A stretch of 36,178 bases of DNA from Candidatus Bathyarchaeia archaeon. GTDB taxonomy: Archaea; Thermoproteota; Bathyarchaeia; Bathyarchaeales; Bathycorpusculaceae. The first letter of the stretch is position 1; the number at the start of each line of letters is the position of its first letter. The notes beneath the pieces were generated by a model, which saw only the letters and a list, made by a program, of their open reading frames with translations, ran no database searches and was not told the origin of the DNA. The DNA is taken from NCBI GenBank assembly GCA_038883795.1, contig JAVZLK010000013.1:1-36178 (forward strand), read 5' to 3'. Shown here one piece after another: positions 1 through 36,178 of the stretch. The position numbers were made by a program, and so were the translations under genes.

Positions 1-1455
1 GATACAAACTATTATAACCCAACATATCCATCCTACGTTGCTGGTTTCTATTCATCGAGTTATACAAAAACGTATTACAAACGAAATATGATACATTTAG
101 ACTGTTGGCAATGGTGGCGCAGACTTGGACCAGCAGGCTATCAATGGTTCCCAGATAGGCCAGACTTAGTAGTATCCGAAGATCGCGCAAATCTATACGA
201 ATCTGTACTCGCACACGAGTACCAACATTTAATTCACAGCGACTATAACCCGGGAAATCCAACATGGCTTAATGAGGGCTGCTCAGATTTTGCTCAAATA
301 TTATGTGGATGGCCCCACACAATATGGAGCCACGTAAATAACTTCTTGGCAACACCTGACAATTCACTAACTGTTTGGAGCGACCAAGGTGACATAAACA
401 TTCTGGCAGATTACGGTGCTGCAGCACTATTCATGACATACCTAAGTGATCACTATGGTGGGGCAAGCTTCATAAGTTACTTTGTAAAAAGAGGTAAGTC
501 TGGAATTTCCGGCCTTAACGCTGCTTTGCAAGACTTTGGTTACACCGTAACATTTGACGATATTTTCCGTGACTGGAGAATTGCCAACCTGATTCATTCA
601 GATACCCCTGGAGAAGGCAAATACAATTACAGGACAATCGACCTAAGCAAGCCTCCAGCGATACAAACAAGAACATACACAGTTAACGGTCTCCCCGTTC
701 CTCCGACAAAGGGAACAGACTTTGGAAACACAATTACCTATTTAGGTTATGATACAGGTGTGTCCAAGATAAGAGAGTACGGCACAGACTACATAATGCT
801 CCAAGGATGGCAGGAAATGGGTTCAATCAGTTTTGACGGCGAAGATGGAAAAAGCGCCATAGTAACGGTTATCGAGGCTTACACCGAGAAGAAGGGAGAA
901 ATTAAATATGTCATAAGTGACATGGAACTCTCCAAACCAGCGTTAACCGGTGTTCAGAGAGCCTTTATGTTAGAACCTAACTACGTCATCTTAGCCCTCA
1001 GCTATATAGGCTCAGCAGGATGGTCAGACTACACATTCGCAGTCGAAATCGTACCCACATTGAAAGCCACAGTTGTTGCTAATCCTGTTTCTTTGAATTT
1101 GAGGAGTAGCGGTGTTTGGGTAACCGCCTACGTTGAGCTTCCTGAGGGTTATGATGTTGGCGGTATTGATGTTTCAACGGTTCTTGTGAACTTCACTGTT
1201 CCGGTGGACGCTTATGCGCCGTTCACTATTGGAGACTATGATGGCGATGGTACACCAGACTTGATGGTTAAATTTAGCAGGGCTGAAATAATAAGCTTCA
1301 TTCTGGGCAACATAAACATTGAAGACGGATTCGGCACAGCCACGCTGAGAATAACAGGCTACCTAACCGATGGAACACCATTCCAAGGAACCGCCACAAT
1401 CAAAATAATACTGCCAACAACAAAAGAAAAACTCACCACCCTCGAATCCCTCTAA
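1..1455 (+). CDS. Secreted zinc metallopeptidase (M30/M6-like) with C-terminal Ca-binding-type domain; 5' end lies outside the window
   Basis: Frame is open from base 1. HExxH motif (AHEYQHLIH) followed by WLNEG; C-terminal domain carries a DxDxDG loop (GDYDGDGTPD). Confidence 0.85.
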   Translation, partial: DTNYYNPTYPSYVAGFYSSSYTKTYYKRNMIHLDCWQWWRRLGPAGYQWFPDRPDLVVSEDRANLYESVLAHEYQHLIHSDYNPGNPTWLNEGCSDFAQILCGWPHTIWSHVNNFLATPDNSLTVWSDQGDINILADYGAAALFMTYLSDHYGGASFISYFVKRGKSGISGLNAALQDFGYTVTFDDIFRDWRIANLIHSDTPGEGKYNYRTIDLSKPPAIQTRTYTVNGLPVPPTKGTDFGNTITYLGYDTGVSKIREYGTDYIMLQGWQEMGSISFDGEDGKSAIVTVIEAYTEKKGEIKYVISDMELSKPALTGVQRAFMLEPNYVILALSYIGSAGWSDYTFAVEIVPTLKATVVANPVSLNLRSSGVWVTAYVELPEGYDVGGIDVSTVLVNFTVPVDAYAPFTIGDYDGDGTPDLMVKFSRAEIISFILGNINIEDGFGTATLRITGYLTDGTPFQGTATIKIILPTTKEKLTTLESL

Positions 1456-1486
1456 CACACCCACTAAAACCAACCACCACCCCCAC

Positions 1487-1492
1487 TTTTTT
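1487..1492 (+). terminator. Putative archaeal oligo-T terminator
   Basis: T6 run about 30 nt after the peptidase stop codon. Confidence 0.45.
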
Positions 1493-1769
1493 AAGAGCTT
1501 TAGCAGCAAACTCTTCGCAAATATCACTGGTTTCTGTTGGGAAAAGTTTATTATGGCTTTCAGGGGTTGGGTGTTTTGTTTGACTGATTGTTTGATGCAT
1601 CTCTTTGTATTTTGTGGTGGATGTGGGTGGGTTGGGGAGAGAAGGGTTTGAGAGAGAAAAAGATAAAATTTGAAGCTATCGCCGTTTCGCTTGTGTTTAG
1701 TTTTGCTAATGATTGAGGCTTCATAACTTTTAATGCTTCGGATTCCGACTATAAAAGGGCTGAACGAGG

Positions 1770-2006
1770 ATGCCACAAATGAAGGTGCTTATGGAAAAGG
1801 ATGCCCAGCAAATCGCCATAGAATTCTTGAAGAAGAGGAAGAACACTGAAAGGATAGACATATCCTCAATTGAGCAGAGGGACGGATGCTGGGTTATTAA
1901 GGGAACATGCCCCATAGACTTAGAAGGACACCCATGGGCTGAAAAATTCGAAGTTGTAGTTGACATGAAGGGGAGGATAAAATCTACAGACTTTTCATTG
2001 TTGTAA
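1770..2006 (+). CDS. Small hypothetical protein (78 aa)
   Basis: Clean ORF with purine-rich codon usage and an alpha/beta-like pattern; co-oriented with the downstream usp gene. Confidence 0.75.
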   Translation: MPQMKVLMEKDAQQIAIEFLKKRKNTERIDISSIEQRDGCWVIKGTCPIDLEGHPWAEKFEVVVDMKGRIKSTDFSLL

Positions 2007-2080
2007 ACGGCAAACCTCACCATTTTTAGAATCAAAAAGCATATTTGAGAATAAAGCTGTTAAAACAATTGGAGATAGTC

Positions 2081-2545
2081 TTGTTTAATAAAATTCTTGT
2101 TCCATTGGATGGCTCTGAACACTCTTTAAGGGCGCTGGACATCGCCATACAACTAGCTAAAAAGTTTAATGGAAAAATCACCCTAATCCATGTTTATTCC
2201 GTAAGCGTCAGACCCATAGTCGTTCCAGAACCATCAACATTAACGCCTGGGATACCAATAATGGCTCCTACAGAATATTCGAGGGTGGCTGAAGCCGTTA
2301 GAGAGGCTGGAGCCAGAATACTAGCCCAAGGCAAGGAAAGAGCCAAGGCTGAAGGCGTTGAGGCTGAAACCATGCTTAGGGAAGGACATGTTATCCATGA
2401 AATTGTTAAGGCGGCTGAAGATGGCAAGTTTGACCTAATCGTCATGGGCGCCAGAGGCATAAGCAAGATAAAGGAGCTGATTCTTGGAAGCGTAAGCGAC
2501 GGCGTAATAAGAAACGCCCCATGTCCTGTCCTAGTCACAAAATAG
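2081..2545 (+). CDS. uspA: Universal stress protein (UspA family)
   Basis: KILVPLDGSEHS at the N-terminus and DLIVMGARG...LILGSVSDGVIRNAPCPVLV ATP-binding signature. TTG start at 2081 after GGAGA preferred over 2045. Confidence 0.95.
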   Translation: MFNKILVPLDGSEHSLRALDIAIQLAKKFNGKITLIHVYSVSVRPIVVPEPSTLTPGIPIMAPTEYSRVAEAVREAGARILAQGKERAKAEGVEAETMLREGHVIHEIVKAAEDGKFDLIVMGARGISKIKELILGSVSDGVIRNAPCPVLVTK

Positions 2546-2617
2546 TTTTCTCCAGTTTTGCCAGTTAAAGTTATTATTGTGAGTGGGCTTATTCTGAATG
2601 GACTAATAGCCTATTGA

Positions 2618-2690
2618 AGCCCGGTGGTGTAGCGGTCAAGCATGGGGGCCTCTGGAGCCCCTGACGGGAGTTCGAATCTCCCCCGGGCTA
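2618..2690 (+). tRNA. tRNA-Gln(CTG)
   Basis: Acceptor stem AGCCCGG/CCGGGCT with A1-U72 (archaeal tRNA-Gln trait), anticodon stem GGGGC/GCCCC, anticodon CTG at 2652-2654, T-loop GTTCGAATC; no intron and no encoded CCA. Confidence 0.97.
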
Positions 2691-2794
2691 CTACACCAAA
2701 ACAGTTAGATTCTGACCAATTTTTGTACACAGAATGACACAAGATTTTCACCCATCAGTTTGTGGTGCACGCTTGTGAAAAATCTTGTGGGTTC

Positions 2795-2880
2795 CGGGTT
2801 TGCGGGGCTTGCGGCACATTCAGTTGGATTCCGACGCGGAAAAGAAGACCTACAAGAATAAGCAGCCCAGCGCAGAAGGC
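2795..2880 (-). pseudogene. Fragment of a membrane-protein gene paralogous to 33322..34144
   Basis: Translates to LLILVGLLFRVGIQLNVPQAPQTR versus MLILGSLLFRIGIQLNVPQAPQIR. 57 of 70 nt identical, ungapped (2795-2864 vs 33623-33692, hand count). Confidence 0.85.
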
Positions 2881-3038
2881 CACCCCCAAGTTTTTTGGCG
2901 CGGATGATTTTGGCGAATTCTATGAGCTCTTTGATTTTTGGGCGCACAGTCCATCAAGGCCCTAATATTTTCGTAGGCTTCCTTCTCCGTTATTGTGGCA
3001 AGCGAATAATTGAAATCCTGTATTAAATGACAGAGAAT

Positions 3039-3052
3039 GAAAAGTTTAAATA
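3039..3052 (+). promoter_or_regulatory. Putative BRE/TATA promoter of the M20-livGFHM operon
   Basis: GAAAAG-TTTAAATA about 60 nt upstream of ATG 3114. Confidence 0.5.
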
Positions 3053-3113
3053 AAGACTTTAAAATTTAATTCTAGACACATTAAATAGCATCCTTTGATG
3101 GAAGTAGCAAAAC

Positions 3114-4439
3114 ATGGTTGCGGACAAGAAGTTAAAAAATGCCATTGATAAATACTTCAATGCTCGAGAAACTAAAGATTTTGTGGTCGAAGCTATTAAA
3201 ACGCCACACACCAACACTAAATACTGGGAAAGGGAGCCCAATATCCATTACTATATTCAGAAATTTCTGCAACCACTTTTTGATGAGGTTGGCATTAACA
3301 CGTGGATTGATGACCAAGGAAATTTAATTGCAAGAATGGGTAAAGGAAAAAGCGGTAAAAGAACTCTAATTATACAGCATGCGATGGCATGGGGAGCAGC
3401 AGAAGACGAAGATGAGTATGCCCATTTAAGCCCAATCCATGAGCCCGGCGAGGTCTTAGACGCTGAGAATCTCAACATTGATGGGTTTAACCCCAAAGAA
3501 TTTGGTGTTGAAGGCGAAGTGGTTTGGGGGAGAGATGCCAGCGAAACAATACCCTCAACAATTGCTGCGCTAGAGGCTGCCCGAACCTTGGCACGCGCTG
3601 GAATTGAAATACCCGGTGAAGTGGTATTCATAGTCACGTCCGGAGGGCATCAGGGCAGTTCAGACAACATATTTCATTTGATTTTTAATGATGAAATCAA
3701 AGCAGATATGGCTGTACATGCAGCCTGTATGGCCGCGGGGCAGCAATTGACGATAGGTGTTGGAAGTCTTGGAAGAGTTGATATAAAGGTAACAGTATAT
3801 GGAAGGTTGGGTCACACTTCAGATTATAAACAAGAGAAGGCGATGAATGCTATTGAAGGTGCTTTTACTGCCTTACAGCGACTTAGAAAGATTATGCCTT
3901 TCCCTCCTGGACCTGTAGACCCAGATTTTGGCGTTGGACCAAAACTGACTCCCATTGCTATAGAAAGTTACCCAAAACCTCCGACATTTAAATGGGGACT
4001 AGGCAGCGGTGGACATACAAATCAAGACGTGGTAAGAATTGTTTTTGACAGACGAATCTTGCCAGGAGAGAGTGTTGATAATGCCGTTAAACAGATGGAA
4101 GACGCCATAGGCGATATTTCACCGTTTAAATATAAATTAGAAAGAGGGGCGTACCACTTCCCGTGGAAGGTCCCTAAAGATGCACCTGTTGTTAAAATAT
4201 TGTCTGACGGTGTAAGGGTGATGTTAGGGAAAGAGCCGAGGCTGTCATATTCTACAGCAGCTTGGGATCACGGCTCAGTAAATAAATTAGGCATACCTTG
4301 CGTTAAATTTGGCGCTGGTGGACCTATTTGCTCTGATCCGCCGATCGGGCCCCACACTAAACACGAATTTGCAGTACTAAACTGGATTTACGACGTCTCA
4401 AAAGTTTACGCATACTTTGCAGTTAAGTCGACATCTTAA
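3114..4439 (+). CDS. M20/ArgE-DapE family metallohydrolase-fold protein with degenerate metal site
   Basis: DDQGNLIAR, WGR, dimerisation domain (GRVDIKVTVYGRLGHTS, NAI, FDRRILPGE), FGAG and HTKHE are present; HxD, EE and EP motifs are altered. Confidence 0.85.
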   Translation: MVADKKLKNAIDKYFNARETKDFVVEAIKTPHTNTKYWEREPNIHYYIQKFLQPLFDEVGINTWIDDQGNLIARMGKGKSGKRTLIIQHAMAWGAAEDEDEYAHLSPIHEPGEVLDAENLNIDGFNPKEFGVEGEVVWGRDASETIPSTIAALEAARTLARAGIEIPGEVVFIVTSGGHQGSSDNIFHLIFNDEIKADMAVHAACMAAGQQLTIGVGSLGRVDIKVTVYGRLGHTSDYKQEKAMNAIEGAFTALQRLRKIMPFPPGPVDPDFGVGPKLTPIAIESYPKPPTFKWGLGSGGHTNQDVVRIVFDRRILPGESVDNAVKQMEDAIGDISPFKYKLERGAYHFPWKVPKDAPVVKILSDGVRVMLGKEPRLSYSTAAWDHGSVNKLGIPCVKFGAGGPICSDPPIGPHTKHEFAVLNWIYDVSKVYAYFAVKSTS

Positions 4440-4455
4440 TAACATATTATAAGGG

Positions 4456-5190
4456 ATGGCGATGTTGGAAGGAGAAAACGTGACCGTACGATTTGGCGGC
4501 TTGACGGCTTTAAATAATGTAAATTTTAAAGTGGAGAAAAATAGAGTAGTAGGTTTAATAGGCCCCAACGGAGCTGGAAAAACAACATTGTTCAACTGTA
4601 TTAGTGGCGTTGTACACCCTTGTAAAGGTGATATATTTTTTAATGGGGAAAAAATTACTGGTCTGGTTCCAGATCAAATAACTAAGCGTGGTATTGCAAG
4701 GACTTTTCAGATTCCACATCCATTCAATGATATGACTGGTGTCGAAAATGTTATGGTTGCTATTCTTTATGGGCGGAAAAAATCAGTGAGCTTTGCAGAA
4801 AGTAAACATGAGGCTGTACGCATTCTTGATTTAGTGGGTTTAAGTGATAAAGGAAACGTTATGGCAAAACATTACACATTAGTTGATAAAAGAAAATTAG
4901 AGGTGGCAAGAGCTTTGGCGGTTGAACCGGAACTTATCTTGCTAGATGAGGTGGTTGCCGGTATGAACCCAACAGAGGCCGTAGAAGCAATGCAACTTAT
5001 TGGAAAAATTCGAAAAGAGCTCCATATTACAATTTTCTGGATCGAACATGTGATGAAGGCAATAATGAATGTTGCAGATAAAATAATAGTCTTGGAATCT
5101 GGCAGTAAAATATGTGAGGGCCAACCTAAGGAGGTTGCTTCCGACAGAAAAGTTATATCTGCATATTTGGGGGAAAGATATGCCTTCTGA
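4456..5190 (+). CDS. livG: Branched-chain amino acid-type ABC transporter ATP-binding subunit
   Basis: FGGLTAL, Walker A GPNGAGKTT, GIARTFQ, Walker B ILLDE, IEH, AYLG. Confidence 0.95.
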   Translation: MAMLEGENVTVRFGGLTALNNVNFKVEKNRVVGLIGPNGAGKTTLFNCISGVVHPCKGDIFFNGEKITGLVPDQITKRGIARTFQIPHPFNDMTGVENVMVAILYGRKKSVSFAESKHEAVRILDLVGLSDKGNVMAKHYTLVDKRKLEVARALAVEPELILLDEVVAGMNPTEAVEAMQLIGKIRKELHITIFWIEHVMKAIMNVADKIIVLESGSKICEGQPKEVASDRKVISAYLGERYAF

Positions 5191-5902
5191 ACAACGAATT
5201 CTAGAAGTTAATAATATCAGTGCAGGCTATGGAGAACTTAATGTGCTAAGTGAAGTTTCTTTTTATATGAAAGAAGGTGAAATGGTCGCTTTACTGGGCG
5301 CTAATGCCATGGGAAAGACAACAACACTAAGGGCAATATCCGGGCTGATTAGACCAAACTCCGGCGAGATTATTTTTGATGGCAGAAGAATTAATAAAGT
5401 TCCTCCACATAAGATAGTTGAACTCGGATTGATTCACGTACCTGAAGGACGGCAATTATTTACTAATATGACTGTGCTGGAGAACCTAGAAATGGGCGCT
5501 TACATCAAAAGAGCAGAAGAAAAAATAAAAGATAACATGGAGTTTGTTTTCCAATTATTCCCCGTTCTTAAAGAACGAAAGCATCAATTAGCCGGCACGC
5601 TCAGTGGCGGTGAACAGCAGATGCTGGCAATAGCACGCGGTTTAATGGCATGTCCTAAGCTTCTTATGCTGGATGAGCCTTCTTCTGGCCTCGCGCCCAA
5701 ACTTGTTGAAAAACTGTATGAAACAATAAAACAAGTTAACGCTGCGGGAATAGCGTTGCTTATTGTCGAACAATATGTAATGCACGCATTGCAGACAGTT
5801 GAACGGGCATATATTATGGAAAACGGAAGAATTGTCCTAGAGGGACAGAGTAAAGACTTATTAAACAACGACTATGTCAAGAAAGTTTATTTGGGCTTAT
5901 AG
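5180..5902 (+). CDS. livF: Branched-chain amino acid-type ABC transporter ATP-binding subunit
   Basis: GANAMGKTT, VPEGRQLF, LSGGEQQ, LMLDEPS, VEQ. ATG 5180 overlaps the livG stop. Confidence 0.95.
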   Translation: MPSEQRILEVNNISAGYGELNVLSEVSFYMKEGEMVALLGANAMGKTTTLRAISGLIRPNSGEIIFDGRRINKVPPHKIVELGLIHVPEGRQLFTNMTVLENLEMGAYIKRAEEKIKDNMEFVFQLFPVLKERKHQLAGTLSGGEQQMLAIARGLMACPKLLMLDEPSSGLAPKLVEKLYETIKQVNAAGIALLIVEQYVMHALQTVERAYIMENGRIVLEGQSKDLLNNDYVKKVYLGL

Positions 5903-5913
5903 GTGTGAGTTGT

Positions 5914-6774
5914 ATGTTAACATTAATCATTCAAGGGTTAATTAGCGGCATTTTACTTGGTGGTGTGTATGCATTATTGTCAGCAGGGCTAAGTCTATAT
6001 TTTGGCGTTGCACGCGTAGCAAATTCAGCTCATGCAGCCTTTGCAATTTTTGCAGCTCATATAGCACTCTTTCTTTATGGTTTAGCGGGAGTTGATCCCA
6101 TTCTGTCGATACCCATTATAATGCTTATACTTTTTATAATTGGAGCTGTTCAACAAAAAGTTCTTGTTAATCAAGTGATTCAGCAACATCCCTTGACAAG
6201 GTTGACCTTAACCTTTTTTGTAGCAATTGTTGTGGAAAATGCTATGATATTATTCTGGCAAAATATTTATAGATCAATAATTACCCCGTACGCGATTGGT
6301 TCAATAGTATTATATGGAATTTCATTCCCGTTAATACGCGTCGTTGCATTTATTTTATCCATGGCTACGTTAGTTTTTCTGATGCTAATTCTGAAATATA
6401 CAAAAATTGGAAAGGCCATACGGGCAACCGCGGAAAATGGAGAAGCAGCTCAGATTTGTGGAGTGAATATAAGCCTCATTTATACACTAACCGCCGGGAT
6501 CGCTTTTAGTTTAGGGGGGTTAGGAGGAGTTCTACTAGGATTACTCTTCACATTTTATCCTGCGGCACACGTATTCTGGATTGGGAAAATGTACACAATT
6601 GTTATTCTAGGTGGAATTGCGAGTATAGAGGGGTCCTTCGTCGCTGCATTTATAATAGGGTTCCTTGAGGCTTTCGTAGGGATATATTTGTCCATTATGT
6701 GGGCTTCAGTAATTTCGTGGATGATGGTGTTATTAATGCTGTCATTTCGACGTGGGGGGCTTCTTGGAAAATGA
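5914..6774 (+). CDS. livH: Branched-chain amino acid-type ABC transporter permease
   Basis: Hydrophobic; GGVYALLSAGLSL, NSAH, GKAIRATAEN, VILGG. Confidence 0.92.
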   Translation: MLTLIIQGLISGILLGGVYALLSAGLSLYFGVARVANSAHAAFAIFAAHIALFLYGLAGVDPILSIPIIMLILFIIGAVQQKVLVNQVIQQHPLTRLTLTFFVAIVVENAMILFWQNIYRSIITPYAIGSIVLYGISFPLIRVVAFILSMATLVFLMLILKYTKIGKAIRATAENGEAAQICGVNISLIYTLTAGIAFSLGGLGGVLLGLLFTFYPAAHVFWIGKMYTIVILGGIASIEGSFVAAFIIGFLEAFVGIYLSIMWASVISWMMVLLMLSFRRGGLLGK

Positions 6775-7721
6775 AATTTGAAAAAAATAAATTTTTATTC
6801 TCGTTTGGACTAGTTGTGGTTTTTCTAGCAATTATTCTACCATTGATTAAACAAGTTTATCTGCTAAGTTCGATTATTTTAATATTAATGAATTATGCCA
6901 TTTACGCTGGGTGGAATATTTTAGGGGGGTTTACAGGCTACAACAATTTCGGGCACGTTGCCTTTTTTGGAATTGGAGCTTACATCGCCGCGATGTTAAC
7001 GAAGTATTTTGGACTTTACTTATGGAGTTTGCCTATAATAATAGCTGCAACCTCAATAATCGCCGCATTAGTAGGGTGGCCCCTTTTACGGTTAAGGGGA
7101 ATATACTTTGGTTTGGGTACAATTCCTATTAATTACATTTTCCAATATTTAATAATTCTTTTACCTTTTACTGGAGGAGCTTTAGGACTAGTTTTAAAGT
7201 CGACAATTTCACTTGACCCCTTGAGCTTCGAAATACTATACTATGAGTTATTCCTTGTTCTGGCCGCCCTTACTTTTATTATATCATATAAGTTACTCAA
7301 TTCAAGGATGGGGCTGGGTTTAATTGCGATTAGAGAGGATGAAGATACGGCGTTAGTTTTTGGCGTTCCAGTCACTAAACTCAAGGTTATGGCTTTTATA
7401 GTTAGCGCAATTCCGACAGCTCTAGCAGGGGGGCTTTATGCATGCTACACACTTTATGTGGAGCCAGCGGCAGTATTTATGTTTTCCATATCGCTGTACT
7501 CAATCGGAGCCAATTACCTTGGAGGCAGAGGAACCGTAATGGGGCCTCTTATATCTAGCGTGATAATCACAACTTTGATGGAGCAACTTCGCTTTGCCAT
7601 TGGAGTAGCATATGAAGGTTTAAGTATGCTTATCTTTGGCTTAATCATTATTTTAATAATCCTTTATTGCCCAGAAGGAATTGTAGGTCGACTAAAAAAG
7701 AAATCCAAAATGTTTTTCTGA
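6771..7721 (+). CDS. livM: Branched-chain amino acid-type ABC transporter permease
   Basis: GFTGYNNFGHVAFFGIGAY, LRLRGIYF, AIREDE, LGGRGT. ATGA overlap with the livH stop. Confidence 0.92.
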   Translation: MKFEKNKFLFSFGLVVVFLAIILPLIKQVYLLSSIILILMNYAIYAGWNILGGFTGYNNFGHVAFFGIGAYIAAMLTKYFGLYLWSLPIIIAATSIIAALVGWPLLRLRGIYFGLGTIPINYIFQYLIILLPFTGGALGLVLKSTISLDPLSFEILYYELFLVLAALTFIISYKLLNSRMGLGLIAIREDEDTALVFGVPVTKLKVMAFIVSAIPTALAGGLYACYTLYVEPAAVFMFSISLYSIGANYLGGRGTVMGPLISSVIITTLMEQLRFAIGVAYEGLSMLIFGLIIILIILYCPEGIVGRLKKKSKMFF

Positions 7722-7810
7722 ATTCTCTAGAATTTAGTGGAGAGTTTATCAAAAAGATTTTATTCGGAAACGTTCAGACTTCGCCACTAAACTGCAATTT
7801 TAAATTGAGG

Positions 7811-10057
7811 TTATCCTTTAGTACAAAATAAATTAGATATTTCTGCAGCCTTGTAAATTCTGCAAAGTGCTGTTCTAAGAGGCCATGTTCCTATTTGTTG
7901 GTTACAGCAATTAGGATCATCGTTAGTGCAAACGTTTATGTTTGACAGCCAAACACCGCCTAGCCATGGTTCTTCGGCGGGAAGTTCTGGATACCACCAT
8001 CCATGCTCGGCATGGATTATGTCTGGATCCATGCCATCAAAAAGTGTTGCCTTTTGAAGAACTTTACCTCTTAAAGTTTCAATCCACACCCAGTCTCCTT
8101 CGTTTATGCCGAGCTTTTTGGCTGTTTCAGGGTGAATTTGGACCAATGGGTAAGGATGCAATTTACGGACGGATTGGACGTTTCGCCATTCCGAGTGAAA
8201 GAACTGACGGGTTCTGCCTCCAGTAATAAGGGTATATGGGAATTTTTCAGCAAGTTCTGGATTACTGATAGGGCTTTCAGACGGCTCTTCATAGTACGGC
8301 AGAGGATCATATCCAAGCTTCTCGAGAATTGTTGAATACAACTCAACTTTCCCGGTGGGAGTAGCAAATCCTAAAGGCTTACCGGTGTCAGGGTTGATCT
8401 TCTCATACTTCTTAAACTCTTGATTCCTATGCTCATAGCGAACATTATGAACTAAATTTTTAAAAGTTTGCCCCATTTCTTTTACACACCAATCATAGCA
8501 TTCTTCTAGATTTTTCCATGGCCAATACTCCCGCTGGCCAAGCCTAAGGCCAAGTTCACGCCAGAATTCATATTCATTCCTTCTATCATATTCGCCGGGA
8601 ACACATGATGGTAATGCAGCCTCACCAAAAATAGTGTATGGTGCATAGTCGTCAAAATTCCATAAAACAGGTCTTTCAAGCCATGATGCAGCTGGTAGAA
8701 CGTAATCTGCCAACATTGCGCTAGGGGTCATAAAACAGTCAAAAACTACGTATAACTCAAGGTTTAGACTTTTCAAAGCTTTATAGACGAGTTTTGTGTT
8801 TGCCTGTGTAACCATGGGATTGCTATCGCTCGTTATTAAGGCTTTAATGGGATATGGTTTTCCTTCAAGTATCGCCCTATAAAGGGTTGGACCGTGAGCT
8901 TGCGTAATCCCTGTCGGTCTGCACCACACTTTCTTTTGGCAATCTGAAATGATTCGCCTCCCAAGGACTTGAAACAACTTAAACCGTTCACATCCAAGTT
9001 GTTTCATTCTCCAAGCAGCTTCCATCGCCATCAATGTGAGCTCAGCCTTCCTCATTTTTGGATGAGGCCCTGTCAATTCCTCGCCTCCTTCAACATCGAT
9101 GTTACCTGTTAATGCGGCAAGAATCCACCTTGCATGCAAAGCTTGAGCGTTGTTAGGTAAATGTTCAATCCCCATTCCTTCGATCATAACTCCAGGCTTG
9201 TTTGTCGCATACATCCTAGCGGCTTCTCTAATCTTATCCTTTGGAACGCGAGTGATTTTTTCGACTTTTTCCAGCGGGTATTCTTTTATACGCTCCTTTA
9301 ATTTATTAAATCCGTAACACCAATTTTCAACAAAATAATTGTCATACAATTCCTCCTCAATTATCACATTTATCATTCCCAATAGTAAGGCAGCATCCGT
9401 ACCAGGCCTAAGTTTTAGCCAGACATCAGCCATAGAGGCGGATTTTGTGCGTCTAGGATCGATTACGATGAGTTTTGCGCCTCTTTTTCTTGCTTCTAAG
9501 ATTATTTTAGCGGTTTTGGGACGTGAGATTAGGGGTTCGCAACCTAAAAGCACAATACACCTGCTTGTACTTTTCACTGAATAAAGAGGGAACATGCCGC
9601 AAACAACTTCCGCCATAAGAGCTCTTACAGCAAAGCATACCGTAGCTTGCCCTACAATATTGGGACTGCCAAGAATAGAAAAGAACCGCGCCTTACATTC
9701 GATGTCAACCGTTCTGGGTTCGGTGCCGTGGGTCGCAGCTATAGCTTCTGGTCCGTATTTTTCTTTTATTTCTTTAAGTTTTGCTGCAATTTCATCTAGC
9801 GCTTGATCCCATGAAATTCTTTCCCATTTTCCCTCGCCCCTTTCACCCACCCTTTTCAAAGGATAATTAAGACGCCCAGGATGGTAAAACCATTCTTTAG
9901 CTGCAAGTAATCTTGGACATCCTTTATTTGATGGATAAACCTCAACGGGATAGTTTGGATCCGGCTCAACTTTCAAAAGTCGACCATTCTCAACGTAGAC
10001 AAGAACGCCGCATTCACCTTTACACCATGTACAAATAGACTTCTTTACTTCGATCAT
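7811..10057 (-). CDS. Mo/W-bisPGD oxidoreductase (DMSO reductase superfamily, acetylene hydratase-like clade), 748 aa
   Basis: N-terminal CxxCxxxC..C Fe-S motif (CTWCKGEC...GCP), WERISWDQALDEIA, Cys metal ligand (ATVCF), ADYVLPAASWLE, ATPTGKVEL, HAEHGWW; no Tat signal. Confidence 0.92.
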   Translation of the reverse strand: MIEVKKSICTWCKGECGVLVYVENGRLLKVEPDPNYPVEVYPSNKGCPRLLAAKEWFYHPGRLNYPLKRVGERGEGKWERISWDQALDEIAAKLKEIKEKYGPEAIAATHGTEPRTVDIECKARFFSILGSPNIVGQATVCFAVRALMAEVVCGMFPLYSVKSTSRCIVLLGCEPLISRPKTAKIILEARKRGAKLIVIDPRRTKSASMADVWLKLRPGTDAALLLGMINVIIEEELYDNYFVENWCYGFNKLKERIKEYPLEKVEKITRVPKDKIREAARMYATNKPGVMIEGMGIEHLPNNAQALHARWILAALTGNIDVEGGEELTGPHPKMRKAELTLMAMEAAWRMKQLGCERFKLFQVLGRRIISDCQKKVWCRPTGITQAHGPTLYRAILEGKPYPIKALITSDSNPMVTQANTKLVYKALKSLNLELYVVFDCFMTPSAMLADYVLPAASWLERPVLWNFDDYAPYTIFGEAALPSCVPGEYDRRNEYEFWRELGLRLGQREYWPWKNLEECYDWCVKEMGQTFKNLVHNVRYEHRNQEFKKYEKINPDTGKPLGFATPTGKVELYSTILEKLGYDPLPYYEEPSESPISNPELAEKFPYTLITGGRTRQFFHSEWRNVQSVRKLHPYPLVQIHPETAKKLGINEGDWVWIETLRGKVLQKATLFDGMDPDIIHAEHGWWYPELPAEEPWLGGVWLSNINVCTNDDPNCCNQQIGTWPLRTALCRIYKAAEISNLFCTKG
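8669..8735. repeat. 67-bp perfect direct repeat, copy 1 (copy 2 at 10978-11044)
   Basis: Base-by-base identical; encodes FMTPSAMLADYVLPAASWLERP in both paralogs. Confidence 0.95.
9743..9883. repeat. 141-bp perfect direct repeat, copy 1 (copy 2 at 12298-12438)
   Basis: Base-by-base identical; 47 codons, HPGRLNYPL...KEKYGPEA. Confidence 0.95.
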
Positions 10058-10191
10058 AGGCCTCCTTACATCCTCACATCAAAAATTATTTAAACTTTTA
10101 GTTACTAACATTCAATAACTTTAAGAAACTTGTAAACTTGGTTATTGACCAAGCGTGTATTGCTCTTTTAATTATAGAAACAAGAGAACAT

Positions 10192-12600
10192 TCACTTACT
10201 TGCTTTGTATACTCTACATAAGCACATATGCGGCCATGCGCCACTTATAGGGTCTAAAACTTCTTGTGCGTTGTGTATGAGAACGTTAATATTGGATTTC
10301 CATAAGCCGTGTAGACTTGGTTCCGCTCCTGGTTCCTCAGGGAACCACCATCCATGTTCGGCATGAACCACGGTTGGATGAAGATGTGGATCTAGCTTAG
10401 CCCTTTGCATAACCTTTCCGAGTGGTGTTTCAATGTAGACCCAATCGCCGTCTTTAATGCCGAGCTTTTTAGCTGTTTCAGAATTCATTTGCACAACAGG
10501 GTCTGGATGAAGTTTTCGTAATGAGTTAATTTGGCGAAATTCAGAGTGGAAGAATTCGATGCTTCTTCCTCCTGTTGTTAAAATCAGCGGATAATTTTCA
10601 GCAGTATCTTTGGAGGGTTGAACTTGTTCCTCATAGTTTGGCAGGGGATCATATCCAAACTCTTCGAATATGCTTGAATATATTTCTACTTTCTTAGAGG
10701 GTGTGGCAAATCCATACTTTTTATACTTCTGAAATTCATCAGGTCCTCTTATGCCACGTAGTTTAGTTACAAACTCGGACAATGAATATCCTAATGGTCT
10801 TAGTCTATAGTCTAACTGCTCTTCACTGTTTTCCCAAAGCCAATATTCTGTTTGTCCCAACCTTGTTCCTAAACCACGCCATAGCTCGTAATCTGTCCTT
10901 CTCTCGTACATGGGCTTGACAGCCCTTTCGCCTAAATGAATATAGTTCCGCGAACAACCGTCCAAGGTGACTATATGAGGTCTTTCAAGCCATGATGCAG
11001 CTGGTAGAACGTAATCTGCCAACATTGCGCTAGGGGTCATAAAATAATCCATAACGACAAATAGGTCCAATTTTTTCAGAGCTTGATAAACCAACTTTGT
11101 ATTCGTCCAGCTTAATAAAGGGTTATTGCCTTGCACAATAAGTGCTTTAATTGGGTAAGGCTTACCAGTAACGATAGCACGCCATAAGGTAGGTAAGTGC
11201 GTTATGCAACTATTCATTTGGCTTAGCCGACCGACATATGGACAGTTTTGCGTTACTTCAAGGAGTCGTTCGTAAACTGACCATCTGAGAATTTTGAATT
11301 CGTCGAAACCTAGTTGCTTTTCTCTCTGCTTTTTTGGAAGTTTTTCTGGGAGCTCCATATCGTAGTCTTGAACCACTTTCAATAAATCGCCTGTAATTCC
11401 GAGCAGTTCGCCTCCAGGAACATCTAAATTTCCTGTAATGCTTCGTAAGATGCAAATTGTTCTAATTAATTGAGTAGCGCCTCTGCCGATTTGTTCTTGC
11501 TTTACACCCCATGGGATGCAAGCTGGTTTGTTGGTTGCGTAAATCCTTGCTGCTTCTTCTATTTTATTTGCGTCAACCCATGTTATTTTTGAAACGTTTT
11601 CAGGTGTGTACTCCGTAACAATTTCTAAAAGTTTCTGCCATACCGTTTTGCATTTTACAGTCCGTCCGTCCTTTAACCTAACATTATATGTGCCGAAAAG
11701 CACCGGATCCGTTTGTTCAGGTTTATACTTTCCCTTGTTAGAGCACCAAACTGCAATATCATTTGAAAGCGTATTCCAAACAACAAAATTTTCATAACTT
11801 CCTTCTTTATTTATGTCCGATTCACGTAAAAGTTTACCAGTCTTCTCATCAAATAAGAAAGGCGCATTCGTCCAGTTCTTTACAAATTCTGCATCATACA
11901 GCGACCTGGTGATTATAATATTTAGGAAACCTAACGCTAAAGCTAGGTCGCTTTGGGGTCGAATTCTTAACCATAAATCGGCGTGTTGAGCAGGTTCCGT
12001 GCGTCTAGGATCAATAACGATTAGCTTTGCCCCTCGTTTTTTAAGATTTAGAATATTTCTCCACATATGTGGATAAGAGTTCGCGGGGTTTTTCCCCCAG
12101 AGTATGATACACTTGCTTTCACCCAGTTCTGGAATATGAGGCAACGCAAAAGCACCATACGTAACTATGTTCAAAAATAGGCTTAAGCAAAAGCATATGT
12201 TCCCAGACTGAAAAAGGTTGGGAGTCCCGAACAAATTTGCAAACCGATACATTGCCCAGCGTTCTGGTGATCGATAAGTTCCCTTCCCGATCGCAAGAGC
12301 TTCTGGTCCGTATTTTTCTTTTATTTCTTTAAGTTTTGCTGCAATTTCATCTAGCGCTTGATCCCATGAAATTCTTTCCCATTTTCCCTCGCCCCTTTCA
12401 CCCACCCTTTTCAAAGGATAATTAAGACGCCCAGGATGATTATGAAATTCTATGATGGACAAGCCCTTAACACAAACGCTGCCCTTACTTATAGGATCTG
12501 TTTTATCGGGTTTAACATCCTTTACTTGATCGCCATCTACATAAACTAGCATTCCACAGTTTCTATGACAAAAAGAACATAGGGCTTTTTTGACAATCAT
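10192..12600 (-). CDS. Mo/W-bisPGD oxidoreductase (acetylene hydratase/catechol dehydroxylase-like clade), 802 aa
   Basis: CSFCHRNC...CVKG Fe-S motif, Cys ligand (GNICF), insert of roughly 70 aa starting WTNAPFL, ATPSKKVE, HAEHGWW; no Tat signal. Confidence 0.92.
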   Translation of the reverse strand: MIVKKALCSFCHRNCGMLVYVDGDQVKDVKPDKTDPISKGSVCVKGLSIIEFHNHPGRLNYPLKRVGERGEGKWERISWDQALDEIAAKLKEIKEKYGPEALAIGKGTYRSPERWAMYRFANLFGTPNLFQSGNICFCLSLFLNIVTYGAFALPHIPELGESKCIILWGKNPANSYPHMWRNILNLKKRGAKLIVIDPRRTEPAQHADLWLRIRPQSDLALALGFLNIIITRSLYDAEFVKNWTNAPFLFDEKTGKLLRESDINKEGSYENFVVWNTLSNDIAVWCSNKGKYKPEQTDPVLFGTYNVRLKDGRTVKCKTVWQKLLEIVTEYTPENVSKITWVDANKIEEAARIYATNKPACIPWGVKQEQIGRGATQLIRTICILRSITGNLDVPGGELLGITGDLLKVVQDYDMELPEKLPKKQREKQLGFDEFKILRWSVYERLLEVTQNCPYVGRLSQMNSCITHLPTLWRAIVTGKPYPIKALIVQGNNPLLSWTNTKLVYQALKKLDLFVVMDYFMTPSAMLADYVLPAASWLERPHIVTLDGCSRNYIHLGERAVKPMYERRTDYELWRGLGTRLGQTEYWLWENSEEQLDYRLRPLGYSLSEFVTKLRGIRGPDEFQKYKKYGFATPSKKVEIYSSIFEEFGYDPLPNYEEQVQPSKDTAENYPLILTTGGRSIEFFHSEFRQINSLRKLHPDPVVQMNSETAKKLGIKDGDWVYIETPLGKVMQRAKLDPHLHPTVVHAEHGWWFPEEPGAEPSLHGLWKSNINVLIHNAQEVLDPISGAWPHMCLCRVYKASK
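10978..11044. repeat. 67-bp perfect direct repeat, copy 2
   Basis: Identical to 8669-8735. Confidence 0.95.
12298..12438. repeat. 141-bp perfect direct repeat, copy 2
   Basis: Identical to 9743-9883. Confidence 0.95.
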
Positions 12601-13322
12601 TTGATTTCCTCTGGCGTTATATATGGCTTTTCAGGAAGACTGTATCCGTACGGCTTGTCCGGCAAGTCAAGTCCCGTCACCTTAAGTCCAGCTTTAACTA
12701 TTTTCGCAACCAATGCGACTTTCCTGCCTAGCATCCATGCCATCTCAACAGCCGACGTTTCGCGTTTTAAACGTCCTGCCCGCCATTTGTCCCGTCTTGC
12801 ATCGCCTATATTCTGTGCTGAACTTGTCGCGCCTAATTGCCCATGAGGAGAAGTCATTCCAATGGGTATCATATCGTTGTGGAAAAAGAAGTAGTGTATA
12901 GTTAGTAGAGTAAACTCTTGACCTGAATTCTTGCCCCCGCCAACCGCAATTGCTCCGCCAACTTTTAGCCTCAGATGTTTCTCTTTAGTTCCAATACCGC
13001 GCATTCTGTCAAGCATGTTCTTACAAAGTCCGCTCACTGTCCCATAATAAACTGGTGATCCAATTATTATTCCATCGGCTGAGAGGAGTTTTGGGTAAAG
13101 CATGTTCATATCGTCATTTTGGACGCATTTGTTATGTTCTATGCAATAATCACATCCTAAACATGGATTAATTTTTTTACCAACAAGGTTTAAGTACTCA
13201 GTTTCTGCATCAGACACTGATAAACTTCCTTTAAGCGCTGCTTTAACGAGAACCTCTGTATTACCATGCCTTGGACTAGCTGAAATTCCCAGAATCTTGA
13301 CCTTTAGCGTTTTGTTTTCCAT
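12597..13322 (-). CDS. Iron-sulfur flavoprotein (Isf/WrbA-like flavodoxin family)
   Basis: GISASPRHGNT, compact CxxCxxCx5C motif (CLGCDYCIEHNKC), GSPVYYG, GGGKNSGQE. ATGA overlap with the next gene. Confidence 0.92.
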   Translation of the reverse strand: MENKTLKVKILGISASPRHGNTEVLVKAALKGSLSVSDAETEYLNLVGKKINPCLGCDYCIEHNKCVQNDDMNMLYPKLLSADGIIIGSPVYYGTVSGLCKNMLDRMRGIGTKEKHLRLKVGGAIAVGGGKNSGQEFTLLTIHYFFFHNDMIPIGMTSPHGQLGATSSAQNIGDARRDKWRAGRLKRETSAVEMAWMLGRKVALVAKIVKAGLKVTGLDLPDKPYGYSLPEKPYITPEEIK

Positions 13323-13662
13323 AAATAAACACCTAGGAATATTGGTTTAAACATATATGGTTCACGGCTAAAGACGATGTGCATTTGGTTTAAAAATTTT
13401 TCTGCCAATAATTGTTTTTTGGTCATTTTACGCTTATAAAAAATACGCTTATCGCTTTAACCTAATCATCGGTAGATGAATACTCGCAAGATGACTCACA
13501 ATTAAAACTGAAGCAGAGAAACACAAATCACCTTGTCTGCTCGCGTATTCTGGCAAGTACTGTGGCAACAAATAGAAATGTTAAGAAAAAATTACAGTTG
13601 TCACAAACTAAAGGCGCGAATTAATGGATATAAGACGTTGCCTGTTTGAGCCTATGAAAAAG

Positions 13663-13676
13663 GAAAAATTTATATG
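13663..13676 (+). promoter_or_regulatory. BRE/TATA promoter, probably leaderless transcript of the AOR-family gene
   Basis: GAAAAA-TTTATATG ending 22 nt before ATG 13699. Confidence 0.6.
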
Positions 13677-13698
13677 AGTTTCGAAATGAAAATAGGGC

Positions 13699-15654
13699 AT
13701 GGTTTCACACAGTTATACTAAGATATTAAGAGTAGATCTCACAAAGAAAACATGGTCAACCAAAGAAATGTCAGGTATAGAAAAATTCTTTATCGGTGGA
13801 TCAGGTTTAGCACCATGGATTCTTTATAACGATTTAGCTCCAAAATTGGATCCGCTAGATCCTGACAGCGAAATTATCTTTAGTACTGGTCCACTGGTTG
13901 GCACTGGGATTATAGGAGGAAATAGAACAGTAATTTCCGGGAAGTCTCCATTAAGCGAAACTTATTATCATTGCCATGGAGGCGGTTTTTTTGGGGCTGA
14001 ATTAAGAGCTACTGGCTTGAGCCATATAATAATTACAGGCAGAAGTAAGAATCCAGTATACTTAATGATAGACGATGATCGCGTTGAGATAAAGGATGCA
14101 AGACATTTATGGGGCAGAACCATATCAGAAGCTGACGAGATTATAAAAAAAGATGTTGGAGATAGAAAAATAAAGACTGCAATTATAGGGCCTGCTGGAG
14201 AGAACCTTTGTAGATACGCTTGTTTTATTTTAGATAAATGGCATGCCCCTGCTGGAGGTGGGATGGGGTGTATAGCCGGCTCCAAGAAACTTAAGGCAAT
14301 TGCTATAAAGGGAACTCAAGAACCCCTAGTTGTGAACCCGGAGCATGTAAAGAACGTTAACGAACAAATATTAAAGGATTTAGATGGGGCATTATATGCA
14401 AAAATGTGGAAGACGCTTGGCTCTATTTTTCTAGTATATCAAAACTATCTGCAAGGAGTTTTATCTGCAAAAAATTTTCAAGAAAACAATTGGACAAAGA
14501 CCGTACTGGTAAATCCATTTCTTTGGGCGAGAAAATACAAGGTTGGAGTTGCGACATGCTTTTCATGCCCAGTAGCTTGCAAGGGTATTTACGAAGTTAA
14601 AGTCGGCCCGTTCAAAGGGACAAAAGGACAAAATGTTGAATTTGGTCATATAACGCAGTTTGCATCACAAGTAGATATAGCAGATTATGGTGCCATCTGT
14701 TATCTACAAAACCTCATAACCAGTGAGTTTGGGATGGACGTAAAGGAATTAGGCCACACGCTTGGAATGGCGATGGAATGCTATCAAAGGGGAATCATTT
14801 CAAAAGAACACACTGGTGGAATAGCGTTAGAGTGGGGAAACATAGAGGCTGTAACGGAAATGATTAAAATGATTGCTTATAGGAAAGGGTTCGGTGATGT
14901 TCTTGCTGAGGGAGTTAAAAGAGCCGCTATGATTATCGGGAAAGGAGCCAAAAGATACGCAATGCATGTAAAAGGTATGGCTTTAGACGGGGTAGACATA
15001 CGTGCAGCACAGTCTTGGGCGTTAGGCCATGCTGTTGGAACTAGAAGTGATCATTTGGCGCATTTTGAGGTCTTTTCTAGAAGAGGCGATAAGGATTTTG
15101 CCCAAAAAGTGCTTAAAAACGGAAATGCAGCGGATTTATATTCGCCATTAGCCAAAGGAAGGGCCATATGGTGGGCAGAGAACTATAAGGCTATTGTTGA
15201 CGCACTAGGGTTATGCGCATTTATCACAAACGTAATTTTTGCATTTTATCCTCTCAATAAAATAGCCAAAATGTACACTGCAGTAACTGGCGCACCAGTT
15301 AGTGAAGAAGAACTTTTCACATGCGGGGAAAGAATAATCCAGGTGGAGAAAGCCTTCAATGCCAGAGAAGGCTTCTCGAGAAAAGACGATACGTTACCAT
15401 GGAGAGTAATGAAAGAACCAACAACTGAGGGACACGGAAAAGGTAAAGTTGCATATCTGGATCATCCTGAAATGCTAACCGAATACTACGAGTTTAGAGG
15501 CCTCTCTGAGGATGGACTTCCAACCGAAGAAAGGTTACACGAGCTCGGATTACACGAATTAGCTGCCGACCTAAGGAGACATAATAAGCTCTCATCCTCC
15601 AAGCAAAAAATGAGATTTAAAGAAATTGCTGCCAATTTAACACTTACGTGGTAG
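13699..15654 (+). CDS. aor: Aldehyde:ferredoxin oxidoreductase family tungstoenzyme
   Basis: ILRVDLT, KSPL, IGPAGEN, GSKKLKAI, CFSCPVAC, FGMD, SDHL, DALGLC, KDDTLP. Confidence 0.92.
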   Translation: MVSHSYTKILRVDLTKKTWSTKEMSGIEKFFIGGSGLAPWILYNDLAPKLDPLDPDSEIIFSTGPLVGTGIIGGNRTVISGKSPLSETYYHCHGGGFFGAELRATGLSHIIITGRSKNPVYLMIDDDRVEIKDARHLWGRTISEADEIIKKDVGDRKIKTAIIGPAGENLCRYACFILDKWHAPAGGGMGCIAGSKKLKAIAIKGTQEPLVVNPEHVKNVNEQILKDLDGALYAKMWKTLGSIFLVYQNYLQGVLSAKNFQENNWTKTVLVNPFLWARKYKVGVATCFSCPVACKGIYEVKVGPFKGTKGQNVEFGHITQFASQVDIADYGAICYLQNLITSEFGMDVKELGHTLGMAMECYQRGIISKEHTGGIALEWGNIEAVTEMIKMIAYRKGFGDVLAEGVKRAAMIIGKGAKRYAMHVKGMALDGVDIRAAQSWALGHAVGTRSDHLAHFEVFSRRGDKDFAQKVLKNGNAADLYSPLAKGRAIWWAENYKAIVDALGLCAFITNVIFAFYPLNKIAKMYTAVTGAPVSEEELFTCGERIIQVEKAFNAREGFSRKDDTLPWRVMKEPTTEGHGKGKVAYLDHPEMLTEYYEFRGLSEDGLPTEERLHELGLHELAADLRRHNKLSSSKQKMRFKEIAANLTLTW

Positions 15655-17296
15655 CACATTTACTAGCTACCTCTTGGAGTCTATATAATTTTTTGATCCA
15701 ATCTTCCCCCGCTTCCTCAGCTTGCTTTATTCGTTTAGAAAATTCCATTTCTGCTTGCTTCTCTGAAATTTCCTTTGCGTTTGATGTTTTAATATGGATC
15801 ACGTTATCGATATTTAATAGCGTGATAGCCAAAGAGCTAGCGAGTTTTAAACTTTCCTCAAAAATATGCAATGGCTCGATTACTCCAATTTCAAACATTT
15901 CTTCAAGCCTAACATAAGGAAGAAGTATACCTACCGTTGAGTCCCCATTGTAATGTCTTCTTTTTAATTCGCTTATTATGTTGAAGGGATCAACGCCCGC
16001 ATTAGCAACTAGTATGGAGACAACATCTTCAAGCGCGTTTGAGAATGCTTTTACGGCAAGAGCCTCTTTTGATTCTATGTTTTTACTATATTTTTGTAGT
16101 TGGATAGCAATTTCGATAAATGTTGCTCCGCCTCCAGCCACTACCCTTTCATCTTTGGAGAGTGCAGAAACAACTTTTATTGCTTGGCTTAATGCTTTTT
16201 CGGCGTTGTTAATGATGTGCTTGTTGCCTTTTAGAACTATCGTTGAAAATCTTGAATTTTCACTTCCGTCGATGTATACATAATGATCGGATCCTTCCTT
16301 TTTTTCAATAACTTGAGTCGTCATACCTAGATCATTTACAGATAGGTCAAAGACATCATATACAAGTTTAGCACCCGTAACTTTTGATATCGCCATAATG
16401 TCTGAATAGGCAGTTCTCGAATAAGCCATAATCCCCAAATTAACAAAATGATCTAGTATAGAATCTGCAATGTCCTCGTAACAGAAAACAAGATTAACTC
16501 CTAAAGCCTCTATTTTATCCGCAATAGAAGCTGCTAATTTCTTTTCGCCTTCCGTAATATCCTTCAGCTTTTTGGGAGTGGAAATAATTTCAATATCCAT
16601 TCTAGTTTTATGGGTTTTCAGCGGGCACATGAATAAAGCAACCTTAGCATTCTTAATGTTTCGCGGCATTTCAAATCTCGCTCCTTTAGCTTTAATGATA
16701 GCCCCTCTATACAATTCTGACTCAGTTAATGATCCAACAGCTTTTTTGCGGAACTTAACATTATCAACTACTTCTTCATTTTTCTTCTCTATCACTGGTT
16801 TTATTGCAGCTGCCATCAAATCTGCAAGAAAATTAGCTTCACAAGTTTTACTATCAATAGAGGTTTTAATAACTTGTTTTAAAATATTTAAATCAGAAGG
16901 TATTGCAGGTTTTGCAACTGAAGTTAAAATATTCTTGGCTTTTTGTATTGCAAATTGGTACCCATCAGCAATAATATTGGGGTGTAGCCCTTGATCAATT
17001 AAATTCACAGCCCTTTCTAATAGCCGGCTCATAAGAAGGACGGCGCGGATAGTCCCATCACCAACGTATTCTTTATAATGTCCAATATCTTTAACTACTA
17101 AGTTAACAATAGGATGATCGATATCAACAGTCTCAATTATATCTTTAACATCACCTGTTATCAAAAAGAAATCTTTATAGGCAACTATTTTTTGGCTACC
17201 ACATGGCCCCAACATGGTCTTAAGGACGTCTGATAGTAATGTGGCAGCCACTACATTGCGTTTGATGTGCATCAAATTTTCATTTTTTATAACCAT
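15644..17296 (-). CDS. Divergent group II chaperonin (thermosome/CCT-like) subunit
   Basis: LKTMLGP, IDHP, VGDGT, GLHP, MPRNIKNAKVAL, VAGGGA, NAGVDP, GVIEP; several ATPase residues are substituted. Confidence 0.9.
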   Translation of the reverse strand: MVIKNENLMHIKRNVVAATLLSDVLKTMLGPCGSQKIVAYKDFFLITGDVKDIIETVDIDHPIVNLVVKDIGHYKEYVGDGTIRAVLLMSRLLERAVNLIDQGLHPNIIADGYQFAIQKAKNILTSVAKPAIPSDLNILKQVIKTSIDSKTCEANFLADLMAAAIKPVIEKKNEEVVDNVKFRKKAVGSLTESELYRGAIIKAKGARFEMPRNIKNAKVALFMCPLKTHKTRMDIEIISTPKKLKDITEGEKKLAASIADKIEALGVNLVFCYEDIADSILDHFVNLGIMAYSRTAYSDIMAISKVTGAKLVYDVFDLSVNDLGMTTQVIEKKEGSDHYVYIDGSENSRFSTIVLKGNKHIINNAEKALSQAIKVVSALSKDERVVAGGGATFIEIAIQLQKYSKNIESKEALAVKAFSNALEDVVSILVANAGVDPFNIISELKRRHYNGDSTVGILLPYVRLEEMFEIGVIEPLHIFEESLKLASSLAITLLNIDNVIHIKTSNAKEISEKQAEMEFSKRIKQAEEAGEDWIKKLYRLQEVASKCATT

Positions 17297-17550
17297 AAAA
17301 GAAGGTACTCAAAAATAGTTTTAAATAGCTTTTGTTAACAATCAGTTAACTAAAACCTTAAGATAACTAAACATTAATGATGGTGAAGGGTTCACTTAAT
17401 TTCAACAGAAGGACGATTGTTTACTATAATTTTATTCTAAAGTGATGCCAAACTAATTAGCTCAACAACGATGGAATTACTATAAAAGCGTGAAAATAAG
17501 TTTTAAATGTGCCATCATTAAAGTTATACAATCATGCGGGGTTTGGTCGA

Positions 17551-18723
17551 ATGTCAAATATTGTGAGCCAAAAAGTGCACATGCTTAGCATATCGGGAAT
17601 ACGTGTTATTTTTGATAAAGCTAGAAAAATGAAGGACGTAATAAGATTGGAGATCGGAGAGCCTGACTTTGACACGCCTACTCACATTAAAGAAGCAGCC
17701 AAAAGAGCATTAGACGAGGGTTTTACTCATTATACCCCTTTTACAGGTATTGATGAGTTAAGAGAAGCAATAGCCGAAAAAGTAAAAAAAGAAAACAGAA
17801 TCGAGGCGGATCCCTACAATGAAGTTGTTGTCACACCAGGTGCTTGCTCTGCAATTTATTGCGCCTTGCTGTCAACAGTTAATCCAGGAGATAAAGTTTT
17901 GATCCCTGATCCCGGATGGCCACATTATGAGCCATGTGTAAAAATGGCTGATGGCATTCCAGAACATTATCCTTTACTTGAGAGGAATGATTTTAGAATA
18001 GATCTTAACGATTTATCGAAAAGAATTGACAAGCATACTAAGGCAATAATAATTAATTCACCTCATAATCCTACGGGATCCGTTCTAACTCAGGAGGATT
18101 TAGAGGGAATAGCCAAAATTGCGATCGAGAACGATTTAATTGTGATCTCAGACGAGGTTTATGAGAAAATAATCTATGATAACGCTACACATGTTAGTAT
18201 TGCCTCACTTCCCGACATGCGTGAACGAACGATTACTGTTAATGCTTTTTCCAAAACCTATGCTATGACTGGATGGAGAGTTGGATATGTCATAGCAAGA
18301 GAAGAGATAATTTCCCAAATCGCTAAACTTATTCTATACACTAATACGTGTGCGAACTCCATAGCTCAGAAAGCTGCGCTAGCCGCTTTAAATGGGCCAC
18401 AAACTTGCGTCCATGATTTCGTTAAAGAGTTTAAACGTCGAAGGGATTTTGTTGTTAAAAGGCTGAACGAAATTACGGGTATAACGTGTAATGTTCCAAA
18501 GGGCGCTTTCTATTGTTTTCCAAACATTAAAAAGTATGAAAAGACTTCCTTTGAGTTCGCACTATATTTACTTGAGAAAGCAAAGGTTTCTACAGTTCCT
18601 GGGTCAAGTTTTGGCGATTCTGGTGAAGGTTATATTCGCGTATCATATTCTGTTTCGTTAGAGAAACTTAAAGAAGCTATGGATAGAATAAGCGAGGCCT
18701 TAAGCCAAAAAGGACACAGTTGA
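17551..18723 (+). CDS. PLP-dependent class I aminotransferase (aspartate/aromatic type)
   Basis: IGEPDFDTP, NSPHNPTG, SDEVY, FSKTYAMTGWRVG. ATG 17551 preferred over GTG 17509. Confidence 0.95.
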   Translation: MSNIVSQKVHMLSISGIRVIFDKARKMKDVIRLEIGEPDFDTPTHIKEAAKRALDEGFTHYTPFTGIDELREAIAEKVKKENRIEADPYNEVVVTPGACSAIYCALLSTVNPGDKVLIPDPGWPHYEPCVKMADGIPEHYPLLERNDFRIDLNDLSKRIDKHTKAIIINSPHNPTGSVLTQEDLEGIAKIAIENDLIVISDEVYEKIIYDNATHVSIASLPDMRERTITVNAFSKTYAMTGWRVGYVIAREEIISQIAKLILYTNTCANSIAQKAALAALNGPQTCVHDFVKEFKRRRDFVVKRLNEITGITCNVPKGAFYCFPNIKKYEKTSFEFALYLLEKAKVSTVPGSSFGDSGEGYIRVSYSVSLEKLKEAMDRISEALSQKGHS

Positions 18724-18749
18724 GGTAATGTAAACAGTTAAGCTTAATT

Positions 18750-19748
18750 CTAAGGCAACTTAACCATACTATTTTTTGAAAGGTTAACAGGAAAAAGTGG
18801 GGGTTTATTGTTCAAAACTCGGACAATTTCCTCCGCTGCCGTTTTAGACATTTTGATAAGGGATTCCTTAGTGCTGCCAGCTGCGTGAGGAGTGATTATA
18901 ACATTTTCAAGGTTCAATAAAGGATTGTTTGGATCCGGCGGCTCGAATTCCATTACATCCAAAGCAGCACCTGCAATTCGTTTTTCCCTCAAAGCTATAT
19001 ACAAGGCCTCTTCATCTATTACCCCGCCCCTGGCCACATTGATTAGAAATGCCTCCTTTTTCATTTTCTTAAGTTCTTCTTCTCCTATCAAGTGTTTTGT
19101 TTCTGCTGTCAAGGGTACATGTATTGTTATGAAATCGGATGCTTTCAACAAAGTTTCCAAATCAGTTAATTTAACTCCTATTTTTTGCGCATTCTCAATT
19201 GTAGCATATGGGTCAAATGCGATAACGTTCATATTCAACGCTTTGCCCTTTTCTGCAACGAGAGATCCTATTCTTCCCAATCCTATTATGCCTAAGGTTT
19301 TACCTGAAATCTCGCTGCCGTGTTCAACGGTTGCGCCGAACTTCCACCCTTTACTCTTTACGATTTCATTTAACCGCGATATTTTGCGAGCTAAGCATAG
19401 AATCAAACCTATTGTAAATTCGGCAACGGAAACAGTGTTTGCATAAGGAGTATTCGTAACTATTATCCCTTTTTGAGTTGCCACATCAACATTGACGTTA
19501 TCTATTCCTACGCCATGTATAGCAATAATTTTTAGTTTTTCAGCGATACTTAACAGCTCTTCATCCAACCTGCATAGTCTAACAAGCACGGCGTCCGCGT
19601 CCTCAATGAGCCTAAAAGTTTCACTGGCAACATCAGTAGGCGTCTCCCACACTATTTCCCTCACTTTTGCCACTTGCTGAATTAATTCTTTTGCGACTCC
19701 ATGAACTGCCATGTAACGTGGGTAAATTATTAGAACGTTAGCGTCCAT
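18750..19748 (-). CDS. D-isomer-specific 2-hydroxyacid dehydrogenase (SerA/GyaR-like, no ACT domain)
   Basis: GVGIDNV, GLGRIG, NVARG, DVMEFEP, TPHAAGST: Arg-Glu-His triad intact. Confidence 0.95.
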   Translation of the reverse strand: MDANVLIIYPRYMAVHGVAKELIQQVAKVREIVWETPTDVASETFRLIEDADAVLVRLCRLDEELLSIAEKLKIIAIHGVGIDNVNVDVATQKGIIVTNTPYANTVSVAEFTIGLILCLARKISRLNEIVKSKGWKFGATVEHGSEISGKTLGIIGLGRIGSLVAEKGKALNMNVIAFDPYATIENAQKIGVKLTDLETLLKASDFITIHVPLTAETKHLIGEEELKKMKKEAFLINVARGGVIDEEALYIALREKRIAGAALDVMEFEPPDPNNPLLNLENVIITPHAAGSTKESLIKMSKTAAEEIVRVLNNKPPLFPVNLSKNSMVKLP

Positions 19749-19774
19749 TGATTATCCACTGTACAGACGAATCA

Positions 19775-20710
19775 TCATAGTTCGAAAAACTTTCTTGCAG
19801 TCTTTTCGAAGAGATTTTCTTTGAATTTGTCTGATAATGCAAGTGTCCGGAAATACTGCACGGTAAAAGACATAGGATACGTAAATGGGTAGTCTGTTCC
19901 AAACATAATTTTGTCAGGTATCGCAAACTCGCAATACCGTAAATGTTCTATGTCAAAGTAGTATTTTGGATATTGCATCCTAATGGGATTAGCCGGAGAA
20001 ACATCTGTATAAACGTTTTTGTGCCTCAGTGTTATATAAACGGCAATGCTGGGATTATGCAAATTTCCACAATGCAGCAAATATATTTTCAAATCTGGAA
20101 AGTCGACGGCAACGTCATCTACATAAATTGGATCTTGATATTTCAGCCTTGTCCCTGGATGCCCTTCCACTCCTGTATGAATTGCAACGTGAGCTTTAAG
20201 ATCAACAAGTTTTTCGTAAATTGGATACATTAACTCTTTATCGTTTGGAAAACCAGCAGCTGGTGTAAAAATTTTTATGCCCTTAAAACGGTACTCCTTT
20301 ATTGCTTTTTCCACTTCTTTAATACATTCTTTTGGTCCTTTTTTAGGGTTTATGCCTGCTTGCGCGATAAATCTGTTAGGATATTTATCGATAAATTCCT
20401 CCTTCATATAGTCGTTTGAAACATGCCACCACCACTCGTATGGCGGGTCAGTTTTCGCGTCCATTCCGCATAAAACTGCAATGTCTACACCGGCTCTGTC
20501 CATGTCTTGAATCCAATGGTTAACGGTGAAATCGGGAAGCTCTTCTATTTTTTCGATTGGACGTTCCGGATGGGGATCGCCTAATGCTTCTCTGAGTTTT
20601 CGTAAGAGTCTAACTTCCCATGTTTTTCCAAGCCAAAAATCTGCGCAACCGGGTCTGTGTTCAATCCCTTTCTTTTCAAGACCTGGGTGGGTATGAGTGT
20701 CTATTACCAT
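19775..20710 (-). CDS. Amidohydrolase-2 family metal-dependent hydrolase
   Basis: IDTHTH, IHTG, LLHCG, FGTDYPF. Confidence 0.92.
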   Translation of the reverse strand: MVIDTHTHPGLEKKGIEHRPGCADFWLGKTWEVRLLRKLREALGDPHPERPIEKIEELPDFTVNHWIQDMDRAGVDIAVLCGMDAKTDPPYEWWWHVSNDYMKEEFIDKYPNRFIAQAGINPKKGPKECIKEVEKAIKEYRFKGIKIFTPAAGFPNDKELMYPIYEKLVDLKAHVAIHTGVEGHPGTRLKYQDPIYVDDVAVDFPDLKIYLLHCGNLHNPSIAVYITLRHKNVYTDVSPANPIRMQYPKYYFDIEHLRYCEFAIPDKIMFGTDYPFTYPMSFTVQYFRTLALSDKFKENLFEKTARKFFEL

Positions 20711-20911
20711 TTTAAAGACCGAAGAGGATGTTATTTAATATAATTATTAAATCTTTCGCGCAACTTGGTTCATTCGCGATGTTTATTGCGCCCTTTGTAA
20801 GTTTAAGTTTTCTCTAATTTACTAAAGTGAGATATTTTAAGATATTTATTAAAAATAGAAAACGAAAAATTATTATAGGTTCGTACTTTTTTAAAAGAAA
20901 AGGTCTTAAAG

Positions 20912-21961
20912 ATGCAGTTAGAAGTCAAAATAGGCAAATTATTGTTTAAAAATCCTATTATTGTAGGCTCCGCAGGATATGCAGAAAACGCGACGGGAAT
21001 TGAAAGATTCATAAAGAGAGGGTACGCTGGAGTTGTTACTAAATCAACTGCTGAAAAGAGACTTGTAGGAGCCCCTCCGCCTAGGGTCTTTTGGCTAGAT
21101 AAATACCGAAGAAATTGGATAGACGGTAGTGAAGGGCATCGGAATCCTGGCATAGATGAAATGGTTGAAGAAGTGAAAAAATGTAGGGAATTGGCTGAGA
21201 AAGAAAACTGCCACATAATTGGAAGCATAACTTGTAAATCAATAGAAGAAGCAGTATCAATTGCAAAAAAGTTTGAAGAAGCAGGAGTCAGTGCAATAGA
21301 AATTGACATGGTCTGTCCTAACGTAGGTGAACAACTAGGCCCAGAGTATGCAACTAGAGGAGGTGAATACTGGAGTGACCCAAACCATCCGGAAAGGGCT
21401 ATAGAACTCATAAAAGCTGTTAAGAACCATGTGAAAATTCCTTTATGGTGCAAAATTAACCCTAAAACTTTGTTCCTCGCTGGAGAGAAAATCATGAATG
21501 AAGCTCCCCCAGACACGTTCGCTTATATCGGTTCAGGCTTTCCATCCTTTCCCCTAGGCCTAGCCATAGATATCGACACAGAAGAACCACTTTTCCCCGG
21601 AAATGTTTTATTAAAAATTAAAAAGAACATGAAATTTGTTCCATACGCAGTCATATATCCTCTATTGCCGACAACTGTTCTCACAACTGCCCTCTTAAGA
21701 AAAAAAATTAGCATCCCATTGATCCCTTCTGGTGGCATACAGACAGGATTTGATATTATACAGTGTATGATGGCTGGAGCTAATGCTGTACAAATATGCA
21801 CAGCTGTGTATAGAGACTTTGATGTCGTAAACACTATGCTTAGGGAAATTAAGTGGTTTATGGCCAAAAAAGGGTATGAAAGTATTGAAGAAATTATTGG
21901 AGTTGCACTTAAGAAGATCCCGTTTGAACTTATGGAAATTCCTGTAGGCAAAAGCGATTAG
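20912..21961 (+). CDS. Dihydroorotate/dihydropyrimidine dehydrogenase-fold FMN enzyme with altered substrate pocket
   Basis: KNPIIVGS, VVTKS, PRV, NPG, CPN, WCK, SGGI, AGANAVQICTA. Confidence 0.88.
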   Translation: MQLEVKIGKLLFKNPIIVGSAGYAENATGIERFIKRGYAGVVTKSTAEKRLVGAPPPRVFWLDKYRRNWIDGSEGHRNPGIDEMVEEVKKCRELAEKENCHIIGSITCKSIEEAVSIAKKFEEAGVSAIEIDMVCPNVGEQLGPEYATRGGEYWSDPNHPERAIELIKAVKNHVKIPLWCKINPKTLFLAGEKIMNEAPPDTFAYIGSGFPSFPLGLAIDIDTEEPLFPGNVLLKIKKNMKFVPYAVIYPLLPTTVLTTALLRKKISIPLIPSGGIQTGFDIIQCMMAGANAVQICTAVYRDFDVVNTMLREIKWFMAKKGYESIEEIIGVALKKIPFELMEIPVGKSD

Positions 21962-21975
21962 GAGGAACATTAATA

Positions 21976-22188
21976 ATGCCTAAACCAAAAATTAATGAAG
22001 AGTTATGCGTAGGTTGCATGGCGTGCACTGTTGCGTGTCCCATGGGCGTTCTTATAGAGCCTTTAATAGGAATGATTCCATTAATTAAGGCTGTAGAGCG
22101 GTGTACTGGTTGTAAACGGTGTGTCGATTTTTGTAGTTATTCCGCAATCAAGATAATAGAAGTCACGGGGAAAATTTTAAAGAGATGA
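21976..22188 (+). CDS. 2x[4Fe-4S] ferredoxin
   Basis: CVGCMACTVACP and CTGCKRCVDFCS; GGAGG RBS upstream. Confidence 0.93.
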   Translation: MPKPKINEELCVGCMACTVACPMGVLIEPLIGMIPLIKAVERCTGCKRCVDFCSYSAIKIIEVTGKILKR

Positions 22189-22194
22189 TACATT

Positions 22195-24042
22195 GTGAAT
22201 AGTGGAAGAATTTTAAAAATTGATCTTGCAAGAAAAAAGAAAATTGTTGAGACGTTAAATAGAGAGTATATTAAAGAGTTTATTGGTGGATTGGGGCTTG
22301 GTGTAAAACTAGCAGATGAGTATATTCCACCCACCATCGATCCATATGATCCAGATAACGTGTTAATTATCACAACAAGTCCGACAAGTGGATTGCCGAT
22401 ACCTAGTGGTTGGGAGTACACGTTCGTTAGCAAATCTCCACTAACGGGTGGCATTGCTGTTTCAATTTGCCATGGAATGTTTGCTGGTCACATGAAACGG
22501 GCAGGTTATGATGCAATTGTTATAAAAGGCACATCTGAAAAACCAATCTATCTGTTGGTCGACGATGAAGACATAACATTTAATGATGCACGGGATTTTT
22601 GGGGGAAATCACCGCGGAGAACCGAGGAGGCCATAAAAAAGGATTTAGGAGATTACTCAATTTCTGTGGCTACCATTGGATTATCAGGTGAGATGTTAGC
22701 GAAAATTTCATGCATTCTAACCAATCAAGTTCAAGTGTCAGGGAAAATGGGTTTAGGCGCTGTTTTAGGATCCAAAAATCTAAAGGCAATTGCAATACGA
22801 GGAAGTCATAGCGCTGAAGCCTGGGATGTTCAACGACTTGAAATTTTCTGTGAAGAAGCCCTTCTTACAACTAGAGGGTCCACTGCGGTGAGATGTTACA
22901 AAGAAGATTTTCTAACTGAAAAAGTAATAGTTAAAGATAGAATTTTAACAACAATATTCGAACCAGCTGTGAAGTATAGGGATCCCGGCGTCATAAGCGA
23001 CCTTTTAGTTCTTAACGAATTGGGGGTCCTACCCGCTAGAAATTTTACCTCTGGAGTATTTGAATCAGCCGATGAAATTTACAAAGACCTTAAAAAATTG
23101 GCTAAGAAGGCACATGCTTGCTCTCCGTGTTCCATGGGATGCCAACATTTAATTAATTCAGATGATACTTCTATCTATCTCGACTATGTTTCGGTATGGG
23201 CTTTTGGGCCCAATTGTGGTATAAAATCTGCAGACACAATTCTAAAAGCGATAGCTTTATGCAATTATTTTGGAATGGACCCGGTGTCGGTAGGTAACAT
23301 AGTAGGCTTCTCAATGGAATGCTATGAAAAGGAAATCATAGACTACGCTTCTACTGGTGGTTTGCATTTAAAATTTGGAAATGAAAAGGATATGCTTGAG
23401 CTGATTCAGAAAATAGGAGAGAGGAAAGATATTGGTAATCTTCTTGCAGAGGGGGTGAAGGCTGCAGCACAAGGAATAGGTAAAAATGCAGAAAAACTTG
23501 CCGTTCACATTAAAGGCGTTGAACTGGCCGGGTATGACTTGAGAGGACTGAAGACGGCTGCTTTAAGCTTTGCTGTATCTTTTAGAGACGCTTACTACGA
23601 TGGACAAGGAGCCTATCTTTTTGATATAAAAGGGATAAGTGACCGCTTTTCCGCAGGAAAGGGAAAAGGTAGGCTGGTAAAAGATTTGGAAGATTTTCTC
23701 ACAATTTTAAATTCAATCGGTATTTGCACATCCTTTGCAAGCGTATATGAACTTAAAGAACTTGCTGAGCTTTATAACATCATCACAGGAATTAATATCT
23801 CCCCTCAAGAACTGAGGATTTGCGGAGAGAAAATTAATGATCTAGCTAGGATTTTCAATTTTAATGCAGGGATCAAAAGAAATGATGATATCCCGGTTAA
23901 GTTTATTGAAAACCCGATACCTGAAGGCCCATCTAAAGGTTGCATCTTAACACCCGATGAGATGCAAATTTTACTTAAAGATTATTATGAAGAAAGATGT
24001 TGGACCGAGGGTGGTTTACCAAGGAGGTATAAATCTATTTAG
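22195..24042 (+). CDS. Divergent AOR-family protein
   Basis: GRILKIDL, SKSPLTG, GSKNLKAI, CSPCSMGC, GMD, SIGIC; canonical catalytic Glu and His motifs are altered. Confidence 0.9.
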   Translation: MNSGRILKIDLARKKKIVETLNREYIKEFIGGLGLGVKLADEYIPPTIDPYDPDNVLIITTSPTSGLPIPSGWEYTFVSKSPLTGGIAVSICHGMFAGHMKRAGYDAIVIKGTSEKPIYLLVDDEDITFNDARDFWGKSPRRTEEAIKKDLGDYSISVATIGLSGEMLAKISCILTNQVQVSGKMGLGAVLGSKNLKAIAIRGSHSAEAWDVQRLEIFCEEALLTTRGSTAVRCYKEDFLTEKVIVKDRILTTIFEPAVKYRDPGVISDLLVLNELGVLPARNFTSGVFESADEIYKDLKKLAKKAHACSPCSMGCQHLINSDDTSIYLDYVSVWAFGPNCGIKSADTILKAIALCNYFGMDPVSVGNIVGFSMECYEKEIIDYASTGGLHLKFGNEKDMLELIQKIGERKDIGNLLAEGVKAAAQGIGKNAEKLAVHIKGVELAGYDLRGLKTAALSFAVSFRDAYYDGQGAYLFDIKGISDRFSAGKGKGRLVKDLEDFLTILNSIGICTSFASVYELKELAELYNIITGINISPQELRICGEKINDLARIFNFNAGIKRNDDIPVKFIENPIPEGPSKGCILTPDEMQILLKDYYEERCWTEGGLPRRYKSI

Positions 24043-24062
24043 TAAAGTAAGGTGAAATAAAT

Positions 24063-24605
24063 ATGTCGTCAACAGATTATGTTGCTGAAAAACACTTAAA
24101 AAGTAAATGTATAAGTGTGGATATCGATAGGTGCATCGGCTGCGGAATTTGCGAGTTAATTTGTTCATTTGTTAAAAGCGGCGAAAAATCTTTTAATCCG
24201 CTATACTCTAGGATTCATGTGACACAGATCAATGGGGAAAATGTGGCTGTTGCGTGTTTAATGTGTGAAGATGCGCCATGCGTTAAGGCTTGCCCGCGAA
24301 ATGCGCTAACGCAATCGAAAGAAAACGGTATAATCTTAGTTGATGAAAGTAAATGTACAGGTTGCGGATGGTGCCTTATTGCTTGCAATTTTGGGAGCAT
24401 AATTTTCACAGAGAAAGGAAAAGTCACAACATGTGACCTTTGCGCTGGAAGAGAAAAAAGCCGTGTATTCCCTGGACGACCAATGACGCAGCAAGCATGC
24501 ATTGCGTGGTGTCCTGAAGAAGCAATAAGCCTCGTAGATAAACATAGGTTATCCCAAAAAATCCTACTTGAAACTATAGCAAAGCTGAGAAGTCCTGAAA
24601 CGTGA
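24063..24605 (+). CDS. 4x[4Fe-4S] polyferredoxin subunit (DmsB/NrfC/AorA-like)
   Basis: 16 Cys in four groups: CIGCGICELIC, CLMCEDAPCVKAC, CTGCGWCLIAC, CDLC...CIAWC. Confidence 0.93.
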   Translation: MSSTDYVAEKHLKSKCISVDIDRCIGCGICELICSFVKSGEKSFNPLYSRIHVTQINGENVAVACLMCEDAPCVKACPRNALTQSKENGIILVDESKCTGCGWCLIACNFGSIIFTEKGKVTTCDLCAGREKSRVFPGRPMTQQACIAWCPEEAISLVDKHRLSQKILLETIAKLRSPET

Positions 24606-24860
24606 TGAAGAGCTGTCAGAGTTAACGTCTGCGGCTTGTTAAGAATCATATTCCCATAATTTCTTGAGCGTAGACTAGGTGATATGAGTAGGAGATTTGA
24701 TAGCTAAAGTCACTTACACTGATTAAGTTGGTGTCCCCAAAATTTAATAGGTGAGCGGTAATAAAGTGAAAAATTACAAATTGTTGATATGCCCTACACG
24801 GCAAAAACTAATTAATCCGCAAATTAGAAAACCATTCAACAGAGGCGCAAGATCTTGGAT

Positions 24861-26048
24861 ATGCCATTAGAAGGTATTCGAGTTTTAGACTTGTCTCGAA
24901 TTTTAGCGGGCCCCTTCTGCTCAATGATCTTAGCTGATTTAGGAGCTGATGTAATAAAAATTGAAACGCCTGGGATAGGGGATGATACAAGATCCTGGGG
25001 GCCTCCATTTATTAATGGTGAAAGCGCATACTTCCTTTGCATCAATCGAAACAAAAAAAGCCTAACTCTAGATCTCAAAAGAGATTATGGAAAGAAAATT
25101 CTATACGAATTAGTAGAAAAATCTGATGTATTCTTGGAGAATTTTCGACCCGGAGTCACTGAAGAACTAGGTGTAGACTATGGAACTATTTGTAAAATTA
25201 ATCCACGCATTATCTACTGTTCAATTACCGGATTCGGACAAAATGGACCCTATAGAAATTGGCCAGCTTACGATATAATTATTCAAGGCATGGGTGGGCT
25301 AATGAGTATTACAGGCGAATTAAATAGGCCTCCAGTACGAATAGGTGTGGCAGTAACGGATATAGGAGCTGGCATGTACGCTGCTATCGCGATACTTTCA
25401 GCCTTAATCGCTCGAAATAAAATCGGGAAAGGCCAGTTTATTGACGTATCACTGTTTGACTCAACAATTTCATGGTTAACTTACATGGCGGCAAACTATT
25501 TCGCAACAGGTGAGGTTCCTAAGCGTATAGGGTCAGGGCATCCAAATATCGTGCCATACCAATGTTTTAAAACACGCGACAAAAAATACTTAACAGTTGC
25601 GGTAGGAAACGATAGACTCTGGAGGAGTTTCTGTAAAGCAATAGGCATGGAAAACTTGATAAATAACCCTATGTTCGCTACTAACTCGAAGCGAGTCGAA
25701 AATAGAAAGAAGCTAATCTCTGAATTGGAAAAAGTTTTTCTAAGTAAGACACGTGATGAGTGGATTAAGATTTTGCTAAAGGAAGGTGTGCCTTGTGGCC
25801 CTGTGTACACCATTAGCGAAATATTCAATGATTCGCAAGTTTTATTTAGAGAAATGCTAATTGAAATGGAACATGCAAAAGCAGGCAGAATAAAGCAAAT
25901 TGGAAATCCGATGAAATTTTCCAGAACACCTGGAAAAATTAGCAGACCGCCACCGCTTTTGGGCGAGCACACCGAAGAAATTCTAAAAAATCTGTTGGGA
26001 TATTCTTATGGAGAAATAAGAAAACTAAAAAGAGAAGGAATTATATAG
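24861..26048 (+). CDS. Class III CoA-transferase (CaiB/BaiF/Frc family)
   Basis: PLEGIRVLDL, LAGP, LGADVIKIE, NRNKKS, ENFRPG, catalytic Asp in VTDIGAG, PPLLGEHT. Confidence 0.96.
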   Translation: MPLEGIRVLDLSRILAGPFCSMILADLGADVIKIETPGIGDDTRSWGPPFINGESAYFLCINRNKKSLTLDLKRDYGKKILYELVEKSDVFLENFRPGVTEELGVDYGTICKINPRIIYCSITGFGQNGPYRNWPAYDIIIQGMGGLMSITGELNRPPVRIGVAVTDIGAGMYAAIAILSALIARNKIGKGQFIDVSLFDSTISWLTYMAANYFATGEVPKRIGSGHPNIVPYQCFKTRDKKYLTVAVGNDRLWRSFCKAIGMENLINNPMFATNSKRVENRKKLISELEKVFLSKTRDEWIKILLKEGVPCGPVYTISEIFNDSQVLFREMLIEMEHAKAGRIKQIGNPMKFSRTPGKISRPPPLLGEHTEEILKNLLGYSYGEIRKLKREGII

Positions 26049-26161
26049 TTATACAATATTTTGGCGGATAATTCATTTTCAAATGCATAGCTTGAAACAC
26101 GTTGCACTTACGAAAAAACGTGTAAATTCAATTTATTCTTCCCTACGCCATTCATAGTGTC

Positions 26162-27103
26162 TCATTGTAAATGCAGTAGCTTTCGTGCATTTAGCTCAAA
26201 AATTTTAAATTTATCTTCATCAGAAATTGGCAGTTCCATTACACTTTTGAGATTTTCTCCAATAAATACTTCACCATTTTTTGGACCGAATGGATAATCT
26301 GTAGCAAATAATATTCGATCAGGTCCAAAGAAGGAGTAGCCGCATGCCAACCCGCTCCGCCACCCGTCTATAGCGGTATCTGCATAAAAAAGTTTAAAGT
26401 TGTCTAAAATTTGCTTTGGGCTTTGAAACGTGGGTTTGTTTAGCAGTAAGCTTGTCTGGAGTCTGCCAACAAGATGCGGTAAGACCCCGCCAAGATGATG
26501 TACAACTATTTTAAGTGTTGGATATCTATGAAAGACCCCGCCCATTACGAGTCTGCACATGGCTTGCGTTGTGTCAAAAGGCCATCCGATGCTTAACATC
26601 AAGCCGTAATCTTTGAGGAGATAGTAACTCTCACAGTCAGCGGGGTGCACTAAAATAGGAAAATCATACTTAACCGCTTTTTCATATAATGGATAAAAAT
26701 CTTGTGAATCCAACGGTTTGCCTCGGATATTTGACGAAACTAATATGCCTTTAAAACCAAGTTCTCCAATTGCTCTACTAACTTCGTCTAACGCTTCTCC
26801 AACAGATGAAAGAGGTACGCAGGCAATACCTTCAAATTTGCCTAAATGTTTGTTGCATATATCGAATACGGCATCATTGAACGTCTTGCATAGACGCACT
26901 TCTTCAGCAACACTAAGACCCTTAATGGCATTGCTTAGAGGCATGCTTAATACCTGCATGGCAACATTATACTTTTCCATATGTTTCAATCTTTTTTGAG
27001 GATGCACAAAATACGGATTTGACGCAAAGCTTAGCACACGCGATTCCTTTACTATAGAAAATATTTGTTTAGGATAAATATGACAGAAGAAGTCAATAAT
27101 CAA
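26162..27103 (-). CDS. Amidohydrolase-2 family protein, ACMSD/aromatic-acid decarboxylase-like
   Basis: IIDFFCH (first His of HxH replaced), ILVHP, GWPFDT, HHLGG, FATDYPF; starts 41 bp downstream of ubiD. Confidence 0.9.
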   Translation of the reverse strand: MIIDFFCHIYPKQIFSIVKESRVLSFASNPYFVHPQKRLKHMEKYNVAMQVLSMPLSNAIKGLSVAEEVRLCKTFNDAVFDICNKHLGKFEGIACVPLSSVGEALDEVSRAIGELGFKGILVSSNIRGKPLDSQDFYPLYEKAVKYDFPILVHPADCESYYLLKDYGLMLSIGWPFDTTQAMCRLVMGGVFHRYPTLKIVVHHLGGVLPHLVGRLQTSLLLNKPTFQSPKQILDNFKLFYADTAIDGWRSGLACGYSFFGPDRILFATDYPFGPKNGEVFIGENLKSVMELPISDEDKFKIFELNARKLLHLQ

Positions 27104-27144
27104 ACCAATGACTCTCCATTATAATTGAGTAGTAAAGCGTTTGG

Positions 27145-28536
27145 TCATGTGCCGATCCCGTATTCAACCCACTTTTTCTCAACCATTTTTTTAATTTCCA
27201 TCGGTACGTCAGGCACCTCCGGGAACGCTTCCATAGGTTTTTTAGTGGCGTCAATCACCATCTTTGATATAAGACCGTGTTTTCTATTAAATGCAGAATC
27301 AATGCTGGGATCCAGTGAAGTGCCAGGAGTGTTTGGAAGTATAAATATATCCCGGTGCGGCTGTGTTCTAGTTGCTACCGCCCACATGACCTGTTTTAGA
27401 TCGAATGGATCAATATCCTCGTCGACTACAATTAAATATTTTATCATGCGTGCGGCTTCACATCCAAGTATAGCGCTTGCAATCCAATTGACAATTCCCT
27501 CAAATCTTTTTTCGACTTGAGCAACGGCTATCATTGAAACACCATCCTCAAGAATGTTAATGTTCTGTAATCCTGGCATAGGGCAAGTTCTAATGATTTC
27601 TGCTTGTAGCGACATTGAAAAAAGAATGTGATTTTCTGTTCCTACCCCAGTAAAACTAACATGATATATGGGATTGTCTCGGTACGTTACAGCTTTAATT
27701 TCAAATACTTCTCTAGGGTAGATGCCCCCATAATATCCATGGAATTCGCCGAAGGGTCCTTCGTTTTCGTATAAGTTTGGAATCACTTCGCCCTCTAATA
27801 CTATTTCGGCGGTTGCTGGTACTTCTAGTGGTATGGTTTCACATTTAACTAATTCTATTGGTTGTCCCCTTAATGTGCCAGCCATGGCAATTTCGTCAAC
27901 TTCATACGCAAACGGTGCTGCAGCACAAATCCATATCACCGGATCAGCGCCTATCGCAACAGCTACTGGAAATCGATTTCCTTTAGCTTCAGCTTTTGAT
28001 TTTTGTATGTACATGTGCCTAAAGGGTGTTAATTGAAAACCTGTTGTTCTTTTGCCCCGAACCATCATCCTATAAATTCCAACATTTCGCCAACCTGTTT
28101 CCGGGTCCTTACTGATCACACACGGGGCAGTAATATATGGCCCACCATCTTTTTCATTCCAGTATGGAATTGCCCATGGAAGTTTCATCAAGTCTATTTC
28201 ATCTCCGATTAGTATGTTTTCTTTGCAAGGACCGTCTTTTACCACCACTGGTTCTGTTGGACCCTTCCTAAGAGCATTTATCCATTTCTTAGTGACCTCC
28301 TCTTCGGTGGTTTCCAATGCTAAGGCAAATCTTCTTCTCGTAGCGATTAGATTTGCTAATATTGGAGCATTGTAGCCCTTTATTTTTTCAAAAAGTAATG
28401 CAGGAGATTTTGCATCGGTAGCTTTTCTACATATAGCGCTCAATTCGAAGCGGGGGTCTACCTCAGCTTTGATTTTTATTAACTCGCCTTCTTTTTCAAG
28501 AATTCCCAAAAATTCTCTTAGGTCATTATAAGGCAT
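27145..28536 (-). CDS. ubiD: UbiD-family prFMN-dependent (de)carboxylase
   Basis: DLREFL, PALLFE, DGGPYIT, NVGIYR, EIVLEG, EGPFGEFHGYY, VVDEDID, LDPS, IDAT. Confidence 0.95.
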   Translation of the reverse strand: MPYNDLREFLGILEKEGELIKIKAEVDPRFELSAICRKATDAKSPALLFEKIKGYNAPILANLIATRRRFALALETTEEEVTKKWINALRKGPTEPVVVKDGPCKENILIGDEIDLMKLPWAIPYWNEKDGGPYITAPCVISKDPETGWRNVGIYRMMVRGKRTTGFQLTPFRHMYIQKSKAEAKGNRFPVAVAIGADPVIWICAAAPFAYEVDEIAMAGTLRGQPIELVKCETIPLEVPATAEIVLEGEVIPNLYENEGPFGEFHGYYGGIYPREVFEIKAVTYRDNPIYHVSFTGVGTENHILFSMSLQAEIIRTCPMPGLQNINILEDGVSMIAVAQVEKRFEGIVNWIASAILGCEAARMIKYLIVVDEDIDPFDLKQVMWAVATRTQPHRDIFILPNTPGTSLDPSIDSAFNRKHGLISKMVIDATKKPMEAFPEVPDVPMEIKKMVEKKWVEYGIGT

Positions 28537-28686
28537 TTTAACTCCCAGCAGTGCTTTTGTACATGTAGTATTTATAATTTAAAGAATAAAATTGTCTAAA
28601 ATCTCATTTTCTGCTCCATATCCCTTTTGCTCGCGGACTTTTTGTGAAATGATATGCACGGACACCTTTACAATGTTTGAGCTTGG

Positions 28687-29400
28687 TTAAGTCTTTAATA
28701 CACCCGAAATTTGCTCTCTTTTAAGCAATGTTTGAGTAAAGATTCTTGATGTGGTTATCCAACCAAAAAGTCGGCTGATATTCCATAAAGTTGCCTTTTT
28801 GGCATATTTGGGGCCTACCGCCTCGCAACAATCTGATATAACGATAGGCCAAAACTCTCTGTGGAAGGCATCACGCACGGTGGATTCAACGCAAATGTTT
28901 AATGCAACTCCGGTAAAAAACAGGTATTTAAGTTTTAAATGGCTCAATACTTTTTCTAAATCTGTGTTAACAAAACCGCTGTATCTTTGTTTGTCGATGA
29001 TTACATCCCCTGCCATGGGTTTAAGTTCATTAATAATTTCAGCGCCCCATGTTCCTTTAATTAACAATTTTTCTTTAAGTTCTGGGCTTTGACGTGCGAG
29101 CACGGAGCATCGTGCTTTCCAGTAGTGGGGAGAATCTGCATTTCCAGTATCGGATAAATCGGGTGCATGTGTATGCCTTATGTATATTATTTTAAAACCA
29201 AGCTTCCTTGAAACGTCCAAAACATTTGTAAGCGGTTTAATTAAACATCTAAGGTTCAATATATCATAGCCAAGAATATCAAACATTCCTCCTTTACTTA
29301 AAAATGCGTTCTGTGCATCTACTACAACAACTGCGGTTTTTGCCAAATCTACTAATATAGGCGCTGGTTTAGCTGAAATCTTTACAATTCTTTTTTCCAC
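28687..29400 (-). CDS. rutB: Cysteine hydrolase (isochorismatase family), RutB-like amidohydrolase
   Basis: Asp-Lys-Cys triad (VVDAQN, KQRYSGF, NICVESTVRD) plus RutB-like segments SPHYWK, KLLIKGTW, AVGPKYAKKATLWNI..FGW. Family is certain; orthology is not. Confidence 0.8.
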   Translation of the reverse strand: MEKRIVKISAKPAPILVDLAKTAVVVVDAQNAFLSKGGMFDILGYDILNLRCLIKPLTNVLDVSRKLGFKIIYIRHTHAPDLSDTGNADSPHYWKARCSVLARQSPELKEKLLIKGTWGAEIINELKPMAGDVIIDKQRYSGFVNTDLEKVLSHLKLKYLFFTGVALNICVESTVRDAFHREFWPIVISDCCEAVGPKYAKKATLWNISRLFGWITTSRIFTQTLLKREQISGVLKT

Positions 29401-29605
29401 ATCAAACCCAAATTTGAAGTCGCTTATACTTAGAAAGTTTTGTGAACCTAAAAGATTTGCGGGTAAAAGACGCTCATAAGAAGCGTGACGGCCGTTTGGA
29501 GATTCCTTTAAAATGGGCGCCCTAAAAGAGTTCTGCTCAATTGATGATTACGCCCCGTACAAAAAATGTTGAAATCTATCACGATTTTTTACTAAAGCAA
29601 TTTTG

Positions 29606-29620
29606 CGAAAAATATTTAAG
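29606..29620 (+). promoter_or_regulatory. Putative BRE/TATA promoter of the solute-binding protein gene
   Basis: CGAAAAA-TATTTAAG 30 nt before ATG 29651; GAGGGG RBS-like motif in between. Confidence 0.55.
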
Positions 29621-29650
29621 GGAAAGAGCTAACAAAAAGAGGGGATTAAT

Positions 29651-30883
29651 ATGCAAAAAAAATGGATTATAGTCGCTTCATGTGTCATAGTGATTCTCAT
29701 CGTTGCTGGAATTGTCGCCTACTATTATTGGCCTCGTCCACAAGCTAAAACTGAAATACTGATAGGTGCTGCCGTATCACAAACAGGGGCTTTGGCACCA
29801 ATGGGGAACAAAGTAATTGCAGGCTATAGACTTTGGGAGGAATACATTAATAGTGAAGGAGGTCTATTGGGTATGACAGTTCGCATTATAATGTATGATG
29901 ACCAGTCTGATCCGACTAGGACAAAGAGCTTATATGAAAGGCTAATAACAGTTGATCAAGTAGACTTTGTTTTAGGGCCATATTCAAGCGGTTGCTCTTT
30001 AGCTATGGCTCCGGTTGCTGAAAAATATAAGAAAATTACCATCCACCCACTGTCCACCGCAGGGGAACTATATAACAACCCAGATTATGATTACCAGTTC
30101 TTAGCTAAAGTGGGAGGAATAAGCGGTATAGGAGTGCCCAGCATGGAAGAAGACTATTTGCATGTGCAATTCTTTAAAAGCTTCGCAGATATTAGAACAG
30201 TTGGCGTAATTAATACAGCTGATTATTATCCGCGATCTCGCGCCAACTCTTTTAAGGCGTTAGCACAATACTTCGGATTAAGAGTGACTTTTGAAGATGA
30301 AATACCAAAAGAAGCAACGGATGTTACTGCCGTTATAACCAGAATTAAGGAAGCAAACCCTGATATCTTTGTAGTGATTGGATTTTTGCCAATTGAAACA
30401 TTGCTTATTCGAACAGCCTTTGAGCAAGGTTACCATCCAAAAATGATATTTGGTGCGACGTGTAATATTCCTGAGGCTTGGAACATTCTTGGGGACAAGT
30501 GTCAAGGGGTTGTAACATCGTTAGATTTCCTTCCATCCCTAAACTTTACGGAATCTAAAAAATTTGTCCAATTATATCAAAATAAATATGGAAAGTTACC
30601 AGAAGGACACTTTGAAGCATTAGGTTTCGCATCTTGTCAACTTCTCGAAGCTGCAATCAAAGCAACAAAATCTCTCAACCAAGATAGAATTAAAGAATGG
30701 CTAATTAACAATGAAGTTGAAACATGTGTAGGACCATGGAAACTTAGTAAAGTTGCTTTTGACCTAGGTTACAAATACGTCCCGGAGTACTTTAAGATGA
30801 TACCTCAATGGCAAAATGGCAAAATGGAAATTGTTTACCCAACTGAAATAGCAACTGCAACACCAATTTACCCAATTCCATGA
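29651..30883 (+). CDS. LivK-like (PBP type 1) ABC solute-binding protein with N-terminal membrane anchor
   Basis: KK plus a hydrophobic helix, SQTG, INSEGGLLG, YDDQSDP, LGPYSSG, QWQNG. Confidence 0.92.
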   Translation: MQKKWIIVASCVIVILIVAGIVAYYYWPRPQAKTEILIGAAVSQTGALAPMGNKVIAGYRLWEEYINSEGGLLGMTVRIIMYDDQSDPTRTKSLYERLITVDQVDFVLGPYSSGCSLAMAPVAEKYKKITIHPLSTAGELYNNPDYDYQFLAKVGGISGIGVPSMEEDYLHVQFFKSFADIRTVGVINTADYYPRSRANSFKALAQYFGLRVTFEDEIPKEATDVTAVITRIKEANPDIFVVIGFLPIETLLIRTAFEQGYHPKMIFGATCNIPEAWNILGDKCQGVVTSLDFLPSLNFTESKKFVQLYQNKYGKLPEGHFEALGFASCQLLEAAIKATKSLNQDRIKEWLINNEVETCVGPWKLSKVAFDLGYKYVPEYFKMIPQWQNGKMEIVYPTEIATATPIYPIP

Positions 30884-30896
30884 TTTTTTTATTTTT
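30884..30896 (+). terminator. Oligo-T terminator
   Basis: TTTTTTTATTTTT immediately after the stop codon. Confidence 0.6.
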
Positions 30897-31053
30897 AATT
30901 CTTCACCTTTATCTGAACCAGTTTTAAGATTTAAATCTCTGCATACTTGGAAGTACCTTTAATTCACTCTTTTATCATTGAGACTACCTAACTGTAATAA
31001 TAAAGTTTATTTTAGAAAAGGGCGAAAATGACAGCTAATTGGATGCGATGTGT

Positions 31054-32283
31054 ATGGCAAAGTGGATATCTAAGAATTGGTGGGTAAGCCCCCTAAATTT
31101 TCTTGAGGAAGTACAAAAAAATTTTAATCTCCCAAATAAAGTGGTTATTCACGATATCACATTACGAGATGGCGAGCAGCAAGCGGGCATTGTTTTTAAT
31201 AAAAAGGATAAAATTGAGATTGCACGAATGCTAGACGAAGTTGGCGTCCATCGAATTGAGGCTGGAATGCCTGCTGTTTCGAGAGAGGACAAGGAGGCTG
31301 TGAAAGCTATTGCACATGAGGGATTAAACGTCAAAGTTTTTTGTTTTGCTCGCTGCATGAAACGCGATGTTGACCTCGCATTGGAATGTGATGTTGACGG
31401 AATTGCTATGGAAATTCCTTCCAGTGAACATTTGATAAGATATGCATATGAATGGCCACTTGAAAAGGCTGTAGATTTATCGGTTGAAGCAACAAGCTAT
31501 GCTGCCAAACATGGTCTACATGTGGCTTTCTTCACAATAGATGGCACTAGAGCTGATCTAAAATGGTGGTTCAGCCTAGTGGACAAGGTCGCAACTGAAG
31601 GGCATATGGACTCGCTTGTTTTAGTAGATACTTTTGGTGTTTGCAATCCTGAGGCAATACGTTATTTAACAAGAAAAGCACGTGATCATTTTAGCAAACC
31701 TCTTGAGGCTCATTTTCACAACGACTTTGGATTAGCTGTTGCAAACACTTTAGCGGCAGTAACTGAAGGGGCGGAAATAATTCATACAACGGTAAACGGC
31801 ATAGGAGAGAGAATGGGAAACGCGGATTTGGCTGAAGTGGCGCTTGCTTTAGAAGCTTTATATGGGGTTAAGCTGGACTTAAAGTACAATAAACTATACA
31901 AACTTTCAAAGCTTGTTGAAAGACTTTCAGGAGTTAAAATGCCGCCGCACAAGGCAGTCGTTGGAGATGGAGCGTTCAAAGTTGAGTCTGGAATAATAGC
32001 AGGTTGGTGGAAAAATTTGGGGAAACATAATAAACCGTTAGTTATGTTTCCTTACCTTTGGAACTTAGTTGGACAGAAAGAGGTGAAAATATTACTTGGC
32101 AAAAAAAGTGGAAGGGACTCTATTTTGTTTAAGCTTAAGGAATTAGGGATTGACTTATCCACACTTGACGAAAATAAAATAGATAAAATACTAGATGAGG
32201 TAAAGGAAGAATCAATCAAAAGAAAATCGCCAATTTCGGAGGAAGTTTTGAGGCAAATCCTACAAAGAAATTGTTATTTGTGA
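31054..32283 (+). CDS. DRE-TIM metallolyase (homocitrate/isopropylmalate/citramalate synthase-like, no regulatory domain)
   Basis: DITLRDGEQ, IEAG, DTFG, HFHNDFGLAVAN, NGIGERMGN, GKKSG. Start could be 31039, 31048 or 31054. Confidence 0.92.
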   Translation: MAKWISKNWWVSPLNFLEEVQKNFNLPNKVVIHDITLRDGEQQAGIVFNKKDKIEIARMLDEVGVHRIEAGMPAVSREDKEAVKAIAHEGLNVKVFCFARCMKRDVDLALECDVDGIAMEIPSSEHLIRYAYEWPLEKAVDLSVEATSYAAKHGLHVAFFTIDGTRADLKWWFSLVDKVATEGHMDSLVLVDTFGVCNPEAIRYLTRKARDHFSKPLEAHFHNDFGLAVANTLAAVTEGAEIIHTTVNGIGERMGNADLAEVALALEALYGVKLDLKYNKLYKLSKLVERLSGVKMPPHKAVVGDGAFKVESGIIAGWWKNLGKHNKPLVMFPYLWNLVGQKEVKILLGKKSGRDSILFKLKELGIDLSTLDENKIDKILDEVKEESIKRKSPISEEVLRQILQRNCYL

Positions 32284-32315
32284 TAACATGTTATTTACGT
32301 GTAACATGCAGAAAT

Positions 32316-32912
32316 TCAAAAACCTTGGACATTAAACACGCTGGGCTGAGAGCCAAAATTAAGTGCCTTCGCTGGTGTTTTACTCTGCATGCGCACGCGT
32401 GATTTGGCTAAAATTCCATAAGTTAACATGGACACACTTAAGAGCGCTGTTATTGTTCCTAATCCTGTATAGGGGTAAAATGATCGCGTTACCTCTCCTA
32501 TTTTTTTCACATCGCCCGATATGCTCACAGAGTTTGTTCGCTCATTTTTTATTTGCAGAAAATCCGCGTTTTTTCCGGCAATTTCAACTTTCTGTTTAAA
32601 AATTGTTCCGGTCTGATTAAAGATTACGTCCTCCCAAACTTCCTCTTTTGTAGTTGGATCAAAACTGACGAGTCTTCCTATAATAACTCTGACAGGCTCT
32701 GAAGCTGATATGTTCAATTCCAAGAAGGTTCCATTTTGTGTTAGGGCAGCAAAAGCCCAACCTGTGATGTTTCCAGGGTTAAGTGATGAAGGTGTGATCG
32801 GGTCCCATTTTTCAATTACAACCTCCTCGACATGCACTTCATATATGAAGCAAGCCAAAACAATAGTGATTATTAGAAGACTAAACCCGACAATAACGAA
32901 AATTACTCTCAT
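32316..32912 (-). CDS. Hypothetical membrane protein (N- and C-terminal TM helices around a beta-rich domain)
   Basis: 198-aa ORF with two hydrophobic stretches. Confidence 0.75.
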   Translation of the reverse strand: MRVIFVIVGFSLLIITIVLACFIYEVHVEEVVIEKWDPITPSSLNPGNITGWAFAALTQNGTFLELNISASEPVRVIIGRLVSFDPTTKEEVWEDVIFNQTGTIFKQKVEIAGKNADFLQIKNERTNSVSISGDVKKIGEVTRSFYPYTGLGTITALLSVSMLTYGILAKSRVRMQSKTPAKALNFGSQPSVFNVQGF

Positions 32913-32960
32913 CGTACCAGCCGCTTAGAGCTCATTTCTTGAAAATGTCCATTCATGAAT

Positions 32961-33122
32961 TTAGCGTTTCTGTCTTTCCCTCAATATTTGATATAGAACG
33001 CCGTCTTCTGACAATATTAACACGCAGCCACATTTTGGACATTTGTAATAACAGTTTACACCCTTTTCCCCCTTCTGCTCACCGAGAAACTCAATCTTAC
33101 TGTGTAGGCATTCATCAGGCAC
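32961..33122 (-). CDS. Small zinc-ribbon-like protein (53 aa), not in the ORF track
   Basis: GTG start; MPDECLHSKIEFLGEQKGEKGVNCYYKCPKCGCVLILSEDGVLYQILRERQKR with CxH...CxxC; AAGGA RBS-like motif and a TATA-like box upstream. Confidence 0.75.
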   Translation of the reverse strand: MPDECLHSKIEFLGEQKGEKGVNCYYKCPKCGCVLILSEDGVLYQILRERQKR

Positions 33123-33321
33123 GTTAACATCCTTCCGAAGCTATTCTAAAAATAATAAAAGCATTACTTATACATTTTGCGCGTATAGGGTTATTAAGAA
33201 ACCACAAAAACCAAAATCTGCCTCATTTTTAAATACATTTTTCCAAAGCATGAAGTTGCAGCGAAAATCAAAAATTAACTCCGCCATTTAAACCTCTTCC
33301 AGCTACTAAAACTTGTTTGGT

Positions 33322-34144
33322 TTAGACTGGTATTGGGCGGCGTTTTAGGGCTCTGTAAGCAATCATGATTAATGTGCTTATTATTGTCCACGTGGTTACA
33401 GTGCGGACGGCTGTTGTGTTTACGCTGTGAATATTTATCTGTGTCGGGTCTTGTGTTAGAAAGAGTGCGGAGAATGTGAATATGCCCACCGTTAATGCAC
33501 TTATTATGTCTATTACTCTTTCTCTTTGTTGAGTTGGAGGCATGGCTTGTTTTAAAATCGCCTTTCTGAATATGATGGCAGTTAATGTGCATATTACTGC
33601 AATTGCGATGTAGGCTTCTAGGCGGATTTGTGGGGCTTGCGGCACGTTCAGCTGGATCCCAATACGGAAAAGTAAACTTCCAAGGATAAGCATAGAAAGC
33701 AAAGCTGCCTTTTGAAGCGTTGAAAGCTGTTTGTGGTTCCAGTTTCTTGGGAAGAGGCGGGTTGCCATGTAGAAAGTTAGGACGCCTTGAGTCATGCCCC
33801 ACCAGAAAAAGTTGACAAAGAAAAGCGCAGCCCAATTTATGCCGAAGGCTTGTGGCTCGACAAACTGGGTGGCTGGCACAAAAATTGTGAAGGCTGTCCC
33901 GAAAAAGAATCCGGTGATGAGGACATTATAGTCTTTTAAGCGGTGTTTGGTTATTAGGTCGCCCTTCTAAAAGGGCGAAGTACGGGAAATACACCAGAAA
34001 AAGGAAAAATGGTAGCATGGGACGAACGGCTAGGTTGTTTACGCCTCGCATAGAATATTCAAAGAGTAGGTTGAAGCCTACGGCTGTAAACACTATCTTC
34101 CAATGGTTCAACCTTAAGCCGCCCGTCACTTTATGCAAGCCCAT
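33322..34144 (-). pseudogene. Polytopic membrane protein gene split by one frameshift near 33961
   Basis: ORF 33926..34144 (...YFALLE) continues in another frame as DLITKHRLKDYNVLITGFFFGTAFTIFV directly into ORF 33322..33879. Confidence 0.8.
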
Positions 34145-34245
34145 GTGTTATAAACAAATGTGAATAGGTGTTTGCAACAACAAATTATGCTCATACATCT
34201 AAGGAGAGTGCTCTCGCCGTTTTGCCCTGGATTGGTGGTGGGTGA

Positions 34246-34623
34246 TTATTCTATTCCCCATTTTTTGGTTATCTTGACTATTATGAAGACTGCGAGGGCT
34301 ACTATGAGGAATGTTATTAGGGTGCCTATAAAATGTCCGATGCGGAATGGGCCCAACACGAAGGCTTCCCACTCTACGCCTGGCAGTATCAATGTTATTA
34401 TTGGCATTATTAGGTCTCCTACAAGTGCTTGAACCAATGTGCCCAAGTATAAGCCGAGGATGAAGGCTACTGCCATTCCCATAACCTTGTATTTGGATAT
34501 GAAGTCTAGGAACTCGTTCCATAAGCCTTTCTTTGGCGGTGGGGCTGGTTTAGGCTCTAATAGGGCTTTTATTTCCTTCAGAACCTGCAATATTTCTTCA
34601 TCCTTATCTTTGGTTTTAGACAT
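34246..34623 (-). CDS. mscL: Large-conductance mechanosensitive channel
   Basis: EFLDFISKYKVMGMAVAFILG, LVGDLIMPII, GHFIGTLITFLIVA. Confidence 0.92.
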   Translation of the reverse strand: MSKTKDKDEEILQVLKEIKALLEPKPAPPPKKGLWNEFLDFISKYKVMGMAVAFILGLYLGTLVQALVGDLIMPIITLILPGVEWEAFVLGPFRIGHFIGTLITFLIVALAVFIIVKITKKWGIE

Positions 34624-34670
34624 ACCTTCTCCTGGCTCTCTCTTATGTTGAGTTAGAATTTAAAACTTGT

Positions 34671-35534
34671 CTATGTTGACGTGTCTTTTAGCAGCCATGT
34701 TCCGTCGCATGTTGCCGTGTTTAAGCCTTTTAGGCTTTCGCGGCATGTGGCAAATTTAACGCCATACTTTTTCGCAAGTTCGGCTAAGCCTTCCATTAGC
34801 TTAAGCCTTACAGTTTTTGGCAAGTAAGTGTATCGCCCCATTTTTTCGCCCTTCTCAAAATAGAGGGGTTTAAGTTTTTCAGCTGTTTTTGGCATTGCTA
34901 GGCTTAGTCTTTGCCAGTTGTCCGCCTTAACCTTGTATGTGGAGGCTGTCACGTGCCTAACGCCTATTTCCGCTAGCGCCCTAACAAGGGTTTCGGGGTT
35001 TTCGTTCACGTATGGGATTATTGGGTCTATGCGGACAGCCACTGGTATGCCACATGCAACAAGCCTCTCAACGGTCTTCAGCCGCACCGAAGGTGGGGGA
35101 GCATTGGGCTCCAAGATTTTGGCTGTTTCCTCATCATCAGTCGTTATTGTCACCGCCACCATGGAGGGCACACGCTTGAGAAGGTCTATGTCCCTCAAAA
35201 CAATGTTAGATTTAGTAATTATCTGGATTCTGCAGTTTTGCCGCGCTAAGATTTCAAGACAACGCCTCGTCAAGCCCTTTTCAGTTTCAATTGTTGGGTA
35301 TGGGTCTGAAGAATTAGCAATAGAAATTAATTCGCCCTTAAGTTTGGCTGCCTCCCGCTCCAACCGTCGTAACAAATCCTTTTTCGGTCTACAATCATAA
35401 AACCGCGGTATATAGCTAGAGGCATAACAGTACACGCACTTATGGTCACATCCAGTATAAGGGTTAAAAGTCAGTTTAGGCGGGCATGTGCAGAGGGGCG
35501 AACGCCAAGGGTCAAACCATGTCAGCAAGTTCAA
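34671..35534 (-). CDS. Radical SAM protein, spore photoproduct lyase-like family
   Basis: NPYTGCDHKCVYCYA, SDPYP, ITKS, LEPNAP, IDPIIP. Confidence 0.92.
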   Translation of the reverse strand: MNLLTWFDPWRSPLCTCPPKLTFNPYTGCDHKCVYCYASSYIPRFYDCRPKKDLLRRLEREAAKLKGELISIANSSDPYPTIETEKGLTRRCLEILARQNCRIQIITKSNIVLRDIDLLKRVPSMVAVTITTDDEETAKILEPNAPPPSVRLKTVERLVACGIPVAVRIDPIIPYVNENPETLVRALAEIGVRHVTASTYKVKADNWQRLSLAMPKTAEKLKPLYFEKGEKMGRYTYLPKTVRLKLMEGLAELAKKYGVKFATCRESLKGLNTATCDGTWLLKDTST

Positions 35535-35630
35535 GGTTTATGGTGCTCCGGGTTTAGGTTTGCTCCGATAGAAAACTTGGTGTGTTATGCTTAAATTTGT
35601 TTGGAACATTAGGTTATGTTGGTGTTGGGT

Positions 35631-36178
35631 TTGGGTAAGCCTACTGAGATGAGTTTGCGGGATTTGTTGGTTGAGGAGCTTAAGCGTAGGGGCGTTGTGG
35701 TTGTTCCTGAGGTGAGTTTTAGGACTGTTGATGGGCGGCGTTTGGTTCCTGATTTGGTTTTGCATGATGGCGCGAATTATGTTGTTGAGACTAAGTTGGG
35801 GGCTGAGACTAAGCTTTTGGATGCTATGGTTCAGTTGTATGATTATAGTAAGCATGTTGGTGAGGCTAAGGGTGCTTTTGCTGTTTTGTTTCCGGAGGAG
35901 TTGCGGAGGCCTTGGCCTTCTGATGTGATTATGAGTGTTGCGCGGGATGTTAGGACGCAGATTAGTGTTGTTGGGATTTTTAAGGATTTGAGGCCTAGTC
36001 AGCAGTTTAGGGGTAGCCTTTACGAGGTGGCTGATTGGATTGCTGGGCATGTTTTGAGGCCTTTGGTTGTTGAGGCGGATACTGGTTTTGCTATTCGTGT
36101 TTTGAGGGATGCTGTGGATTATGTTAGTGCTAGTGTTCGTCAGTTGCAGGGTAAGGAGTTGGAGGATATTTTTGGTGG
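35631..36178 (+). CDS. N-terminus of a PD-(D/E)xK nuclease-domain protein (probable restriction or Type IIG R-M enzyme), partial; not in the ORF track
   Basis: Open frame to the window end: MGKPTEMSLRDLLVEELKRRG...VPEVSF...LVPDLVL...VVETKLG...MVQLYDY. In-frame ATG 35616 is an alternative start. Confidence 0.8.
   Translation, partial: MGKPTEMSLRDLLVEELKRRGVVVVPEVSFRTVDGRRLVPDLVLHDGANYVVETKLGAETKLLDAMVQLYDYSKHVGEAKGAFAVLFPEELRRPWPSDVIMSVARDVRTQISVVGIFKDLRPSQQFRGSLYEVADWIAGHVLRPLVVEADTGFAIRVLRDAVDYVSASVRQLQGKELEDIFG

Follow-up and report, generated by a model that had tools for sequence, protein, structure and literature searches.

The 29-kb block at positions 3114-32283 of the window (the whole stretch of DNA that was analysed, 36,178 nt) is regarded here, with moderate confidence, as a non-mobile mosaic: at least nine units with separate histories would share a variable site in a hot-spring archaeon, constituting neither a single transferred island nor a single pathway. 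To judge from the names given to the closest database proteins, the host probably belongs to Bathyarchaeia. A conserved core, which may serve the use of N-heterocyclic carboxylates, would be accompanied by add-on modules. As a lineage-specific insert the block exceeds chance, whereas its functional unity does not.

The ORFs with family matches form an unbroken run across the block, as had been claimed in an earlier note made from the sequence alone; its count of 23 contiguous genes was revised to 22 family-supported ORFs (five for Liv transport, 16 for enzymes or electron carriers and one for a chaperonin). The family calls made in that note were upheld, namely UbiD, two Amidohydro_2 proteins, Mo enzymes of the acetylene-hydratase clade, a DHODH/PreA-like fold, a RutB-like and an M20 protein, two AORs and a Liv importer. 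All NCBIfam equivalog scores across the block lay below cut-off except that of the generic UbiD family, and the gene layout shows nine or more changes of strand or separate transcription units.

The site between tRNA-Gln and MscL

The block adjoins tRNA-Gln(CTG), as first noted, and is an accessory region at a tRNA-linked site. This tRNA, detected with ARAGORN at 2618-2691 (+), is the left anchor and showed 99-100% identity to copies in genomes G402, G455, G016 and G308. The right anchor is formed jointly by a gene group at 33322-34623 (−), coding for a 185-aa membrane protein, a 72-aa ORF and MscL (family match of 65 bits; 84% identity in G455 and G308), and by a radical SAM/DUF1848 gene at 34671-35534 (−). 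The latter was assigned by family search and is 85-86% identical in G308, G408, G402 and G455, and 69% identical to the bin's own copy on contig C37. The nearest sampled genomes, G402 and G455, carry the same flanks in the order orf101-Usp-tRNA-Gln(CTG)...MscL-radical SAM (G402:C4 and G455:C12), and the flank proteins of the window showed 80-88% identity to their counterparts there. The distance from the tRNA to MscL is 587 bp in G402:C4, 1,395 bp in G455:C12 and 31,554 bp in the window. Beside the left anchor, the relic of a membrane-protein gene (2755-2999, −) holds positions 2795-2864, the left copy of a direct repeat of 70 nt, D4, whose right copy (33623-33692, 81% identical) lies within the 185-aa ORF. 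Specifically, a 44-aa ORF at 2755-2889 is similar to part of this ORF (33322-33879), while positions 2864-2993 showed 81% identity to G308:C11, beside MscL.

The whole block is missing from ten related genomes, across which the interior DNA has almost no nucleotide-level counterpart. In the five nearest genomes, matches were confined to pieces of aminotransferase paralogues, 204 nt of Mo enzyme, 173 nt of AOR and, in G016, HMGL (73%) and a piece of LivF; the four same-genus genomes and G012 gave the same picture. No integrase, transposase or regulator family was matched among the ORFs of at least 90 aa, which agrees with the earlier statement that the block lacks a regulator and an integrase. 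Comparison of these genomes supports reading the block as DNA specific to this lineage that fills a variable tRNA-linked site. It is not a classical island: it carries no integrase, its GC lies close to the genome mean and its codon usage resembles that of the host.

The PF01180 core and its distant counterparts

A rare PF01180 (DHODH/PydA-like) flavoenzyme encoded at 20912-21961 (+; DHO_dh, 112 bits) is the first member of a triad, completed at 22195-24605 (+) by a 615-aa AOR-family tungstoenzyme and a 180-aa polyferredoxin, assigned by family searches and, for the AOR, a PDB search. The PF01180 and AOR genes may lack co-transcription because they are separated by a 233-bp gap. Among 5.8 billion proteins, this PF01180 enzyme has only 22 relatives at 48-81% identity, the next being at 37% or less, and none of 400 other class genomes matched the gene at E ≤ 1e-40. 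The Cys135 of its VCPN motif is conserved without exception in 21 sequences.

The order PF01180-AOR-polyferredoxin is repeated on the distant metagenome contig L137, the one contig outside the window that carries the full triad. There, the L137/L140 order runs LivGFHM, AOR, LivK, an XDH-type enzyme (2Fe2S/MoCoBD/FAD), PF01180 (61%), AOR (46%), FeS protein (56%), MobA, MoeA and XdhC, followed by unk198 (47%) and orf53 (59%). Counterparts of these last two genes, of 198 aa and 53 aa, lie in the window at 32316-33122 (−); neither has a Pfam match, and orf53 is also found at 63% identity in G016:C6. Against the core reading, the AOR and FeS protein of L137 stand scarcely nearer than two paralogues within the bin itself (44% and 50%), which lie in one operon on contig C5 with a fumarate-reductase-like flavoprotein and a 2Fe2S/CCG subunit. 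Judged from sequence, this operon is a second pairing of the same AOR type with a putative C=C-reducing flavoenzyme.

The importer of the block, LivG, LivF, LivH and LivM (ATPases and permeases; 4456-7721, +; ABC_tran, BCA_ABC_TP_C, BPD_transp_2), is one of about seven Liv-type systems in the bin. The membrane-anchored LivK-type substrate-binding protein (29651-30883, +; Peripla_BP_6, 160 bits) showed 44% identity to the L137 binding protein versus 24-27% to paralogues in the bin. As gene order indicates, the conserved core is the Liv-type binding protein and importer together with the PF01180/AOR/polyferredoxin triad.

On three other contigs the neighbours of PF01180 subfamily members are XDH-type Mo enzymes, PyrK/PreT-like subunits or an amidohydrolase of hydantoinase-like type. 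More specifically, a hydantoinase-like Amidohydro_1 gene lies upstream of a 62% relative on L139, and PyrK-like and PreT-like genes lie downstream of a 45% relative on L138. These neighbours lend partial support to the N-heterocycle reading first put forward from the sequence, for the PF01180 core only; the rest of the block has no such support. Family searches of the window found no Amidohydro_1, XDH-type enzyme, carbamate kinase or PreT/PyrK partner.

We propose that the Liv system would import an organic acid, with an N-heterocyclic carboxylate as the likeliest candidate, and that a ring C=C bond would then be reduced by the PF01180 enzyme, with low-potential electrons reaching it via the polyferredoxin from aldehyde oxidation by AOR or from ferredoxin. 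Ring opening and deamidation of the product could then fall to the Amidohydro_2, RutB-like and M20-like hydrolases.

Add-on modules and alternative readings of function

The add-on modules may broaden the substrate range. They would comprise an FMN reductase with two bis-MGD enzymes of the acetylene-hydratase clade (a possible dehydroxylase or hydratase), an HmfF-like UbiD with an ACMSD/LigW-like protein for decarboxylation, a family III CoA-transferase, and an aminotransferase and 2-hydroxyacid dehydrogenase pair.

This last pair consists of a convergent class I/II aminotransferase (+; Asp-aminotransferase-like, 17509-18723) and D-2-hydroxyacid dehydrogenase (−) at 17509-19748, identified by family searches. 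Adjacent paralogues are found at C2:37907-39996 (48-49% identical), and the bin holds 5-6 aminotransferase paralogues in total. The 651-aa AOR-family tungstoenzyme (13699-15654, +; AFOR_N, AFOR_C) gave 1aor as its best PDB match (319 bits) and BamB as its weakest (202 bits); both AORs of the block, out of six copies in the bin, are nearest to the Pyrococcus-type AOR. The 441-aa M20-family hydrolase-like protein (3114-4439, +), encoded 17 bp upstream of livG, matched Peptidase_M20 with 41.5 bits and M20_dimer with 36.9 bits, every NCBIfam match being well under cut-off. For the Liv importer, aminotransferase, 2-hydroxyacid dehydrogenase and AORs, plain amino-acid fermentation fits equally well. 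Extended to the whole block, this would make it a common neighbourhood for fermenting peptides and amino acids in a heterotrophic archaeon, where Liv imports amino acids or peptides, M20 trims them and the aminotransferase yields 2-oxoacids, which the dehydrogenase reduces or which are turned into aldehydes for oxidation by the AORs, the other genes being unrelated neighbours. The abundance of these families in the bin, the duplicate pair on C2 and the affinity of the AORs all speak for such a reading, but we consider it unlikely: it leaves the rare PF01180 gene, with the characteristic neighbours of its relatives, unaccounted for, it leaves over the acetylene-hydratase-clade enzymes, the HmfF-like UbiD, the ACMSD/LigW-like proteins and the RutB-like hydrolase, and the LivK-type protein is remote from the other LivK paralogues of the bin.

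The earlier note had instead joined all the genes into one O2-independent route for a hydroxy-aromatic or N-heteroaromatic acid, through import, decarboxylation, dehydroxylation, ring reduction, hydrolytic opening, N removal and CoA entry. A candidate family is present for every proposed step, and the absence of the entire block from related genomes is in keeping with a single route. So is the reductive uric-acid route, which also serves as a published parallel for the core proposed above (bioRxiv 10.1101/2025.05.19.654654): a Mo enzyme removes hydroxyl groups, the ring is dearomatised by a PF01180 (UacX) or YgfK flavoenzyme with ferredoxin as a possible donor, and amidohydrolases and an M20 enzyme perform the last steps. 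The order of chemistry is the same as that proposed for the block, and some families are common to both, namely PF01180 and M20 together with a Mo enzyme acting as dehydroxylase.

The candidate dehydroxylases are cytoplasmic bis-MGD Mo/W enzymes. The first (748 aa; 7811-10057, −) gave acetylene hydratase, 2e7z, as its top PDB match (476 bits; runner-up 256), retains the FeS Cys motif and Cys141, and has no twin-arginine leader on inspection of its sequence. The second (802 aa; 10192-12600, −; 2e7z, 446 bits), with an insertion of about 80 aa, is 44% identical to the first, and the two genes have in common a 159-nt tract that is 95% identical. Although nearest to acetylene hydratase, both lack its Asp13, which is replaced by Lys in the 748-aa enzyme and by His in the 802-aa enzyme. 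A flavodoxin-like FMN reductase gene (WrbA/FMN_red type; 12597-13322, −; FMN_red, 105.6 bits) shares 4 bp with the start of the 802-aa gene. Of 301 class genomes, 54 contain relatives of the Mo enzymes, the best at 51%. At 20 such loci the neighbours included AOR (4), Amidohydro_2 (2), UbiD (2) and FMN_red (1, a 37% homologue directly upstream on L111), counts whose independence is overstated as the genomes are related and the families abundant in them; this recurrence of AOR, Amidohydro_2 and UbiD is a further point for a single route.

The UbiD-family decarboxylase (463 aa; TIGR00148, 408 bits, over cut-off; top PDB match 6h6v, 292 bits) is followed 42 bp on by an ACMSD/LigW-like Amidohydro_2 protein (313 aa; top PDB match ACMSD, 117 bits) at 26162-28536 (−). 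The latter has F-C-H in place of the HxH motif; with the Asp13 replacements, this bears out some of the at least six non-canonical active sites claimed previously. A divergent Amidohydro_2 at 19775-20710 (−; 123 bits) keeps HxH, reached only 50 bits against its top PDB match (LigW) and was assigned to PF04909 clusters by the atlas. The RutB-like isochorismatase-family cysteine hydrolase (28687-29400, −; Isochorismatase, 129 bits) scored 220 bits for RutB, under the cut-off of 378, and 180 bits against RutB 8bkd; candidate Asp, Lys and Cys residues were seen by eye. The bin, which is 87% complete, yielded no PF02441 (UbiX-type) gene, so that the cofactor supply of UbiD is unexplained; only one of the five nearest genomes has such a gene, as part of a 418-aa ORF. 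The family III CoA-transferase (24855-26048, +; CoA_transf_3, 479 bits), single-copy in the bin, had succinate-glutarate CoA-transferase as its top NCBIfam match (416 bits, below the cut-off of 750).

The nearest named relatives of UbiD are bacterial (45-50% identity), all 79 relative loci come from bacterial MAGs, and no orthologue was found across 300-400 sampled class genomes; the nearest named relatives of the co-directional Amidohydro_2 neighbour are mostly archaeal. Adjacent genes thus differ in phyletic affinity, as far as nearest relatives indicate. Co-occurrence, which the earlier note had proposed as a check, was sparse, largely as it had foreseen for a block that is not one pathway: among neighbours of UbiD relatives only Amidohydro_2 recurs (5/79), none of the 79 loci has more than two other families of the block, and AOR accompanies the Mo enzyme at 4 of 20 loci.

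Genes of a housekeeping type, said at first to be absent, are also interspersed. Besides the Asp-aminotransferase-like gene, a divergent group II chaperonin (thermosome) paralogue lies at 15644-17296 (−; Cpn60_TCP1, 384 bits, under the thermosome equivalog cut-offs), with 35-36% identity to three other bin copies and a top match of 37% among 40 relatives. An HMGL-type (isopropylmalate/citramalate/homocitrate-like) synthase at 31039-32283 (+; HMGL-like, 213 bits) is 77% identical to a gene of G016:C6 set amid an orf53 homologue and tRNA methyltransferase, fumarase and ATP-grasp genes; it is probably a core gene rather than cargo. On this reading of its context the synthase stands outside any pathway membership, as probably does the chaperonin. 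With the many transcription units, these genes and the duplicated aminotransferase/dehydrogenase pair, the mixed affinities, the sparse co-occurrence, the retention on L137/L140 of only the Liv/PF01180/AOR/FeS part with the remainder replaced, and single modules alone seen in part in related genomes, a single route seems to us quite improbable.

Composition and assembly of the contig

The interior is AT-richer than its flanks, as had been noted (GC of 0.395 against 0.435 in each), but the genome mean is itself only 0.406 and the interior lies at the 9th percentile of 458 genome windows of 29 kb. The sliding GC and codon-usage analysis suggested at the outset gave host-like codon-usage scores for interior genes (z of −0.9 to +1.3). 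Per-gene GC3 is below the mean throughout, yet the shift is small (z of −0.1 to −1.8), and 200 size-matched draws place the tetranucleotide distance at the 97th percentile. The compositional outliers are right-flank ORFs (34671-36050).

A second collinear orf101-Usp-tRNA-Gln(CTG)-rSAM locus is found in the same bin, on C37, several tRNA species are present in duplicate, and the bin measures 2.18 Mb versus 1.2-1.7 Mb in congeners; the contig was probably co-binned from a second population. Although this disagreement with the bin could also be held to favour a chimeric join of unrelated DNA with no real locus behind it, we find such an artefact scarcely credible: the mismatch indicates mis-binning of the whole contig rather than a mis-join, in contigs from other runs (X3, X4) all 30 bins of 12500-32400 are covered and several junctions between genes are spanned at ≥99%, both flanks share the same nearest relatives (g49 and g135), and L137 carries part of the same gene order. 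In particular, X3 contigs span 18940-25238 and 26059-30288 at ≥99%, and the gene order is therefore real.

Gene content and the tRNA-linked site

The window is the entire contig C13 (36,178 bp) of a bin that consists of 81 contigs and 2.18 Mb of DNA, with 87% completeness and 3.4% contamination. On the window itself, a tRNA-Gln(CTG) gene was located at 2618-2691 using ARAGORN, and 22 ORFs with family support were identified between 3114 and 32283, a region referred to here as the interior. More specifically, the plus strand encodes an M20-like hydrolase followed by LivG, LivF, LivH and LivM, the minus strand then bis-MGD Mo/W enzymes of 748 aa and 802 aa together with an FMN_red flavoprotein, and the plus strand an AOR of 651 aa. 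A Cpn60/TCP1 chaperonin on the minus strand (15644-17296) is succeeded by a class I/II aminotransferase on the plus strand and by a D-2-hydroxyacid dehydrogenase and an Amidohydro_2 protein on the minus strand. A DHO_dh-like protein of family PF01180 (20912..21961, plus strand), a 615-aa AOR (AOR615), a polyferredoxin and a family III CoA-transferase come next on the plus strand, then a second Amidohydro_2 protein, a UbiD and a RutB-like isochorismatase-family hydrolase on the minus strand and, lastly, a LivK-type binding protein and an HMGL-type synthase on the plus strand. Overall, the coding strand switches at least nine times across 3114-32283. The earlier note had described 23 contiguous genes; the run of ORFs was found, but it comprises 22 ORFs with family support. 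Its remark that regulators and integrases are missing was borne out, as family profile searches gave no match to regulator, integrase or transposase families among the interior ORFs. Antisense ORFs within the DHO_dh-like gene likewise gave no family matches. The chaperonin, placed between metalloenzyme genes, is a fourth and very divergent group II copy, sharing 35-37% identity with each of the thermosomes encoded by the bin and by 40 relatives.

The distance between the two flanks of this region differs widely among related genomes. In G402 and G455, two of the five nearest genomes, both flanks lie on one contig (G402:C4 and G455:C12) in the order orf101-Usp-tRNA-Gln-MscL-radical SAM, and the tRNA-to-MscL distance is 587 bp and 1,395 bp respectively, as against 31,554 bp in the window. 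When the whole window was searched against the five nearest genomes, the flank DNA was found to be 73-100% identical. Interior matches were confined to pieces of aminotransferase paralogues, to HMGL (73%), a LivF piece and a 204-nt stretch of the gene for the 748-aa Mo enzyme, all three in G016, and, in G308, to a 173-nt stretch of AOR615. Counterparts of the interior were likewise near-absent in the DNA search of four same-genus genomes and of G012, another compared genome. The tRNA and radical SAM genes are about 38 kb apart in G012 and about 0.8 kb apart on C37, a second contig of the window's own bin. Within the family this tRNA-linked site is variable, and what fills it in the window is an insert specific to the lineage.

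The insert resembles tRNA-linked genomic islands in its tRNA adjacency, the empty sites in close relatives, its accessory metabolic cargo and the imperfect direct repeats near both of its ends. Unlike such islands, it carries no integrase, transposase or conjugation gene, its repeats stem from a membrane-protein gene (81% identity between the pieces) rather than from tRNA 3' ends, its codon usage is host-like, and at least its HMGL end is relocated core DNA. A classical integrative island was rejected: tRNA adjacency and the empty site are present, but integrase, att-type repeats and foreign composition are not. The sole flanking repeat is a 70-nt direct repeat with 81% identity (2795-2864 and 33623-33692), and a search for an att-type repeat of the tRNA 3' end found none. 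The left repeat copy falls within a decayed fragment of the membrane-protein gene (2755-2999), a full copy of which is found at 33322-33879. At the equivalent positions in G308 (G308:C4:892-1083 and G308:C11:48189-48320), the matching fragments stand in swapped positions, and both contigs end there. This swapped arrangement may point to recombination at copies of the membrane-protein gene. At the other extremity, the HMGL-type synthase shares 77% identity with the product of a gene in G016 whose neighbours are an orf53 homologue and genes for a tRNA methyltransferase, for fumarase subunits and for an ATP-grasp synthetase. As the G016 gene sits among core genes, the right end of the "island" is core DNA.

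Composition was also examined. The GC content of the interior is 0.395, compared with 0.435 for either flank and a genome mean of 0.406, and this places the interior at the 9th percentile among 458 windows of 29 kb. GC3 is below the genome mean for all interior genes (z -0.1 to -1.8), and their codon-usage scores are ordinary (z -0.9 to +1.3); the codon outliers are ORFs of the right flank (z -2.0 and -3.5). Set against 200 size-matched draws, the interior falls at the 97th percentile for tetranucleotide distance to the bin centroid, and the whole contig ranks 24th of 47 by this measure. The region had been noted as AT-richer than its flanks, which holds, but as a sign of foreign origin the difference is weak evidence. 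The GC and codon-usage comparison proposed with it confirmed the former and gave host-like codon usage with no strong deviation. Recent foreign origin was rejected, GC, codon usage and tetranucleotides all deviating only weakly.

Two ORFs at the right end of the contig were also inspected. The minus-strand 170-aa ORF in 35538-36176 combines an extreme codon-usage score (z -3.5) with a translation of low complexity, and is probably a non-gene. A plus-strand ORF (35616-36176) runs past the contig end, and its DNA is 79% identical to G002 and 91% identical to G455.

Origin of the contig

A locus collinear with that of the window lies on C37: orf101 and Usp (71%) are followed, after a spacer of 3 kb, by a further tRNA-Gln(CTG) and the gene for the radical SAM protein (69%). 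It is C37, and not the window, that is closely matched by the same-genus genome G001. In a search of 131 family genomes, the radical SAM protein of the window was 85-86% identical to its counterparts in G308, G408, G402 and G455 and 84% identical to that of G016, but just 69-70% identical to those of C37 and the same-genus genome G004. The Usp shows the same split (80-88% versus 71-74%), and the window flanks (1-2700 and 34246-35534) are 80-88% identical to genera g49 and g135 and about 70% identical to C37 and the same-genus genomes. Several tRNA species were found by ARAGORN in 2-4 copies in the bin (Glu-TTC 4, Ser-GCT 4, Arg-TCG 3, Cys 3 and Ile 3), a number seldom seen in a single small archaeal genome and in keeping with a composite bin, and the bin is also larger than those of its congeners. 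The simplest reading is that the contig was probably co-binned from a second, related population; a xenologous duplication is the alternative. Since a second population is likely, comparisons with the window's "own genome" have to be qualified; a MAG contig may stem from a population other than that of its bin, and this alters what such comparisons mean.

The stretch is present in hot-spring metagenome runs of three studies. Contigs of two of these runs, X3 and X4, cover 30 of the 30 coverage segments of 12500-32400, and X3 contigs span 18940-25238 and 26059-30288 with four differing letters each. These bridging contigs show that the gene order is no assembly accident. Two further runs, labelled metatranscriptomic, cover 29 of the 30 segments; they are marked "probably DNA".

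Distribution of the modules and the PF01180 triad

The 22 ORFs had been read as one new 23-gene anaerobic catabolic pathway. This reading was not sustained, as the modules differ in distribution and affinity and are interspersed with paralogues of household genes. The stretch would, on this evidence, be an assortment of modules rather than a single pathway, and a "catabolic island" read from sequence can prove to be a patchwork. Gene content, the empty sites, rarity and a single instance of conserved gene order are what was observed; the substrates, electron paths and links between modules named below are proposals.

The co-occurrence check suggested by the earlier note showed few families recurring. 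Around 79 bacterial relatives of the UbiD, surveyed up to 10 kb per side, Amidohydro_2 was found in five (5/79), AOR in one, CoA-transferase in one, and a RutB-like protein and a Mo enzyme together in one; an unrelated ABC ATPase was found near 42 of the 79. The neighbours of 20 class-level relatives of the Mo enzymes included AOR in four (4/20), ferredoxin in three, Amidohydro_2 and UbiD in two each and FMN_red in one. These counts point only faintly to a shared "tool-box", since such genomes are rich in these families and are related to one another. Among the papers listed on Bathyarchaeia with these enzyme families, no description of such a cluster was found.

A rare component is the DHO_dh-like protein. 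Among 5.8 billion proteins it has 22 relatives at 48-81% identity, after which identity drops to 37% or less, and none of 400 other class genomes contains a relative at E<=1e-40. By sequence it is a member of a separate, rare subfamily. Its DHO_dh profile score is 112 bits, and Cys135 of its VCPN motif is invariant in 21 subfamily members; we take the cysteine of the SCPN/VCPN motif to be the catalytic base of PF01180 reductases. A metagenome scan with the PF01180 alignment yielded 80 loci, of which three (L137, L138 and L139) carry true members; the remaining 77 are ordinary DHODH-like genes with 23-31% identity and were left out.

One of these loci lies on a 28.8-kb sister contig (L137/L140) where the order of the PF01180 gene, AOR and polyferredoxin, here called the triad, is conserved (61%, 46% and 56% identity respectively). 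The triad is preceded by genes for an AOR, a cupin, an MR/MLE enzyme and a PreA-like DHO_dh protein with two 4Fe-4S domains, then by LivGFHM, an AOR, LivK (44%) and an XDH-type 2Fe-2S/MoCoBD/FAD trio. It is followed by the Moco maturation genes MobA, MoeA and XdhC, by unk198 (47%) and orf53 (59%), and by an MFS gene, and the entire contig is a dense catabolic neighbourhood. On L139, a hydantoinase-like Amidohydro_1 gene lies upstream of a 62% PF01180 relative, and on L138 the genes that come after a 45% relative are PyrK-like and PreT-like. The XDH-type Mo enzyme of L137 and the Amidohydro_1 of L139 are both missing from the window, in which family searches found no XDH-type enzyme, no Amidohydro_1 (PydB/SsnA/HyuA), no YgeW/YqeA and no YgeX.

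Both AORs of the window are closest to the Pyrococcus-type AOR (312-320 bits) and furthest from BamB. A BamBC-like ring reductase made of AOR615 and an FeS partner was rejected, since each of the two AORs has BamB (4z3w) as the weakest of its nine matches (146 and 202 bits). The arrangement of an AOR gene followed by one for a multi-cluster ferredoxin is shared with Aromatoleum AorABC (8c0z, 265 bits) and Pyrococcus WOR5 (6x1o, 182 bits). In contrast to these systems, the third partner suggested by gene order would be a PF01180 flavoenzyme or, on contig C5 of the bin, a fumarate-reductase-like pair, and neither is an FAD/NAD subunit. The C5 genes (C5:78646-84348; 8620-14348 of locus L136) form a tight operon encoding a fumarate-reductase-like flavoprotein, a 2Fe-2S/CCG subunit, an AOR and a polyferredoxin, the last two being paralogues of the window's pair, and could possibly constitute an aldehyde-to-fumarate redox module. 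Taken together, the order on L137 and the C5 operon mean that this type of AOR accompanies a C=C-reducing flavoenzyme twice. Prediction of a complex between the PF01180 protein (21-row alignment) and the polyferredoxin (3-row alignment) gave a score of 0.00 with controls not run, which speaks neither for nor against binding.

To our knowledge, next to nothing has been described at the enzyme level for the archaeal anaerobic breakdown of N-heterocycles and aromatic acids. The closest parallels are the uric-acid and pyrimidine clusters of anaerobic bacteria, which, as far as the available text of the two preprints goes, contain XdhD, YgfK or UacX/PydA, SsnA, HyuA and YgeY (bioRxiv 10.1101/2025.05.19.654654; 10.1101/2025.04.24.650524). 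In the reductive uric-acid route, as outlined in the available part of the first, dehydroxylation by a Mo enzyme is followed by dearomatisation by a PF01180-type protein (UacX) or YgfK and then by amidohydrolases and an M20 enzyme, and a ferredoxin-type donor is suggested for the FMN-only form of the reductase (10.1101/2025.05.19.654654). This pathway provides a precedent for PF01180-type ring reduction with a ferredoxin donor. By analogy, the PF01180-family flavoenzyme would be the likely ring reductase here too; further likenesses to the clusters, as far as these are described in that text, are the Mo enzyme adjoining the PF01180 gene on the sister contig and the presence of M20-family and ureido/amide hydrolases. 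The window departs from those clusters in that its PF01180 protein is of a distinct, rare subfamily, in that its host is an archaeon and a thermophile, and in that genes for an AOR tungstoenzyme and a polyferredoxin come after the PF01180 gene, an arrangement not reported for the clusters in the same text.

We propose, as a testable hypothesis, that the core made of Liv, PF01180, AOR and polyferredoxin would reduce an N-heterocycle or an enoate, driven by aldehyde oxidation. If the triad acts as a unit, aldehyde oxidation at very low potential would be a new drive for difficult ring reduction, and the rare flavoenzyme subfamily would gain its first function. A fuller scheme, which we consider unlikely, would be an undescribed tungsten-dependent fermentative couple in thermophilic archaea. 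In this scheme, the AOR would oxidise an aldehyde and pass electrons to the dedicated polyferredoxin, from which the PF01180 protein would dearomatise an imported N-heterocyclic carboxylate; the cytoplasmic acetylene-hydratase-clade bis-MGD enzymes would take the dehydroxylase role (held by the XDH-type enzyme on the sister contig), and UbiD/Amidohydro_2 would remove the carboxyl group.

Decarboxylase-like proteins, hydrolases and tandem Mo/W enzymes

The UbiD contains domains PF20695, PF01977 and PF20696, and scores 408 bits against TIGR00148 (cut-off 245). It is similar to the HmfF-type UbiD in having 6h6v as its best structure match (292 bits) and in its three UbiD domains, and differs in its moderate identity and in that no UbiX-type gene was found. 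More specifically, PF02441 (UbiX/Dfp flavoprotein) gave no match in the bin, which is 87% complete and may not be the genome from which the contig comes, and was matched in one of the five nearest genomes (G308, G408, G402, G455 and G016), in a 418-aa ORF; the same search matched the family in 14 of 14 control genomes. A UbiD homologue is present in 40 of the 41 genomes searched (the bin and 40 relatives). The nearest relatives of the window's UbiD are the metagenome proteins P0002 (56%) and P0003 (55%), one labelled Bathyarchaeia, followed by bacterial proteins at 45-52%; the 79 UbiD loci from species genomes are all from bacterial MAGs, and 300 other class genomes gave no match above 44% identity. 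A phthalate-type route combining CoA-transferase and UbiD was rejected, as phthaloyl-CoA decarboxylase (Pcd; 8oz5/8pmk) is the weakest among the matches listed, at 103 bits versus 292 for 6h6v.

The 313-aa Amidohydro_2 protein encoded next to the UbiD has ACMSD and LigW decarboxylases as its nearest structures, but its identity to these is moderate and Phe replaces the first His of its HxH motif. Its closest relative is P0160 (74%), and its named relatives are mostly archaeal. The other Amidohydro_2 protein is very divergent, with a best PDB match of 50 bits. The RutB-like protein scores 180 bits to the RutB structure, with the fold and triad candidates present. Its identity as a RutB ureidoacrylate amidohydrolase was rejected: it scores 220 bits against TIGR03614, below the equivalog cut-off of 378, and lacks a Rut operon context, family searches having found no other Rut families in the window.

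The tandem Mo/W enzymes of the acetylene-hydratase clade constitute a second lead: they offer tractable archaeal representatives of a group in which the enzymes known so far act on catechols as dehydroxylases. Acetylene hydratase (2e7z) is the best PDB match of both (476 and 446 bits; next 256 and 242) and their closest solved relative, and both retain the N-terminal [4Fe-4S] motif, CxxCxxxC, and the column of Cys141, the W ligand. Asp13, the neighbour of the second FeS cysteine, has a catalytic role in acetylene hydratase. The window enzymes differ in this column, with Lys in the 748-aa and His in the 802-aa enzyme, and Asp is found in none of seven aligned relatives. Neither enzyme has a TAT leader or RR motif, the N-terminus running directly to the FeS motif at residues 9-16, and both are predicted to be cytoplasmic.

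In the available text of the eLife 2020 paper (PMC7028382), catechol dehydroxylases are placed next to acetylene hydratase, soluble TAT-less forms of Gordonibacter type are described and homologues are noted "even in Archaea". The comparison with the window enzymes was made by description, and Dadh, Cldh and Hcdh are not in the PDB match lists. As in the soluble Gordonibacter type described in that text (PMC7028382), the window enzymes lack a TAT leader, in keeping with a smaller, soluble form; unlike it, they are accompanied by a co-directional flavodoxin-like FMN reductase (FMN_red) and by no small 4Fe-4S protein.

Relatives of the Mo enzymes were found in 54 of 301 sampled class genomes (E<=1e-60, best 51% identity) and in two of 48 family genomes. 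The 748-aa and 802-aa paralogues are only 44% identical to each other. A 159-nt tract in the N-terminal regions of their genes (9738-9896 and 12293-12451) is 95% identical, which looks like recent gene conversion. In the closest class relatives of the 748-aa enzyme (48-51%), encoded at loci L110 and L111 (G114:C28 and G105:C42), Ala replaces the third cysteine of the FeS motif.

Follow-up and report, generated by a model that had tools for sequence, protein, structure and literature searches.

A four-gene set that may link an AOR-family pterin oxidoreductase to a split PreA-like reductase in an uncultured hot-spring archaeon

The locus belongs to an uncultured hot-spring archaeon and was analyzed within a stretch of 36,178 nucleotides, referred to here as the window. 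Four co-oriented genes at 20912-24605 are separated by gaps of 14, 6, and 20 bp in the ORF list, exactly as the initial annotation had described them. These genes and the region preceding them are as follows:

20711..20911, + strand: intergenic, A+T-rich, 201 bp; putative promoter region 5′ of the first gene
20912..21961, + strand: DHODH-fold FMN barrel, class 1 DHODH / DPD domain IV-like, 349 aa, ATG start (Pfam DHO_dh)
21976..22188, + strand: 2x[4Fe-4S] ferredoxin, 70 aa, ATG start (Cys motifs and Fer4 families)
22195..24042, + strand: AOR/WOR-family pterin-binding large subunit (WorL-like), 615 aa, GTG start (AFOR_N and AFOR_C)
24063..24605, + strand: WorS-type 4x[4Fe-4S] electron-transfer subunit, 180 aa, ATG start (16 Cys, Fer4_11 and related families)

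The spacing of the four genes suggests that they are co-transcribed as an operon. AGGAGG is found 5′ of the ferredoxin start and AGGTGA 5′ of the last gene. The presumed promoter region also borders an Amidohydro_2 gene at 19775-20710 on the minus strand, which is divergent from the first gene of the set. An Rfam search of 20400-25100 matched no family. The Cys motifs of three of the proteins provide for two Fe-S clusters in the 70-aa protein, four in the 180-aa protein, and one in the AOR-like protein, in agreement with the earlier count of up to seven. PreT, PyrK, and AorC had been reported as absent from the window and, indeed, no FAD domain of the PyrK, PreT/GltD, or AorC type was found in the 30 window ORFs scanned. 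Matches to PF14691, the PreT/GltD N-terminal domain, are located on other contigs of the genome only (C5, C2, and C3) and, thus, a partner could be encoded in trans.

The barrel matches DHO_dh with an E-value of 4.4e-32 (Pfam), and its best PDB match is L. lactis DHODB (1.9e-16). Its AF2 model has a pLDDT of 89, and the top Foldseek matches are DHODA, DHODB, and DPD, with TM-scores of 0.59-0.69. In the alignment with L. lactis DHODB, K44 falls on its Lys and C135 on the Cys of its NISCPN motif, and this FMN Lys and catalytic Cys are invariant in 30 barrel-clade members. Three of the four Asn positions that we take to bind orotate or uracil in class 1 DHODH and DPD are Gly, Asp, and Gly in the barrel; in the alignment, the L. 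lactis DHODB Asn of 'MLNADG', 'ELNISC', and 'TMIN' face G72, D132, and G207. G72 and D132 are nearly invariant across the clade. N137 is the only one of the four Asn that is kept, and its column is variable in the clade. The barrel also carries insertions relative to class 1B DHODH, near residues 55-70 and 225-250.

Among ESM Atlas clusters, the nearest bear the names PreA or dihydrouracil dehydrogenase, and the barrel scores far under every cut-off of the NCBIfam DHODH and PreA models. It was rejected as a class 1B PyrD (141.4 vs 269 bits for NF005574; 136.1 vs 270 for TIGR01037), as an archaeal PyrD (90 vs 330 bits for NF041011), and as a PreA (78.7 vs 335 bits for NF006183, with no C-terminal Cys motifs and the ferredoxin as a separate ORF). 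Class 1B PyrD-PyrK has the same fold, FMN-binding Lys, and catalytic Cys, but no PyrK gene adjoins the barrel, and the genome's own housekeeping PyrD and PyrK, the former 26-29% identical to the barrel, are encoded as a pair on another contig (G000:C18; L169 4596-5525 and 5494-6321). The barrel is a paralogue of that pair and not the housekeeping enzyme.

The barrel clade is very rare, with about 30 cluster representatives among 5.8 billion. No member was found at E<=1e-50 in 400 other genomes of the class, and searches of 400 genomes of the phylum and of 100 relatives each returned one match, which was weak and fused. Fused DHO_dh plus 2x[4Fe-4S] proteins of 394-412 aa, distantly related to the barrel (29-32% identity), are found within the same phylum and also on the metagenome contig of loci L085 and L088, which bears out the earlier proposal of a split PreA-like module. 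From its sequence, the barrel is the catalytic half of a putative split PreA-like reductase.

The 70-aa protein carries two CxxCxxCxxxC motifs, matches many Fer4 families in Pfam, and matches the C-terminal domains of PreA weakly (E 5e-5 to 2e-4). It is 72% identical to the product of the gene following the barrel in L085 and 49% identical to that in a second locus, L086. The ferredoxin gene travels with the barrel gene. PreTA/DPD and PydAc likewise combine an FMN barrel containing a catalytic Cys with a 2x[4Fe-4S] ferredoxin unit that supplies its electrons. As described in the cited part of PMC7332683, PydAc of Clostridium chromiireducens is PreA-like, lacks the FAD/NADPH part, and runs on reduced ferredoxin, and in a C. 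pasteurianum variant, one of the Fdx domains is encoded by its own ORF. The PydAc domain set (FMN and Fdx domains, no FAD/NADPH domain) is matched by the barrel and ferredoxin. In contrast to PreTA and PydAc, however, the barrel and ferredoxin are fully split here, and the candidate donor is an AOR-family enzyme. Also, no PreT-encoding gene is found beside the barrel in the window, in contrast to PreA; a PreT/GltD-like gene does lie beside the L086 relative.

The AOR-like protein matches AFOR_N (1.1e-63) and AFOR_C (2.9e-96) in Pfam, and its PDB matches include 9mqx_D (2.1e-94), 1aor_A (4.3e-92), and AorB (8.3e-78). The [4Fe-4S] ligands, CxxCxxxC and a distal Cys, are kept, as is the second pterin Asp. 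The conserved second-shell residues of AOR are Glu313, His448, Tyr427, and Thr243, according to the cited parts of PMC12096430 and PMC13328260. Relative to P. furiosus AOR, Glu313 is replaced by Val332 and His448 by Tyr468, and Tyr427 is kept; Thr243 falls outside the HMMER alignment and, hence, was not mapped. The protein was rejected as an AOR sensu stricto since the Glu313 and His448 equivalents are replaced, although the domains and the four cluster Cys are present. The 'AOR-like' of the initial annotation was therefore an apt label. The pterin cofactor would presumably contain W or Mo; the tungstate-binding protein WtpA had no match in the 87% complete genome.

The loss of the Glu characterizes a whole clade. 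A Glu313 equivalent was seen in 0 of 16 members of the linked AOR clade compared to 105 of 105 in the neighboring generic clade; the His448 equivalent is kept in 10 of the 16 Glu-less members. On a 44-row AOR tree, the Glu and non-Glu states need one change (SH-aLRT 81 and 97), and the four linked AORs sit in four different sub-branches. In 29 other genomes of the class, the best AOR locus kept the Glu in every case (29/29). Glu313 is also lost outside the clade, where Gly is found in distant paralogues (13699-15654 in the window; 161-1786 in L085). The source databases label the AOR homologues as Bathyarchaeota or Bathyarchaeia.

The 16 Cys of the 180-aa protein form four motif groups, with no substitution of any of them across an alignment of 38 homologues. 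Its best PDB matches are small subunits of the AOR family: 9mqx_E (1.4e-22), WOR5 6x6u_B (7.2e-21), and AorA 8c0z_C (4.8e-18). Under the criteria given in the cited part of PMC13328260, the third and fourth genes would count as a class II WOR (WorLS), that is, a WorL adjoining a four-cluster WorS. Class II WORs, such as P. furiosus WOR5/ASOR and C. bescii GOR, share the AFOR_N/AFOR_C large subunit with its [4Fe-4S] cluster and the adjoining four-cluster small subunit. In the set described here, unlike in these WORs, genes for a DHODH-fold FMN protein and a dedicated ferredoxin lie ahead of the WorLS pair in a conserved order, and the Glu313 equivalent is absent from the entire linked AOR clade.

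In class III and IV WORs, WorLS units pass electrons into add-on modules (PMC13328260, in the part cited). AorABC of Aromatoleum aromaticum (class III) and WorLSABC (class IV) thus have a WorLS wire feeding an add-on flavoprotein module, as proposed here, but the add-on in our case is a DHODH/DPD-fold FMN barrel and not an FAD/NAD(P) WorN or a bifurcating WorABC. In its relatives, the barrel is itself a substrate-converting site. The four-gene set was rejected as a class III WOR of the AorABC type since no WorN-type FAD subunit for NAD(P) was found in the window ORFs scanned or in L085. It was also rejected as a class IV WOR or class II benzoyl-CoA reductase, as neither WorABC modules nor Bam-type subunits (BamDEFGHI) were present in the window ORFs scanned or in L085/L088.

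The four-gene order is not confined to the window and recurs, as conservation of the proposed module would have it, in L085. There, the gaps are 9, 3, and 45 bp, and the proteins are 61, 72, 46, and 56% identical to those of the window in gene order. The flanks of L085 are unrelated to those of the window: a CoxSLM-type Mo hydroxylase is encoded on the upstream side, and MocA, MoeA, and XdhC lie downstream; the same order with different flanks shows that the adjacency is more than chance. L085 is the one contig outside the window in which the order was read directly. For two further contigs (35231 bp and 27527 bp), the same length recurs as that of the longest contig for a barrel (P0015, P0009), an AOR (P0127, P0146), and a polyferredoxin (P0245, P0246) homologue, all from the same sources. 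They appear to hold all three larger proteins, on the basis of equal contig sizes and not of a visible gene order. At least one independent contig, and probably three, therefore preserve the barrel-AOR-polyferredoxin link. Some AORs of the Glu-less clade are on contigs that match no listed barrel homologue in size (e.g. P0124, 146 kb), suggesting that the link between barrel and AOR may not be obligatory.

A different arrangement is found in L086, in which the barrel (45% identity) and ferredoxin genes are followed by PyrK-like and PreT/GltD-like genes. These alternative partners suggest that the barrel and ferredoxin accept different electron-input modules, and the pair looks like a portable acceptor module. 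The arrangement also fits with the AOR-like protein and the polyferredoxin replacing PreT/PyrK in the window.

The window neighbors of the set encode aromatic or heteroaromatic acid decarboxylases (UbiD and ACMSD/LigW/IDCase-like) and a CoA-transferase. Genes for a RutB-like amidohydrolase (5e-52) and for an IDCase/ACMSD-like decarboxylase lie 1.5-4 kb away, and an Amidohydro_1 gene precedes the barrel in locus L087. No dihydropyrimidinase or pyrimidine-degradation cluster was found around the barrel in the window.

On balance, we favor a reading in which the four genes specify one functional redox unit of two modules, with electrons passing from a pterin site through Fe-S clusters to FMN. Module A would be a two-subunit AOR/WOR-family pterin oxidoreductase, consisting of the WorL-like protein with its unusual active site and WorS with four [4Fe-4S] clusters. 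Module B would be the split PreA-like reductase, that is, the FMN barrel with its catalytic Cys and the dedicated 2x[4Fe-4S] ferredoxin. An aldehyde or another low-potential donor would be oxidized at the pterin site, and the electrons would travel from the WorL cluster to the four in WorS, on to the two in the small ferredoxin, and finally to FMN. The FMN would then reduce a C=C bond, either in an unsaturated acid or in a lactam-type heterocycle, a step akin to dihydropyrimidine and dihydroorotate dehydrogenases run in the reductive direction. By this route, the AOR-like protein and WorS would take the place held by PreT, PyrK, or free ferredoxin in known relatives. The genes present, their cofactor motifs, the conserved order, the rarity, and the altered active sites are observed; the electron flow between the modules, its direction, the class of substrate, and the choice of W or Mo are inferred. 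The unit would probably connect two steps in the breakdown of an organic acid by direct electron transfer. A stable four-protein complex, taken by itself, is plausible but falls somewhat short of being likely.

Another possible explanation, although we consider it rather unlikely, is that two independent ferredoxin-dependent enzymes share a transcription unit and a pathway with no stable four-subunit complex. In that case, a class II WOR would reduce the ferredoxin pool, a PydAc-like reductase would draw on ferredoxin, and the 70-aa ferredoxin would either belong to the reductase or diffuse as a shuttle. WorLS pairs without a barrel gene are the common state in the class and often contain ordinary AORs (e.g. 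P0248 and P0172 on one 176682-bp contig), suggesting that module A could work alone with free ferredoxin. Free ferredoxin is the partner of class II WORs and of PydAc in the cited parts of PMC13328260 and PMC7332683, respectively. Also, no fusion of the barrel to an AOR or polyferredoxin was seen among the 20 best of 150 listed barrel representatives (241-410 aa, without Fe-S motifs). Against two separate enzymes, the gene order is kept with gaps of 3-45 bp despite 46-72% identity and changed flanks, and the two rare clades, of the barrel and of the Glu-less AOR, co-occur. Moreover, partners of the PyrK and PreT type, as found in L086, form fixed complexes with DHODH-fold barrels.

It is improbable that electrons flow in reverse, with the FMN barrel oxidizing a dihydro-compound, like DHODH, or taking electrons from another donor and the AOR-like subunit reducing a carboxylic acid or, like BamB, an activated ring. 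This corresponds to the low-potential ring reductase suggested in the initial annotation. The replaced Glu313 and His448 equivalents would point this way, with the acid-base pair of aldehyde oxidation lost, and the decarboxylase and CoA-transferase neighbors are in keeping with it. BamB, a ring reductase, is the only WOR with an activity not linked to aldehydes (PMC13328260, in the part cited), and BamB-I resembles our set in pairing an AOR-family subunit, whose active site does not act on aldehydes, with a polyferredoxin (BamC) connected to additional redox modules. However, BamC has three clusters compared to four in the 180-aa protein, which it matches weakly (2.1e-6), and BamB is the weakest of nine PDB matches to the AOR-like protein (8.6e-42 vs 2e-94), far below the true AORs. 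The FMN/Cys site of the barrel fold is near the potential of its substrates and far above the BamB W site, which is at -650 mV and reached only by bifurcation (PMC12096430, in the part cited); no bifurcating or Hdr/Nuo-like subunits were found in the window ORFs scanned or in L085. Finally, a chance neighborhood, in which the DHODH is an ordinary one of pyrimidine biosynthesis and the AOR is likewise ordinary, is very improbable: the source databases call the barrel relatives simply 'dihydroorotate dehydrogenase', but the separate PyrD/PyrK pair, the low scores against all DHODH models, the four-gene order in L085, and the alteration of both active sites argue against it.

DHODH-fold barrels take electrons from PyrK, PreT, quinone, fumarate, or free ferredoxin, and we know of none that is fed by a pterin enzyme. 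More speculatively than the redox unit itself, the four proteins might constitute an undescribed class of WOR complex, in which a WorLS wire leads through a dedicated ferredoxin to a DHODH-fold FMN 'reductase head' with no soluble carrier, and oxidation at a pterin site that lacks Glu313 and possibly does not act on aldehydes is coupled to C=C or ring reduction; we regard this as a tentative and somewhat doubtful proposal. If true, the enzyme would have two substrate-converting sites, each acting on a different pathway intermediate, and would act as an internal redox short-circuit in the fermentation of an unsaturated or heteroaromatic acid. The 2026 WOR classification distinguishes five subunit architectures, with a known physiological role in only five of 92 WOR clades, and its cited part names no DHODH- or PreA-type FMN subunit (PMC13328260). 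With four genes in 3.7 kb, the set is a small and concrete target for expression, and the AOR clade that lacks the catalytic Glu is flagged for its chemistry. A conserved module joining a WOR and a DHODH-fold barrel would give both families a new architecture and would point to direct oxidation-reduction coupling in anaerobic organic-acid breakdown by uncultured hot-spring archaea.

The set examined lies on the forward strand of the window and comprises the following genes:

20912-21961, + strand, gene 1: barrel (DHODH-fold FMN protein), 349 aa (ORF list; Pfam DHO_dh, 4.4e-32)
21976-22188, + strand, gene 2: 2x[4Fe-4S] ferredoxin, 70 aa (ORF list; Pfam 4Fe-4S dicluster families)
22195-24042, + strand, gene 3: AOR-like protein (WorL), 615 aa, GTG start (Pfam AFOR_N, 1.1e-63, and AFOR_C, 2.9e-96)
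24063-24605, + strand, gene 4: WorS-type 4x[4Fe-4S] polyferredoxin, 180 aa (Pfam Fer4_11 and related families)

The initial annotation described four co-oriented ORFs spaced by 14, 6, and 20 bp, and the ORF list agrees exactly. Genes 2 and 4 are each preceded by a purine-rich ribosome-binding-like word. The ferredoxin contains two CxxCxxCxxxC motifs, as seen in a cysteine motif scan, and the 16 cysteines of the 180-aa protein form four motif groups, with 16/16 invariant across 38 aligned homologues. Together with the CxxCxxxC...C motif of the AOR-like protein, these motifs support the earlier count of up to seven Fe-S clusters. The reported absence of PyrK-, PreT/GltD-, and AorC-type flavin domains from the window also held, with none detected among the 30 ORFs scanned. 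No Rfam family was found in 20400-25100 of the window. The DNA of the window is present in hot-spring metagenome runs from three studies, and none of the listed runs containing it is on record as RNA. Two “metatranscriptomic” runs are marked “probably DNA”; short contigs span the gene 1/2 and 3/4 junctions and cannot show a transcript. A complex prediction with the barrel, ferredoxin, and WorS scored 0.00 in both runs, which were conducted without folded controls, and counts neither way.

Whether the four-gene order is conserved, and whether the barrel is linked to AOR genes elsewhere, had been named among the checks on a candidate redox complex. Both were borne out by the metagenome locus L085, where the same order is found with gaps of 9, 3, and 45 bp. 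Identity to the window proteins is 61 % for the barrel, 72 % for the ferredoxin, 46 % for the AOR, and 56 % for the polyferredoxin. The flanks of L085 are unlike those of the window, with a CoxS/L/M-type molybdenum hydroxylase and a LivJ-type binding protein upstream and MocA-, MoeA-, and XdhC-like genes downstream on the opposite strand. Two database contigs, matched by their lengths, appear to carry all three larger proteins: a 35231-bp contig is the longest contig for the barrel homologue P0015, the AOR homologue P0127, and the polyferredoxin homologue P0245 alike, and a 27527-bp contig is the longest for P0009 (barrel), P0146 (AOR), and P0246 (polyferredoxin) alike, with the same sources within each trio.

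A different arrangement was seen in L086, a metagenome locus at a contig end, in which the barrel (45 % identity) is followed by the ferredoxin (49 %), a PyrK-like gene, and a PreT/GltD-like gene (Fer4_20 and Pyr_redox_2). No AOR gene is present in L086. All the parts of DHODH 1B and DPD are thus found in one cluster (L086 1-3616), and the “ferredoxin” ORF there is 192 aa with a C-terminal extension of no assigned family. In L087, another metagenome locus at a contig end (barrel 62 %), an Amidohydro_1 cyclic-amidase-type gene and a 72-aa ORF lie upstream of the barrel, and the downstream side is cut off. Comparison of the partners in L085 and the window with those in L086 therefore identifies the barrel and ferredoxin as the constant unit. 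This unit has two kinds of partners: NAD(P)H-type flavoproteins like those serving DHODH and DPD, or an AOR with a polyferredoxin.

Further redox genes were noted around these loci. L088, a locus further upstream on the L085 contig, carries a Liv-type ABC transporter and a fused PreA-like paralogue of 406 aa, which adjoins an enolase-superfamily gene and a cupin. Two more AOR paralogues lie further upstream on this contig, one also within L085. Pterin- and flavin-dependent redox enzymes are densely clustered over L088 955-6773 and L085 161-7479 of this one 28.8-kb contig. In a relative’s genome (G041:C23, L168 6820-9743), a fused PreA-like gene of 412 aa has a DUF1989 gene on one side and an XdhC-like gene on the other, and is another PreA-like gene beside molybdenum-hydroxylase maturation.

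The barrel clade is very rare. A search of 5.8 billion clusters returned 32 representatives (the window’s own included) at E<=1.2e-37 and at least 32 % identity, below which scores drop to ordinary DHODHs at E>=1.5e-25. When 1.84 billion representatives were searched exhaustively, 31 proteins reached 1e-30. The best 20 of these matches, which the fusion search took in, are 241-410 aa without Fe-S motifs and include no fusion; weaker, longer matches are 695-914 aa. Among species-representative genomes, one weak match, a fused PreA-like protein (33 %), was found in 100 relatives and one, also weak and fused, in 400 genomes of the phylum, and no member of the barrel clade was found in 400 class genomes at E<=1e-50; these samples overlap, so the counts are not additive. 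When genome contigs were scanned with the barrel alignment, all 80 kept loci were ordinary DHODHs with at most 31 % identity among the matches listed. The scan of metagenome contigs gave close relatives at 3 of 80 kept loci (L085, L086, and L087), and the other 77 did not exceed 31 % among the matches listed.

A role for the barrel as the housekeeping DHODH was rejected, since curated DHODH and PreA models all score far below their cut-offs on it (e.g. 141 vs 269 bits; PreA, 78.7 vs 335) and the genome encodes PyrD elsewhere, on contig C18, where it is directly followed by PyrK and shares 26-29 % identity with the barrel. The AlphaFold model of the barrel (pLDDT 89) has the fold of class 1 DHODH and DPD domain IV, and Foldseek matched it to DHODA and DHODB of L. 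lactis, to DHODHs of trypanosomatids, and to pig DPD with TM values of 0.59-0.69. When aligned to the L. lactis DHODB with HMMER, the barrel retains the FMN lysine (K44) and the catalytic cysteine (C135, in an “SCPN” loop), as well as the C-terminal FMN-phosphate loops. Neither K44 nor C135 varies among 30 clade members. Of the four Asn positions that in DPD and class 1 DHODH hold the orotate or uracil, three align with G72, D132, and G207 of the barrel. The clade instead has nearly invariant residues of its own, e.g. E74, H76, R77, W61, and W154. With the FMN lysine and cysteine retained and these Asn positions replaced, the chemistry is probably conserved, i.e. FMN and Cys would exchange a hydride and a proton, respectively, with a C=C beside a carbonyl; orotate and uracil are both unlikely as the substrate.

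Gene 3 encodes a full-length AOR-family protein, with PDB matches to 9mqx_D (2.1e-94), P. furiosus AOR (4.3e-92), AorB (8.3e-78), and BamB (8.6e-42), and the PDB matches of gene 4 are the small subunits of the same enzymes. A BamB-type benzoyl-CoA reductase was dismissed, as Bam partners are lacking and BamB is the weakest of these matches. The closest AOR homologues bearing names are labelled Bathyarchaeota or Bathyarchaeia. According to the text available from two papers, Thr243, Glu313, Tyr427, and His448 are conserved in aldehyde-oxidising members, and a Glu313-His448 proton relay has been proposed (PMC12096430, PMC13328260). By position count along the alignment to P. furiosus AOR, Glu313 aligns with Val332 and His448 with Tyr468 of the gene 3 product. 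The register was checked with Cys288, Cys291, and Cys295, which fall on known cluster ligands. Tyr427, the cluster cysteines, and the second pterin Asp are retained. Tyr452 of the proposed relay was dropped from consideration, as its column is Gly in generic AORs too and the alignment there is unreliable.

This difference was followed in an alignment of 123 sequences (119 database matches, the two window AORs, and two L085 AORs). All 105 generic homologues have Glu at the 313 column and His at the 448 column. The 16 closest relatives, the window and L085 proteins included, have no Glu (9 Gly, 5 Gln, 1 Val, and 1 His), and 10 have the His. On a tree of 44 rows, consisting of 15 Glu-less sequences (the partial AOR homologue P0123 omitted), 27 of the 105 generic sequences (every fourth), and two outgroup paralogues, a single change of the Glu state suffices, with SH-aLRT support of 81 on the Glu-less side and 97 on the Glu side. 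Since one and the same residue served to define the groups and to count the changes, the tree shows clustering and does not test it independently. Four AORs are known or inferred to lie beside a barrel, and they belong to four different sub-branches of the Glu-less clade. A search of 400 class genomes with a central Glu-less member gave matches in 80 other genomes, and the best 29 loci, one per genome, all read “EYE” with the Glu kept. Thus, where the search for the barrel clade came up empty, so did the search for the Glu-less clade. Glu is also missing at this column from the two distant AOR paralogues that served as outgroups, so its loss is not unique to the Glu-less clade. The window holds a second AOR-family gene (13699-15654, + strand, 651 aa) without an adjacent polyferredoxin; in the Glu313 and Tyr427 columns its product has Gly and Val, respectively, making it a further AOR paralogue whose active site is non-canonical. 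No match to WtpA (TIGR03730) was found in the 87 % complete genome.

The neighbouring genes suggest a catabolic pathway for a carboxylic acid, aromatic or N-heterocyclic, that a Liv-type transporter would import. The window encodes an aminotransferase, a D-2-hydroxyacid dehydrogenase, a family III CoA-transferase, and two Amidohydro_2 decarboxylase-like proteins, and L085 has a xanthine-dehydrogenase-family hydroxylase with its maturation genes. One of the Amidohydro_2 genes, with ACMSD, LigW, and uracil-5-carboxylate decarboxylase as best PDB matches, forms a run at 26162-29400 (- strand) with a UbiD-family decarboxylase and a RutB-like isochorismatase-family amidohydrolase (5e-52), which suggests that a (hetero)aromatic acid is decarboxylated and undergoes amide hydrolysis. 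Elsewhere in the window, two adjacent molybdopterin (bis-PGD type) oxidoreductase genes (7811-13322, - strand, 748 and 802 aa) follow an NADPH-dependent FMN-reductase-like gene in the same operon; the pair appears unusual in having a flavoprotein rather than an Fe-S subunit. Also present are a thermosome gene (15644-17296), which marks the organism as an archaeon, a radical SAM protein that includes a DUF1848 region (34671-35534, - strand), and several ORFs of 107-455 aa (88-1455, + strand; 32316-34522 and 35538-36050, - strand) with no Pfam family at E<=0.001.

In the main rival reading of the four-gene set, the two modules would act separately through the ferredoxin pool, and this alternative stays serious because the class commonly has WorLS pairs in which the AOR is an ordinary one. 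The most likely reading is that oxidation at the pterin site would drive C=C reduction at the FMN site. The two-partner pattern is the strongest argument that in the window the AOR and WorS take over the position of PreT/PyrK. A low-potential donor would be oxidised at the pterin site, with electrons passing through 1 + 4 + 2 clusters to FMN, and FMN with Cys135 would reduce the C=C of an unsaturated acid or a lactam-type ring. To our knowledge, this direction would be downhill for any substrate known for the DHODH fold. 6-Hydroxynicotinate reductase, a ferredoxin-dependent ring reductase, does not enter into this argument. The proposed direction of pterin-to-FMN transfer also matches two systems, as far as the available portions of the papers describe them: PydAc, a PreA-like enzyme without the FAD/NADPH part that is driven by reduced ferredoxin (PMC7332683), and the class III and IV WORs, in which WorLS wires pass electrons into a further module (PMC13328260). 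Since the AOR-like clade lacks Glu313, “aldehyde” as the pterin-site substrate is a default and not a finding.

Genes 3 and 4 fit the published criteria for a class II WOR, to the extent that these are set out in the available text (PMC13328260). The five classes described there are L, LS, LS with an FAD subunit, LS with ABC or Bam, and membrane-bound; as presented in that text, none has an FMN barrel of the DHODH fold, unlike the window set, and “dihydroorotate” and “dihydropyrimidine” are absent from the main text (PMC13328260). Word searches of the literature returned no paper on a cluster of AOR and DHODH-like genes, and those on Bathyarchaeota, AOR, and aromatics gave nothing on the four-gene cluster. 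The parts are known and the combination is undescribed in the literature searched. The AOR clade has an altered active site, and the flavoprotein clade is very rare.
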